Notes under the pieces: model-generated | The model's input: only the letters and a program-made list of their open reading frames with translations | Databases searched by the model: none | What the model was told of the DNA's origin: nothing | Made by a program: the position numbers and the translations under genes | Part shown: piece by piece, positions 1 through 48,214 of the stretch | Numbering within the stretch: the stretch's first letter is position 1 | How the letters are laid out: the number at the start of each line of letters is the position of its first letter | Assembly (NCBI GenBank): GCA_036172245.1 | Contig: JAYWIR010000167.1 | Span: forward strand, 1-48,214 | From: Raillietiella orientalis | Lineage: Eukaryota | Reading direction: 5' to 3' | DNA: 48,214 nucleotides

Positions 1-702
1 TTCTGCAAGAAGCACGGACACGCTAAATGGAGCTGTCCGGACTTCGCAAATTGCAGAAGGATTCGTGGACTCTCTCCCGTGAGAGAGAGGAGTGTGAGGG
101 AGGCGGAACAGCCTCAGAAGATGGCAGGAAGTCCGAAGAAGACGAGGGAAGTCGCCCCGGCATCGGCGGACGGCTTCATAGAAGTCGGAAAGAAGGGGAA
201 GAGGAGGATGCTCGTCAAGGAGCAGGAAGCCTCTCTTACCCCAGAAGTAGCGGAAGAAGGCGAAAAAATGGAGACAGTCCAGGAGGAAGAGAAAGCAGCG
301 AAAGAAGTCACTCCGGTGTCGCAGGAGGCCCTGCAGTCCACCGAGGAGTTGACGAAGCTTTCAGAAGAAGTGATGGAGGTGCAAAGCGGGCCCCAGCAGG
401 TGCAAATCCTGCAGAAGATCTGTGATGCACAGGAAACTGTGAACCAGGTGGTGGAGGTGGCTGAACGAGAGAAGCTGGAGGAACAGCTTCTTGAAGTGAA
501 GGCCAACTTCTGCGCCAAGGTCGAGATAGAGGCTCTATCTCGGAAACTAATAGCGCGAGCCGAACACTCTACAGAAGAGGCGGAAGTAACCGACCTCACT
601 GGGACGGAGAGTGACGCGGCAAGCGATAAACCCGCTCCTTCTTCAACGTCTGGGAGATCACGCTCTCCCAGACAGAAGAAGCTCAGGAAGGCCAAAAAGT
701 AG
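1..702 (+). CDS. A1 ORF1 C-terminal part (zinc-knuckle gag-like nucleic-acid-binding protein), partial
   Basis: Frame open from base 1 to TAG at 700-702. Homologous to A2 ~5757-6460 and A3 ~37184-37887; ends ...QKKLRKAKK. Confidence 0.85.
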   Translation, partial: FCKKHGHAKWSCPDFANCRRIRGLSPVRERSVREAEQPQKMAGSPKKTREVAPASADGFIEVGKKGKRRMLVKEQEASLTPEVAEEGEKMETVQEEEKAAKEVTPVSQEALQSTEELTKLSEEVMEVQSGPQQVQILQKICDAQETVNQVVEVAEREKLEEQLLEVKANFCAKVEIEALSRKLIARAEHSTEEAEVTDLTGTESDAASDKPAPSSTSGRSRSPRQKKLRKAKK

Positions 703-714
703 GTCTTCCCCTTT

Positions 715-3700
715 ATGGCCTCATACCTATCGACCGCCAGGAGGCTGAACATCGCCTCCTGGAACGTAAACGGTTTGATCGACCAGACCAAGTGGAAAAG
801 AATCGTGCGGACCATCGCACGACAAGATATCGTCTGCCTGCAGGAGACCCACAAGATGGGTGTCGAGGTTAGTCAGCGGATGGAACGGCGCTTCAATGGG
901 CAGATGCTTGTCAGCGAGGGAGAAGGGAACACGCAGGGTGTGGCGGTCTTAATCAAGAACCATTTAGCCCCCACTATCCTAGAAGTGTTCTGTCCCTTAG
1001 CCGGACGGATCATCGGAGTGCGACTGGCCTGGTCCGCTACTGTTCACCTTATTTTGGTGAGCGTGTACCGACCACACAGGCTAAAACATCGTTGTGCGGA
1101 GTCGCTGCATGCAGCACTCCGGGAAAAGGTCGCGCCCAAGGACGTCGTGAACGTCGCTGGCGATCTGAACATCCTGGACAAGATTACACATTCCCAGGAC
1201 GCCAGAGGAAGGTCGGCGTATAGGCGGCTATCCGACGAGTTCGGATTGTTGTGGCGAACAGCAAGCCACAAGCCGATCGATCACGTCCTCCATAGCACGG
1301 AATTAGGGAATCGTATTCTGGGTTTTCGCGACACACCCACCACCCTGTCCGATCACCCGCTAATGCGTCTCTCCCTAAGGACGGAGAATCCTCGGCGAAA
1401 GCAAGGCACCAGGGCAGCGCTCATCAGCATGCCCGTCTGGTTCGAAACACATCCTGGACATCAGGAGGTCCTAGAGGCGATTCTCAAAGCGACTACCCTG
1501 GTGCGGTTTTCCCTAAGAACGGAGAATCCTCGGCGGAGGCAATGCACAAGGGCGGCGCTCATCAGCATGCCCGCCTGGTTCGAAAGCCATCCCGGAAATC
1601 AGGCTGTCCTGGAGACGATTCTGAAGGCAACAACAATTAGAAGAGTCGCCGACTGGTACAGCCTGAAACACAGGATACACCTGTTGCCAAAAATGAAGTT
1701 CGAAGATAGACGCTTGAGGCAGAAGGCGTACGGGGAGCTGAACATCCAAGATCGCTCACTCTCAAAGTACTTCGATCAGTACGAGAGTGGGTACGTCTTC
1801 AAGAACATAATAAAGGAAGTCGGCGTGCTGGCGAAGAGAAATCTGGCAACAGATATCTTCTGCATCCAGTGCGACGGTCAAAATCGAGAGTCATCTGGAG
1901 ACATCGTGAATGCCTTTCAAAGGCATTACACGAAACACTTCATGCGACAACATCTCTGTCGCTCTAGTCAACAGGCCTTTCTGAGCTACCTCGAGAAGAG
2001 GACCGACGATCTCCAGCGGAACAGACTGAAGGAGGAATTCTCCGAAGACGAGGTAAAGACTGCGTTTGGTCAACTACGCAAGGACGTGGCAGCGGGCCCT
2101 GAAAGCGTAGCCATCACTCACTATCAGCGGTACCTGCATGCCTACCTTCGTTTGTTCCACCAGTTTACACTCTGCATCCGCGAAGAAGGAAGACTTTCAC
2201 AGTCCTTCTACGAGAGTCGGATGAGTTTGTTGCCAAAAGGAGGCGACCTCACGCAGGTCGCTCAATGGAGGCCAATCTCGATCCTGAACTCGGATGCCAA
2301 GTGGTTGGCGAAGATCTGGTCCAACCGCTTAGGCAAGGTCATGTCGAGGCTCATCTCTCCGGTGCAAACGTGTGCAGTCGCTGAACGTCACATGTCGGAC
2401 AATGTCGAGTGTGCCCAGGCCACCGTCGGACTCAGCCGATACGTCGGCGAGAATCTGGCGCTAGTTTCCACTGACATGGAGAAGGCTTTCGACTCCATCG
2501 ACCATGGGATGCTCCTGAAGGTTCTGGAGAAGCTAGACCTTTAGGAACGCTACAGCAACTTCGTGAGGGTGGTACTCCAGAACCAGTACTGCCGAATCAA
2601 AATCAACGGCCAGGAGGCGGCAGCAATCCGGATGGAACGGGGAGTCCGGCAGGGCGATTCGCTGAGTCCGATGCTGTTCGTCATCTACATGGAGGCGTTG
2701 TCGTCCTTTATCGAGATGAGCGGACGACTGCAAGGCATTACAATCGATGGCCAGCGTCTTACCCATCTGGCATACGTTGATGATCTACTATTCTTTATCA
2801 AGGGAGAGAGAAATCAACGAGCGTTTCTGGATGTGGTAGACCTGATGGATCAAGGCCTGGGTCTAAAGATCAACGCCCAGAAAAGCCAGCTCTTGCCCGT
2901 TGGAATCTTCAATCTCTCCACTCTAGCGGGGAGAGGATTTCGAACGGTGGACAATGCCAAGTACCTGGGTGTCTACATTGGCGACGTCTCCGCGTCGAAG
3001 CTATTGTGGACCGAGATCCTAGGGAAAATGGCCAAGGAAGCAGCCAAGTACACCCGAACGGACCTTGGAATGAGGCGAAAGGCCAATATATGGAATGGAG
3101 TACTCCTTCCAAAAGTGCTCTTCGGGGCGGCCTTCGCGAGGATGAACAAGGAAACCACGAGGGAGTTCGACAAGCTCCAGAGAAAAACACTGTGGGGCCA
3201 CTATCGCCCAAGAGTCCTACTAAAACCCCTGTGTCTTCCCAGGGAAGAAGGCAGTTCCGGGATGAAGTCGCTTGCACACTTCATAGAAATCATGGATACG
3301 CGACACATCCTGGACATTGCCACTCACTGGGATGACTGGCCGTATGCGGCGCACAGGGCCTACGCGTTGCTGTTGAACAACTCGAAAGTCCTGATGACTG
3401 CGCTACTAGGCCGTGCAGGCGTATGGAAAAAAATCGACCCAACCTGGACGAGGAGGCAACGGCTGGTGCGAAAGCACAAAATCAAGATCGTGCCGAAAAG
3501 TAGGGAACTCCGGCAGGACAAGTACATCCTGGTGATCCCTTGGATGCTTCCTGTCCCACCGGACACGAGAAGCTGGATCCACCAGCAGTCCAGACTTACC
3601 CTTCAACGAATCCAGGAGTGGAAACGAGTAGGGTACCTACATCATACTCGTATACTTAGGTATATAGAGATGATGTTAGGAAGGTTTACCCACATGACTC

Positions 3701-4351
3701 GCGAAGTGTGCTTCAACCACAACGACTTTGCGTGCTCCAGGGTAACCAAAACAAACCTCCGAAGACTAATTCAAGAAGAACAGAGTGATATCAGTGACTT
3801 CCAGGAAGCCGCCGATCGCTACGGGAGTGACCGGATGAACCTGTTAGCGATTGGCACGACGCTCTGGAGGAGTGACCTTCCTTCGGGCACCCAGGATGAC
3901 CTCCTGATGTTTTATCATGGAGGAATCCAGAGTGGGTCCCGATTGCAGGGAAGGTCGAGACTGCACAGCATGTGGAGACATGGACACGAGAGTTCACGTC
4001 TTGACGTGTCCCACATTGCTGCATGACTGGCTGATCCTGAAAAGGATCATCGGACTTACGAACAGATCCTTAATGGAGATCCTCGCCGGGATGTTTCAGG
4101 GGGATGGTAATGTTCCCTGTTACAATCCCATGGTGAGGACGACCATCGCCCTCTTCACCGCAATACTTATGCGGTGGTGGAAAATAAGGAAATCCAGAAG
4201 AGCCGCACCACCGATGGAGATCCTACAAGGGCTCCTGAAGAGGGAAATCGGCATTAGAAACTGTGGGAAAGTGCAAGCCAGGACGTACCGATTCATCCTG
4301 AAGTGGATAGAAGACGACGCCCGGGACCAAACAGTAGGAAACCCACCATGA
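715..4351 (+). pseudogene. A1 ORF2 (APE endonuclease + reverse transcriptase + C-terminal CCHC), disrupted
   Basis: EN motifs SWNVNGL, LQETH, GDLN, IDH, SDH. RT motifs WRPISILN, DMEKAFD, GVRQGDSLSP, YVDD, KYLG. C-terminal CTAC..HVLTC. In-frame stop at 2542-2544; ~16-17 nt deletion/frameshift near 3948 relative to A2/A3. Confidence 0.92.
1360..1635 (+). repeat. In-frame 138-bp (46-codon) tandem duplication inside A1 ORF2
   Basis: Units 1360-1497 (LMRLSLRTENPRRKQG...ILKATT) and 1498-1635 (LVRFSLRTENPRRRQC...ILKATT); single copy in A2 and A3. Confidence 0.9.
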
Positions 4352-4675
4352 GTGCAGAACTTGTGAGAACCCAAGGACTTCATGGTGGTAAAAAAAAGTG
4401 CCAATGTTATGGATGAGATTGTAGTGTGAATGTTTTGATAGAAAAATTTTAGAAAAATAAATTTACCCCACCCCTCGTGGGACTTGGGGAAAACTGCCGA
4501 GTCGGTGAACTTGCTTCGCGGCTCAAAGTCTTGTGCGCTCGAAAACATAATCAGTTAATTGTGCTCGTGTGTGCCCGGAGAGAAGAAGTTTTCGAGACGA
4601 AACTACAAAAGAAGAGGCAAGGAAATCGCGGCAAAACACCTGCAGTGGTTTCGTGCAGCAAGACCAGCTTCCAGG

Positions 4676-6460
4676 ATGCAGGCACCTAGAGGAGGAGTTG
4701 AGAGACCGTGGTCCCCCATGGAACCCATGGAGGTAACGTGCGGCAACGGCGAGACGGTGGCAGGCATGCCGAGGATCGCGCCCACGGCGGGCTTTGCTGC
4801 GCCGGCGGCGGCGATGCCAAGGGTCGTGCCCGCGGCGACGACGGCGTAGGTCGTGCCCACGGCGGCGACGCCGAGGACCGTGCCCGCGGCGGGGAAGGTC
4901 AAGCCTGCGGCGGCGATGCCGAGGGTGCCGCCCGCGGCGGCAACGGTGGCGACGTCCAGGGTTGCGCTCGCGGCGGCGGCGTCCCAGGAAGGACCCGTGG
5001 GCGTCCACTCGGTTGAGGGCGAGACGCCATCTTGTTCGGCTGCAGCGGCGCAGCCCTTTTCCTATGCGTCGGTGGCGGCTGGACAAGCGACTGTCCACCC
5101 ACCAAGAAAATTCTTGAAGCCGCTATGCGGTAAAGTCCAAAAGGTGGATAGGCCGATCGTGGAGTTAGGGCCGAATGTGAAGCCCATCATTTCCAAGACG
5201 GGGCTGATCAAGTTCAGTGATATCAGGGAGGTGTATCTGTCCCTCGATAAGACGGATACCAATTTTGATCGCATACAGGCGATCATACCGGCAAGCAACG
5301 TGTTCACAGTCTTCACAGACTGTGAAAAGATTAGAGAGCGATTGATCCAGATGATCAATATACAAGGGAGGATGGTTTGTGGTATTGGCGAAATGCCCTA
5401 CACAACCGTCTTTCTGAACGGCATCTCCATCCTCACTCCGCAACTAACGGTGTGGGACTTTTTGGAGCAGTATGAGGAAGTTCTGGACCTTGAATTACAG
5501 AACTTCTCTGGAAATATATTTTCTGGCGACATGATCGCTAAAATGAAGTTGAAAGAGGAAGCTGTGATCCCTGGATTAGCCGTTCTTGACGAACAATTCC
5601 AGGGAGTGAACTTGCGTTACCGGCAACAGCCGATATTCTGCACCGGGTGCAAGCAGTTCGGCCACAGGGCCGGCGCTTGCCCAACGTGTCGTTGTTTGCG
5701 CTGCAGCAAAGTAGGACATCAAGTCCGAAACTGCCCGCATCCGGAGGTGTGCTCCTTCTACAAGAAACACGGACATGCGTAATGGAGCTGTTTGGACTTT
5801 GCAAACTGCAGAAGGATTCGAGGTTTCTCTCCCGTGAGAGAGAGAAACACCAAGGAGGCGGAAAAGCCTCAGAAGGCAGGAAGGACGAAGAAGGTGGAAG
5901 ATGCCGTCCCGGTATCGGAAGACGGCTTCATACAGGTAGGGAAGAAAGGAAAGATGAGGATGCTCGTCATGGAGCAAGAAGCTCCTCTTATCCTGGTAGG
6001 TGAAGAGCAGTAAGGCGAGAAGATGGAGGCAGCGCAGGAAAACGCGGAAGAAGAAATAAATGAAGCCACTACGGTGTCGGAGGAGGCCCTGCCATCTATA
6101 GAGGAGCACGCATCAGTGTCTAATGAAGACCTAAAGGTGCACAGAGGTATTTAGCAAGGGAAAATCTTGCAGAAAATCTGGAATGCACAGGAGAAGGTTT
6201 ACAAGGTTGTGGAGGACACCGAGCGCGAGAAGCTAGAGGAACTGCTTCTCGATGTAAAGGCGAACTTCTGCGCCAAGGTCGAGATAGAAACGCTATCTCG
6301 AAAATTGATCGCGCGGGCCGAACAATCCATGGAGGAGGTTGAAGTAACCGACCTCAGCGGAACAGAGAGTGACGCCGGCAGCGAGTAGACCGCTGCTTCT
6401 TCATTGTCACGAAGAGCACGCTCTCTCAGACAGAAGAAGCTCAGGAAGGCCAAGAAATAG
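4676..6460 (+). pseudogene. A2 ORF1 (Ala/Pro repeats, three CCHC knuckles), disrupted
   Basis: ATG 4676 (MQAPRGG...); CTGCKQFGHRAGAC, CLRCSKVGHQVRNC and a degenerate third knuckle. Stops at 4847, 5780, 6011 and 6386, plus frameshifts. Confidence 0.88.
4766..4985 (+). repeat. GC-rich coding minisatellite in family A ORF1 (AAAMPRVVPA-like units)
   Basis: Repeated gcggcga(t/c)gccgagg..cgtgcccgcgg units; also present in A3 at ~36186-36410. Confidence 0.75.
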
Positions 6461-6473
6461 GTCTTCCCCTTCT

Positions 6474-9400
6474 ATGGCTCCGTCCCTATCGACCGCCAGG
6501 AGGGTGAGCATCGCCTTCTGGAATGTAAACGGTATGGTCGCCCAGAAAAAAGAGAAAGGATTGTGCGGAGCGTCGCACAACAAGACATAGTGTGCTTGCT
6601 GGAGACCCACAAGATGGATCTCGAGATTAAACAGCAAATGGAACGGCGATTCAACGGGCAGATGTTCGCCAGCGAAAGAGAACGGAACACGCAGGGTGTG
6701 GCGGTCCTAATCAAGAACAACTTGGCATCACTATTCTGGAAGTGTGCTGTCCCCAACCCGCACGAATCTTCGGCGTGCGACCGGCCTGGTCTGCTACTGT
6801 TCACCTCATCCTGGTGAACGTGCACGGGCCGCACAGGCTAAAACATCGTTGTGCGGAGGCGCTGCATGCAACATCCCGTGTAAAGGTTGCTCCCAAGAAC
6901 GTCGTCATTGTTGCTGACGATCTCATTATATCGGATGAGATCACTCACTTCCAAGTCAGAAACCGATCGATCACGTCCAGCACAGCACCGAACTTGGGAA
7001 TCGCATTCAGGGTTTTCGTAAGATTATGACCTCCGTGTCCGATCACCATCTGGTGCGGTTTTAACTGAGAACGGAGAATCTTTGGCGGAAGCAAGGCACC
7101 AGGGCGGCGATCATCAGCATGCCTGCCTGGTTCGAAACCCATCGCGGACATCATGCTGTCCTGGAGACGATTCTGAAAGCAACAACGATCCGAAGAGTAG
7201 CCGACTGGGACAGCCTGAAACAGAAAATACACCTGTTTGCAAACATGCAGTTTGAGGATAGGCGCTTGAGGCAGGAGGCGTAACGGGAGCTGAACATCCA
7301 AGATCGCTCACTCTCAAAGTACTTCGATCAGTACGAGAGTGGGTACGTCTTCAAGAAAATAAAAGGAGAAGTCGGCGTAATGGAGAAGAGAAATCTGGCA
7401 ACAGATATCTTCTGCATCCAGTGCGACGCTCAAAAGCGACAGTCGTCTGTGGACATCGTGGATGCCTTCCACAGGCATTACACGAAACACTTTAGGCGAC
7501 ATCTCTGTCGCTTTAATCAACAGGCCTTTCTGAGCTACCTCGAGAAGAGGACCGTCGATCTCCAGCGGAGCAGAGTCGAGGAGGAATTTTTCGAAGAAGA
7601 GATGGAGACTGCGTTTGCACAACTACGTAAGACGTGGCAGCGGGCCCTGACATCGTACCCATCTCTCACTATCAGCGGTACCTGCATGCCTACCTGAGTT
7701 TGTTCCACCAGTTAACCCTCTGCATCCGCGAAGAAGGAAGACTTCCACAGTCCTTATACGAGAGTCGGATAAGATTTTTGCCAAAAGGAGGCGATCTCAC
7801 GCAAGTCGCTCAATGGAGGCCAATCTCGATCCTGAACTCGGATGTCAATTGGTTGGCGAAGATCTGGTGCAACCGCTTAGGCAAGGTCATGTCGTGGCTC
7901 ATTTCACCTGTCAAAACGTGTGCAGTCCCTGGACGTCACATGTCGGACAATGTCAAGTGTGCTCAGGCCACCGTCGGAATCCGCCGATACCTCGGCGAGA
8001 ACCTGGCGTTGGTGTTCATTGACATGGAGAAGGCTTTCGACTCCATCGACCATGGGATGCTGCTGAAGGCTCTGGAGAAGCTAGGCCTTCCAGAACACTT
8101 CAGCAACTTCGTGAGGGTGGTACTCCAGAACCAGTACTGCCGAATCAAAATCAACGGCCAGGATACGGTAGCAATCTGGATGGAACGGGCAGTCCGGCAG
8201 GGCGATTCGCTAAGTCCGATGCTGTTCGTCATCAACATGAAGGCGTTGTCGTCCTTTATCCAGAAGAGCGAACGACTGCAAGGCATAACAATCGATGGCC
8301 AGCGTCTTACCCATCTGACATTCGCTGATTATCTACTCTACTTTATCAAGGGAGAGAGAAATCAATAAGCGTCTCTGGATGTGGTAGACCGGATGGATCG
8401 AGTGCTGGGTCTAAAGATCAACGCCCAGAAAAGCCAGCTCTTGCCCGTTGGAATTCTCGATCTCTCCGCTCTAGCGAGGAAAGGAATCCGTACGGTGGAC
8501 AAGGCCAAGTACCTGGATGTCTACATTGGCGACGTCTCCACGTCGAAGCTTTTGTGGACCGAGATCCTAGGGAAAACGGCCAAGGGAGCAGCCAAGTACA
8601 CCCGAGCGGACCTTAGAATGAAGCGAAAGGCCAACATATGGAACGGAGTACTCCTCCCAAAAGTGCTCTGCGGAGCAGATTTCGCAAGGATGAACAAGGA
8701 CACCACGAGGGAGTTCGAAAAGCTTCCGAGAAAAACACTGTTGGGCCACTATTGCCCAAGAGTCCGACTGAAACCCCTTTGTCGTCCCATGCAAGAAGGT
8801 TGTTCCGGTATGAAGTCGCTTGCAGACTCCATAGCAATGATGGATACGCGACACATCCTGGACATTGCCACTCACTGGAATGACTGGCCGTATGCGGGGC
8901 ACAGGAACTACGCTTTGTTGCTGAACAACTCGAACGGCATATGACTGCGCTGTTTGGGCGAACAGGCGAATCGAAAAAAATAGACCCAATCTTTACGAGG
9001 AAGCAACAGCTGGTTCGAAAGCAGCAAATCAAGATCGTTCTGAGGACTAGGGAACTCTGGCAGGTCGAGTCCATCCTGGTGATCCCTCGGATGCCTCCTG
9101 TCCCGCCGGACACGACAAGCTGGATCCACCAGCGGTCCAGAGTTACCCTTCAACGAATCCAGGAGTATAACGAGGAGGGTACCTACATCACACTCGTACA
9201 CTTAGGCATATTGAGACGATGTTACGAAGGTTTATCCACATGAATTGCGAAGTCTGGTTCAACCACAACGACTTTGTGTGGTCCAGGGTTACCAATACAA
9301 ACCTCCGAAGACTAATTCAAGAAGAAGACAGTGGTATTAGTTCCCTCCAGGAAGCTGCCGATCGCTACAAGAGTGACCGGATCAATTTGTTTGTGATTAA

Positions 9401-9917
9401 GACGACCCTCTGGAGGAGTGACCTTCCGCCGTGCACCCAGGATAACCTCCTGAAGTTTTATCATGGAGGAATCCAGAGTGGGTCCCGATTGCAGCACTAC
9501 ACCAAAAGAAGGGAAGATCGAGACTGCACAGCATGTGGAGACATCGACACGAGACTTCACGTCTTGACGTGTCCCACATTGCTGCATGACTGGCTTATCC
9601 TGAAAAGGATCATCGGACTTACGAACAGATCCGTAATGGAGATTCTCGCCGGGATGTTTCAGGGGAATGGTAATGTTCCCTGTTACAATCCCATGGTGTG
9701 GACGACCATCGCCCTCTTCATCACCGCCATACTTGTGCGGTGGTGGAAAATGAGGAAAGCCAGAAGAGCCGCACCACCGATGGAGATCCTACAAGGGCTT
9801 CTGAAGAGGGAAATCGGCATTAGAAACTGTGGGAAAGTGCAAGCCAGGACGTACCGATTCATCCTGAAGAGGATAGAAGATGACGCCCAGGACCAAACAG
9901 CAGAAAACCCACCTTGA
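6474..9917 (+). pseudogene. A2 ORF2 (EN-RT-CCHC), heavily disrupted
   Basis: Fragments 6563-6817, 7380-7697, 7634-8368 (DMEKAFD, RQGDSLSP), 8381-8944 and 9219-9917 all align to A1/A3 ORF2; several stops and frameshifts and a ~60-nt EN deletion near 6957. Confidence 0.9.
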
Positions 9918-10055
9918 GTGCAGAACTTGTGAGAACCTGAGGACTTCATAGTGGTAAAAAAAAATGCTAATGGTATGGATGAGATATTAGGGTGAATGTT
10001 TTTATAGAAAAATTTTAGAAAAATAAATTTACCCCACCCCTCGTGGGACTTGTTG

Positions 10056-11418
10056 AAAACTGCCGCTTTGGAGATAGGGCGACTGCATGCAGCGTGCACT
10101 TGCTCTTCGCTACGCTACTTTTGCGGCTTTCGTAGGCTTTGCAGAGGGGCCTGCGCTGCACTGGGGCTGTCCGGAACTCGGAAGGGAGAACGAAACGGGG
10201 AAAGAAGTCTTCACACTGATCTTCGATCTTCCTGTTTTCCTACCTTTCCTTCCAGGGTGTTACGGGGATTTGCTGGTTCCTAACTCGGAGAGGTGCCTGC
10301 GAGTTCGGCAGCAAGGGATAGCACGGTACGCGTCAAACCCTTGCGCACCTTTTTGAATGGCTTCCTTGCCGTGACTTTGCCCTTTCGGGGAGTTGTGGGC
10401 GGGGTTGCTTTCTTTTCATCCGCAAATCGCTCGTTGTTTTTTCCGAGTTCTTGCGGAAGACGTTTTCTATTTGCCGCTGCTGCTTTTTATGCAGTGGTTT
10501 TTTGAACCCGAAGAATTTCCGCTGCGGATGTTTTTCTTCCATGTACCGGGCACTTTTTGATTTCGTGCCCGGAATTTTTGCAATAGCGGCATCTTGGAGA
10601 GGGCCGCTGTTTAATTCGGTGCCCATCCTTGTCGCACTGCTCGCACGCTTGAGTCTGGCCTATGAACCACAGGTGAACGACCGTGCCGTTCATCTGCAAC
10701 TGCCAAGGCACAACACGCCTGTTCGAGAGGGTGATCCACGCGGAAGCATGTCCGATGTTGACAGAGGAGAAATCCTTCAAAGGGTACGGCATCTTTCACA
10801 GGGCGTGGACGGTGGCGAACTTCGCCTGCACGCTTACAACATCGCGGTCGGAGATTTCCGGTTCGATGTCTCACAATTGAACGACAAAAGAGTCGTCCAT
10901 CGCGGTAGGTAGGACATCCTTTCCATTGATAGTCAACGGCGTAAGGAGAAGGCGCTGCACAATTGCTGCGTTCTTGCACCGAATCTTCGTATATTTCATC
11001 CTGCCAGCAGGCATTATGGCAAGGAGTTCTTCCTCGGGAACGCCGATCCGTACGAGCTCATCATTGAGCTCACGACCGATTCTGCAGTTAAGGGGCCCAC
11101 TGACCTTATGACGGAGTGCATTCATGTATCCTGATGACACATATGCCTGGAACTCCGCATCGCAGGGTCCTGGTCTTTGGGAGGTAACGGCGGCGTAACT
11201 CCTCACCGGGGGCAAGGAAACCATTACGGAGAATGCATCCACTTCAAGTTTAGCTGAAGTGCTTTTAGTGGCTTGCTCTTTCACACTATCCTGTGTACTA
11301 ACTTTGTTGCACTATGCTACTTGGCAGATTCCATAGCAACACACAAGTGCGAGCGAAAACGCGGGCACAAAGTTGCCCGATCGTTGGCGCGGATAGACGC
11401 AGATACACGTCTGCTCTG
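10056..11418 (-). mobile_element. LINE 5' fragment D- (5' UTR + degenerate B/E-type ORF1), cut in the ORF1 tail by the A1/A2 insertion
   Basis: EFQAYVSSGYMNALRHKVSG... and VVHLWFIGQTQACEQCDKDGHRIK..CRYCKNSGHEIKKC match B1 ORF1; 5' terminal motif CAGAGCAGACGTG at 11418-11406. Confidence 0.85.
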
Positions 11419-11420
11419 TA

Positions 11421-14400
11421 CAAACGCAGGAGAGCGTACGCATCTCCGGAGGGCGGCTGTGGTAACGGTGTGTAACATCGAGAAGTTATGATGCCGCCTA
11501 CCTGCTTCGGCCCGCCATCGAGGCCGCCGCCCGTTGAGTGCGGTTCGACGATCACGGTCGTGTCGGCCAGCTGAATCTCAGTTGGTCCGACTCGATCGAC
11601 ATGAACGTCATGAACGTTTGCTCCAAGAGCGGAGCGCACCTGACGAAAAGGAGGGCCAGGGAAGAATTTTTTTTTGCCCTCCATGGCGACTGGTTGAGCG
11701 AGGCAGGCGTGCGGAATGTTCGTCTGGTTTCAGGCGATTTTAACTTTCGTCTGAATCCGGATGGGTCGAATCCCGAGCGCGACCTGGTCAACGAGGTATT
11801 CGAGGCAGTGCACACTTGTAATTTCTTGGCCAGTGTACCAGGGCTGGAGGACAACATCGATCACGTGTTTCTCGACGAGCACCAGTGCACTCGTGTGGGC
11901 TGGCGCTGCAAGTTACCGTACGAGATCTCCGACCATCGACCAATCGTGAGTGAAATTCATCCGCGCGACAGGGGCCCACCCTCGTCAGCGTGGCGTTTGC
12001 CAGAGGACTGGCTGAAGCTCCCGGACGCTACGGAAGATCTCCGCACGTTCATACGGAGCTTTAGGATGCAGACACTCCACGATTGGGACCGCTTCAAAGG
12101 GTCGGTCCAGGAGTTCTGCGAACAGTTCGCTCTGCTCCGCCTACCTGCAAGATTTGGGTTCGGGGTACGTTACGAACGAGCCTATCTGCAGGCTCGCCGT
12201 TTCGCCAGGACCCCGCGACATCCGCATGCTGGCGGAATACAAAGCGGGAGCCGAGAGGCAAGCCTGGCAGTCTGGATCGGCCAGATTGCTGGACGATAAG
12301 GGCCAGGAGCATTCGGCACTCGCTCAGATCCGCGGTCCGCTGCGGCGTTTTTACTCTTCCCTGTACCCAAGAACGCCTCCGGAGCGGGGTTTCTCACGAC
12401 TCCTGCTTCCGGAATTCGCTCTTGCGATCGAAGAAGAGGAGAAAAAGTCCCTCGACGAGCCTTTCACGATGGGCAAGATCCTCTCGGCCATCGGAAAGGT
12501 CAAGATGCGCAAGGCTCCAGGAAAGGACGGCCTGTTAGCGGAGTTTTATTAAACTTTTGCGGCTGAGCTTACCCCTTCTGGTACAGCAACTCACCTTGCT
12601 GATACGCGAGACAGGTAACGTTCCCGCCTCGTTTCGTTCGGCAAAGGTGCGGCTTCTCCCTAAGGGAGGAGATCTGAGGAGCATGAACAAGTGGCGTCCT
12701 ATCATAATAGTGAATGCGGATGCCAGGTTGATAGCTAACGTTTGGGCTGAGCGCTTGGAAGGGGTTGCAAACACCTTCATCAGCCTGGAACAGACGTATG
12801 GTGTTCCGGGGCGAGGCATCAAGGCGAACATGTTCCACGTTTCCACCTGGCTAGAGCTCTAACACGAAAAAAGCTTGATGCACACCGGGAATTCCGGTGA
12901 GTCCGTCAGCCATGCGACGGATGGTCGGGTGGGGGAAGGAGGCCTTGCGGTCGCAATCGACTTGCGGAAAGCATTCGATTGCGTCGACCAGAATCTCCTA
13001 CTGGAGCTTTTAGAAGTCTTGGGCTTCCCGTCCTCATTATTAACCTATCTGCGCTCTAGCTAGCGCGATTCGCAAATCAATGTTACTATCAGCAAGCATA
13101 CTGTTCACGGCGTGCCGGTGCGAGGTATGATCAGGTAGGGAGACAACCTGAGCCCCTTGCTCTTCAGTACCTACTTTGAGTTGGTACTGAGAGCGTACAG
13201 GGAAACTCTGGCGCACCTGCCGCATGAATGCGCCGGAACGCCTGCGGTTTCAGTATATGCGGACGACCTTCTGCTACTGTTCCCTATGTCCACCCCTACT
13301 TCGGCGGTGAAGAAGTTCTTCGACCTGCTAAATCGAGGAACCGGGCTTACGGTGAACAGGGCGAAGTCGTCCGTGATGCCAGTTGGTGCGGCGTGGGCAA
13401 AGCAGCAGGACTGGGTCCGTTTGGGGATGCACACGTTGAGGTACCTCAAGTACCTTGGTGTGCCGTTGGGGGATTTATCCCCTGCGGAAGCGTGGTCCGG
13501 CCGCCTTCAAAAAGTAGAGACGGCAATCAACCCATTCCGTGGCGGCAGGTTTTTCCTGCCTGAACGGGCTGCGGTTTGGAAGATGTTCGCGGCTCCTCTC
13601 CTCCGTTTTCTGCTTTTTGTTTGCCCCCCAACAAAGAGCATCAGAAAGCGTACGAAGCACCTCCTCCGTATCGCCCTTTGGGGCAACGGGAGGGCCCGAG
13701 TGCGCTTAAAGGACTTGTGCGCTCCGCGTCGAGACGGTGGTCTCGGCCTCCTGACATTAGAGCGGCTGGAGCTGCAGCTGCAGTTCCGGATTTTGGCGCT
13801 TGTGTTGGAGTTGTGGTGCACCTGTTGGTGCGTCCCTGCACGTCTCCTTCAGCAAGCCACCGCCAAGACGGGAATTACATCGTTTCTTGCACTCCATCGA
13901 AGCCGCATTAACGGATGTGGGCTTCAGCTACGGAGGGTGGCTGCGCTGGCAAGGAAAAATCAAGGATGGATCACCTGTGTCCCCGCGAACGGTAGTGCCT
14001 AATTGCAGGTAACCGTTAGCACGTGGATACAGTTCGGCATGCTACCCTCATAACAGAAACGAAGGTTCCAGTTAGGGTGTTACAGAAGTTGCACACTTCG
14101 TGAGATCCTGGAGGATCCTAAGAAGAGAGCGTGGTCAGGAAGAACCCCCCTCTCTGCTGCGCTGGACTCCCTATTGAAACATAAGGACAGCGATGTTGCG
14201 GCTTAGTAAGAGCTTACAATGAAAATCTCCAAGAAGGAGAAGAAGCAGAGAGAGTGGAAGACGGGCTAGCTAACTGATGCTTTTACCCCGAGAACGCCTC
14301 CTAATGGACTTCTGCGCTGGCAAGCGCTGATGGATGTTCCGATTGAACATTTGAAGTGGCGCCCGGTTCTTATGAACACTTCCATCCTCCTCCTAAAACG

Positions 14401-15073
14401 GCAAGAGTCGGCATTCCTGTTTCAACACTGAGGACTCCCCTGCAACGCCCGTCGACATCGCTGGACCTAAGAAGCGGTGGATCCCAATTGTGTAAGGTGC
14501 GGGGAACGGGAGTCCCTCCCCCACCTCCCAGTGGATTGTGTTGCCCTTCGGCCCCTTTAGTTCCGCTTTGCCGCGGCCATCGTTATCCCTTGCGGCAACC
14601 CCAGGGACGCACTAAAAGCCTTCTTCGTTGCCGAAGCCCTCTGGCCAGCGTTCTGGATAGCAGCCTTGTGCTGCCTTCGTGGGATCGTCGCCCCATGGAG
14701 CACGGCGCCGACGGGAGAACCTAGCGATCAAAACGCCATCCAGTGCGCCTCTTAATTCTTAAGGAGGGCGTCGCAATGGCCCCACCTGGATGTTCACAAC
14801 AAACAAGAGCTTCCCAGCATTCTGAAAGGAATGATGCGGCCCCAGCAGCATCAGTGATCCCTTCCCGTTCCCTCCCACCATTTGTTTCTTCTTGTTTAGT
14901 TTTTAGTTTTTCCCCTTTCTTCTAGTGCCTTGGTGGAACGTACCGGTCTAGAAACCAATGAATTGGCAGGCTCCGTGGTTCTTTGCTTCTGGCTGGAGCA
15001 TTGCCACAGCCATAAATAATTTCTTTGTAAAGTTTATTTTTTTAATAAACGACCCGGAGAAATCCGGGTGAAA
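11421..15073 (+). mobile_element. 5'-truncated LINE D+ (C-like ORF2 pseudogene 11421-14857, 3' UTR, AATAAA+hairpin end)
   Basis: Starts inside EN (ISGGRLW*RC..VRFDDHGRVGQL, GDFN, SDH); RT motifs KAPGKDG, WRPI, DLRKAFD, YADD; many stops. Ends AATAAA 15044-15049 + ACCCGGA-GAAA-TCCGGGT. Confidence 0.9.
15033..15073 (+). terminator. 3'-terminal signal of D+: inverted TTTATT..AATAAA plus 7-bp GAAA-tetraloop hairpin
   Basis: ACCCGGA(15052-58) GAAA TCCGGGT(15063-69); same layout at the B1, C1 and F ends. Confidence 0.7.
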
Positions 15074-15074
15074 A

Positions 15075-16792
15075 TCGAACGCCTTGTGGAGATCGACCGC
15101 GACCGCCAAGGCACCTGGCGTTCCCTTCTGCCGTCAATGCCTGTTCTTCTTGCCTGCGGCAGTGACTTTCGCAGCAGCCTGGCTTTTCTGCGCCACAACT
15201 TCACGCAGCTGGATCCATGTACGCTCGAAAAGGATGTTCGCCTCCATGGATTGTATCGGAACCGCGTAGGTTTGTTCCGGGCTCACCGCAGATTCCGCGA
15301 TACTTCCTAACCGCGCGACCCACTGCTTGGAAAACAACTTGACGACCGAGTTTGCCAAGGTGATCGGACGCCAGTAGTTAAGTTGACGCAAGTCACCGCC
15401 TTCCGACAGGAGACGCAACTTCGCTGAGCGGGAGGAATCCGGGACATTCCCGGATTCACTCATCAGCGTCGCGAGTCTCAGCATCAAGGGAATGAGCTCC
15501 ACTTTAAAGCACTGATAAAACTCTGCAAGGAGCCCATCCTCGCCTGGCGCCTTTCGTCTCTTCAGCCTAGCGATGGCGGACGAAAAGTCATCCGCCGTGA
15601 AGGGCTCGTTGAGACGTTCGCATTCCTCCTCGCCGACAACACGAGCATCCTGAGAAAGGAGTATCTCAGATAGGATATGCTCCTTAGGGGATTCCGCGTA
15701 CAGCAAGAAGTAGTAGCGTCTCACAATGCGGCGTACTTCGGCTGAAGCCGAACATTCCTGGCCCTTGTCGTCCAACAGGCATGCTGCTGCGGACTGCCAG
15801 ACCTGGCGCTCGGCCCTCACCTTGTACCCTACGAGACGCCCGACATCCGCGCGTCTCGAAAACGTGCGGGCCTGCAGAAAGTCTCTACTGTTGGCCACAC
15901 CCTCTTCGAAACCGCGTGGAAGCCGGCGCAAGGGGAGTTGGCAACAGAACTCGCGGACAGATGTTTTGAGATCGTCCCAGTCCGCAAGTTCTTGAATGGC
16001 AAAGCCTTGGAGGTATCCACGTAGGTGGTCCGCAGCCTCCGGTTGGCTAAGCCAATCCGCCTGCATCCTCCAGCTTTGCAACGGAGGACCCCTGCCTGGC
16101 GGAAGGATCTCAAACTCCAACCTGTGGTGGTCAGAAAGCTCAGTCAACAATCTTCCTCTCCTACCCACAGGCGAATGCAGGTTTTCATCGAGGAAAACGT
16201 GATCGAGCGATCTTTTCATTCCAGGTTCGCTGACCATCAAGTTGGCGGCGTGCACGGACGCGCACATCTCGATGGGCAGCGCGCGCTCCCTCGGGCGGCT
16301 CCAATCGTCGGAGAGCAGGCGGACGTTGAAGTCCCCAGCGACGACGGGCGCCACTTGGAAGCCGGAGTTGTTGAGCCACTGGCTCTGCACCTCACCAAAG
16401 AAAGCTACTCTTTCTTCGAGGTAGCGAGAGCAACTCGGCGCGTAGACGTTCGTCACGACGGGATCGATGGACTCGGACCACTTGATGACAAGCTGGCCTA
16501 TCCGTCCGTTGTCATCGAAACGAACACTACGCACCGCTTCCGCTATTTTTCCTCTTACGAGGAACGCGACGCCGCACGTGTGTGCGCCGCGGCACCGCCA
16601 ATGTACCGTTCCGCCTGCGCGCTCCTCGATTTCGGCTGCCTGCTCGTCGGAGATTACGTGAACCTCCTGCAGCAGCGCGAGGTCGAAGGGGCGCAGGGCG
16701 TTGGCTACTAATCGCCTCTTCTCGTCGTTCTGCAGTCCGTTCACGTTCCTACACGTTACGGACAGACGACGAGAAAACGCGATTCCCCGCAT
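15075..16792 (-). pseudogene. B2 ORF2, EN plus RT N-terminal part, truncated
   Basis: 552-aa ORF nearly identical to the N-terminal half of B1 ORF2. Confidence 0.9.
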
Positions 16793-18738
16793 TACTGCTG
16801 GGAAGGTGGCAGCTTTTTGCTCGCTTTATCCGGCGAGCAGACGGCGAGCAGCACGACTGGCTGGAGGGGACGGTCGCCACCGTCCTCTGTCGTGCTGCAT
16901 GCATGTAATGCCTCCACGCCAGGCTGAACCCCGTCGGGTTTCGTGGAGACATCGCGTTGCTTCGCGGCGAGCGTTGCCTGGCTGCCTACTTTTGATCGGC
17001 GCGCACACGCTTTCGAACGAGTTGTCCTCGTCTCGGTGATCGGAACGGCATCCATTTCGGAGTCCGACCGGCGCATGTTCGATCGGATTTCGGCCTTCCG
17101 CGAAGCAGTGACAGGTTCTGCTGGATTGACAGCTGTCCTGTTTTCGTTTTCCGTCACCAGAGCATCGCGTTTGGTGACGGCTGCTTTCCCGGCGCGCGCG
17201 TTTACAGCGTGCTCACGCGCAGTTGCACGAGGGACCCTTGCTGAAGTCTTCTTTACTTCATTACGGTTCCTCACTTCGCGTGGCGCCGTAAATGGAGATT
17301 GTGCTCCATGGCCATCTTTGAAGCCATCCGCGTCTTTGGACGGGAGCACTTTCGATGGCTCCGACACGCTCGTCATGGACGCTGCCTTCGGAAGGGCTTT
17401 TAATCCCTTCGTAGGCATGGCATCCGCGCCAGTCGAGAGCTTGCTCTCCGACTGCGACGACGTGAGATTTTTCTCCGCTTTCGCGGTGTTGGATCGCGAC
17501 GCGGATTTTTTTTTGCCGACTTTCGAAGTCGAAACGGCACAACCCTTCTTACCCGATTTGGGCTTCTCAGCCACTGCAGGAGGTGAAGGAATGGATCTGA
17601 CGGTACTGGAAGTGTCCTTACCGCCGTTGTCCATTGGCGTCCCCGCCGGTTGCTCGAACTCCGAGAGAGCCGGGCGTGCTTGGGAAGGACAGCTATTGCG
17701 CCTAGGAGGACTTACCATTGCCCCGGATTCCCCGCACCCTTTCTTTTGCGGCTCCCCTGCCGCGAGAGGGGGTGCGCAGGGCTTTGCGTGCGAGGTTTCC
17801 TGCTGCTTTGGGGCGACATTCCGCCTCGCGTTTTTTCCGAATTTCTGCCGTGGGGTCTCCAGGTTTTTCGCAGATATTTTCTTTTTATCCGCGCTTTGTT
17901 TTCTAGGATGGAGCTCCGCGGCTGGCTTTTTTCGCAAAAGATCCGGTCAATTTTTCAATTGGTGCCCGGATAGTTTGCAATAACGGCATTTTCCAGAGGG
18001 GCATTTATCCAAACAATGCCCCTCCTTCCCGCATTGCTCGCACGTTTTTACTTTGCCCACGAACCACAGGTGAACGACCGTGTCTTTCATTTGTAGTTTC
18101 GTGGGCAGCAGACGGCGGTCCGGCATTGTAAGCCGGACTCCAGCGACTCCGCTATGTATGGACGGGAACTCCTTGAGGTTGCTACGCATCCTCCACAGCG
18201 CATGGACCGTGGCGAATTTCGCCAACGCGTTCCGAATATCAGTATCGGAGATTTCCGACTCGATGTCGAAAATCTCCACCACAAATGAGGCGTCCATGGC
18301 GGATGGGAAGACCTTCTGGCCACGGATCGACAACGGGGTGCGTAGCAAGCGTTGCTCAAGTGCAGCGTCTTTGCAACGCACCTTGAAATAGCCCATGTCT
18401 TTTACGGGCATAATGGCGAGAAGGTCCTCCTCCCGCACGCCAACACGGGTCAGTTCATCGTTGAACTGATTCCCTTCGCGCGCAGAAAGAAAACCACTCA
18501 TTTTATATCGGAGGGCAGGTCTATAGCCTTGGGCTACGTATGCCCGCAACTCCGACTCGTCGAGTGGTTTCCCTTTGACGGCTGCTGTGGCAGCAACGTC
18601 AGCAAAACTCCTCTCCATTGGCGAGAAAGACGAAGTGGAGGCGGCCGTCGGTTCCGCGATTGCAGATCCGGATGCTGTTTCTCCAACTTCAGTAGCTTCA
18701 AGTTGGGTCGACATCGTCGTCAAAATGTACGACGCCAA
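16792..18738 (-). pseudogene. B2 ORF1, with a nonsense mutation in the second zinc knuckle
   Basis: ORFs 17947-18738 and 16792-17937 together equal the 648-aa B1 ORF1. Confidence 0.88.
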
Positions 18739-18801
18739 GATGAAGCGGATGAAAGCACGGAGACGAGAGCGAAGAAAAACACGTCCGCACTCGATTGAAA
18801 T

Positions 18802-18844
18802 TTATCACCCGGTCACGCCGGGGCGTTTATTAATAATAATAAAC
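18802..18844 (-). terminator. 3'-terminal signal of B1: AATAAA + CCCGG/CCGGG hairpin
   Basis: Directly precedes the TSD; no poly(A) tail. Confidence 0.72.
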
Positions 18845-19114
18845 TGGTCAGGGACAATGTCCTTAACCAACAGAACGACAGAGAACATAGAAAAATTACC
18901 GGCACGCAGGCCTGGTAAACAAACCGCTCGCAGCGTGGGAGGAATGAGGGGAAACAAACAAAAATCAAAAACTGGAGGGAAGGGTAACGGGTTTTTGGTT
19001 AGGCTCCGTACTCACGGGGATTTAAACGATGAGCACCTAAACTGTTCCGGAGCCTATGGGGACGCGGGTGTAAAAAGAAAATACAAAAATAGTTTATGGA
19101 GGGTAGGGCAATGA

Positions 19115-22100
19115 TCACCGGGTTGGCCGCTGCTGAGCGTGTGTAAACCGGCGGTGTATTGCGGCGAGATTCCTCTTTGTCTCCTCTGTCAAATGAGGCC
19201 ATCTAGATGATGCTCCCATGTAGAAGGATGCTTTGCTTATTACCTCTTGGTGCTGTCCGTTGATTACCAACGCCTGGCGGACGGAAACTATCGCGCGTAT
19301 GCAACCGATGGTTGCAATCCTTGCGCTTAGTGAAAGCCCGCTCGGCGTGAAGAATCGTCGCAGCAAGTCTCTTGCGGTGTCCACGGGATGCAATAGTGCT
19401 GTTGCCAGCCTACGCCACAGTCCTTGTAGGACACCGCAGTCCAGAAGTAGGTGCGGAATCGACTCCGTCGATCCGCACCGAACGCAGTTCGCAGACGCAA
19501 GTCCCCCGGAGTCACGATGCCAACGCTCGTTGGACTGAAAACCCCAGTGAACGAAAAGCAGCACGGCTTGTTTCCAAGCAAGGGGGAGCAGCGAACTGTC
19601 CATACACTGTGCAGGGACTACAAGTTCTTCGGGGGTGACAGCAAGTTCTTTTGCCCACCGGAGGAGTCCCTTTGCAGTAACACGAGGAGTGGCGGCGTCC
19701 GCCAACTCACTTGTCTTCCAGGTGCCAAGGAGTTTGGTTTTTCCCGCTATCGTGCAGGAAACCTCCCACCTCGCCGGTTGGTAACTGTGGTTTCTTGCCC
19801 TGAGGGCAGACAGCGCGGCGGCAAGAGGCGTGGCAGCCAGGGTAGAAAACTTCACCTCGTCCTGCAGTACTTCTTCCAAGGATCGTGGAAAAAATTGGCG
19901 CAGGGGGCGAAGATCTTCAGGGCGTATTCCTTGGAACGCCGCCCAGGATTCAACAGACTCCTGCCGCCAAGCTTCAAAGTTCATTGGGCGGCAGGAGATC
20001 CACGAGTGTGCTTCCAGAAGTGCGGTCAACTGCCGCAATGGAAACCCGAAACCCCGCTTTCTGTATTGAGTGCCCGGCAGAAGCGAGAGAAATCCTCCGC
20101 TGCCGGCGCATCTCCGCAGGAGAATGCGAGCTGGCACACACAGGGGGGATGTCCATAGCTGGGCACACAGTGCCAGCAGTCGGAACTGCACCTGCAGTCC
20201 GATTCGCTCCATTGTCAGGATACCCAAACCAGCATCCCGACGCGGAGCTGACAAATCTTTAAGGCGGATCCTGGATCTCGCCGGACCCCAGAGAGCGTTC
20301 CTGAGCAGGCGCTCAGCCCGCTGTTTCGCCGCATAGGGGGGGTCCAAAACAAAAAACAGGGGACGGAGGAGGGGGGCCACAAAGGTGTTCCAAATAGTCG
20401 CCCGTTCCTGCAAGGTAAACTTGCCGTTAAAGAACGGGCTGATGGCCAACTCTGCTTTCTGAAGACAGTCCGCCCACGCTTCGGCTGCGCCGAAAGCGCC
20501 CAACGGAACGCCAAGGTACTTAAAGTACCCGCCCGTGGGGATCTCCAGGCGGATCCAGTCGGACTGTCCCTCCCACGACGTACCCACAGGAACGACCACT
20601 CTCTTCTCTCTGTTCACGCTCACGCCCGCTCCCCGACGAATCAGGTCGAAGAAATCCTCGACACTGGACGCCGGGGTGGACATGGGGAGCAGAAGAAGCA
20701 GGTCATCAGCGTAGGCAGCCACGGCAGGCGTTCCCGGGCAGGAGCTTGGCAAGTGAGACAGCGTCAGCCTGTATGCTCTTAGCACCAACTCAAAGAAGAT
20801 GCTGAAGAGCAACGGGCTTAAGCTGTCGCCCTGTCGGATGCCCCTACGAACGGGAATACCATACACGCGGCAGCCGCTAAAAGTGATGCAGGTTAGCGCG
20901 TGGCGCCAGCACGCGCGCAAATACAGCAGGAGTTGCGCCGGGAACCCAAGGCGTTCCATAAGCTCCAAGAGGAGCTTCTGGTTTACGCAGTCGAACGCCT
21001 TGTGAAGATCGACCGCGACCGCCAAGGCACCTGGCGTTCCCTCCTGCCGTCGGCGCCTGTTCTTTTTGCCTGCAGCAGTGACTTTCGCAGCAGCCTGGCT
21101 TTGCTGCGCCACAACTTCCTGCAGCTGCATCCATGTACGCGCGAAAAGGATGTTCGCCTCCTTGGATCGTCCCGGAACCGCGTAGGTTTGTTCCGGGCTC
21201 ACCACAGATTCCGCGATTCTTCCTAACCGCGCGACCCACAGCTTGGAAAACAACTTGACGTCCGAGTTCACCAAGGTGATCGGACGCCAGTTGTTAAGTT
21301 GGCGCAAGTCTCCGCCTTTCGGCAGGAGACGCACCTTCGCTGAGCGGAAGGAATCTGGGACATTCCCGGATTCACTCATCAGCGTCGCGAGTTTCAGCAT
21401 CAAGGGAATGAGCTCCACTGCAAAGCACTGATAAAACTCTGCAGGGAGCCCATCCTCGCCTGGCGCCTTTCGTCTCTTCAGCCCAGCGATGGCGGATGAA
21501 AATTCATCCGCCGTGAAGGGCTCGTCGAGACGTTCTCGTTCCTCCTCGTTGACAACACGAGCATCCTGAGATAGGAGTATCTCAGAAAGAATATCCTCCG
21601 TCGGGGATTCCGCGTAGAGCGAGGAGTAGTAGCGTCTCACAATGCGGCGTACTTCGGCTGGGGCCGAACATTCCTGGCCCTTGTCGTCCAACAGGCATGC
21701 TGCTCCGGACTGCCAGACCTGGCGCTCGGCCCTCGCCTTGTACTCTGCGAGACGCCCGACATTTGCGCTTCTCGAAAACGTGCGGGCCTGCAGAAAGTCT
21801 CTACTGTTGGCCACGCCCTCTCCGAAACCGCCTGGAAGCCGGTGCAAGGGGAATTGGCAGCAGAACTCGCGGACAGATCTTTTGACATCGTCCCAGTCCG
21901 CAAGTTCTTGAATGGCAAAGCCTCGGAGGTATCCACGTAGATGCTCCGCAGCCTCCGGTTGGCTAAGCCAATCTGCCTGCATCCTCCAGTTTTGCAACGG
22001 AGGCCCCCTGCCTGGCGGAAGGATCTCAAACTCCAACCTGTGGTGGTCAGAAAGCCTAGTCAACAATCTTCCTCTCCTACCCACACGCGAATGCAGGTTT

Positions 22101-22708
22101 TTATCGAGGAAAACGTGATCGAGCGATCTTTCCATTCCAGGTTCGCTGACCATCAAGTTGGCGGCGTGCACGGACGCGCACATCTCGATGGGCAGCGCGC
22201 GTTCCCTCGGGCGGCTCCAATCGTCGGAGAGCAGGCGGACGTTGAAGTCCCCAGCGACGAGGTGCGCCACTTGGAAACCGGAGTTGTTGAGCCAGTGGCT
22301 CTGCACCTCACCAAAGAAAGCTACTCTTTCTTCGAGGTAGCGAGAGCCACTCGGCGCGTAGACGTTCGTAACGACGAGGTCGATGGACTCGGACCACTTG
22401 ATGACAAGCTGGCCTATCCGTCCGTCGTCATCGAAACGAACACCACGCACCGCTTCCGCCATTCTTCCTCTTATGAGGAACGCGACGCCGCACGTGTGTG
22501 CGCCGCCGCACCGCCAATGTAGCGTTCCGCCTGCGTGCTCCTCGATTTCGGCCGCCTGCTCGTCGGAGATTACGTGAATCTCCTGCAGGAGCGCGAGGTC
22601 GAAGGGGCGCAGGGCGTTGGCTACTAATCGCCTCTTCTCGTCGTTCTGTAGTCCGTTCACGTTCCAACACGTTACGGACAGACAACGAGAAGACGCGATT
22701 CCCCGCAT
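19115..22708 (-). CDS. B1 ORF2: APE endonuclease + reverse transcriptase + C-terminal CCHC finger (1197 aa)
   Basis: WNVNGL, LQEIH, VYAP, GDFN, LDH, SDH; KAPGEDG, WRPITLVNSD, DLHKAFD, GIRQGDSLSP, YADD, KYLG; CVRC...HLLLDC; no stops. Confidence 0.96.
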   Translation of the reverse strand: MRGIASSRCLSVTCWNVNGLQNDEKRRLVANALRPFDLALLQEIHVISDEQAAEIEEHAGGTLHWRCGGAHTCGVAFLIRGRMAEAVRGVRFDDDGRIGQLVIKWSESIDLVVTNVYAPSGSRYLEERVAFFGEVQSHWLNNSGFQVAHLVAGDFNVRLLSDDWSRPRERALPIEMCASVHAANLMVSEPGMERSLDHVFLDKNLHSRVGRRGRLLTRLSDHHRLEFEILPPGRGPPLQNWRMQADWLSQPEAAEHLRGYLRGFAIQELADWDDVKRSVREFCCQFPLHRLPGGFGEGVANSRDFLQARTFSRSANVGRLAEYKARAERQVWQSGAACLLDDKGQECSAPAEVRRIVRRYYSSLYAESPTEDILSEILLSQDARVVNEEERERLDEPFTADEFSSAIAGLKRRKAPGEDGLPAEFYQCFAVELIPLMLKLATLMSESGNVPDSFRSAKVRLLPKGGDLRQLNNWRPITLVNSDVKLFSKLWVARLGRIAESVVSPEQTYAVPGRSKEANILFARTWMQLQEVVAQQSQAAAKVTAAGKKNRRRRQEGTPGALAVAVDLHKAFDCVNQKLLLELMERLGFPAQLLLYLRACWRHALTCITFSGCRVYGIPVRRGIRQGDSLSPLLFSIFFELVLRAYRLTLSHLPSSCPGTPAVAAYADDLLLLLPMSTPASSVEDFFDLIRRGAGVSVNREKRVVVPVGTSWEGQSDWIRLEIPTGGYFKYLGVPLGAFGAAEAWADCLQKAELAISPFFNGKFTLQERATIWNTFVAPLLRPLFFVLDPPYAAKQRAERLLRNALWGPARSRIRLKDLSAPRRDAGLGILTMERIGLQVQFRLLALCAQLWTSPLCVPARILLRRCAGSGGFLSLLPGTQYRKRGFGFPLRQLTALLEAHSWISCRPMNFEAWRQESVESWAAFQGIRPEDLRPLRQFFPRSLEEVLQDEVKFSTLAATPLAAALSALRARNHSYQPARWEVSCTIAGKTKLLGTWKTSELADAATPRVTAKGLLRWAKELAVTPEELVVPAQCMDSSLLPLAWKQAVLLFVHWGFQSNERWHRDSGGLASANCVRCGSTESIPHLLLDCGVLQGLWRRLATALLHPVDTARDLLRRFFTPSGLSLSARIATIGCIRAIVSVRQALVINGQHQEVISKASFYMGASSRWPHLTEETKRNLAAIHRRFTHAQQRPTR

Positions 22709-24654
22709 TACTGCTGGGAAGGTGGCGGCTTTTTACTCGCTTTATCCGGCGAGCAGACGGCGAGCAGCACGACTGGCTGGAGGGGACGGTCGCCACCGTC
22801 TGTTGTCGTGCTGCATGCATGTACTGCCTCCACGCCAGGCTTAACCCCGTCGGGTTTCGTGGAGACTTCGCGTGGCTTCGCGGCGAGCGTTGCCTGGCTG
22901 CCTACTATTAATCGGTGCGCACACGCTTTCGAACGAGTTGTCCTCGTCTCGGTGATCGGAACGGCATCCATTTCGGAGTCCGACCGGCGCATGTTCGATC
23001 GAGTTTCGGCCTTCCGCGAAGTAGTGACAGGTTCTGCCGGATTGACAGCTGTCCTGTTGTCTTTTTCCGTCTCCAGAGCATCGCTTTTGGTGACGGCTGC
23101 TTTCCCGGCGCGCGCGTTTTCAGCGTGCTCACGCGCAGTTGCGCGAGGGACCTTTGCTGAAGTCTTCTTTACTTCATTACGGTTCCTCACTTCGCGTGGC
23201 GCCGTAAATGGAGATTGTGCTCCTTGGCCATCTTTGAAGCCGTCCGCGTCTTTGGACGGGAGCACTTTCGATGGCTCCGACACGCTCGTCATGGACGCTG
23301 CCTTCGGAAGGGCTTTTAATCCCTTCGTTGGCATGGCATCCGCGCCAGTCGAGAGCTTGCTCTCCGACTGCGACGGCGTGAGAGTTTTCTCCGCTTTCCC
23401 GGTGTTGGGTCGCGACGCGGATTTTTTTTTGCCGACTTTCGAAGTCGACACGGCACAACTTTTCTTACCCGATTTGGGCTTCTCAGCCACTGCAGGAGGT
23501 GTAGGAATGGATCTGACGGTACTGGAAGTGTCCTTACCGCCGTTGTCCATTGACGTCCCCGCCGGTTGCTCGAACTCCGAAAGAGCCGGGTGTGCTTGGG
23601 AAGGACAGCTATTGCGCCTAGGGGGACTTAGCATTTCCCCGGATTCCCCGCACCCTTTCTTTTGCGGCTCCCCTGCCGCGAGAAAGGACGCGCAGGCCTT
23701 CGCGTGCGAGGTTTCCTGCTGCTTTGGGGCGACATTCCGCCTCGCGTTTTTTCGGAATTTCTGCCGTGGGGTCTCCAGGTTTTTCGCAGATTTTTTCTTT
23801 TTATCCGCGCTTTGTTTTCTAAGATGGAGCTCCGCGGCTGCCTTTTTTCGCAAAAGATCCGGGCAATTTTTCAATTGGTGCCCGGATAGTTTGCAATAAC
23901 GGCATTTTCCAGAGGGGCATTTATCCAAACAATGCCCCTCCTTCCCGCATTGCTCGCACGTTTTTACTTTGCCCACGAACCACAGGTGAACGACCGTGTC
24001 TTTCACCTGTAGTTTGGTGGGCAGCAGACGGCGGTCCGGCATTGTAAGCCGGACTCCAGCGACTCCGCTGTGTATGGACGGGAAGTCCTTGAAGTTGCTA
24101 CGCACCCTCCACAGCGCATGGACCGTGGCGAATTTCGCCAACGCGTTCCGAATATCAGTATCGGAGACTTCCGACTCGATGTCGAAAATCTCCGCCACAA
24201 ATGAGTCGTCCATGGCGGACGGGAAGACCTTCTGGCCACGGATCGACAACGGGGTGCGCAGCAAGCGTTGCACAAGTGCAGCGTCTTTGCAACGCACCTT
24301 GAAATAGCCCATGTCTTTTACGGGCATACTGGCGAGAAGGTCCTCCTCCCGCACGCCAACACGGGTCAGTTCATCGTTGAACTGATTCCCGTCGCGCGCA
24401 GAAAGAAACCCACTCACCTTATATCGGAGAGCAGGTCTATAGCCTTCGGCTACGTATGCCCGCAACTCCGACTCGTCGAGTGGCTTCCCTTTGACGGCTG
24501 CTGTGGCAGCAAGGTCAGCAAAACTCCTCTCCATTGGCGAGAATGACGAAGTGGAGGCGGCCGTCGGTTCCGCGATTGCAGATCCATATGCTGTTCCTGC
24601 AACTTCAGTAGCTTCAAGTTGGGTCGACATCGTCGTCAAAATGTACGACGCCAA
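22708..24654 (-). CDS. B1 ORF1: gag-like nucleic-acid-binding protein with two CCHC zinc knuckles and a long basic low-complexity tail
   Basis: CEQCGKEGHCLDKC and CRYCKLSGHQLKNC; uninterrupted frame. The annotated start 24654 is TTG; the first ATG is nine codons in (MSTQL...). Confidence 0.9.
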   Translation of the reverse strand: MASYILTTMSTQLEATEVAGTAYGSAIAEPTAASTSSFSPMERSFADLAATAAVKGKPLDESELRAYVAEGYRPALRYKVSGFLSARDGNQFNDELTRVGVREEDLLASMPVKDMGYFKVRCKDAALVQRLLRTPLSIRGQKVFPSAMDDSFVAEIFDIESEVSDTDIRNALAKFATVHALWRVRSNFKDFPSIHSGVAGVRLTMPDRRLLPTKLQVKDTVVHLWFVGKVKTCEQCGKEGHCLDKCPSGKCRYCKLSGHQLKNCPDLLRKKAAAELHLRKQSADKKKKSAKNLETPRQKFRKNARRNVAPKQQETSHAKACASFLAAGEPQKKGCGESGEMLSPPRRNSCPSQAHPALSEFEQPAGTSMDNGGKDTSSTVRSIPTPPAVAEKPKSGKKSCAVSTSKVGKKKSASRPNTGKAEKTLTPSQSESKLSTGADAMPTKGLKALPKAASMTSVSEPSKVLPSKDADGFKDGQGAQSPFTAPREVRNRNEVKKTSAKVPRATAREHAENARAGKAAVTKSDALETEKDNRTAVNPAEPVTTSRKAETRSNMRRSDSEMDAVPITETRTTRSKACAHRLIVGSQATLAAKPREVSTKPDGVKPGVEAVHACSTTTDGGDRPLQPVVLLAVCSPDKASKKPPPSQQ

Positions 24655-24695
24655 GATGAAGCGGATGAAAGCACGGAGACGAGAGCGAAGAAAAA

Positions 24696-24708
24696 CACGT
24701 CCGCACTC
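24696..24708 (-). promoter_or_regulatory. Conserved 5'-terminal motif (GAGWGC)RGACGTG, putative DPE-like internal Pol II promoter element
   Basis: Present at the 5' ends of B1, B2 (18780-18792), C2 (27132-27144), D- (11406-11418) and E (43024-43036), while the rest of the UTRs diverge. Confidence 0.55.
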
Positions 24709-27144
24709 GATTGAAATCTCCCGCTATCAGGTGAGCCTTTCGCACATTGGTATCCGCAATCCAGTCGCGCTTCAGGGTTTCCAGCAGCCTGGTGCGGTCG
24801 CGGTAAACCTGTTTGCCGCTGGGGCCATACACGTTTGTGACGATAAGGTCGATCGAGTCGGACCAGCTGAGAATCCGCTGACCGATCCGACCGTCGTCAT
24901 CAAACCGCACGCCATTTACGGCAGCGTCGATGGCCGGCTTCACGATGAACGCGACCTCGCAGGTGTTGCGGAGGCCGCATCGCCAATACAGCCGACCCCC
25001 CGCGATCGTCTCGATTTCCTGGGCGTCTGCCGCGGTGATCACGTGGATCTCCTGGAGCAGCGCCAGGTCGAGCTCACGCAGATTGTCGGCTGTATCTCGC
25101 CTGTTGCCGTCGTCGCGCAGCCCGTTGACGTTCCAACAGGCCGCGCGAATCCGACGGCGACTGGCGAGCCCAGGTGTTAGTCCAGGAAAAACGGCGATGC
25201 GGCGTCCGCCACCTGCTGGGGTGGGACGCTAGGTGGAGGGGGAGGGGGGACAGGTACTGAAGGCACCTTTTCCTCCTCCTCCATCGGTGCCGGCGCTTCG
25301 GCCGGATCACCCGCAGGTGGAGTCGCGCCTACCTGTTCGCCTTCCTCCATGGGTTCGGGCTGCTCAGGTTTCGCGACTGCAGGGAGGACTTCACCCCCCT
25401 GCTCTCCCTCCTCCATGGGGATGGCCGACTCGACGGCTTCCGAGCGTGGGTATTCCCCCTCCGGGATTCCCACGCTGCCGCTTCCTTCCGGTTTCTCCTC
25501 CTCGCTGGTGGAGGGGAGGCGCCTCCTGGGTTTCTGGGACTTGCGTCCCGACTTCCTGGTGGGTGCCTCCTAGGAGGAGGATCCGCTTCCGGCCCCCAAG
25601 TCGCACTCACCAGCGGGGGCCTTCTTCGTCGGAGCCGACCTGCGTACGCCCTTGCGCGACGGGGTTTCGCGCTCGGCGAGCGTTGCTGCGAGCACCTCCG
25701 CCGCTTTCTCGAAGGCCGCGTCTTCGCCAGCGGCGACCGTTGCCGCGGGCTGCTCCGCGACCTTATCGAGCGCGGTCACATCGTTGACGGCGAACGTTGC
25801 CGAGGGCTCCTCCGCGACTTTATCGAGCGCGGAGTCATGGCTGTCGGCGCGCGAGTCTCGCGTCTCACCCTCTAAACGTAGATTGGGCTCGTCCTCGCGA
25901 GTATTCATCGCGTCCGCATCAGCTGTTCCGCGAACATTGCCGCGGGCGACTCGGCAGGAACGGCTAAGCTTTCCAGTGCCACAGAGCATTCGCGCAGTTT
26001 ATTTTTTGAAAGCGGCGCGGATTTTTTCTTGTTGCCGGCAGTTTTCTTCTCCGAATTTTCTTCTATCATCACTTTCTTCTTTTTCTCTTTTCTGGCCTGA
26101 ACCAGCTGCCAAGCCTCCTCCATTCCCGCGTCCACGGGAGCTATATGCTCCGACGTCTGTACGGGAGGAAGGGAGGCTGGCAGTTGGGAACAGCCATTTT
26201 CGCGAGCTGGTCTTTCTACCAGCTTTCCACGTTTTCCCTGCGCCTTTTTGGCGGCAGGGGGCACCGGGGTGGGGCGCTTGGGGCACACGCGCCGAACAAG
26301 ACTTTTTTCGCCGCATAGGTGGCACACAATGTTCGGGCACCTTTTTCGTAGATGCCCTACTGCATTTCAGTAGCCACAAAATTGGCGTTTCCCCACGTAC
26401 CAGAGGTCCACCGCTTCTTGGCAGACCTTCAGATAGTGGGGAAGCGCACCACGCTCTTTTACGGTGATACGCGCGGCAGCTTGATCTCCAAAAAGGCTAT
26501 TGTAGCCTTGGAAAATCGTGGACTTCGGCCACAACGCGTGCACTTCTCCGTGCTTTTGTTGCTGTTCTCGAACCGCTGACCTTGTCATGCGACTGGAGAT
26601 CCCAGTGAGATGGACCACCACCGAGCGGTCCATCGTTATCGGCAAGATCTTCCGACCATCAACGATCAGCGGGTCGGTGATCAGGTGTCGGGCCAAGGTG
26701 ATATCCTTGCATACCACCTCGACCCGCTGCCCGGCGCTGAGGACGCAGAGGCCGTCGAGATCTTTTTCAAAAATATTAACGTTCTGCAGCGCCTTCGTAA
26801 AGGCGCGTGCAGTTCGCCCATCGAAAAGGTTGCCTACCTTGTAGACTAGCGAGGGTTTATACACCGCTTTCTTGTAGGCTTCCATCTCGGCCATGGCTTC
26901 CACGCTAGGCGCGGCCACCATGGCGCTCCATGACCTCGGCGTCGCCAGGGACGATTCCGGGGCGGATGTCCCTGATCCAGTAGGCTGTGGGTACGAACAA
27001 GCCTCCATCACGCCTACTTCCATCGCGGTGTCCTCTGGCAACGCTGCCATCAGACACCGACGATGTGCACGCACAAATTACTCAAGAAGAAAAAACACTC
27101 GCTTTGCCACGCAGACGGAGCGCAGGAAAAGCACGTCCGCTCTC
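24709..27144 (-). mobile_element. LINE copy C2 5' part (5' UTR, degenerate ORF1 ~27050-25177, EN N-terminus), interrupted at the EN GDFN motif by B1/B2
   Basis: EN fragment matches C1 30495-30963 up to AGDFN; knuckles CGY*NAVGHLRKRC and CHLCGEKSLVRRVC; 5' end GAGAGCGGACGTG. Confidence 0.88.
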
Positions 27145-27162
27145 CACAACGGGGATTCGGCG

Positions 27163-27200
27163 TTATCACCCGGGTACGCCCGGGGCGTTTATTAATAAAC
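27163..27200 (-). terminator. 3'-terminal signal of C1: palindromic GTTTATTAATAAAC + CCCGGG-CGTA-CCCGGG hairpin
   Basis: Read directly; same spacing as B1 and D+. Confidence 0.72.
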
Positions 27201-30200
27201 TTTACATGCGTGGTACAAGGCCCCACCACGGCCGTAAACACAGGACCTGTCGGGACACCGGGACGCAGCCCAGCGTGGCACTCCCCGACAGCGAAGGGGG
27301 ATGGGGATAAGGCAAAAAGTAAAATAAAAAGGAACAAACAAAAAGAAGTTGGCGGGCAGGGAAGGGATCACTGGTCGCTGTGGGGAGGGCCCATTCGTCG
27401 AACGAAGCCCTCGAGATTAGTCTGCATATTCCCCAGTTGGGGCCATCCGGCAGCTCTTCGCAAGAAGCGTTTGGCATACGGGATGACATCCCTCGCCAGT
27501 GGACCCACTCCCTCGATGTTGGAGTCGCTCTATGCCCCCACGATGCCACGGACGCAGCACAAGGCTGCGATGGCTGCGGCAGGCTGCAGTGCGTCCTTCA
27601 CGAAGAGGGGCCGAAGAACGTCTCTGGGGGTGCTGCCCGTAAGGAGCCCGAGGTTCGTCACGAACCGTTCCCAAAGGGGTCGGAGGGCAGCACAATCCAC
27701 AATAAGGTGGGGAAGCGACTCCCGCTCCCCGCACATGGCACACGCAGGATCCACAGCTCCCCTCGTTCAGTGGAAGCGGCGCGCCTTGCAGGGTAGACCC
27801 CAGAGCAACAAAAGCAACGCCGACACTTGCCACTTGAGGGGCAGGATCCTGGATTCTTTCATCACCGGGGGCCACTTCAGCTCATCCCTGGGGATAGCGA
27901 GCAGCCCGCCCCATCTTAATAATCCTCGCGGCTGGACGCTCGAAGTCGTGGCGTCGGCCAGTTCTCCTGTTGTGCAGCCGCTGATCAACTTCTCGCGTCC
28001 CTCGATGCAGCAGGAGACTTGCCACCTTGGCGTCCGGCTGCTGTGAAGTGCCCTCCTTAGGAAATGCAGCGCCGTAGCTAGGCAGGTCGTCTCTGTCCAC
28101 GTGCATCTTGCTGGACTCTCCAGGAGATTCCGCAGCGTGCAGCGGGCGTAGGGGCTGCATCGGAGACGATTCAACTTCTCGTGGCTTCTCTGGTTAACTA
28201 CTGCCCACGATCCAATATTCTCCTCCAGCCAGGCGGGGGAGTTGGCGAAGCAGCAAATCATCCAGCTGTTCTCCTTGGCCAATGTTGCCATGCGCCCGAG
28301 CAGTAGGCCGCATCTTCGCATCTTCCGGCCACGGCTCAGAAGAAAAGACGCGAGTCCATCGCACCGGGACACACGGCTGGCCAGGAGGCGGGCCGGAGTG
28401 CACCAAGGGGTGCTCCACATCTTCGCTGCGATGGCGAGGGCTCGCCACCGCAGCTGCTTCTCCACGCGCTCCAGCGTCAGGAGGCCGAGACCGCCGTCCC
28501 GACGCGGAGCGCACAAGTCCTTCAGTGGGACTCGGGGCCTCCCCTTGCCCCAAAGGGCGATACGGAGGAGGTCCTTCGTCCTCTTCTTGGATTCCACGGT
28601 GGGGAGGCAAACAAAAAGCAAGGGGCGGAGGATGGGGGCCGCGAAGGCGTTCCAAACCGCGATCCGTTCCGGCAAGTGAAACTTGCCTTCCAGGAACGGG
28701 CCGATCGCCGTCTCGACTTTTTGGAGGCAGCTGGACCACGCTTCCGCAGGGAAGTACTCACCCAACGGCACACCAAGGTACTTGAAGCACCTCGCCGTGG
28801 GGATTCCCAGACGGACCCAGTCCTGCTACCCTGCCCACGCCGCACCTATTGGCACAACCGACGACTTCGCCCTGTTAACCTGCAGTCCGGTTTCGCGGCT
28901 GAGCAGATCGAAGAAGTCTCCGACCGCCTTTGCCGGGGTGGACATTGGCAACAAAAGCAGAAAATCGTCGGCGTACGCTGCTACGGCGGGCGTGCCGGGG
29001 CACGAGCTCGGCAATGGGGCCAAAGTCACCCTGTACGCTCTCAGCACCAACTCAAAGTAGGTGCTGAAGAGCAGGGGGCTGAGGCTATCTCCCTGCATTA
29101 TGCCCCGCCGCACCGGCACGCCATACACCTTTTGACCGCTGAAAGAGACGGTAATTATCGCATTCCGCCAGCAAGAGCGCAGGTAGGAAATCAGGGAGGG
29201 TGGAAAGCCCATGCGATCCAGGAGCTCCAAGAGAAGTTCCTGGTCTACACAGTCGAACGTCTTGTGGAGATCGACTGCGAGCGCTAGGGCCCCCTTCCCC
29301 GCCCGAAGGTCCCTTCCCAGCCCGGCTGGCGGCCTCAATGTGGGGTTGCCGACTTTCCCTATCCCTTTCTTCTCTGCTCTCTGCAGATGCACCCATGTGC
29401 TTGCGAAGAAGAGGTTGGCATCCATACTTCGTTCGGGAACAGCATAAGTCTGCTCCGGGCTAATTACGGATTCTGCCACCTGCCCCATACGCGAAGCTCA
29501 TAGCCCTGCGATCAACTTGGCGTCCGTATTCACGATCGTGATCGGACGCCAGTTCTTTAAATCCCTGAGGTCTCCCCCTTTCGGCAGGAGCCTCACTCTG
29601 GCTGACCGAAACGAGGAGAAAACATCGCCTTCGTCTCGGATCAGCCTGATCAACTTAAGCAGCAGGGGTGCCAGCTCTTCCGCGAAGCTCTGAAAGAACT
29701 CCGTGGGCAAGCCGTCTTCTTCTGGGGCTTTACGCCCCTTGAGCCTTTTGATACCGGCGAGAATTTCGCCGGTATTAAAAGGCTCGTCGAGGCTTTCCAT
29801 CTCCTCCTCCCCTATTGCCGATGCGCCATCCGGAAGCAAGCGCCGAGTGGCGTCTCGATCCGGGGGCTTCCTGGCGTAAAGGGAGGAATAGAAACTCCGC
29901 ACGAGATGCCGTACCGACGCCGGGGTCGAACATTCCCGGCCCTGGTCGTCTAGCAGGCTGGCCGACCCGGATTGCCAGGCTTGGCGTTCGGCCCCGGCGC
30001 GGTACTCGGCCAGGCGACGGACATTAGGGGTTCTCTCGTACCTACGAGCCTGTAAATAGGCCCGATGGTTGCAAGCACCCTCGCCGAATCCGGGAGGCAG
30101 GCGATCCAGGGGTACTGCTCACAGAACTCGCGGACCGATTCCTTAAAAAGGTCCCAGTCCTGGAGATTCCGGAGCGTGACACCTCTCAGGTATTCGCGAA

Positions 30201-31790
30201 GGTATTCCTTCGCACCTGAAAGTCGAGTCCAGTCCCCCGGCAGACGCCAATCCCTGGATGGCGGTCCCTTGTCACGAGGCCGCATTTCGAAAATTAACCG
30301 GGAATGGTCCGACAACGTCGACGCAACCCTCCCCCGTTTGCCGACCCGTGAACACAGGTCAGCGTCGAGGAAGACGTGGTCGATGCTGCGGACCATTCCC
30401 CTCTCACCCGCGAACAATTTGCGCGCACGCATGGCGGCGCACAACTCGTTCATCGCGTTCTTTTGTGTTTCTGGCTCACCTGTTAGCAGACGGAGATTGA
30501 AATCTCCCGCTATCAAGTGAGCCTTCCGCACGTTCGTGTCCGCCAGCCAGTCGCGCTTCAGGGAATCCATCAGCCTGGTACGGTCGCTGTATCCCTGTTT
30601 ACCGCTGGGGGCGTACACATTCGTGACGATCAATTCGATCGAGTCGGACCAGCTGAGAATCAGCTGACCGACCCGACCGTCGTCATCGAAGCGCACGCCC
30701 TTCACGGCCGCGTCGATGGCCGGCTTCACGAAGAACGCGACCCCGCAGGTGTTTCGGAGGCCGCACCGCCAATACAGCCGAGCCTCAGCGATCGTCTCGA
30801 TCTCCTGGGCGTCTGCCGCGGTGATCACGTGGATCTCCTGCAGCAGGGCCAGGTCGAGCTCACGCAGGGTGTCGGCCGTATCTCGCCTGTTACCGTCGTC
30901 GCGCAGCCCGTTGACGTTCCAACAGGCGGCGCGAATCCGACGGCGACTGGCGAGCCCAGGTGTTATTCCTGGGAAGATGGCGATGCGGCGTCCCCCACCT
31001 GTTGGGGCGGGACGCTAGGTGGAGGAGGAGGGTCAGGCGATGCGTGCACCTGGTCCCCCTCCTCCATGGGTAACGGCGCGTCGAGCGGCTCACCCTTAGA
31101 TGATGTCGCGCCTACCTGTTGGCCCTCCTCCATGGGGGCGGGCTGTTCAGGCTCGGCGACTGCAGGGAGGACTTCGCCCCCCTGCTCACCCTCCAACATG
31201 GGGTGGCCGGCTCGACGGCTTCCGAGCGTGGGAGTTCCCCCTCCTGGATTCCCACGCTACCGCTTCCTTCCGGTTTCTCCTCCTCGCTGGTGGAGGGGAG
31301 GCGCCTCCTGGGCTTCTGGGACTTGCGTTCCGACTTCCTGGGGGGTGCCTCCGAGGAGGAGGATGCACTTCCTGCCCCCAGGTCCGACTCACCTGTGGGG
31401 GCCTTTTTCGCGGGAGCCGGCCTTCGCACGGCCTTGCGTGAGGGGTTCTCACGCTCCGCCAGCGTGGCCGCGAGCTCCTCCGCCGCCTGAGCGAACGCGA
31501 CGTCCTCGGCTTCGACCGTCGCTATTTCGCGCGGCTCACCCTCTGTGTAAACAGAGGGTTCGCCGACTGAAATTCCGCACTGTTGTCCCTGTTAGGTGGA
31601 CCACAATGGAGTGGTCCACCGTGTGTGGGAGTTAATTCCTGCCCTCAAATTGTACGGGCGTGCAGAGCATCTTGTGGGTAAGACCTGAATCGTTGCAGAT
31701 GAGCTTCGCCAACTGCCCTTCGCTCCGTAGTGACAGGCAAAGAATTCCATGCTCGACAATGCCCATCTTTTTGATGGCATTGCTGAAGAA
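27163..31790 (-). mobile_element. LINE copy C1: 5'-truncated, internally deleted ORF1, degenerate ORF2 (30963-27368), intact 3' terminus
   Basis: ORF2 fragments 29950-30828, 29498-29902, 28826-29488 (YADD), 27767-28771, 27530-27754 (CAMC..HLIVDC). ORF1 tail 30963-~31546 matches C2; 31560-31790 (AIKKMGIVEHGILCL...VDHSIVVHLTG) matches the C2 ORF1 N-terminal domain. 3' AATAAA-CGC-CCCGGG-CGTA-CCCGGG-TGATAA. Confidence 0.88.
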
Positions 31791-34700
31791 GCGTCGAAGC
31801 AGGTCTGTGGTATTCTCCTGAGGACGACGAAGTGCCGAAGCAACTCTCCGCCATAACTCCGGCAAGTCAGTACACTCAAGGAGCAGGTGCGTAAGCGATT
31901 CTATCGCCCCGCACGTGAGGCAGTTCGGGGAGACGACTCTTCGTGTAACCAAGTTTCGGCGCTTATTGCACTTGAATCCCCTGTGCAGAAAAAGAAAAAC
32001 ATCCTATTTCTATCGAAGCGGGAACACGGAGCTGTATACACACAAGGAAGTGACCACGAGATCTTGGGTGAGTAATCCAAGAACCTCACTCCAAAGAAGA
32101 AGTTTCTTTGCCAGGTAACGTGGAGTGGCAGCGTCTTCCAACTCGCTCGTTCTGCAGCCGCTCAGCAGTCTTCCCACTCCTGCAATACTGCAGAAGAACT
32201 CCCACCTTGCCGGTTGGCTACTGTCGTTGTATGCCCTGAGAGCAGACAGCGCTGCGGCGATGGGTGCGACGACTATCCGGGACCAAAGCGACCAGTCCTG
32301 TGGGATCACTCCTAGCGGATTGCGTAAGAGGCCCTGTAAGTGTCACAGTTGCTCTGAGCGCACATCCAAAGTGGACGTCCAGTGCTTTAGAGCTAACTGC
32401 TGCCAAGCATTCAGATTGGAGGGGCGGCAGGAAATCCAGGAATGGGCTAACAGCAACGAGGACAAGTGCCTCAGTGGGTAGCCAAATCCAGTTCTCCGGC
32501 GAAGGTTGCGCAGCAGCAACGAAACCAATCCTGCACTGCCGACACATCGCTGGAGAATATGACGAGCCGGAGCACACCAGTGACTAGACCACAATTTCCC
32601 ACATAGGGATAGAATCCGGAACTGCACTTGCAGTCCAATCTTCTGGTTGGTCAGGAAGCCCAGGCCTGCGTCCTGGCATGGCGCTACCAAATCTTTAAGG
32701 CGAATTCTGGATCGAGCAGCGCCCCACAAGACCTTACGTAGGAAACGCTGCGCCCGGAGTTTAACCACATAGGGCGGCGGGCAGACAAAAAATAAAGGGC
32801 GGAGGCGGGGTGCGAAAAAAGTGTTCCATATGCACGCCCTTTTCGGCAAGACGAACTTGCCTTCCAGGAACGGACCTAGAGCCATCTCTGCCTTTTGAAG
32901 ACAGGCCGACCACGATTCAGACTAGCAGAAGTCGCCCAACGGTAAGCCAAGGTACTTGAACTACCTGACCGTGGGGATCCTCAGGCGGATCCAGTCGGCC
33001 TGTCCCTCCCACGACACACCCACCGGCACGACGGAGCACTTCGCCCTGTTAACGCTCATGCCCGCTCCACGACGGATCAGCTCGAAGTAGTCTCGGACCG
33101 AGTCCGGCGTAGAAGACATGGGCAACAGAAGCAGAAGGTCGTCGGCGTATGCTGCCGCGGACGGAGTGCGCGGAGAGGCGCTGGGCAGGACGGCCAGCGT
33201 CACCCTGTACGCTTTTAGCACCAACTCAAAGTAGATGCTGAAGAGCAACGGAGTTGAGCTGTAGCCCTGTCTGATGCCTCTGCGCACGGCCACTCCGTAC
33301 ACGCGGGAGCCACTGAAATACAAGTTGATAATCGCGTGGCGCCAGCAGGAACACAAGTACAGGAGAAGATGATTCGTTAGCCCAAGACGTTCGAGGGGCA
33401 CCAAGAGGAGTTCCTGGTTAACGCAGTCGAATGCTTTGTGCAAATCTGCTTCTAGTGCCAAGGCTCTCGGCCTTTCTCCCGTCCGTCCCCACTAACGCAC
33501 GCAGTCGGCAGGAGGTCTTGACTCTGTTCGGCTATCCGCCGCAACGCGCTCTTGATGCTGCCACCACGTGCGCGCGAAAAGCAGGTTTGCATCCATGGAT
33601 CTACCCGGTACAGCGTAAGACTGCTCCGGGCTTACCACGGACTCCGCGACTTTCCCTAAACGCGTGAACCACAGCTTCGAAAACAACTTGACGTCCGTAT
33701 TCACTAATGTGATCGGACGCCAGTTGTTGAGTTGGCGCAGATCCCTTCCTTTCGGAAGGAGACTCACCTTGCTGAGCGGAATTAAGAAGGGACATCGCCC
33801 GTCACCCTCATCAGCGTCGAGATTCTAAGAACCAGTGGGCGAGTTCCGCCGCGTAGCTCTGATAGAACTCCGCGGGCAGTCCGTCCTCACCTGGCGTCTT
33901 CCGTCTCTTGAGTCCTGCGATGGCGGAAGAAACTTCCTCCAACGTGTAGGGCTCGTCGAGACGATCGCGTTCCTCCTCGCCGATGCCATATGCAGCTTGC
34001 GGCAAAAGTAGTTCGGAGAGGACTCTTTCCGTCGGGGAATTACCGTAGAGCAAGGAGAAGTAACGCTTTAGTGCTCGCCGCACTTCGGCAGGAGCCTTGC
34101 ATGCCCGGCCTTGGTCGTCGAGCAGAATAGCCGCTCCAGACTTCCAGACCTGGCGCTCGGCTCTCGCCTTGTACTCTGCGAGTTGCCGGGCTTCCGCACG
34201 TCTCGAGAAGGTCCGCGCCTGCAGAAATGCTCTGCTATTGGCCACGCCTTCCCCGAAGCCGCGTGGTAGCAGGTGCAGGGGGAACCGGTCGCAAAACTCG
34301 CGAACCGATCTTTTAAGATGGTCCCAGTCTGCGAGTTCCCGAATGGCAAAGCCGCGAAGGAACTAACAAAGATGCTCCGCCGCTTCCGGGTGACTCAGCC
34401 AATCCGCCGACATCCTCCAAACATTGTTTGGAGGTCGCTTGCCCGGCAGGAGTAGCTCGAACTCCAGCCTATCATAGTTCGATAATGTGGACGGCACCCT
34501 GCCTCTCCTTCCCACTCGCGAGAGTAGGTATTCATCGAGGTAGAGGCGATCCACACACCTTTCCAGTCTAGGCTCGCCGGCTTCTAAGTTACGCGCGTGC
34601 ACCGACGCGCATGGCTCTTCCACCCGCGACCGTTCCGCCAGGGACCGCGTCTCGTTGGAAAGCAGGTGGACGTTGAAGTCCCCTGCGACGAGATGCATCA

Positions 34701-35830
34701 CTCTGGCTCCGGAGTTTCTAAGCCATTGGCTCTCCAGCACGTCGAAGAACTCGATTCTTTCGACACGCTGATGAAAGCCGCTCTGCGCGTATACGTTCGT
34801 TACGACGAGGTCGATCGAATCTGACCACTTGAGTACAAGTTGGCCCATTCGCCCTTCCTGGTCGAATCGAACGCTGCGCAACGCTCCCGCCATCCTACTA
34901 TTGACGTGAAAACCGACTTCGCACGATTGTGCAGAACTTTCTCGCCAGTACAGAATGCCACCCGCGCGCTGTTCGATTTCGGCAACCTCCGCATCGGAGA
35001 TGTAATGCATCTCCTGAAGGATCGTCAAACCGGAATGTCGCAGGGTGTCTGACACGTCGCGCCTCTTTCCGTCCCTGCGCAGCCCATTGACGTTCCAACA
35101 GGCTACGCTAAATCGACGAAAAGGGGCAACTTCCAGCATTAAGGCTGATGAGGTGAGCACAGATTTCTCGCCTTGTCCGGCGAGTGGTCACTAGACAGAG
35201 CGGTCGATCTCGGAGACTAGACATCTTCATTGGAAGCCGCTCTGCTTGTTGCCGGTAGCCCAGTGGTGAGGTCATTTTCCTCCACTGTGCTCCACAGTAA
35301 CAGTTCCTCCTCGGCAATCACGCGCTTGCAGGTCTTCGGGTGGGGATTGCGCAGTTTCTTGCGGTTGTCGCGCTGTGTGCTCTTTCTCTTGGACTCTGGA
35401 TCAGAATTCGACAGTCGAGTGCTTGCCAGGCGCTGCTGCTGTTTCCCGGAATTAGGGAAATCGTTCGCTGCCTGTTTCGTAGAGCTTTCTGCAACTGCGG
35501 CTGGGACTTTATTCCTTTTAGCCGCAGCAGCAGCTTCATGCTCCATCCGCTAAAGGACGACTGCGCAGGAGGAAAGAATCGCAATCTTTTTCTGGGTAGG
35601 TTTCGCGGGTTCCCTTCGCACACTCACCTTCACACAGAGCTGCGAAGAACTTGATGGTTTCTTTCTAATGACCTTTCTCGCCAGCAACCAGCCGTCTTCC
35701 TGCGTGTCGCAGTTATCTTTGCCATCCTGAGATGGCGCTGCTTCCACGGATGTAAGAGGCGTTGCCTTGGCTGCCTCTTGGAGTGCTGCCTCCACGCAGG
35801 CGTAAGCAACTCCTCTAGCGATCGCGAGAG
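31790..35830 (-). mobile_element. LINE copy E, 3' part (ORF1 tail + degenerate ORF2 from ATG 35139, lacking the last codons and 3' UTR)
   Basis: TAATG at 35141-35137, then MLEVAPFRRFSVACWNVNGL, GDFN, KTPGEDG, DLHKAFD, YADD, CLTC..HLLLEC; many stops and frameshifts. Confidence 0.88.
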
Positions 35831-36015
35831 CCTTGCGCATGGGCGGTATCGCCGCCGCTGAACGAAAGGGAGGCGTGATTATTGCTAGTTTAAAACTATA
35901 CCCAATACCCCGCCAAGGCAGTGTTTAAAACCACTGCCAAGGCAATTTCTGAGTGCCCTGAGAGGGAAAGTGTTTGAGTGAACGCCAGTGTGGAAAGAGT
36001 GCAACCGGGGACCAT

Positions 36016-36034
36016 CAGCAGCAGCAGCAGCAGC
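36016..36034 (+). repeat. (CAG)6 microsatellite in the A3 5' UTR
   Basis: cagcagcagcagcagcagc read directly. Confidence 0.8.
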
Positions 36035-36094
36035 GCCGAGAAGTCCACGGTGGAAAACCTGCAGTCGTCCCGAGCAGCCGGAACAGCTGCCAGG

Positions 36095-37887
36095 ATGCAG
36101 GCATCTGGAGTTAGAGGAGTGGTGAGGCCATCGTCCTCCATGGAAGCCATAGAGGTAACGTGCGGCAACGGTGAGGTGGCAGCAGGCATGCCGAGGATCG
36201 CGCCCGCGGCGGGCTTTGCTGCGCCGGCGGCGGCGATGCCAAGTGTCGTGCCCGCTGCGACGACGGCGGAGGTCGTGCCCGCGGCGGCGACGCCGAGGAT
36301 CGTGCCCGCGGCGGGGAAGGTCGCGCCTGCGGCGGCGATGGCGAGCGTGCCGCCCGCGGCGGTAAAGGCGGCAACGTACAGGTTTGCGCCCGCGGCGGCG
36401 ACGTCCCATGCGGGACCCGCGGGCGACCACGCGGTGCAGAGAGTGACGTTATGTTGTTCGGATGCGGCGCCGCAGCCCTTTTCTTATGCGTTGGTGGCGG
36501 CTGGACAGACGAGTGTCCACCCACCTAGGAAATTTGGTAAGCCGCTTAGCGGAAAAGTTCTGTGAACATTGAACCGACCAATAGTAGAAATGGGTCCCAA
36601 CGTGAAGCCCATTATCTTCAAGACCGGGCTAATAAAATTTAATAACATCAGGGAGGTCTATTTGTCCCTCGACAAGACGGACATAGACTTTGATCGCATT
36701 CAGAAGATCATTCCATCGAACAACGGGTTCGCAGTCTTTACAGACTGTGAAAACATTAGAGAGCGATTGATCCAGAAGGGGATCAATATACAAGGACGGA
36801 TGGTTTGTGGTATTGGCGAGATGCCATACACAACCGTCTTTTTTAACGGCATCAACATCCTCAAACCGCAACTAGCAGTGTGGAATTACTTGGAGCAGTT
36901 TGGGGAAGTTCTGGACCTTGATTTCCAGAACTTCTCTGGAAACATATTTTCTGGCCACATGATCCCCAAGATGAAGTTGAGGGAGGGAGCGATGATCCCT
37001 GGATTGGCCGTTATTGGCGAACAATCCCAGGGAGTGGATGTGCGTTACCGGCAACAACCGGTATTCTGCACCGGTTGCAAGCAGTTCGGCCACAGGGCCG
37101 GCGCTTGCCCAATTTGCCGCTGCTTTCGCTGCGGCAAAGTAGGACATCAAGACCGAAACTGCCCGCAGCCGGAGGTGTGTTTCTTCTGCAAGAAACACAG
37201 ACATGCGAAAAGAAGCTGTCCGGAGTTTGAAACCTGCAGAAGGATCCTAGGTCTCTCTATCGTGAGAGAGAGAAACACCAAGGAGGCGGCAAAGCCTCAG
37301 AAGGCAATAAGGCCGAAGAAGTTGAAAGAAGCCGTTCCGGTGTCGGCGGACGGCTTCATAGAAGTGGGAAAGAAAAAAAGAGGAGGATGCTCGTCAAGGA
37401 GCAAGGAACTCCTCAAATCCTGGAAGCAGCAGAGCAGGAAGGCGAGAAGATGGAGGTAGCGCAGGAAAGCGCGAAGGAAGAGAGATAGGAAGGCACTAAA
37501 GTGTCGCAGAAGGCTCTGCAGACCACGGAGGAGTTGGCAACGCTGGCGGAGGAGATCATGGAGGTGCAGAGCGGCCCTCAGCAAGAGAAAATCTTAAAGA
37601 AGATCTGCAATGCACAAGAGAACATCAACCAGCTTGTGGAGGTCGCTGAACGCGAGAAGTTAGAGGAACAGCTTCTCGACGTGAAGGCGAGCTTCTGCGC
37701 CAAGGTCGAGATAGAGGCGCCATCTCGAAAATTGATCGCGCGGGCGGAACACTCTACGGAGGAGGCGGAAATTACCGACCTCACAGGTACGGAGAGTGAC
37801 GCCAGGAGCGAGAAGCCCGCTGCTTCTTCATTGTCTGGAAGAGCACGCTCTCTCATACAGAAGAAGCTCAGGAAGGCCAAGAAATAG
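36095..37887 (+). pseudogene. A3 ORF1 with three CCHC knuckles, disrupted
   Basis: CTGCKQFGHRAGAC, CFRCGKVGHQDRNC, CFFCKKHRHAKRSC; stop at 36563-36565 and a frameshift near 37380. Confidence 0.88.
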
Positions 37888-37900
37888 GTCTTCCCCTTTT

Positions 37901-40900
37901 ATGACCTCTTCCATATCGACCGCCAGGTGGCTGAACATCGCCTCCTGGAACGTAAACGGTGTGGTCGACCAGGGAAAAAGAAGAAGGATTGTGCGGACCA
38001 TGGCACAAAAGTTCATCGTGTGCCTGCAGGAGACGCACAGGATGGGTCTCGAGATCAGCCAGCGAATGGAACGGCGATTCAACGGGCAGATGTACGTCAG
38101 CGAAGGAGAACGCAACACGATGGGTGTGCCGGTGCTAATAAAGAACCACTTAGCCTTCACTATTCTGGAAGTGTTCTGTCCCCAACCCAGACGAACCATC
38201 GGCGTGCGACAGGCCTGGTCCGCAACTGTTCACCTTATCCTGGTGAACGTGCACGGGCCGCAAAGCCTAAAACATCGTTGTGCAGAGGCGCTGCATGCAG
38301 CACTCCTGCAAAAGGTCGCCCTTAAGGACGTAGTGATTGTTGCTGGCGATCTCAACATTTTGAATGAGATTATTCATTCAGAAGACGCCAAGGAAGGACG
38401 GCGTGTGGAAGGCTATCCGAAGAGTTCGGACTGGTCTGGCGAACAGCAAGCCACAAGCCGATCGATCACGTCCTGCACAGTACCGAACTTAGGAACCGCA
38501 TCCAGGGGTTTCGCGACACTATGACTACGGTGTCCGATCACCCCCTGGTGCGTTTTTCCCTAAGAACGGAGAATCCTCGGTGGAGCCAAGGCACCAGGGC
38601 GGCGCTCATCAGCATGCCCGCCTGGTTCGAAACCCATCCCGGACATCAGGCTGCCCTGGAGGCGATTTTGAGGGCAACAACAATCCGAAGAGTCGCCGAC
38701 TGGGACAGCCTGAAACACAGGATACACCTGTTTGCGAACATGCAGTTCGGGGATAGGCGCTTGAGGCAAGAGGCGTACCGGGAGCTGAACATCCAAGATC
38801 GCTCCCTGTGAAAGTACTTCGGTCAGTACGAGAGTCAGGACGTCTTCAATAACATAAAAGGGGAAGTCGGCGTGCTGGAGGAGAGAAATTTGGCAACAGA
38901 TATCTTCTGCATCCAGTACGACGGCCAAAAGCGACAGTAGTCTGAGGACATCGCGGATGCCTTTCACAGGCATTACGCGAAACAGTTCAGGCGACTACAT
39001 CCGTGTCGCTCTGGTCAACAGGCCTTTCTGAGCTACCTCGAGAAGGGGACCGACGACCTCCAGCGGAACAGACTCGAGAAGGAGTTCTCCGAAGAAGAGG
39101 TGAAGACTGTGTTTGGGCAACTTCGCAAGGACGTGGCAGCGGGCACTGACATTGTACCCATCACGCACTATCAGCGGTACCTGCACGCCTACCTGCGCTT
39201 GTTCCACCAGTTGACCCTCTGCATCCGGGAGGAAGGCAGACTACCTCAGTCCTTCTACGAGAGTCGGATGAGATTGGTGCCGAAAGGAGGCAACTCAACC
39301 CAGATCGCCCAATGAAGGCCAATCTCGATCCTAAACTCCGATGCCAAGTGGTTAGCGAAGATCTGGTCCAACCGCTTAGGCAAGATCATGTTGAGGCTGA
39401 TATCTCCGGTCCAGACATGTGCAGTCCCAGGACGACACATGTCGTGGAATGTGAAGTGTGCCCAGGCCACTGTTGGACTCAGTCGATACGTCGGCGAGAA
39501 CCTGGTGATGGTGTTCACTGACATGGAGAAGGCTTTCGACTCCATCGACCACGGGATGCTGCTGAAGGTTCTGGGGAAGCTAGGGATTCCGGAACACTTG
39601 AGCAACTTCGTGAAGGCGGTACTCCAGAACCAGTACTGGCGGATCAAGGTCAACGGCCAGGAGACGGCAGCAATCAGGATGGGACGAGGAGTCCAACAGG
39701 GCGACTCGCTAAGTCCGATGCAGTTTGTCATCTATATGGAGGCGTTGTCGTCCTTTATCGAGAAGAGCGGACGACTGAGCGGGATTACCATCGATGGCCA
39801 GCGTCTTACCCATCCGGCATACGCCGATGTTCTACTCTTCTTTATCAAGGGAGAGAAAAATCAGCGTGCGTTTCTGGATGTGGTGGACCTGATGCAACAG
39901 GTCTTGGGCTCAAAAATCAATTATCAGAAGAGCCAGCTGTTGCCCGTCGGAATCCTGAACCTCTTCACTCTAACCGGTAGTGGATTCCGTACGGTGGACA
40001 CGGCCAAGTATCTGGGAGTCTCCATCGGCGACAGCTCTGCGTCGAAGCTGCTGTGGAAGGAAATCCTAATGAAAACGGCCAAATAAGCAGCGAACTACAC
40101 TCGAACGGACCTTGGGATGAAGCGAAAGGCCAGCATATGGAACGGAGTACTCCTTCCGAAAGTGCTCTTCGGGGCGGCCTTTGCGAGGATGAACAAGGAC
40201 ACTACTAGGGAGTTCGAGAAGCTGCAAAGAAAAACACTCTCGGGCCACTATCGCCCAAGAGTAAGACTGAAACCCCTGTGTCGTGCCAGGGAAGATGGCG
40301 GTTCCGGGATGAAGTCTCTTGCACATTCCATGGAAATCATGGATACGCGACACATCCTGGACATTGCCACTCACTGGGATGACTGCCCGTATGCGGCGCA
40401 CAGGGCCTACGCGTTGTTGCTTAACAACTCGAAAGGCCTGATGACTGCGCTGCTAGGCAAATTAGGGGAATGGAAAAAATTCGATGCAACCTGGAGGAGG
40501 AAGCAACGGCTGGTGCGGAAGCACCAAATCAAGATCGTGCCGCGAAGCAGGGAACTCTGTCAGGACGAGTCCATTCTGGTGATCCCTTGGATGCTTCCTG
40601 TCCCGCCGGACACGAGAAGCTGGATCTACCAGCGGTCCAGAGTTACCCTACTGCAAATCCAGGAGTGGAGGCGAGGAGGCTACCTACATCAATCTCGTAT
40701 ACTTAGGTATACAGAGATGATGTTAGGAAATTTTACCCACTGGACCCGCGAAGTGTGGTTCAACCACAACGTCTTCGCATCTTCGAGGGTAACCAGAACA
40801 AACCTCCAAAGGCTTATCCAAGAAAACGACCGTGACACCAGTGCCATCCAGGAAGCCACCGAACGCTACGGGAGTGAACGGTTCATCCTGTTAGCGATCG

Positions 40901-41418
40901 GCACGACGCTCTGGAGGAGTGATTTTCCGCCGGGAACCCAGGATGACCTCCTGATGTTTTATTACGGAGGAATCCAGAGTGGGTCAAGATTGCAGCACTT
41001 CACAGGAAGACGGGAAGATCGAGACTGCACAGCATGTGGAGACATCGACACGAGACTTCACGTCTTGACGTGTCCCACATTGCTGCATGACTGGCTGATC
41101 CTGAAAAGGATCATAGGACTTACCAACAAGTCTGTTATGGAGATCCTCGCCGGGATGTTTCAGGGGGATGGTAATGTTCCCTGTTACAATCCCATGGTGA
41201 GGACGACCATAGCCCTCTTCATCACCGTCATACTTGTGCGGTGGTGGAAAATGAGGAAAGCCAGGAGAGCCGCACCACCAATGGAGATCCTACAAGGGCT
41301 CTTGAAGAGGGAAATCGGCATCAGGAACTGCGGGAAGATCCACGCCTGGACGTACCAATTCATCCTGAAGAGAATCCAGGACGACGCCCGGGACCATCCA
41401 GCTGGAATACCCGTCTGA
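37901..41418 (+). pseudogene. A3 ORF2 (EN-RT-CCHC), disrupted
   Basis: Fragments 37901-38524, 38521-38811, 39388-40086 (DMEKAFD, YADV) and 40117-41418 are colinear with A1. Confidence 0.9.
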
Positions 41419-41554
41419 AAAGCAGAACTCCAGTGCAACCCAAGGACCCCCAAGTGCAAAATGTTTGTATTGAGTGAATGAGAGTGCGAATGTAAATATT
41501 GTATTTTTATAGAAAAATAAACTTACCATATCCCTTGTGGGACTTAGGGAAACT

Positions 41555-43036
41555 TAGCGTTCGCGAGAGGCGCTGCCTCTTCCAGATCGGAGGGATCGCG
41601 CGTTGACTTTGCGACCGTTGGGGGCACTGCTGTAGCGGTTGTTCTCTCCCTAGCAGTTTCTTCCTTGGCCGCAGTAGGCGCTGCGTCCGCGCGCGAGGAC
41701 TGCGGGTTTGCCTGCTGTTTCTCAGCTGCACACGGTGCCTGGGGCACCTTGGGCGCGGTAGCTTCAGATGGCGCGGTGTTCTTTGCTCGCGGGCGCGTTT
41801 TTCCCGTATCGTGCGAAGGACCGCATTCCGCGCCGCTCGTCGAGGCCTTGCTACGAGGCTTCGCGGTCGTGATGCCGACAGTACGAGGCTCTTTGACCTT
41901 CGGCACAATTTCTCCTGCATTCAACAATTGGCTGCAAGGTCTCGTAGAAGGGTCGCATTCTTCGCGAGTTTCCTTCGGGTCGATAGCCGGAGGCTTTGGC
42001 ACGACGAGTTTTTTTGTGTTTTTACCCCTTCTTTGTGGTTGCGAGAAACAGTTTTCTGAACGTGCGTGGTCGCGGTTTTCGCAACGCTTTTCGAAGCTTT
42101 GATGTTTCTTTCTCTCGATTCGCGGCGATTATTCCGCAATGCGGAACGCGATTCGTTCGTGCGCTTTTCGTTTTTTAAAAAAAGCTCTAAGAACGTTTAT
42201 TTAGTGTGCCCGTGCTCGTGGCAGTAGCGGCAAGCGGCCGAGGAACACTTCGTAATGCGATGACTCTCCTGTCCGCATTCCGCGCATACACGCGTTTGCC
42301 CGGAAAACCACAGGCGGACGGTCATTCCATCCACCTGCGGTCGCGTGTGCATTGCACGGCGATCCGTCATTGTCACTCGCACTTGCGCGAGCCCGCTGTG
42401 GTGGTCTTCGAACCCTTCAGCAGGGTTTGGCAACCTCCAAAGCGCGTGGACGGTAGCGAATTTTTCAAGGGCCTCCACGACCTGGCGGTCCCAAAGGCCC
42501 TTACATACTCCACTGAGCCGGACAACGAACGACTGGTCCGTTGTGACAGGGAGTATCTCCTGCCCACGAATGAGCAGCGGCGTGTGCAGCAAACGTTGCG
42601 TAAGGAGAGCGTCCTTACTGGACCACTCCCAGTATCCGCACCCACTCATGGGCATGATGGACACCAGTTGGCCTTTTTGAACTCCAATCCGTTGGAGTTC
42701 CTGGCCAAACTCGCGCCCAACCCGCTCAGACATAAGCTCACTTACCTTATACCTGAGTGCAGACGTGTAGTTATTTCCTACATACGCCTGAAGTTCAGGG
42801 CTGTCGGGCGAAGGTCCCATCGTAGCCGCGAGGGCAGCGACCTGGGAGAATGTCCCCGCCGTCGGCGAGGACAGAGGCTTTTGCTAGTAGCCGAAGCAGC
42901 CATCTCAGGAGCAGGTTGCGTTCCCTTCTTGCGGCTGATGTTCTTCTTTCCTCCCATTGCAGCATAGAAGAATAGCAGAACAAAAACACACAAGAGCCAA
43001 TCTATTGCGAAGCGACGCAAAAGCACGTCCGTACGC
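41555..43036 (-). mobile_element. LINE 5' part (5' UTR + degenerate B-type ORF1, start ~42957); probably the 5' half of element E
   Basis: ELQAYVGNNYTSALRYKVS..., CAECGQESHRITKC, CRYCHEHGHTK; 5' end GCGTACGGACGTG; the candidate TSD links it to 35830. Confidence 0.83.
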
Positions 43037-45482
43037 GACCGTCGCTGATGCTTGAGACGGGAGATGTTCCCGCTTCTTTCCGCTCAGCAAAGGTGCGGCT
43101 CCTGCCGAAAGGCGGTGATTTGCGCCACCTCAGCAACTGGCGTCCGATCACATTGGTGAATTCGGACGTCAAGTTGTTCTCCAGGCTATGGGTCGCGCGC
43201 CTGGGGAGAATCGCAGAGTCCTTGGTAAGTCCGGAGCAGACGTATGCTGTTCCGGGGCGGTCCATGGACGCGAATCTCTTCTTCGCGCGAACATGGTTTG
43301 AGTAGCAGCAGTGCGTGGCGCAGCAGAGCCAGGCAGCCGAAATCGCCGCTGCCAAAGGCAAGCGGTTGTGTTCAAGGCACGATGGAACGCCGGGAGCCTT
43401 AGCGGTCGCCGTAGATCTCTGCAAAGCGTTCGACAGCGTACACCAGGACCTCCTTCTGGAGCTTCTGGGGCGCCTAGGCCTCCCGACGCACCTCATCGCC
43501 TACTTTCGCTTCTGCTGGTGCCAAGCGTTATGCTGTATCTGTTTCAGCGGGCGCCACGTGTCTGGCATACCCATACGGCGGGGAACTAGGCAGGGAGGCA
43601 GCTTAAGCCCCCTGCTCTTCAGCATCTTCTTTGAGTTGGTGCTGAGGGCGTACAGGCTGACGTCGGCCAACCTGCCGAGCTCCTGCCCGGGAACACGAGC
43701 CGTGGCCGCGTATGCTGACGGCCTTCTCCTGCTTCTGCCCATGTCCACCGCGGCGTCCAGGTTCGAGGACTTCTTCGAGCTCATTCGTCGGGGAGCGGGT
43801 CTGAGCGTCAACAGGACGAAATCAACCGTTGTACCGGTTGGCTCTACGAGAGAGGGGCAGTCCGACTAAATCCGCCTGGGGATCCCCACGGGCAGGTGCT
43901 GGAAGTACCTCGGCGTTCCCTTGGGCGCCTTCTGTCCAGCAGAAGCGTGGTCGGACTGCCTTCACGACGTCGAGACTACTCTGGGCCCGTTCGAAGGCGG
44001 CAGGTTTCTCCTGTCGGAATGGGTCTTCGTGTGGAACATTTTCTTTGCCCCTTTTCTTCCGTTCCCTCTTTTTTGTTTGTCCCCCTCCCTACTCGGCTAA
44101 GCGCCGGGCGCAACGCTTGTTGCGTAACGCTCTGTGGGGACCGGCGAGGTCCAGGATACGCCTGAAGGACTTGGCGGCTCCTCGGCGGGATGCAGGATCG
44201 GGCATCCTGACGCTGAAGCCGATCGAACTGCTAGTGCAGTTCCGCATGCTGGCACTTTGTGCGAAGCTCTGGACTACTCCCTGGTGTGCTCGAGCGCGGC
44301 TGCTGCTGCGGCGCAGCACGGGTGGCGACGGACTACCTTCGTTGCATCTGCGCACGGAGCGCGCCCAGAGAGGATTCGGCTTCCCTTTGAAGCAGCTCGC
44401 CACGCTTCTGGGAAAGCATGAGTGGATCTCCTGCCGGCCGACGAACTTCAACGCCTGAAGGCAGGAAGCCTTATCGTCCTGGGCAGCGCAACAGGATGTG
44501 TCCAGTTTGGAACTCCGTTTCGTGAAACTTTCCCCATACTGTCCAGTGGGGGAGGTGCTGGAAGACCAGGACCAGTGGACACTCCTATTCGCTACGGCAC
44601 TCGCCGCAGCACTGTGTGCACTGATGGTGCGAGATGACAGTGACCTGCCGGCGAGGTGAGAGATCACTAGCGAAATCGCAGGCGAAACCCGACTGCTGGG
44701 CGGCTGGCGGACTTGCGAAGTGGCAGACGCTGCCACAGCTCGCATTCTTGCTAAGGGGCTTCTCCGGTGGAGTGAGCTCCTCGGGGTGCCCACCGATGAA
44801 CTTGTGGTCCCTTCTGCGTGTTTGGACGCGACTCTCTTCCCCCTTCGGTGGAAGAAGGACGCTTTTCTGCTGGTGCATTTGGGTTTGTACTGCAACCAGC
44901 GGGCGCACCTGATTTCCGTGGGAGTTGCCCCTGTGCCAAATGCGGAGCGGTGGAATCGCTTCCGCATTTGCTGTTTGAGTGCGGTGATCTCCAGGAGCTG
45001 TGGCAGCGGCCGTCTTTAGCGCTCCTGCACCCCGGACACACCGCACTCGATTGGATGCGCTGCTTCTACACGCGAGGCGGTCTTTCTCTTGGAGAGGTCG
45101 TCGCAATCATCTGCTGCGTCCGCGTCATTGTCAGGGCCCGCCACGTATTGCAGATGCGAGGAGTCCCAACATCGGTCCCCGACACCGCAGCTTGCAACCT
45201 GCAAATGGCTGCCGGGTGGCCACACCTGAGAGCAGAAGTGAGGACGGGGATCGGCGGCATTGATCGCCGGTTCTGAGAACAGGAACGCTTAGACTGTATA
45301 CCCCTATCCCCGCCTTCCCTCCCAATTTATTTATTTATTGTCCCACCCTCTCCCGTTCCGAACTCTAAGTGCGCCTGGACTGCGTTTGGGGAAATCTACT
45401 CCCCATTTTCTGTTCCCCTTGCCTGGGAACACAGTTGCCAGTTGATATTATTAATAAACTTCCCAACGCATCTAGGTAATAA
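43037..45482 (+). mobile_element. 5'-truncated LINE F (RT to C-terminus pseudogene ending 45276, 3' UTR, decayed terminal hairpin)
   Basis: LLPKGGDLRHLSNWRPITLVNSD, DLCKAFD, YADG, CAKC..HLLFEC. AATAAA 45453-45458 is followed by CTTCCCAACGCATCTAGGTAATAA, alignable to the B1 end CGCCCCGGCGTGACCGGGTGATAA. Confidence 0.88.
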
Positions 45483-48214
45483 ACGACAACGCTGCATTCT
45501 TTTATATTCTTGCTTGCCTGCTGTTTTTTCTGGCGGTACGCGAGCTTTTTCTCTATTCTCCTCTCCTTCTTTTATTTTTCTTCTCCGATTTTTGACCTCT
45601 CCTTCAAGACAAGGAAAGTTTACTGCTTCTGATTCAATACCTTGGTCTTAGCGATAACGTTGTAACTGATTTCAAGCAGCATTGGGTGGTGAGAGTGTTT
45701 TGGCAAGCTTACGAATTTTGCCGAAAGAGCTTTACTTTAGAAGAACGACAGATACAACTCGTGCTTGCCATTGTGAATTTAATTCTAATAGGAATAACAG
45801 GTTTTTAAATTGGTCCCATTAATTTTGAAAAAGTTTTGTTCAAGAGTGCTCGGTTTGTTAGGAAACCAAATCACCGAAAGAAACCGACCGACTAATTTTG
45901 GAAAGTTTGAATGCTCAAAGATGTTTGGCTTCCATGAAAGAAGCTTGCAGTTGAGATGGAAGCTTAGTACATAGCGTTTTGTCTACGTTAGCGTACTCGG
46001 TTTGCAACGAGCTGAAACCCGAGCTTCTACTTGGACTCATTATGCAGATTGCATCTAAAGAATGGCATACAAGTTGTCAACGGCAGCATTGCTAATTTGG
46101 ATTAATTTTGCATGGTACATTCTTTCAAAGTGCTTGCGTGCAGATGCTGTACGGCGAAGAAATCTCTTCAGAGATTTTCGGTCCAATATGAATGCAGTAG
46201 ATTTTGCGACGAAAAAAAATCGAATATAAGCAAAGGGACAAATAGATCGTGATTGCTTTTCCCCTGCATTTTGATTTACCTTTTATTTTAAGTATGATGC
46301 ATAGCATTTTGGGCATGCTTGGAGGAATTCGCGAGCCCTTACGTTTAAATATTTCCATCCCCCCATGCTTTCCGTTTTTTATAAGCACGGATTTCAAGAA
46401 AATGCTTTCCTTGTGCTCCTGATGAAAAATTAAAGCAGGAAAAGGAGGAGAAAAAACGTCCTTTTTAATTGGGTCCCGACAAGTGCTCCCACAAAGAAAG
46501 TAGACAAAAGATCTCAATGTGGATATAGATTCCGGGAATAATTCAGTAGAGAGCAGGATGTTTTCTAGGTTTATAAAATGAAAAAAAACCTACCAAAGCA
46601 AAACTCCAATGCTGACAGCTCCTTTGAAGGATCTCAACCTTTGTCAAAACATTATCTCGAAATGGCGCCACTCTGAAAAGGCAGAAGAGCTAAGAAATCG
46701 TGCCAACTTTGCATAATCATTTAAATAAGAGATCGCATCGCTGTGGCCGTCTTCTGCTTGGATGAGAAATTAGAGGAGAAGCAAGGGTCGGTAAAGGAAG
46801 AGATGAAAGTTACCAAACTAAAATCGCGAAAGAACATGACAAAGATCCAGTTGACAAGACAAAAAACGTTGACTGCACCATCAGATTATCTTCGACAATT
46901 TTCGGGAAGAAGAATTTTTTTTTTTTTTTTTCTAAAAAAAAGGTAAACGACACGTGTAAAGCACGAGTCACCAAAATGAATCTCATGTTCTTTGCGAGTT
47001 TAGTCCGTCCACGTTCACTCACTGCCAGCAAACAGAAAATGGGAGACGCATAAGAAAACAATTTGAAACAGAATGACTGTTGGCAATGAAGTTGAACTAT
47101 GATATATGCGTTTCAGAATCAGTCAGTAATTTTAGAAATCACTGAGGAAGGATTGTACATGGAAGCTATATATTTGTTTGTACATTGGTATGTACTGCAT
47201 ATTGCATTGTATATGTATAAGGAAGCAAGGTATAGAGTTTGTTGAGTTGCGGGGAGCTAGTGGAAGGTAAGTTTGCTCCATCAGTTGGATAATTTTTGAA
47301 TTTCATGCGTGCAACGGACTAGATTAACAAAGTTGTGCATATTAAAATCCACTATATTGGTGGCCATGTTTGTCTGCAGAAACGAAAAACCACGTCGTTC
47401 AAGCTAAAAGTTGCATTCTGTGAGTCACTAGCAGATGTAAAGAGAACATCGCAAAAAAAAAAAAAAAAAAAAAAAACAAGAAGAAAATGCAAGTTGCAAA
47501 ATCACTTTTGTAAGATTACATTCCATGGCAGCTGAGGGATACAATCCGTTCTTATGATGCGCCTTGCCTTTGGACGCTCTGAGCGCTCGGAAGCACGGAT
47601 GCAGTCAGGGTTTTGTCAGTTTGTTTGGCATAATCTCTTGGAAGCTGTGTGGTATATTTGGATGCTCCGCACATGGAGTGAGTCCCGGTTGCACGAGAGA
47701 GCTGACTCCAGGCAACAGCTGCCATCAAGCTTCAACAAGGGATGAAAAATTGATTCATCTCGCTCCACACACAATTAACGGTTTCCTCCACATCGGCATG
47801 TGCGACCGTTTGAAAGACGGAATGATTCTCAACACAGTGTGCGCAACGATTTGTGCGATCTAAAAACGTCGGCGTCCTGCACGTTCCGTGTTTCTGCGGC
47901 TGCCGTCAATTATTTCAATTCTATCGAAGTGAACATGCGTGCACGCCCTGCCGCGCAGCCCTGCACAGCGATCACCTGCGGAAGAACCACCCAGGTGCAC
48001 CCGCCCGCCCTGCGCCTGCCCGCAGTGTCCTTACGACGTGATGGTCAGTGCGAGATGTTGGGGGCATTTCAGACGAATCACGCGAGCTCTGAAAATCGCG
48101 CTCGCGTGACAACCGTTTGGTTCGACTTCCAGCTGACTGCGATGAGTTGCGGAAAATTGCTTTTCACCACGCGGCTCTTGTCACGCGCAACGTCATTTTT
48201 TTTTTTTGTGCGAT
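45483..48214. other. AT-rich, apparently non-LINE flanking DNA with long A/T homopolymers; no supportable gene
   Basis: Abrupt GC drop after the F terminus; only short ORFs without recognisable motifs; T run ~46915-46931, A run ~47453-47477. Confidence 0.6.

Follow-up and report, generated by a model that had tools for sequence, protein, structure and literature searches.

In the window analyzed here (a single stretch of 48,214 nt, considered at its full length), positions 1–45484 are made up almost entirely of 11 LINE elements, present as 12 pieces, eight of one lineage (A) and three of another (B), both belonging to the L1 superfamily. We interpret this block as a nest built by ~11 successive target-primed insertions with a preference for LINE-occupied DNA. 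For that statement as a whole we estimate a probability of roughly 0.55, and in the nested anatomy taken by itself we have high confidence. The block is a real structure but not an unprecedented one, as LINE clusters of this general kind (Zepp) are known from green-algal centromeres. It should be noted that the window was picked because it is striking, and this bears on any claim of insertion preference.

Composition and limits of the block

A sequence-only reading of this DNA had described about 11 copies from two lineages and several subfamilies, with essentially no host DNA between them. This description is borne out by the 11 elements delineated here (Table 1) and by the ORF2 identity between lineages A and B, which is only 24%. 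The same reading gave 18 nt (27145–27162) as the longest unassigned spacer, and here it needs amendment: those 18 nt are the continuation of A6 at the point where A5 interrupts it, and two tracts were missed, namely a full-length U4 snRNA retro-copy and an unassigned 135-nt stretch between B1 and B2. The latter had no Rfam match at E ≤ 1; it is weakly similar to the leader of B3 and is probably the 5′ leader of B2. Self-blastn of the window yielded 35 non-self HSP pairs, every one of which ends at element borders. Four stretches (10066–10426, 25744–26279, 35188–35821, and 41570–42205) were assigned by position, reading-frame continuity, or composition alone, because ORF1 tails are not conserved.

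Table 1. Features of the 48,214-nt window
Feature	Position	Strand	Description
B1, lineage-B LINE	1..4499	+	5′ part beyond window; 3′ end intact
135-nt stretch	4500..4634	+	Between B1 3′ end and onset of B2/B3 homology
B2, lineage-B LINE	4635..10065	+	Head-to-tail after B1; 3′ end intact
A9, lineage-A 5′ part	10066..11416	-	5′ terminus and ORF1; 3′ side cut by B2 3′ end
A1, lineage-A 3′ part	11417..15075	+	ORF2 codon ~51 to intact 3′ end; heavily decayed
A2, lineage-A 5′ part	15076..18792	-	Complete 5′ terminus to ORF2 codon ~580
Right target-site duplication of A3, ATTTCAATC	18793..18801	-	8–9 bp; between A3 3′ end and A2 5′ end
A3, full-length lineage-A LINE	18802..24708	-	ORF1 671-codon frame and ORF2 of 1205 codons, both open
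A4, lineage-A 5′ part	24709..27144	-	Complete 5′ terminus and ORF1, to ORF2 codon 164 (GDFN motif)
A6 sliver	27145..27162	-	18 nt; remainder between A5 and A4 insertions
A5, lineage-A LINE	27163..31783	-	5′-truncated in ORF1; internal ORF1 deletion relative to A4; 3′ end intact
A6 left piece	31784..35830	-	ORF1 tail and ORF2 to codon ~1129; tblastn codons 4–1129
U4 snRNA retro-copy, full-length	35829..35966	+	Rfam RF00015, 91.9 bits, E 1.9e-19, model 1–138/138
B3, lineage-B LINE	35967..41560	+	ORF1 (three CCHC knuckles) and ORF2; antisense within A6 ORF1
Right copy of TCGCGAGAG	41561..41569	+	9 bp; reaches 15 bp with one mismatch
A6 right piece	41570..43034	-	5′ terminus, ORF1 N-terminal part, ORF1 tail
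A7, lineage-A 3′ part	43040..45484	+	ORF2 codon ~450 to intact 3′ end; outermost, adjoins non-LINE DNA
Flank	45485..48214	.	GC 0.42; LINE homology absent; no convincing ORFs

The sharp right-hand stop of the array, previously put at 45482, was confirmed with a shift of 2 nt. It coincides with an intact LINE 3′ end (that of A7), beyond which GC falls from the 0.52–0.61 of the LINEs to that of the flank, in which no gene was recognized and no ORF was convincing. Neither telomeric nor satellite repeats were found in the window, the only TRF hits being six short arrays, all within LINEs. This last result speaks against one reading that is compatible with the history we prefer, namely that the locus is, or lies in, a specialized chromosomal domain made of these LINEs (a subtelomere, a small-RNA cluster or, on the Zepp/ZeppL model, a centromere). 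The GC difference would suit such a domain, as would the parallel with Zepp clusters and with the CENH3-bound ZeppL clusters in the descriptions cited below, and we regard the idea as rather doubtful.

Among the 30 long ORF translations scanned against Pfam, 11 match Exo_endo_phos and/or RVT_1 (one RVT_1 match falls under the curated cut-off), and a 12th has a weak zf-CCHC match alone; in B1, EEP and RVT_1 matches lie in ORFs 703–2544 and 2545–4026. As a tblastn query, the sole intact ORF2 (A3, 19115–22732, minus strand, 1205 aa) matched 10 places in 17 HSPs, and the A3 ORF1 frame gave seven HSPs. An N-terminal AP endonuclease domain followed by an RT is common to both lineages; CCHC knuckles occur in ORF1, and a C-terminal Cys/His motif is also present. 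These features, with human LINE-1 ORF2p as by far the best relative among solved structures, support the earlier label “L1-like”; the best database relatives are 23%–33% identical. By self-blastn, A2 and A3 are 95% identical (95.1% over 3727 nt), A4 and A5 87%, and the others within lineage A 64%–74%; B1 shares 89% identity with B2 and 85% with B3. Overall, divergence among copies ranges from 5% to 35%.

All seven visible 3′ ends, from both lineages, are complete, for example GAAAACTGCCG in B1 (last base 4499), CCGGGTGAAAAT in A1 (last base 15075), and GGGAAACTTAGCG in B3 (last base 41559); that of A3 consists of AATAAA and a GC hairpin, without poly(A). Complete 5′ ends are seen in five of six visible cases for lineage A, and these five open with a common motif, GAGNGC(G/A)GACGTG or GTACGGACGTG. 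The latter stands at 43034 in the right piece of A6, and the 5′ terminal motif of A9 is GAGCAGACGTG at 11416. Decay is evident in most copies, with 2–15 stops in ORF2 (e.g., two stops and one frame change in B2, four and one in A5, and seven stops in A6). In ORF1, tblastn alignments cover codons 32–329 of A9 (11302–10427) and codons 62–282 in the right piece of A6 (42868–42206), and the ORF1 frames of A4 are continuous from 27101 to ~25300.

Junctions and target-site duplications

The junctions match nested target-primed insertion. The U4 copy is fused to B3 at the 5′ end of the latter, in the sense orientation, and the two lie together between exact 9-bp duplications, TCGCGAGAG, at 35822–35830 (the left piece of A6 ends at this copy) and 41561–41569. 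Both flanks are minus-strand lineage-A sequence with the right spacing, taking the 671-codon ORF1 frame of A3 as reference: codon 282 of A6 ORF1 is at 42206, a K/R/S/P-rich tail of ~1270 nt follows, and ORF2 runs from ~35150–35190. When U4–B3 is excised in silico, a 279-codon A6 frame runs across the join. U4 and B3 entered A6 ORF1 as one insertion. In this window U4 is cargo, not target, because it lies within the duplicated target together with B3, with A6 ORF1 on both sides.

A3 interrupts the endonuclease-coding region of A4 and is bounded by 8–9-bp duplications (ATTTCAATC). The left copy is the last 9 nt of A4 and corresponds to its GDFN codons; the sister copy A5 reads GGGAGATTTCAATCTCCG at that place. 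The 9 nt separating A3 from A2 are target rather than element, because all five complete lineage-A 5′ ends share the start motif. A3 has no stops in 1876 codons and is possibly an active copy, judging from its open frames. We also considered A3 as a decayed tandem duplicate of A2 and ruled this out, given that their 182 differences in 3726 columns are evenly spread and that A3 is stop-free. A2 itself is cut inside the RT motif VAVDLHKAFD. At the A5 junction, A6 ends in ...TTCTTCA and the sliver beyond begins CGCCGA; the homologous A3 sequence is TTCTTCACGCCGA. Because this sliver, which separates A5 from A4, continues A6, that element was struck twice, 18 nt apart. A target-site duplication longer than 1 nt was looked for at the ends of A5 and not found, a point against the history proposed below.

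Junctions of this kind bear on two alternatives. Repeat-rich DNA is prone to mis-assembly, and the only public run found (X1) has short contigs, mostly <95% alike; in favor of the history proposed below, it includes relatives of these families in 491 contigs, of which 15 are ≥99% alike, 114 95%–99%, 145 90%–95%, and 217 <90%. However, mis-joins do not make matching target-site duplications, an 18-nt continuation of the host element, or a host ORF that is restored by excision, and collapse is unlikely for copies 5%–35% diverged, so we find it extremely improbable that collapsed or mis-joined repeats produced the block. Serial end-to-end template jumps by the RT could instead have made single long cDNAs (minus strand, A6>A5>A4>A3>A2; plus strand, B1>B2). 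Complete 5′ termini do come straight after complete 3′ ends at A3>A2 and B1>B2, and the U4–B3 fusion points to an RT or RNA ligase able to join RNAs end to end. Nevertheless, the 9 nt of A4 between A3 and A2 and the 18 nt of A6 between A5 and A4 are target remnants, which jumps do not make; a cDNA of ~22 kb would be required, and the copies differ strongly in decay. We consider such jumps very improbable as the origin of the block.

Insertion sites and their re-use

The expectation that every resolvable insertion site lies in, or at the end of, another LINE holds for 10 of 11 such sites and fails for A7, the 3′ end of which abuts non-LINE DNA. Seven distinct insertion positions are represented (ORF2 codons ~50, 164, 450, ~580, and ~1129, and two in the ORF1 tail), and both strands are involved. 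With sites at seven different positions, there is no Tx1-style specificity for a single defined target sequence. An endonuclease that recognizes a defined sequence present in related LINEs, or within or beside U4 snRNA genes in the case of lineage B, would be in keeping with the apparent double use of one phosphodiester in two cases (A3/A2 and A5/A4) and with the three of four lineage-A 3′ flanks that start CG(A/C)(A/C). It would also be in keeping with a contig of run X1 that leads from a B 3′ region through 180 nt into the U4 copy, at a word depth of 25.9 (flank bins are at depth 2–3, and contig depths are not copy numbers). The sequences downstream of the seven 3′ ends, however, have no clear common motif, and the position of U4 inside the target duplicated with B3 marks it as cargo. 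We therefore judge targeting of the Tx1 type to be improbable.

Three pairs of insertions are spaced 0, 9, and 18 nt apart, with the same orientation within each pair, whereas by our own arithmetic ~0.04 such pairs would be expected by chance for 10 random sites in 45 kb. These near-coincident pairs suggest re-use of nick sites. They are not explained by retention alone, and this weighs against a passive graveyard, in which insertion is near-random, copies survive only in a gene-poor region of low recombination, and old copies are the commonest local target without any targeting. It is also hard to reconcile with such a graveyard that zero host bases are left among 10 insertions, yet the neighboring 2.7-kb flank has received none. 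On the other hand, the scatter of sites over seven positions and over either strand of the host elements, the decay of most copies (2–15 ORF2 stops), and the entry of A7 into non-LINE DNA, beside a flank with no recognizable gene, are all as a graveyard would have them, and we consider it possible, if on the unlikely side. Mutual targeting of these LINEs accords with the nested anatomy and with the near-coincident double insertions, of which there are three, but is not separable from passive accumulation within this window. The anatomy, the duplicated target sites, and the re-use of sites can be read directly from the sequence; insertion preference and selective retention in a tolerant region cannot be told apart here.

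Proposed history

In the history we favor, ~11 successive insertions by target-primed reverse transcription, from two L1-superfamily lineages, would each have gone into, or to the edge of, an earlier copy, in the manner of a Russian doll. As read from the junctions, A7 would have entered host DNA, A6 would have entered A7, and U4–B3, A5, and A4 would have entered A6; A4 would then have received A2 and A3, A2 would have received A1, A1 would have received A9, and A9 would have received B2 and then B1. Newcomers are not aimed at one sequence; they tend to land at, or ≤18 nt from, an earlier nick, just 5′ of the resident and in the same orientation, as would follow if an insertion left the endonuclease site usable at its 5′ junction. 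LINE-occupied DNA or chromatin may be preferred as a safe haven, as for Zepp, and B3 may have acquired U4 at its 5′ end, most simply if the RT switched templates on reaching the LINE RNA terminus. All partial elements seen here are right-hand halves of split elements, and their left-hand counterparts are therefore predicted past the left window edge, in an estimated ~17 kb.

There is one conflict with this order: A1 and A9 look older than A2, judging from their decay, yet the intact 3′ end of A1 interrupts A2. Across 1155 codons, A1 (recovered in three tblastn HSPs) carries 15 in-frame stops and two frame changes, and A9 carries three stops in 298 codons, versus one stop in ~580 ORF2 codons and one in 669 ORF1 codons for A2. 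Simulation puts neutral divergence at ~10%–15% for A1 and ≤5% for A2, with 15 or more stops arising in 0 of 400 runs at 5% divergence and with a probability of 0.44 at 15%. Editing of the cDNA does not account for the decay of A1, as G-to-A (0.131) and C-to-T (0.122) changes are symmetric. Something else is needed, and the options are that A1 was dead before it was copied in trans, that A2 was renewed by gene conversion, or that a deletion ends at the A1 junction.

Comparison with known systems

In the intergenic nested retrotransposon blocks of plants, LTR elements are inserted in one another without host DNA, and in the HeT-A/TART telomere arrays of Drosophila, elements with truncated 5′ ends lie head-to-tail at the chromosome end. 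The present block resembles both in that retroelements sit in or on each other and host DNA is absent. It differs from the plant nests in consisting of LINEs, and from HeT-A/TART in its complete 5′ ends and in the absence of a telomere repeat from the window.

Tx1-clade elements, described as occurring in animals, are APE-type LINEs near L1 that target other transposons or snRNA genes (PMC4494074); examples are Tx1 in Tx1D, Keno in U2 snRNA genes, and crocodilian Tx1 families in Mariner or LTR elements. Each of these has one defined target sequence, whereas at least seven different sites are used here. In mammalian U6/L1 and other snRNA/LINE-1 chimeras, as outlined in bioRxiv 10.1101/2025.02.02.635956, a full-length sense snRNA is found at the 5′ side of the LINE, with one shared target-site duplication. 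U4–B3 is similar in lying whole within one 9-bp duplication. However, the snRNA is U4 and not U6, the LINE part is apparently full length rather than 5′-truncated, and poly(A) is absent; in addition, the B 3′ region that precedes U4 at high word depth in run X1 is not predicted by one-off chimeras.

Zepp elements of Chlorella and Coccomyxa are reported to be L1-type LINEs that occur nearly only as nested clusters of 1.5–42.3 kb, once per chromosome, with 61% GC versus 53% for the genome (PMC3446292), and clusters of ZeppL, in Chlamydomonas and relatives, are reported to be bound by CENH3 (bioRxiv 10.1101/2025.03.28.645958). Zepp arrays reportedly comprise mainly 3′ ends, owing to 5′ truncation (via PMC3446292, bioRxiv 10.1101/2025.03.28.645958). 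In contrast, our block has complete 5′ ends in five of the six visible lineage-A cases, combines in one nest two lineages of only 24% identity and at least five lineage-A subfamilies, and carries AATAAA with a hairpin at its 3′ ends in place of poly(A). Despite these differences, the block shares with Zepp and ZeppL a nested L1-type cluster and, with Zepp, elements that are richer in GC than their surroundings, and on this comparison we take those clusters to be the closest known case.

Map of the nest

The window is a piece of eukaryotic DNA free of N, and from position 1 to 45,484 it is made up of 11 LINEs, eight of one lineage (A1-A7 and A9) and three of another (B1-B3; see the table). The only other content of this part is a U4 snRNA copy of 138 nt and a stretch of 135 nt at 4500-4634, and of the 11 insertion sites that could be resolved, 10 fall within or at another LINE and only that of A7 is in non-LINE DNA. 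The sequence-only reading, which had seen a nest of Tx1/L1-like LINEs at 1-45,482 with essentially no host DNA inside, is thus confirmed as to a LINE-only nest, and its map is refined.

GC content is about 0.51-0.62 up to ~45.5 kb and then 0.41-0.42 in the visible 2.7 kb of flank. Within the flank, GC rises again beyond ~47,900, long A and T runs occur at 46917-46932, 47456-47477, and 48198-48209, and ORF inspection found nothing convincing. The tRNA scan of the window returned no genes. Besides U4, the Rfam search at E≤1 gave three sub-threshold matches to miRNA models, all inside GC-rich LINE sequence, which we regard as chance. In the flank and in each element alike, CpG observed/expected is ~1 (0.83-1.19), with no sign of methylation-driven CpG decay.

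Features of the window and the decay of the LINE reading frames
Feature	Positions	Strand	Description	Decay
B1	1-4499	+	lineage-B LINE	2-4 stops
Unassigned stretch	4500-4634		135 nt between B1 and B2	
B2	4635-10065	+	lineage-B LINE	2-4 stops
A9	10066-11416	-	lineage-A LINE	3 stops in 298 codons
A1	11417-15075	+	lineage-A LINE	15 stops and 2 frame changes in 1155 codons
A2	15076-18792	-	lineage-A LINE	ORF1, 1 stop in 669 codons; ORF2, 1 stop in ~580 codons
A3	18802-24708	-	lineage-A LINE	
A4	24709-27144	-	lineage-A LINE	
A6, sliver	27145-27162	-	18 nt	7 stops in 1118 codons (A6 ORF2, in the left piece)
A5	27163-31783	-	lineage-A LINE	4 stops in 1210 codons
A6, left piece	31784-35830	-	lineage-A LINE	
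U4	35829-35966	+	snRNA copy	
B3	35967-41560	+	lineage-B LINE	2-4 stops
A6, right piece	41570-43034	-	lineage-A LINE	
A7	43040-45484	+	lineage-A LINE	4 stops in 766 codons
Flank	45485-48214			

Two further candidate elements were rejected during mapping. An ORF1 fragment at 26280-27101 ("A8") belongs to A4, since it runs on into 24710-25743 without a break in frame or composition, and another at 42206-42868 ("A10") belongs to A6, whose 5' part it forms and which was split when U4 and B3 inserted. This assignment also rules out "A10" and A7 as a single 5'-inverted insertion made by twin priming, which is further contradicted by the overlap of A6 and A7 over ORF2 codons 450-1129, where they are only 71% identical. 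Twin priming may still account for A9 and A1, which would then be one 5'-inverted insertion.

Two lineages of L1-type elements

Among 30 long stop-to-stop frames scanned with Pfam, 11 match Exo_endo_phos, RVT_1, or both, one of these falling under the curated cut-off, and a 12th matches zf-CCHC alone, weakly. The reference element is A3, whose ORF2 is an unbroken minus-strand frame of 1205 codons (19115-22732) with both domains (Exo_endo_phos, E 2e-12; RVT_1, E 4.7e-20), as are also found in B1 and B3. Upstream of it is ORF1, a frame of 671 codons (22708-24723); the two ORFs overlap by 25 nt. Used as tblastn probes on the window, ORF2 gave 17 HSPs at 10 places and ORF1 gave seven HSPs, and self-blastn of the window gave 35 non-self HSP pairs. 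Being full length and with its frames open, A3 is a candidate active element.

Lineage-A copies are 64%-95% identical in nucleotides among themselves and 44%-85% identical in protein to the intact ORF2. The three lineage-B copies are all on the plus strand and 84%-89% identical to each other, and their ORF2 is only 24% identical to that of lineage A. In the PDB, human LINE-1 ORF2p is the best match for both (E 1e-46 for A, 1e-23 for B), with R2 proteins far behind (E 1e-14 and 8e-7). An AP-type endonuclease plus RT, with L1 ORF2p as the nearest solved structure, supports assignment of both lineages to the L1 superfamily.

The best relatives in a set of 5.8 billion proteins are 23%-33% identical and L1-like, many or most of them with zf-RVT (PF13966); those with names in databases are few, and are L1-like proteins of plants and fungi. 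In A3 ORF2, zf-RVT scores 17.8 bits (E 0.0054), under the cut-off of 27.5, and B ORF2 has no match to this Pfam model; by eye, a C-x2-C-x7-H-x4-C string can be spotted near the ORF2 C-terminus in the translations of both lineages. B ORF1 matches zf-CCHC under the cut-off (E 0.0021). A ORF1 has no Pfam match at E≤10, and two CX2CX4HX4C strings were found in it by eye.

Some local repeats were also noted. In B1 ORF2, a 138-nt tandem duplication (1372-1622; 1.8 copies, 86% match) lies between the endonuclease and RT parts; when A and B are aligned, it is visible as a peptide that recurs. At 4801-4977 and 36223-36362 there are short tandem repeats of 27-57 nt, rich in GC, which lie close to where B2 and B3 begin at their 5' side and upstream of the zinc-knuckle ORF1, and another of this class is at 25731-25849 in the ORF1 tail of A4.

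Element ends

The seven 3' ends that can be seen (A1, A3, A5, A7, B1, B2, B3) are all complete and lack poly(A); there is instead AATAAA, a short hairpin, and 6-12 more nucleotides. In lineage A, TTAATAAAC is followed by a hairpin (CCCGG...CCGGG) and then GTGATAA(A) at the terminus; in lineage B, it is AAATAAA, a CCCAC...GTGGG hairpin, and then ...AAACTGCCG. Fold prediction finds the hairpins in A1, A3, and A5 and, less strongly, in B, but the z-scores are mixed (-4.35 to +0.5), and the hairpins are only noted here. Inspection of the 3' ends (15027-15075, 18802-18850, 27163-27211, and 4451-4499) showed that A1, A3, and A5 retain the stem with differing loops and that A7 has lost it; such ends in place of poly(A) hint that the RT may recognize a 3' structure.

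Of the six visible lineage-A 5' ends, five are complete (A2, A3, A4, A6, A9), with the common terminal motif GAGNGC(G/A)GACGTG (GTACGGACGTG as the A6 variant); A5 is 5'-truncated. A 50-nt imperfect palindrome at 31524-31573, where the homology of A5 and A4 breaks, marks a deletion of ~850 nt in A5 ORF1; upstream of the palindrome, the piece of ORF1 at 31575-31793 is far more diverged from A4 than is the remaining A5.

Junctions and target-site duplications

Target-site duplications are 9 bp for U4-B3 (the U4 copy fused in sense to the 5' end of B3) and 8-9 bp for A3. U4-B3 is bracketed by TCGCGAGAG at 35822-35830 and 41561-41569 (15 nt if one mismatch is allowed), and the sequence on both sides is minus-strand, rich in K/R/S/P, and like an ORF1 tail. 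In A6, ORF1 codon 282 is at 42206 and ORF2 starts at ~35150-35190; with the insert removed, ~1270 nt lie between them, compatible with an ORF1 of about 700 codons, and after in silico excision a 279-codon frame crosses the join. Given the duplication, the ORF1-like flanks, and the reclosed frame, U4-B3 entered A6 ORF1 as a single unit, antisense.

A3 is bracketed by ATTTCAATC. The 5'-side copy is A4's own (G)DFN codons, and the sister copy A5 has GGGAGATTTCAATCTCCG at the position homologous to the A3 insertion in A4. On the 3' side, ATTTCAATC follows the A3 terminus (...GGTGATAA) and precedes the A2 5' terminus (GAGTGCGG). Because the same 9 nt are present on both sides of A3, A2 and A3 entered A4 at one site.

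A6 ends in ...CGACGCTTCTTCA, the point at which A5 starts, and 18 nt (CGCCGAATCCCCGTTGTG) separate the A5 3' end from the 5' terminus of A4. In A3, the sequence homologous to this double-insertion point is TTCTTCACGCCGA, and by this homology the 18 nt are A6 sequence, implying that A6 was struck twice, 18 nt apart. No target-site duplication longer than 1 nt was found for A5, and the candidate junctions of A5, B2, A1, and A7 share no word of at least 8 nt; the second junction of B2, A1, and A7 may be outside the window.

Insertion order and re-use of sites

The partial elements are all right-hand halves, with 5' parts of the minus-strand copies A9, A2, A4, and A6 and 3' parts of the plus-strand copies A1 and A7, as is expected of a nest through which the edge of the window passes. 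A3, A5, and U4-B3 are complete at both ends, as probably is B2. The proposed order would start with A7 into host DNA and A6 into A7, followed by U4-B3, A5, and A4 into A6, A2 and A3 into A4, A1 into A2, A9 into A1, and finally B2 and B1 into A9. The left halves are then predicted beyond position 1. Past B1 there should be the A9 3' part and the A1 5' part (ORF1 to about ORF2 codon 50), next the remainder of A2 from codon ~581, with its 3' end followed by ATTTCAATC, then the remainder of A4, and lastly the remainder of A6 right after ...CCCCGTTGTG, the A7 5' part, and host DNA.

Within the resident elements, insertions are found at ORF2 codons ~50, 164, 450, ~580 (in VAVDLHKAFD), and ~1129 and at two places in the ORF1 tail, in sense or antisense. 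The seven sequences downstream from the 3' ends differ, and there is no single target sequence. Three pairs of insertions nearly coincide: A3/A2 at the same 9-bp site, A5/A4 18 nt apart, and B1/B2 abutting, the B2 leader starting directly after the B1 3' end. By our own arithmetic, ~0.04 pairs within 18 nt would be expected at random for ten sites in 45 kb. Each pair has the two copies in the same orientation, the 3' end of one against the 5' boundary of the other, and the re-used sites read GGGAG/ATTTCAATC (A3/A2) and TTCTTCA/CGCCGAAT (A5/A4).

For A3/A2, decay shows that A3, the upstream copy, is the later one. A3 as a decayed duplicate of A2 is ruled out, given that 182 of 3726 columns differ, evenly spread, and that A3 has no stops in 1876 codons; almost every difference alters an amino acid, as ORF2 is 85% identical in protein versus 95% in DNA. 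Target-primed insertion would preserve the site first nicked, consisting of the upstream flank and the duplication, at the 5' junction only, and a surviving site of this kind, cut again, would produce the head-to-tail stacking observed.

Decay and the order of nesting

At one level, decay contradicts the nesting order: A1 and A9 are far more decayed than A2, yet the complete 3' terminus of A1 interrupts A2. In a neutral-decay simulation that started from A3 ORF2 and used the A2/A3 substitution spectrum, 15 stops, the count in A1, corresponded to ~10%-15% divergence (reached in 0 of 400 runs at 5% and in a fraction of 0.44 at 15%), and the A2 count matched 5% or less. cDNA editing was rejected as the source of the A1 stops, the changes at conserved columns being symmetric (G-to-A 0.131 vs. 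C-to-T 0.122). Three readings remain. A1 and A9 may be trans copies of dead RNAs in which the 3' hairpin was retained, or a deletion may have ended at a re-cut nick beside A1. Alternatively, A2 may have been renewed through conversion by a third copy, although no tracts are seen relative to A3 and the differences are evenly spread.

Relatives in public sequence data

The word search of sequencing runs found one public DNA run, in which a fraction of 0.11 of the words sampled also occurs, and no RNA run was among those listed. Contigs from this run that match 26501-46500 (n=491) are ≥99% alike in 15 cases, 95%-99% in 114, 90%-95% in 145, and <90% in 217, a spread indicating relatives of these families rather than exactly this locus. 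Summed word depth, which is not a copy number, reaches 36-70 in the body of B3 and 26-49 in that of A5, compared with 2-3 in the flank. Among JGI metagenome contigs, a protein pattern scan matched 14 stretches, no relative among them, and a DNA pattern of the A 3' end had no matches. The ESM Atlas search returned generic RVT/EEP clusters only, with no informative taxa.

A U4 snRNA copy joined to a lineage-B element

The U4 copy matches the whole Rfam model (positions 1-138 of 138; 91.9 bits, E 1.9e-19). It was absent from the sequence-only reading. It immediately precedes B3 and shares its orientation, and one 9-bp duplication encloses both. B3 does not appear 5'-truncated; it includes ORF1 and reaches 88 nt upstream of the start of homology to B2. 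Chimeras of U6 and L1 with one duplication around both have been described in mammals, where they are ascribed to template switching or RNA ligation (bioRxiv 10.1101/2025.02.02.635956). U4-B3 is like such snRNA/LINE retrocopies in having a full-length sense snRNA 5' of a LINE within one duplication, but the LINE part of U6/L1, as described, is typically 5'-truncated, and B3 appears not to be.

A 455-nt contig of the public DNA run (word depth 25.9) contains part of the B 3' region (41235-41406), 180 nt, and then 35870-35972 within U4; a direct join of the B 3' end to U4 would predict ~195 nt between the matched parts. This suggests that the arrangement of B followed by U4 recurs outside this locus, unlike the prediction for a one-off chimera. 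Recurring B-U4(-B) arrangements could arise from a U4 leader that is inherited, from units in tandem, or from insertions next to U4 genes.

Possible self-targeting and comparison with known LINE systems

The claim that the nest is self-targeting is partly supported. It is a plausible reading of one locus, with a precedent in the Zepp-type clusters discussed below and with one conflict in chronology. Tx1-clade elements are described as having defined targets, including other transposons and U2 genes (PMC4494074); their hallmark is one defined target sequence, whereas the sites in the present nest differ.

To the full reading we give roughly one chance in five. It holds that two unrelated L1-type lineages without poly(A) share a way of homing to LINE-occupied DNA, re-cutting the nick at a resident's 5' junction, and that full-length copies as a result stack head-to-tail and nest, giving a centromere-like domain of LINEs alone. 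Such a system would be Zepp-like with another targeting logic, in a host possibly outside green algae, with A3 apparently intact and lineage B habitually with or beside U4. If the preference is real, the nest would be a further case of centrophilic or safe-haven LINEs, outside described families in that protein relatives are at most 33% identical. Its insertion history would be unusually legible (target-site duplications, exact nick re-use, and an intact candidate source element), and the snRNA-LINE chimera would document template switching by an L1-type RT from outside mammals. Should the locus be no more than a graveyard, it would count as an ordinary block of repeats, and the corrected map is the remaining value.

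The closest likeness is to Zepp of Coccomyxa, described as forming nested clusters of 1.5-42.3 kb, one per chromosome, with 61% GC versus 53% in the genome (PMC3446292), and to ZeppL, to which CENH3 is reported to map almost solely (bioRxiv 10.1101/2025.03.28.645958); "centrophilic retrotransposons" are a recognized class (bioRxiv 10.64898/2025.12.07.692804). The likeness is in cluster architecture, with copies nested and little or no host DNA, and in a cluster richer in GC than its surroundings (here 0.52-0.61 in the elements and 0.42 in the 2.7-kb flank). However, Zepp/ZeppL arrays, as described, are mainly 5'-truncated 3' ends, and here five of six visible A 5' ends are complete. The present nest is also unlike them in its two lineages and several subfamilies, the lack of poly(A), insertions within ORFs, and re-used nick sites. 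Overall, we rate the nest as a further case of an already known type of LINE cluster.

Follow-up and report, generated by a model that had tools for sequence, protein, structure and literature searches.

The choice of template and of first base by LINE reverse transcriptases is understood for few elements only, and L1 is the textbook case of a relaxed, poly(A)-dependent element. A poly(A) ending is not universal within the L1 clade: among the 15 green-algal L1 families tabulated by Ohshima 2012 (PMC3472496, Table 1), two end in (A)n, eight in other repeats and five in no repeat. The same paper describes an L1 lineage in which the last 45 nt are conserved and contain a hairpin with compensatory changes, as well as a stringent green-algal L1. 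In the L2 clade, a terminal stem-loop is required in cis in UnaL2, ZfL2-1 and ZfL2-2 (Kajikawa and Okada 2002, as cited in PMC3472496; Hayashi 2014, PMC4176376); Hayashi 2014 further reports that recognition by the L2 ORF2 protein is general for the stem but specific for the loop. A conserved 3' stem-loop has been argued even for human L1 (Grechishnikova and Poptsova 2016, PMC5135761). In SART1, a stem-loop of the 3' UTR fixes the start point of reverse transcription.

We analyzed a stretch of 48,214 nt from a eukaryotic genome with a G+C content of ~55% (hereafter the window), which proved to be a 48-kb nest of non-LTR retrotransposons. Several of its LINEs share a conserved terminal module of ~40 nt, end at exact junctions without a poly(A) tail and encode L1-like proteins, and one of them is flanked by a target-site duplication. 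The described elements that they most resemble are the stringent L1s of PMC3472496, namely monocot group 1a (LINE1-1_ZM with ZmSINE2/3) and Chlamydomonas L1-1_CR, which likewise have an L1-like ORF2. In those elements the last ~45 nt are conserved (divergence 0.144 versus 0.570, compared with identities of 73-80% versus 24-63% here), and in both cases a hairpin lies within the conserved end. The published elements differ in that they end in poly(A), have tail-sharing SINE partners and vary their stems with compensatory changes, whereas the elements described here carry no tail, have no such partner in 48 kb and keep their stems nearly invariant. The green-algal families without poly(A) resemble the present elements in belonging to the L1 clade and not ending in poly(A), but the table of PMC3472496 gives counts only and the AATAAA-hairpin module is not found in its main text.

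The general recognition of stems and specific recognition of loops in L2 matches the conserved stems and subfamily-specific loops seen here; L2, however, is of a different clade and ends in (TGTAA)n for slippage, whereas the present elements end in a single UGAUAA without repeats and have AAUAAA upstream. SART1 offers a parallel in the fixed start point, but is telomere-specific and both keeps and needs its poly(A). The combination of a stem that includes AAUAAA, a GC hairpin and an exact end without a tail was not found in the literature examined, and a search of the literature text for the motif strings returned only unrelated, primer-like matches. Stringent L1 ends are nevertheless already in print for plants and algae, and the present case is a variant of them, not new in kind. 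As the idea has been published for plant and algal L1s, the principle is not new, and what is gained is a further, tidy example. A preliminary description of this DNA had proposed an "unusual priming mode for this clade"; this was overstated, given that PMC3472496 contains both stringent and poly(A)-less L1 families.

Elements of the window and their class

The LINEs of the window fall into two groups, which we term family A and the hairpin superfamily. The nest is rearranged and several of the elements are cut; D+, C1 and F are 5'-truncated. The elements are as follows:

1 to 4499, plus strand: A1, family A
4634 to 10065, plus strand: A2, family A
~11420 down to 10427 or lower, minus strand: G, an ORF1-bearing piece
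~11421 to 15074, plus strand: D+, hairpin superfamily
18793 down to 15075, minus strand: B2, hairpin superfamily
18802 to 24709, minus strand: B1, a full-length LINE with ORF1 and ORF2 both open
~27144 down to 24710, minus strand: E, hairpin superfamily
~31523 down to 27163, minus strand: C1, hairpin superfamily
35139 down to ~31631, minus strand: H, hairpin superfamily
36054 to ~41559, plus strand: A3, family A
~43036 down to 42206, minus strand: I, an ORF1-bearing piece
43042 to 45482, plus strand: F, hairpin superfamily

B1 encodes an ORF1 of 648 aa and an ORF2 of 1197 aa. Pfam identifies Exo_endo_phos (residues 15-222) and RVT_1 (463-734) in ORF2, together with a weak match to zf-RVT that is below the cut-off (E 0.0059); RNase H was sought in the same Pfam search and not found. 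ORF1 gave no Pfam match, and by eye contains two CCHC knuckles. The best solved relative of the B1 ORF2 is human L1 ORF2p (E 9.5e-47, versus 1.1e-14 for the best R2 protein), and the family A ORF2 ranks the two in the same order (3.2e-13 versus 2e-09). When the B1 ORF2 was compared with 5.8 billion proteins, 28 matches passed, with identities of 22-31%. Many of these relatives carry zf-RVT, a domain of plant-type L1s, and the few that are named belong to land plants and to a charophyte alga.

Based on the best solved relative, the zf-RVT-bearing relatives and the CCHC knuckles of ORF1, the elements appear to be L1-like, a placement (L1/Tx1) derived from best matches rather than from a tree. 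Other traits of the L1 clade are also found: an endonuclease and reverse transcriptase without RNase H (the C-terminal Cys/His match being weak only), 5' truncation, apparent 5' inversion and a target-site duplication, the last in B1 only. Where the elements depart from the clade is in their ends, as none of the insertions finishes in poly(A) (0/4 superfamily termini and 0/3 family A termini).

The terminal module and the ends of the insertions

The module is common to D+, B1 and C1, and a decayed copy is present in F. It comprises an AU inverted repeat that holds AATAAA, a GC hairpin of 5-7 bp and a final TGATAA or TGAAAA:

15032 to 15074, plus strand: D+ module, GTTTATTTTTTTAATAAACGACCCGGAGAAATCCGGGTGAAAA
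15032 to 15038 and 15044 to 15050, plus strand: AU repeat of D+, with AATAAA at 15044-15049
15052 to 15069, plus strand: GC hairpin of D+ (7 bp, loop GAAA), with the last bases TGAAAA running to 15074
18844 down to 18802, minus strand: B1 module, GTTTATTATTATTAATAAACGCCCCGGCGTGACCGGGTGATAA, with an AU inverted repeat, AATAAA at 18831-18826, a GC hairpin at 18822-18808 (5 bp, loop CGTGA) and TGATAA at 18807-18802
27200 down to 27163, minus strand: C1 module, GTTTATTAATAAACGCCCCGGGCGTACCCGGGTGATAA, with the perfect palindrome GTTTATTAATAAAC, a GC hairpin at 27184-27169 (6 bp, loop CGTA) and TGATAA at 27168-27163
45441 to 45482, plus strand: decayed F module, GTTGATATTATTAATAAACTTCCCAACGCATCTAGGTAATAA, with a broken GC stem and an end that reads TAATAA

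The end sequences that the preliminary description gave for D+, B1 and C1 are read identically in the window, and the decayed version that it placed at 45453-45482 in F is present there. The D+ module, reported at 15033-15073, was rightly located, but its true extent is 15032-15074. The description made no mention of the AU inverted repeat GTTTATT...AATAAAC, of which AATAAAC forms the 3' arm in D+, B1 and C1. AATAAA is invariant in these three elements and lies 24-25 nt from the element end, while the distance from the end of the stem to the end of the element is 6 nt in all four termini. As had been claimed, no terminus carries a tail: an A-run follows none of the four. Tandem repeats of the kind that close L2, CR1, RTE and I elements are likewise absent from the very end, which consists of one TGATAA or TGAAAA. 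The 3' UTRs that the modules close extend 205-313 nt past an ORF2 stop.

Motif searches in the window recover the same termini. The 14-mer AATAAACGNCCCGG, which spans AATAAA and the 5' arm, has five matches at up to two mismatches; three are exact, at 15044-15057 (plus strand), 18818-18831 (minus) and 27180-27193 (minus), and the other two (2601 and 8149, two mismatches each) are within the ORF2 of family A elements and not at termini. For the 11-mer CCGGGTGAWAA, which spans the 3' arm and tail, three of 15 matches at up to two mismatches are exact; since chance would give 22.4 matches on average, more than the 15 found, only the exact ones count. The 48-kb window contains no SINE-like partner with the same tail and no copy of the tail outside LINE ends. 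No Rfam family, including the histone-type 3' stem-loop, reaches its gathering score at the termini, where the best matches are at chance level (E 0.11-9.9). A single metagenome match to the terminal motif was discarded as chance, as it lies in an apparent bacterial coding region without a surrounding LINE. In viral contigs, no locus was detected either by protein or by motif.

The module is conserved amid sequence that has otherwise diverged, which is the pattern that characterizes stringent LINEs. Identity among D+, B1 and C1 is 73-80% over the last 45 nt but drops to 24-45% in the remaining 3' UTR and to 55-63% in the DNA of the 3' half of ORF2; the ORF2 proteins of the module-bearing subfamilies are 44-71% identical to that of B1. 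In the three-way alignment, 20 of the last 31 columns are identical (with the C1 row 2 nt short), against a mean of 13.0 (sd 5.1) and a maximum of 27, inside ORF2, for all 31-column windows. The tail is thus the best conserved non-coding part of the elements, not their most conserved stretch. The upstream 3' UTRs had been called "not alignable", which agrees with their low identity but passes over two common features: a pyrimidine-rich stretch behind the stop in all four, and a motif centred on CTGCGT in three of the four. RIP or CpG decay was considered as a source of the changes in F and rejected, since there is no strong signature of either and the CpG observed/expected ratio of the window is 1.01.

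For B1, an 8-bp target-site duplication defines the end to the exact base:

24710 to 24717, minus strand: upstream copy of ATTTCAAT, followed directly by the B1 5' end
18794 to 18801, minus strand: downstream copy of ATTTCAAT, followed directly by the B2 5' end

The preliminary description had presented B1 as intact, with the duplication directly after its end, and this is borne out: the ORFs of 648 and 1197 aa are open and ATTTCAAT adjoins TGATAA. The upstream copy is native sequence of E, within the codons of the endonuclease motif GDFN, as can be concluded from the fact that C1, a relative of E, reads through the same octamer. ATTTCAAT occurs at only four places in the window, of which two are the copies of the B1 duplication and one is the C1 homologue. 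Outside the window, a contig from sequencing run X1 that is 98% like the B1 3' region shows a B-type end followed by ATTTCAAT (place 18793) and then continues into E/C-type ORF2 (matched by eye); it represents the other side of the same target of B1. A second X1 flank behind a B-type end (place 18800) is of different sequence and also lacks an A-run. Both flanks come from the 8 loose ends listed, out of 155. Among the matches listed, there are also X1 contigs that are alike over the last 30 nt only and then diverge (place 18831), which may indicate that the tail is shared by one more subfamily. Runs X2 and X3 yielded only three and four short pieces.

The remaining superfamily ends are defined by homology. 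D+ is followed by antisense B2 sequence at 15075, and its end is set at 15074 because the homology of B2 to B1 starts at 15075. The end of C1, placed by homology to the B1 end, is followed by CGCC, and the 5' motif of E comes 18 nt later. Target-site duplications of D+ and C1 were not found in the window. The targets behind the ends are neither A-rich nor T-rich, which makes priming on poly(A) by a T-rich nick unlikely. Comparison of the RNA end with the target primers by eye revealed no convincing microhomology. In total, these observations are based on four termini of the hairpin superfamily and three of family A.

Family A provides a second set of LINEs with this layout, though its ORF2 is only ~25-29% identical to that of B1. 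Its ends consist of AATAAA, four bases, an imperfect GC hairpin and then AAAACTGCCG (AAACTTAGCG in A3):

4456 to 4499, plus strand: A1 terminus, with AATAAA at 4456-4461, an imperfect GC hairpin at 4466-4489 and the end AAAACTGCCG
10022 to 10065, plus strand: A2 terminus, with the layout of A1 and a damaged outer stem
41516 to 41559, plus strand: A3 terminus, with the layout of A1 in more diverged form; placed by eye, BLAST homology stopping earlier

The homology of A1 and A2 stops at 4499 and 10065, respectively. The three flanks behind these ends are all different and none begins with an A-run (0/3). Fold z-scores are -2.00 for the A1 terminus and -0.31 for that of A3. As family A also combines AATAAA with a hairpin and lacks a tail, the layout is not a quirk of one family.

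Two further observations concern family A. An X1 contig of 595 nt matches 10016-10365 of the window, the A2 terminus together with 300 nt of flank, at ~88% identity. The unit of A end plus flank is therefore found at another place in that genome, a duplicated segment and a repeated target being the two options. At the other end, A2 and A3 can be aligned only from ~20 nt before the first ATG; the sequences upstream of this (4500-4633 versus 35967-36053) are wholly different, and the 5' leaders of family A are therefore variable.

Predicted fold and function of the module

The module is predicted to fold into two adjacent hairpins, an AU stem with AAUAAAC as its 3' arm and a GC stem. Compared with shuffled sequences, the fold has a z-score of -4.39 in D+ (0/200 shuffles as good), -2.44 in B1 (5/200), -0.87 in C1 (37/200, for a 50-nt window that stops 2 nt short of the end) and +0.14 in the decayed F (97/200). 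The hairpin had been described as "covarying", which claims too much: in the four-row alignment, one of seven pairs is changed on both sides, a result that 256 of 500 shuffles reach, and RNAalifold keeps only four pairs. The pair concerned is the innermost, which is A-U in D+, G-C in C1 and C/A in B1. Since the stems are otherwise identical, a conserved sequence or DNA palindrome is indistinguishable from a conserved RNA fold by this means. The loops vary in sequence and length (GAAA, CGUGA, CGUA) on arms that are constant, and the D+ arms, CCCGGA and TCCGGG, have kept inverted symmetry and not direct-repeat symmetry. At the level of sequence, a paired element is favored by the inverted symmetry in D+ and by the differing loops on constant arms. 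The last six bases could alternatively form a helix with UUAUUA just before AAUAAA (in D+, UGAAAA with UUUUUA), which is possible in all four modules and includes one A-U to U-A swap in D+. This helix was rejected, being weaker than the two-hairpin fold by 2.4-7.6 kcal/mol in D+, B1 and C1 and by 3.0 in F.

We propose, with a probability of about 0.55, that the module is a stringent-type 3' cis signal by which the start of reverse transcription is fixed. Such a function fits the known stringent recognition by some LINEs of their own RNA end, not a new priming mode. In the RNA, the module would begin with an AU stem containing AAUAAA, followed after 2-3 nt by a GC hairpin and finally by a tail of 6 nt, UGA(U/A)AA. 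The usual distance from AATAAA to the cleavage site is 24-25 nt; as AATAAA is found 24-25 nt before the end of these elements, the host machinery probably cuts the transcript at or near the last base of the element. The ORF2 protein would then grip the hairpin and begin target-primed reverse transcription at a fixed base, any poly(A) being left uncopied. A start set in this way by the RNA module, and not through annealing to a tail, is suggested by the constant end, by the lack of A-runs and by the non-T-rich targets. Recognition of the stem may be general and that of the loop specific to the subfamily, with which the common stem and differing loops would be compatible. The preliminary description had likewise proposed hairpin recognition and a fixed start. 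Its case retains the tail-less constant ends and the conserved module, which match the pattern expected, but its covariation argument carries no weight. The last two to four A's (TGATAA, TGAAAA) could represent the first bases of a tail.

These A's lead to the main alternative, namely that the module is a mere host-type 3' processing signal. In this case AAUAAA and a structured spacer would fix cleavage, the RNA would be polyadenylated, reverse transcription would begin in the first one to four A's and the hairpin would not be a protein site. The invariance of AATAAA in D+, B1 and C1, and its distance of 24-25 nt from their ends, are consistent with this, as are the 2-4 A's in which these ends and that of F finish; a shared host requirement also predicts the occurrence of AATAAA plus hairpin in two families that are ~25% identical in ORF2. 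We nevertheless consider a processing signal alone unlikely. A random start within a tail should produce A-runs of variable length, whereas all four ends have the same length, and the target sites are not T-rich. Family A, moreover, ends in CTGCCG or TTAGCG rather than in A, at 38 nt behind AATAAA, and the conservation of GTTTATT, the complement of AATAAAC, would be superfluous for a plain signal.

A more far-reaching interpretation, which we hold to be quite doubtful, is that two long-diverged L1-like families in one genome have both given up poly(A) priming, with AAUAAA and the terminal hairpin defining their end. The end of the RNA would then be either tail-less, protected by its hairpin in the manner of a histone mRNA, or furnished with a tail that is actively skipped. 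If true, tail-independent and structure-guided initiation would be native to a whole branch of the L1 group, and stringent recognition would gain support as the ancestral state of L1.

It is improbable that the inverted repeats act on DNA or cDNA instead, whether in second-strand priming, in target joining or as a protein-binding palindrome (CCCGGG). Both C1 arms do read CCCGGG, GTTTATTAATAAAC is a perfect DNA palindrome, and covariation cannot separate the RNA and DNA readings; however, D+ has retained inverted symmetry (CCCGGA / TCCGGG) and not direct-repeat symmetry, and no LINE step is known to need such a DNA palindrome. Least credible of all is a module without function, its sequence inherited or swapped by template switching and not yet decayed and its tails lost after insertion or in assembly: only a handful of copies are in evidence and they lie in a rearranged nest with several cut elements, but the tail is 73-80% identical while ORF2 DNA is at 55-63% and the adjoining UTR at 24-45%, the B1 junction is exact with the duplication on both sides, and independent X1 contigs show the same end among the matches listed.

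As a young and intact element with an exact tail-less end, B1 would offer a clean system in which to ask whether stringent recognition, the function that we favor for the module, is ancestral in the L1 group. B1 is also suited to studying how stem and loop share the work of recognition, since its stem is common to its sister subfamilies and its loop is its own.

Arrangement of the nest

The nest preserves several 5' ends and junctions. A conserved terminal motif, GAGWGCGGACGTG with a T-rich run behind it, marks 5' ends; on the minus strand it occurs without mismatch in B1 (24708), B2 (18792) and E (27144), and with two mismatches each in I (43036) and G (11418). In the minus-strand pieces G and I, the 5' end is complete and ORF1 is retained in part. 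Each piece forms a head-to-head pair with a plus-strand partner that is 5'-truncated, G with D+ (~11420) and I with F (~43040), a layout that twin priming (5' inversion) of one insertion would be expected to produce.

Head-to-tail junctions between members of the same family are found three times, at A1-A2, B1-B2 and C1-E. The spacing is 134 nt between A1 and A2 (4499/4634) and 18 nt between C1 and E (27163/27144), and nothing but the 8-bp duplication separates B1 from B2 (18802/18793). B1 and B2 differ by 181 substitutions (107 transitions and 74 transversions) and no indels over 3727 nt; this pair arose either by two insertions into one target or by duplication of the unit.

Two insertions interrupt the host element within codons of its most conserved ORF2 motifs. 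B1 is inserted in the endonuclease motif GDFN of E (24710-24717) and D+ in the reverse-transcriptase motif KAFD of B2 (15075), which may reflect chance or target preference.

H, on the minus strand, has a perfect 10-bp hairpin (31595-31620) that begins ~10 nt past its ORF2 stop and consists of GGTGGACCAC, a 6-nt loop and GTGGTCCACC. A 7-bp hairpin comes after it, and the AATAAA module is absent. The homology of C1 to E begins ~100 nt beyond these hairpins, and the 3' end of H itself may have been lost or may be of a different kind.

Lastly, a full-length U4 snRNA is located inside the LINE nest at 35829-35966 on the plus strand (Rfam RF00015, 91.9 bits, model positions 1-138). It sits 87 nt upstream of position 36054, where A3 becomes alignable with A2. 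It could belong to a U4-LINE chimera that arose through template switching, or it could be a genuine gene that has a LINE as its neighbor.

What the first reader, a model, noticed from the sequence alone, without database searches (positions are those of the whole stretch)
18793..24717. Two B copies stacked at one nucleotide, separated by a TSD taken from the EN active-site codons of C2
Seen (minus strand): C2 ...GGAG-ATTTCAATC-[B1]-ATTTCAATC-[B2]. The 9-mer belongs to the GDFN codons of the C-family endonuclease (uninterrupted in C1 at ~30495-30503). B1 and B2 start at the same base but differ by scattered substitutions. Inference: the same site was nicked twice, implying sequence-specific re-targeting of a conserved motif in a sister family. 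TSD-mediated tandem duplication is the alternative.
Basis: partly seen in the sequence, partly recalled or inferred. Interest (0 to 1): 0.75.

Follow-up and report, generated by a model that had tools for sequence, protein, structure and literature searches.

The report
LINE re-hitting a sister LINE's codons
A jumping gene (an L1-like LINE) almost always lands at one exact base inside the nuclease gene of a related jumping gene, and the two stacked copies here are two separate landings at that spot, not a duplication.

Summary
Confirmed, and it holds across the genome. B1 (24708-18802) and B2 (18792-15075) are L1-like LINEs, each preceded by ATTTCAATC from the GDFN codons of sister family C. 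All 82 of 82 B 5' ends examined follow this 9-mer: 62 in C, 2 in a family C' that is 35% diverged, 18 behind another B. About half of the main C sites are filled, 73 of 148. B1 and B2 differ by 4.9% and are not each other's nearest relatives (ranks 49 and 28 of 66). B lineages do not track their host flanks. Duplication, composite amplification and gene conversion are therefore disfavoured. B1, which is intact and younger, most likely entered the 5' duplication of B2, as R1 does in rDNA. Stacking by double insertion is a known mechanism, and Tx1 elements that target other transposons are known. My seven literature searches found no LINE fixed on a sister LINE's catalytic codons, nor the web of such families seen here. 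Endonuclease specificity is inferred, not assayed. The scan reported this targeting before on other pieces of this genome.

The parts
24718..27144 (-). C2, host LINE, 5' part: 5' end at 27144, decayed ORF1, endonuclease codons up to the GDFN motif
   Evidence: 86.6% identical to C1 over 1,035 bp
24709..24717 (-). ATTTCAATC, first copy of the target-site duplication (DFN codons of the C endonuclease)
18802..24708 (-). B1, full-length 5,907-bp L1-like LINE; the younger copy, both ORFs open
   Evidence: ORF2 open in only 3 of 59 copies with a 3' end, B1 among them; 13 private changes against 46 in B2
22708..24630 (-). B1 ORF1, 640 aa, two CCHC knuckles; its stop overlaps the ORF2 start (TAATG)
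   Evidence: no Pfam hit
19115..22708 (-). B1 ORF2, 1,197 aa: APE-type endonuclease, reverse transcriptase, C-terminal CCHC
   Evidence: Pfam PF03372 and PF00078; RT best match L1 ORF2p E 4e-37, against R2 5e-16; endonuclease model matches L1-EN at Z 25.3, rmsd 2.3, 213 aligned
18802..18831 (-). B 3' terminus: AATAAA then a GC hairpin, no poly(A) tail; the same kind of end is shared by the sister families
   Evidence: z -2.6 for the last 108 nt
18793..18801 (-). ATTTCAATC, second copy, between B1 and B2
15075..18792 (-). B2, older decayed copy (stops in both ORFs), cut at B position 3718
11400..15074 (+). Family D LINE inserted antisense into the RT DLHKAFD codons of B2
30495..30503 (-). Empty target site in C1 (single ATTTCAATC)

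Best explanation
B is a site-specific, APE-endonuclease LINE of the L1 group whose target is the GDFN coding stretch of sister LINE families C and C'. Shown: fixed insertion point, sense orientation, 9-bp duplication, independent events. Inferred from the established TPRT mechanism: the B endonuclease nicks the bottom strand opposite GGAG^ATTTCAATC, reverse transcription starts at B's hairpin 3' end, and the top strand is cut 9 nt downstream. Each insertion leaves a 9-mer at both ends that can be hit again. Here B2 came first and B1 later entered its upstream copy. More speculative: the lack of cleanly truncated copies suggests that the B transcript carries the 9-mer at its 5' end and anneals to the cut target.
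For: 82 of 82 5' ends follow the 9-mer; 58 of 59 3' ends are followed by it at <=1 mismatch, the last at 3. In a separate 3'-end sample 22 of 22 B copies carry it. B copies are closer to each other (median 4.5%) than their C flanks are (11%); residual Mantel r 0.012, p 0.31, n 48. The nearest 70 bp of flank track the far flank (r 0.65), not B (r 0.007). Two hosts belong to C', 35% diverged. In 10 of 10 tandem pairs neither partner is the other's nearest copy. Alleles shared by >=10 copies are under purifying selection (pN/pS 0.46 in ORF1, 0.21 in ORF2), while singletons are neutral (1.04, 0.96). A B relative (84% identical) forms a double 5'-truncated insertion of unequal lengths in which the upstream, middle and downstream copies all carry the variant ACTTCAAT(C) (L202). 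Tandem frequency, 0.28-0.34 per filled site, is near a simple re-hit model, 0.38.
Against: No biochemistry. Which side is re-hit is not fixed: upstream copy younger in 15 of 26 pairs and downstream in 11 (7 and 3 individually significant; sign test p 0.56). The short-window test for this locus alone was not significant, 6 against 8, p 0.28. The control of upstream against downstream C flank is only weakly concordant (r 0.15, p 0.007), so some flank shuffling exists. One of 48 loci pairs, L152/L153, is a segmental duplicate. For B proper, a true duplication cannot be told from an element-borne terminal 9-mer, because no copy shows the same variant on both sides. All data come from one assembly.
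Confidence: 0.88

Rival explanations
1. B1-B2 arose by tandem duplication or unequal exchange across the 9-bp repeats of a single insertion.
For: Head-to-tail arrangement with one 9-mer between. Age estimates within pairs correlate weakly (rho 0.33, p 0.095). B1-B2 pN/pS of 0.72-0.79 is not far from neutral.
Against: The partners rank 49 and 28 of 66; B1 has a sibling at 1.7% elsewhere; private changes are 13 against 46; none of 10 pairs is a nearest-neighbour pair.
Confidence: 0.03
2. One ancestral B-in-C insertion was amplified as a composite unit or by segmental duplication, so the shared site reflects descent.
For: Raw Mantel r 0.29, p 0.001, before removing per-copy age; one duplicate pair L152/L153.
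Against: Residual r 0.012; flanks are more than twice as diverged as the inserts; B1 and its sibling L121 sit in different C subfamilies; two hosts are family C'.
Confidence: 0.02
3. Homing by recombination: a nick at empty C sites is repaired from a filled C copy, which copies B whole.
For: B is nearly always full length with exact junctions. No cleanly truncated B was found among 6 hits of two searches that cover about 56% of possible junction letters. 5' and 3' end counts are 142 and 145.
Against: No co-conversion even in the nearest 70 bp; insertion into C'; purifying selection on shared alleles; truncated double insertion by a B relative; tandems are not an expected product.
Confidence: 0.04
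4. Targeting is mostly regional (chromatin or clustering tether) plus a short loose motif, and C merely supplies the motif inside the LINE nests.
For: B re-hits junctions that keep only one C flank, on either side. The endonuclease model shows no beta-hairpin before the SLDH strand, the loop that affects target choice in L1-EN (PMC1950540, passages). Scattered 10-mers on large contigs are unused, which fits a regional filter as well as a longer site.
Against: Single-base precision in 82 of 82; B's own GDFN site, which differs at 3 of 9 bases, is not among the breakpoints seen. This rival refines the best explanation more than it replaces it.
Confidence: 0.3

Closest known systems
R1 tandem arrays in Drosophila 28S rDNA (PMC2718515, passages read; 10.1101/158386, passages read)
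   Same: APE-type site-specific LINE; copies stacked at the normal site, separated by the TSD; explained as new insertions into the TSD at the 5' end of an existing copy.
   Different: The R1 target is a host rRNA gene, the TSD is 14 bp and truncated copies occur. B targets another LINE's ORF2, has a 9-bp TSD, is almost always full length, and appears to re-hit either end.
Tx1-clade elements that target transposons: Tx1L in Tx1D; Tx1-Mar in Mariner-N4; Tx1-8_Crp and Tx1-4_AMi in LTR retrotransposons; Tx1-9_AMi in Harbinger (PMC4494074, passages and section 15 read)
   Same: L1-group, APE endonuclease, fixed or preferred site inside another mobile element.
   Different: The targets listed there are DNA transposons or LTR elements. 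Here the target is the catalytic-motif codons of a sister LINE (EN about 52% identical in protein), and sister families hit each other.
Zepp / ZeppL L1 LINEs of green algae (PMC8226300, PMC3446292, passages read)
   Same: L1-type LINE nests built by insertion into existing LINE copies.
   Different: Zepp is described as targeting its own copies, mostly 5'-truncated. B avoids its own homologous site, hits a sister at one base and is full length. A centromeric position was not tested here.

Membership tests
L1 group non-LTR retrotransposon | ORF1 plus ORF2 with N-terminal APE endonuclease, RT and C-terminal CCHC | tested here: met
L1 group non-LTR retrotransposon | RT closer to L1 than to R2-type RTs | tested here: met
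   L1 ORF2p 131 bits against R2 62 bits among solved structures; few clades are represented there
L1 group non-LTR retrotransposon | 3' poly(A) tail (typical of mammalian L1; recalled) | tested here: not met
   ends in AATAAA plus hairpin, directly followed by the 9-mer
Target-specific APE LINE (functional class) | More than 20% of flanks in one target type (criterion in PMC4494074) | tested here: met
   64 of 64 non-tandem 5' flanks
Target-specific APE LINE (functional class) | The endonuclease cleaves the target in vitro | not testable with these tools
   needs purified protein
Tx1 clade | RT phylogeny groups with Tx1L/Keno | tested here: inconclusive
   No Tx1 reference was available. The 8 window RTs form their own clade (100/99) with no close database relative; best proteins 22-31% identical
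R1 clade | RT phylogeny with R1 and an rDNA or telomeric target | tested here: not met
   The target is a LINE ORF2; RT placement against R1 was not run
Zepp-like L1 | Inserts into its own family | tested here: not met
   B enters C/C' or the C-derived 9-mer; no breakpoint at B's own GDFN
Zepp-like L1 | One cluster per chromosome, at the centromere | not testable with these tools
   491 contigs, no CENH3 data

The most novel reading that the evidence does not exclude
One L1-like lineage has radiated into a web of families that each recognise a different coding site in their relatives (EN GDFN, RT KAFD, PxGFG and others) while sparing their own copy of the motif through synonymous codons. Specificity and target codons then chase each other, as B-like lineages on ATTTCAATC, ACTTCAATC and ATTTCAACA sites hint: an arms race among sibling LINEs that follows homing-endonuclease logic and builds the nests.
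Probability: 0.3. Interest if true: 0.85.

Novelty: new variant of a known kind. Interest (0 to 1): 0.62.

Why it matters
It adds a target type, a sister LINE's catalytic codons, to site-specific retrotransposons and gives a simple rule by which LINE nests build themselves. A set of closely related endonucleases (43-57% identical to B's) with different single-base targets is a natural series for the long-open question of how APE-type endonucleases acquire sequence specificity. B1 is one of only 3 of 59 copies with an open ORF2, so the test is direct. A full-length, precise, site-specific inserter is also of interest as a gene-insertion tool. The stacking itself is ordinary double insertion.

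Tried and rejected
B1-B2 dN/dS as the deciding test: 0.72 and 0.79, uninformative. A fixed polarity of re-insertion: not supported (4 of 30 junctions were dropped as too short, and L032 was merged with L031 through an identical 170-bp key although it is another locus). Synonymous escape by the GGC variant two bases before the site: 2 of 43 filled against 73 of 148 (Fisher p 1e-8), but all 13 sampled GGC sites belong to the separate family C' and 10 of them to a burst younger than most B copies, so escape is not shown. My first reading of the C target as sense 'YAESP' codons was wrong; two mapped cases are antisense PxGFG. Search for 5'-truncated B with a clean duplication: 0 of 6 hits. Attempts to reach the 5' junctions of B relatives L096 and L113 failed because other elements interrupt them; L202 was fetched on the wrong side of its intended site. 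L205 gave only a weak C-terminal ORF2 match, so the family with unrelated flanks remains uncharacterised. Cnl1 as a self-targeting analogue (recalled): the passages read did not state it. The CENH3/ZeppL preprint and the centromere atlas passages gave no fixed-site LINE-in-LINE case. TRAS1-EN and R1Bm-EN were not among the 50 listed structural matches.

Full report
Observation. The window is a whole 48-kb contig of a 210-Mb eukaryotic assembly and consists of nested LINEs. On the minus strand it reads C2-ATTTCAATC-B1-ATTTCAATC-B2. The 9-mer occurs three times, the third uninterrupted in the GDFN codons of C1. B2 is cut at 15075 by an antisense LINE, so the closing repeat is not on this contig.

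What B is. B1 is 5,907 bp, with a 640-aa ORF1 and a 1,197-aa ORF2 carrying an APE endonuclease and RT. The RT matches L1 ORF2p far better than R2 among solved structures. The endonuclease model (pLDDT 86) aligns with L1-EN at Z 25.3, rmsd 2.3, 213 residues; cellular AP endonucleases lie within 1-2 Z units, so this shows the fold and not the clade. The GDFN, DH and SDH catalytic columns are present. Database relatives are only 22-31% identical. The eight RTs of the window form one supported clade. B ends in AATAAA plus a hairpin, without poly(A).

Census. A pattern inside B's 5' end, blind to flanks, has 142 hits. Of the 100 listed I fetched the first 80 and added B1 and B2; the rest were not examined. 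All 82 follow the 9-mer (72 exact, 10 with one mismatch): 64 in endonuclease codons and 18 behind another B. Of the 59 with a 3' end in reach, 58 are followed by it at one mismatch or less and one at three. Two of the 64 hosts belong to C', about 35% diverged from C. A few of the 80 (L122, L176) are a more diverged B subfamily. In a separate sample of 30 3' ends, 22 are B and all carry the 9-mer; 4 are B relatives (73-87%) at the homologous GDFN site; 4 share only the hairpin and have unrelated flanks. Exact counts for the main C site are 73 filled and 75 empty. The 10-mer GATTTCAATC occurs 847 times, many of them scattered along large contigs, so more than the 9-mer, or a regional filter, is needed.

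Independence. B copies differ by a median 4.5% and their C flanks by 11%. After removing per-copy age the two distance matrices are uncorrelated (r 0.012, p 0.31, n 48; raw r 0.29), with one duplicate pair. The nearest 70 bp of flank follow the far flank and not B, which argues against gene conversion. The control of upstream against downstream flank is positive but weak, r 0.15. Shared alleles show purifying selection and singletons do not, the pattern of active source lineages followed by decay.

The tandem. B1 and B2 differ by 4.9% and rank 49 and 28 of 66 for each other. B1 carries 13 private changes and B2 46 over the same 3,718 columns, and none of 10 tandem pairs is a nearest-neighbour pair. 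B1 is one of 3 of 59 copies with an open ORF2. So B2 came first and B1 entered the upstream 9-mer. Tandems are common: 23 of 91 exact 3' junctions (my count from the list). This is near a rough re-hit model (0.38 expected; 0.28-0.34 seen). Across 26 pairs the younger copy is upstream in 15 and downstream in 11, with no significant bias.

Is the 9-mer a true duplication? For B proper it cannot be told from an element-borne 9-mer, since every variant seen is one-sided. A B relative at L202 decides it for that lineage: two truncated copies of unequal length, with the variant ACTTCAAT(C) upstream, between and downstream, and 13 bp repeated at the 5' joins. For B itself no cleanly truncated copy was found, and 5' and 3' ends are equally many. 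A 5' leader that anneals to the cut target would explain this; PMC2718515 (passages) proposes such annealing for some R1 elements. This step is inference.

Wider picture. In the fetched loci other families with the same hairpin end also land at fixed points: antisense at RT KAFD (9 ends, in B and in more distant hosts; a 12-bp repeat in L170), antisense near ORF2 residue 269 of C (8), and antisense at the end of B ORF1 (4). C ends are followed by a GCCGAA-like motif (4; two map to antisense PxGFG). These come from loci chosen around B, so they are not a census. No breakpoint falls at B's own GDFN site, which differs from the target at 3 of 9 bases. Apparent escape by a GGC codon is confounded by family and age.

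Known systems. Double insertion with a TSD between copies is described for R1 and many other elements (PMC2718515 and 10.1101/158386, passages). Tx1-clade elements target DNA transposons and LTR elements (PMC4494074, passages and section 15); PMC4640811 (passages) lists transposons among known targets. Zepp nests into itself (PMC8226300 and PMC3446292, passages). PMC1950540 and PMC3747384 were read as passages. Seven searches returned no LINE fixed on a sister LINE's coding motif. Repbase, Kojima and Fujiwara 2004, the original Zepp paper and all supplements were not seen, and any of them could hold a precedent. B works like R1 and Tx1L. Membership of the Tx1 clade is untested for lack of references.

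Earlier notes of this scan report the same GDFN targeting, mostly from two or three copies, on other pieces of this genome. They are not independent support; the counts above are my own.

Verdict. The stacking is a known mechanism. The target and the web of mutual targeting are a new variant of a known kind. Interest 0.62.

Noticed in passing
window 15074/15075; L126, L131, L144, L153, L170, L176, L111, L115: Family D and relatives insert antisense at the RT D(L)HKAFD codons (B position 3718); L170 shows a 12-bp repeat.
   Followed up: partly
window 27145-27162: C1 and C2 are themselves head to tail with an 18-bp spacer that begins like other C target sites: a probable second double insertion in the same window.
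   Followed up: partly
L049, L099, L104, L114, L119, L159, L171, L175: Another family inserts antisense at one point of C about 330 bp downstream of the B site (8 ends).
   Followed up: partly
L158, L166, L196, L199: A family inserts antisense at B position 1866, near the end of ORF1, which is not a catalytic motif.
   Followed up: partly
L201:6272-6281 and L202: B relatives (80-84% identical) use the variant ACTTCAATC and also form tandems.
   Followed up: partly
L091, L093, L094, L102: Elements with B's exact terminal hairpin but another body and unrelated flanks; possibly a non-specific relative or a non-autonomous passenger.
   Followed up: partly
window 22706-22710: The ORF1 stop overlaps the ORF2 start (TAATG), which suggests coupled termination-reinitiation (recalled for SART1; not checked).
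   Followed up: no
B1 endonuclease residues about 180-197: The model has no beta-hairpin before the SLDH strand, and the GDFN-to-DH spacing is shorter than in L1-EN; sister families share the short form.
   Followed up: partly
L206-L218: Family C' keeps GATTTCAATCTCCG letter for letter with C despite about 35% flank divergence, and had a recent burst.
   Followed up: partly
window 43036 (-) against 43042-45460 (+): Another LINE 5' end sits antisense at the start of the RT region of a B-like element.
   Followed up: no
window 1-10065 and 36054-41552 (+): Three copies of a more distant LINE family (about 30% identical in RT to B) belong to the same clade.
   Followed up: no
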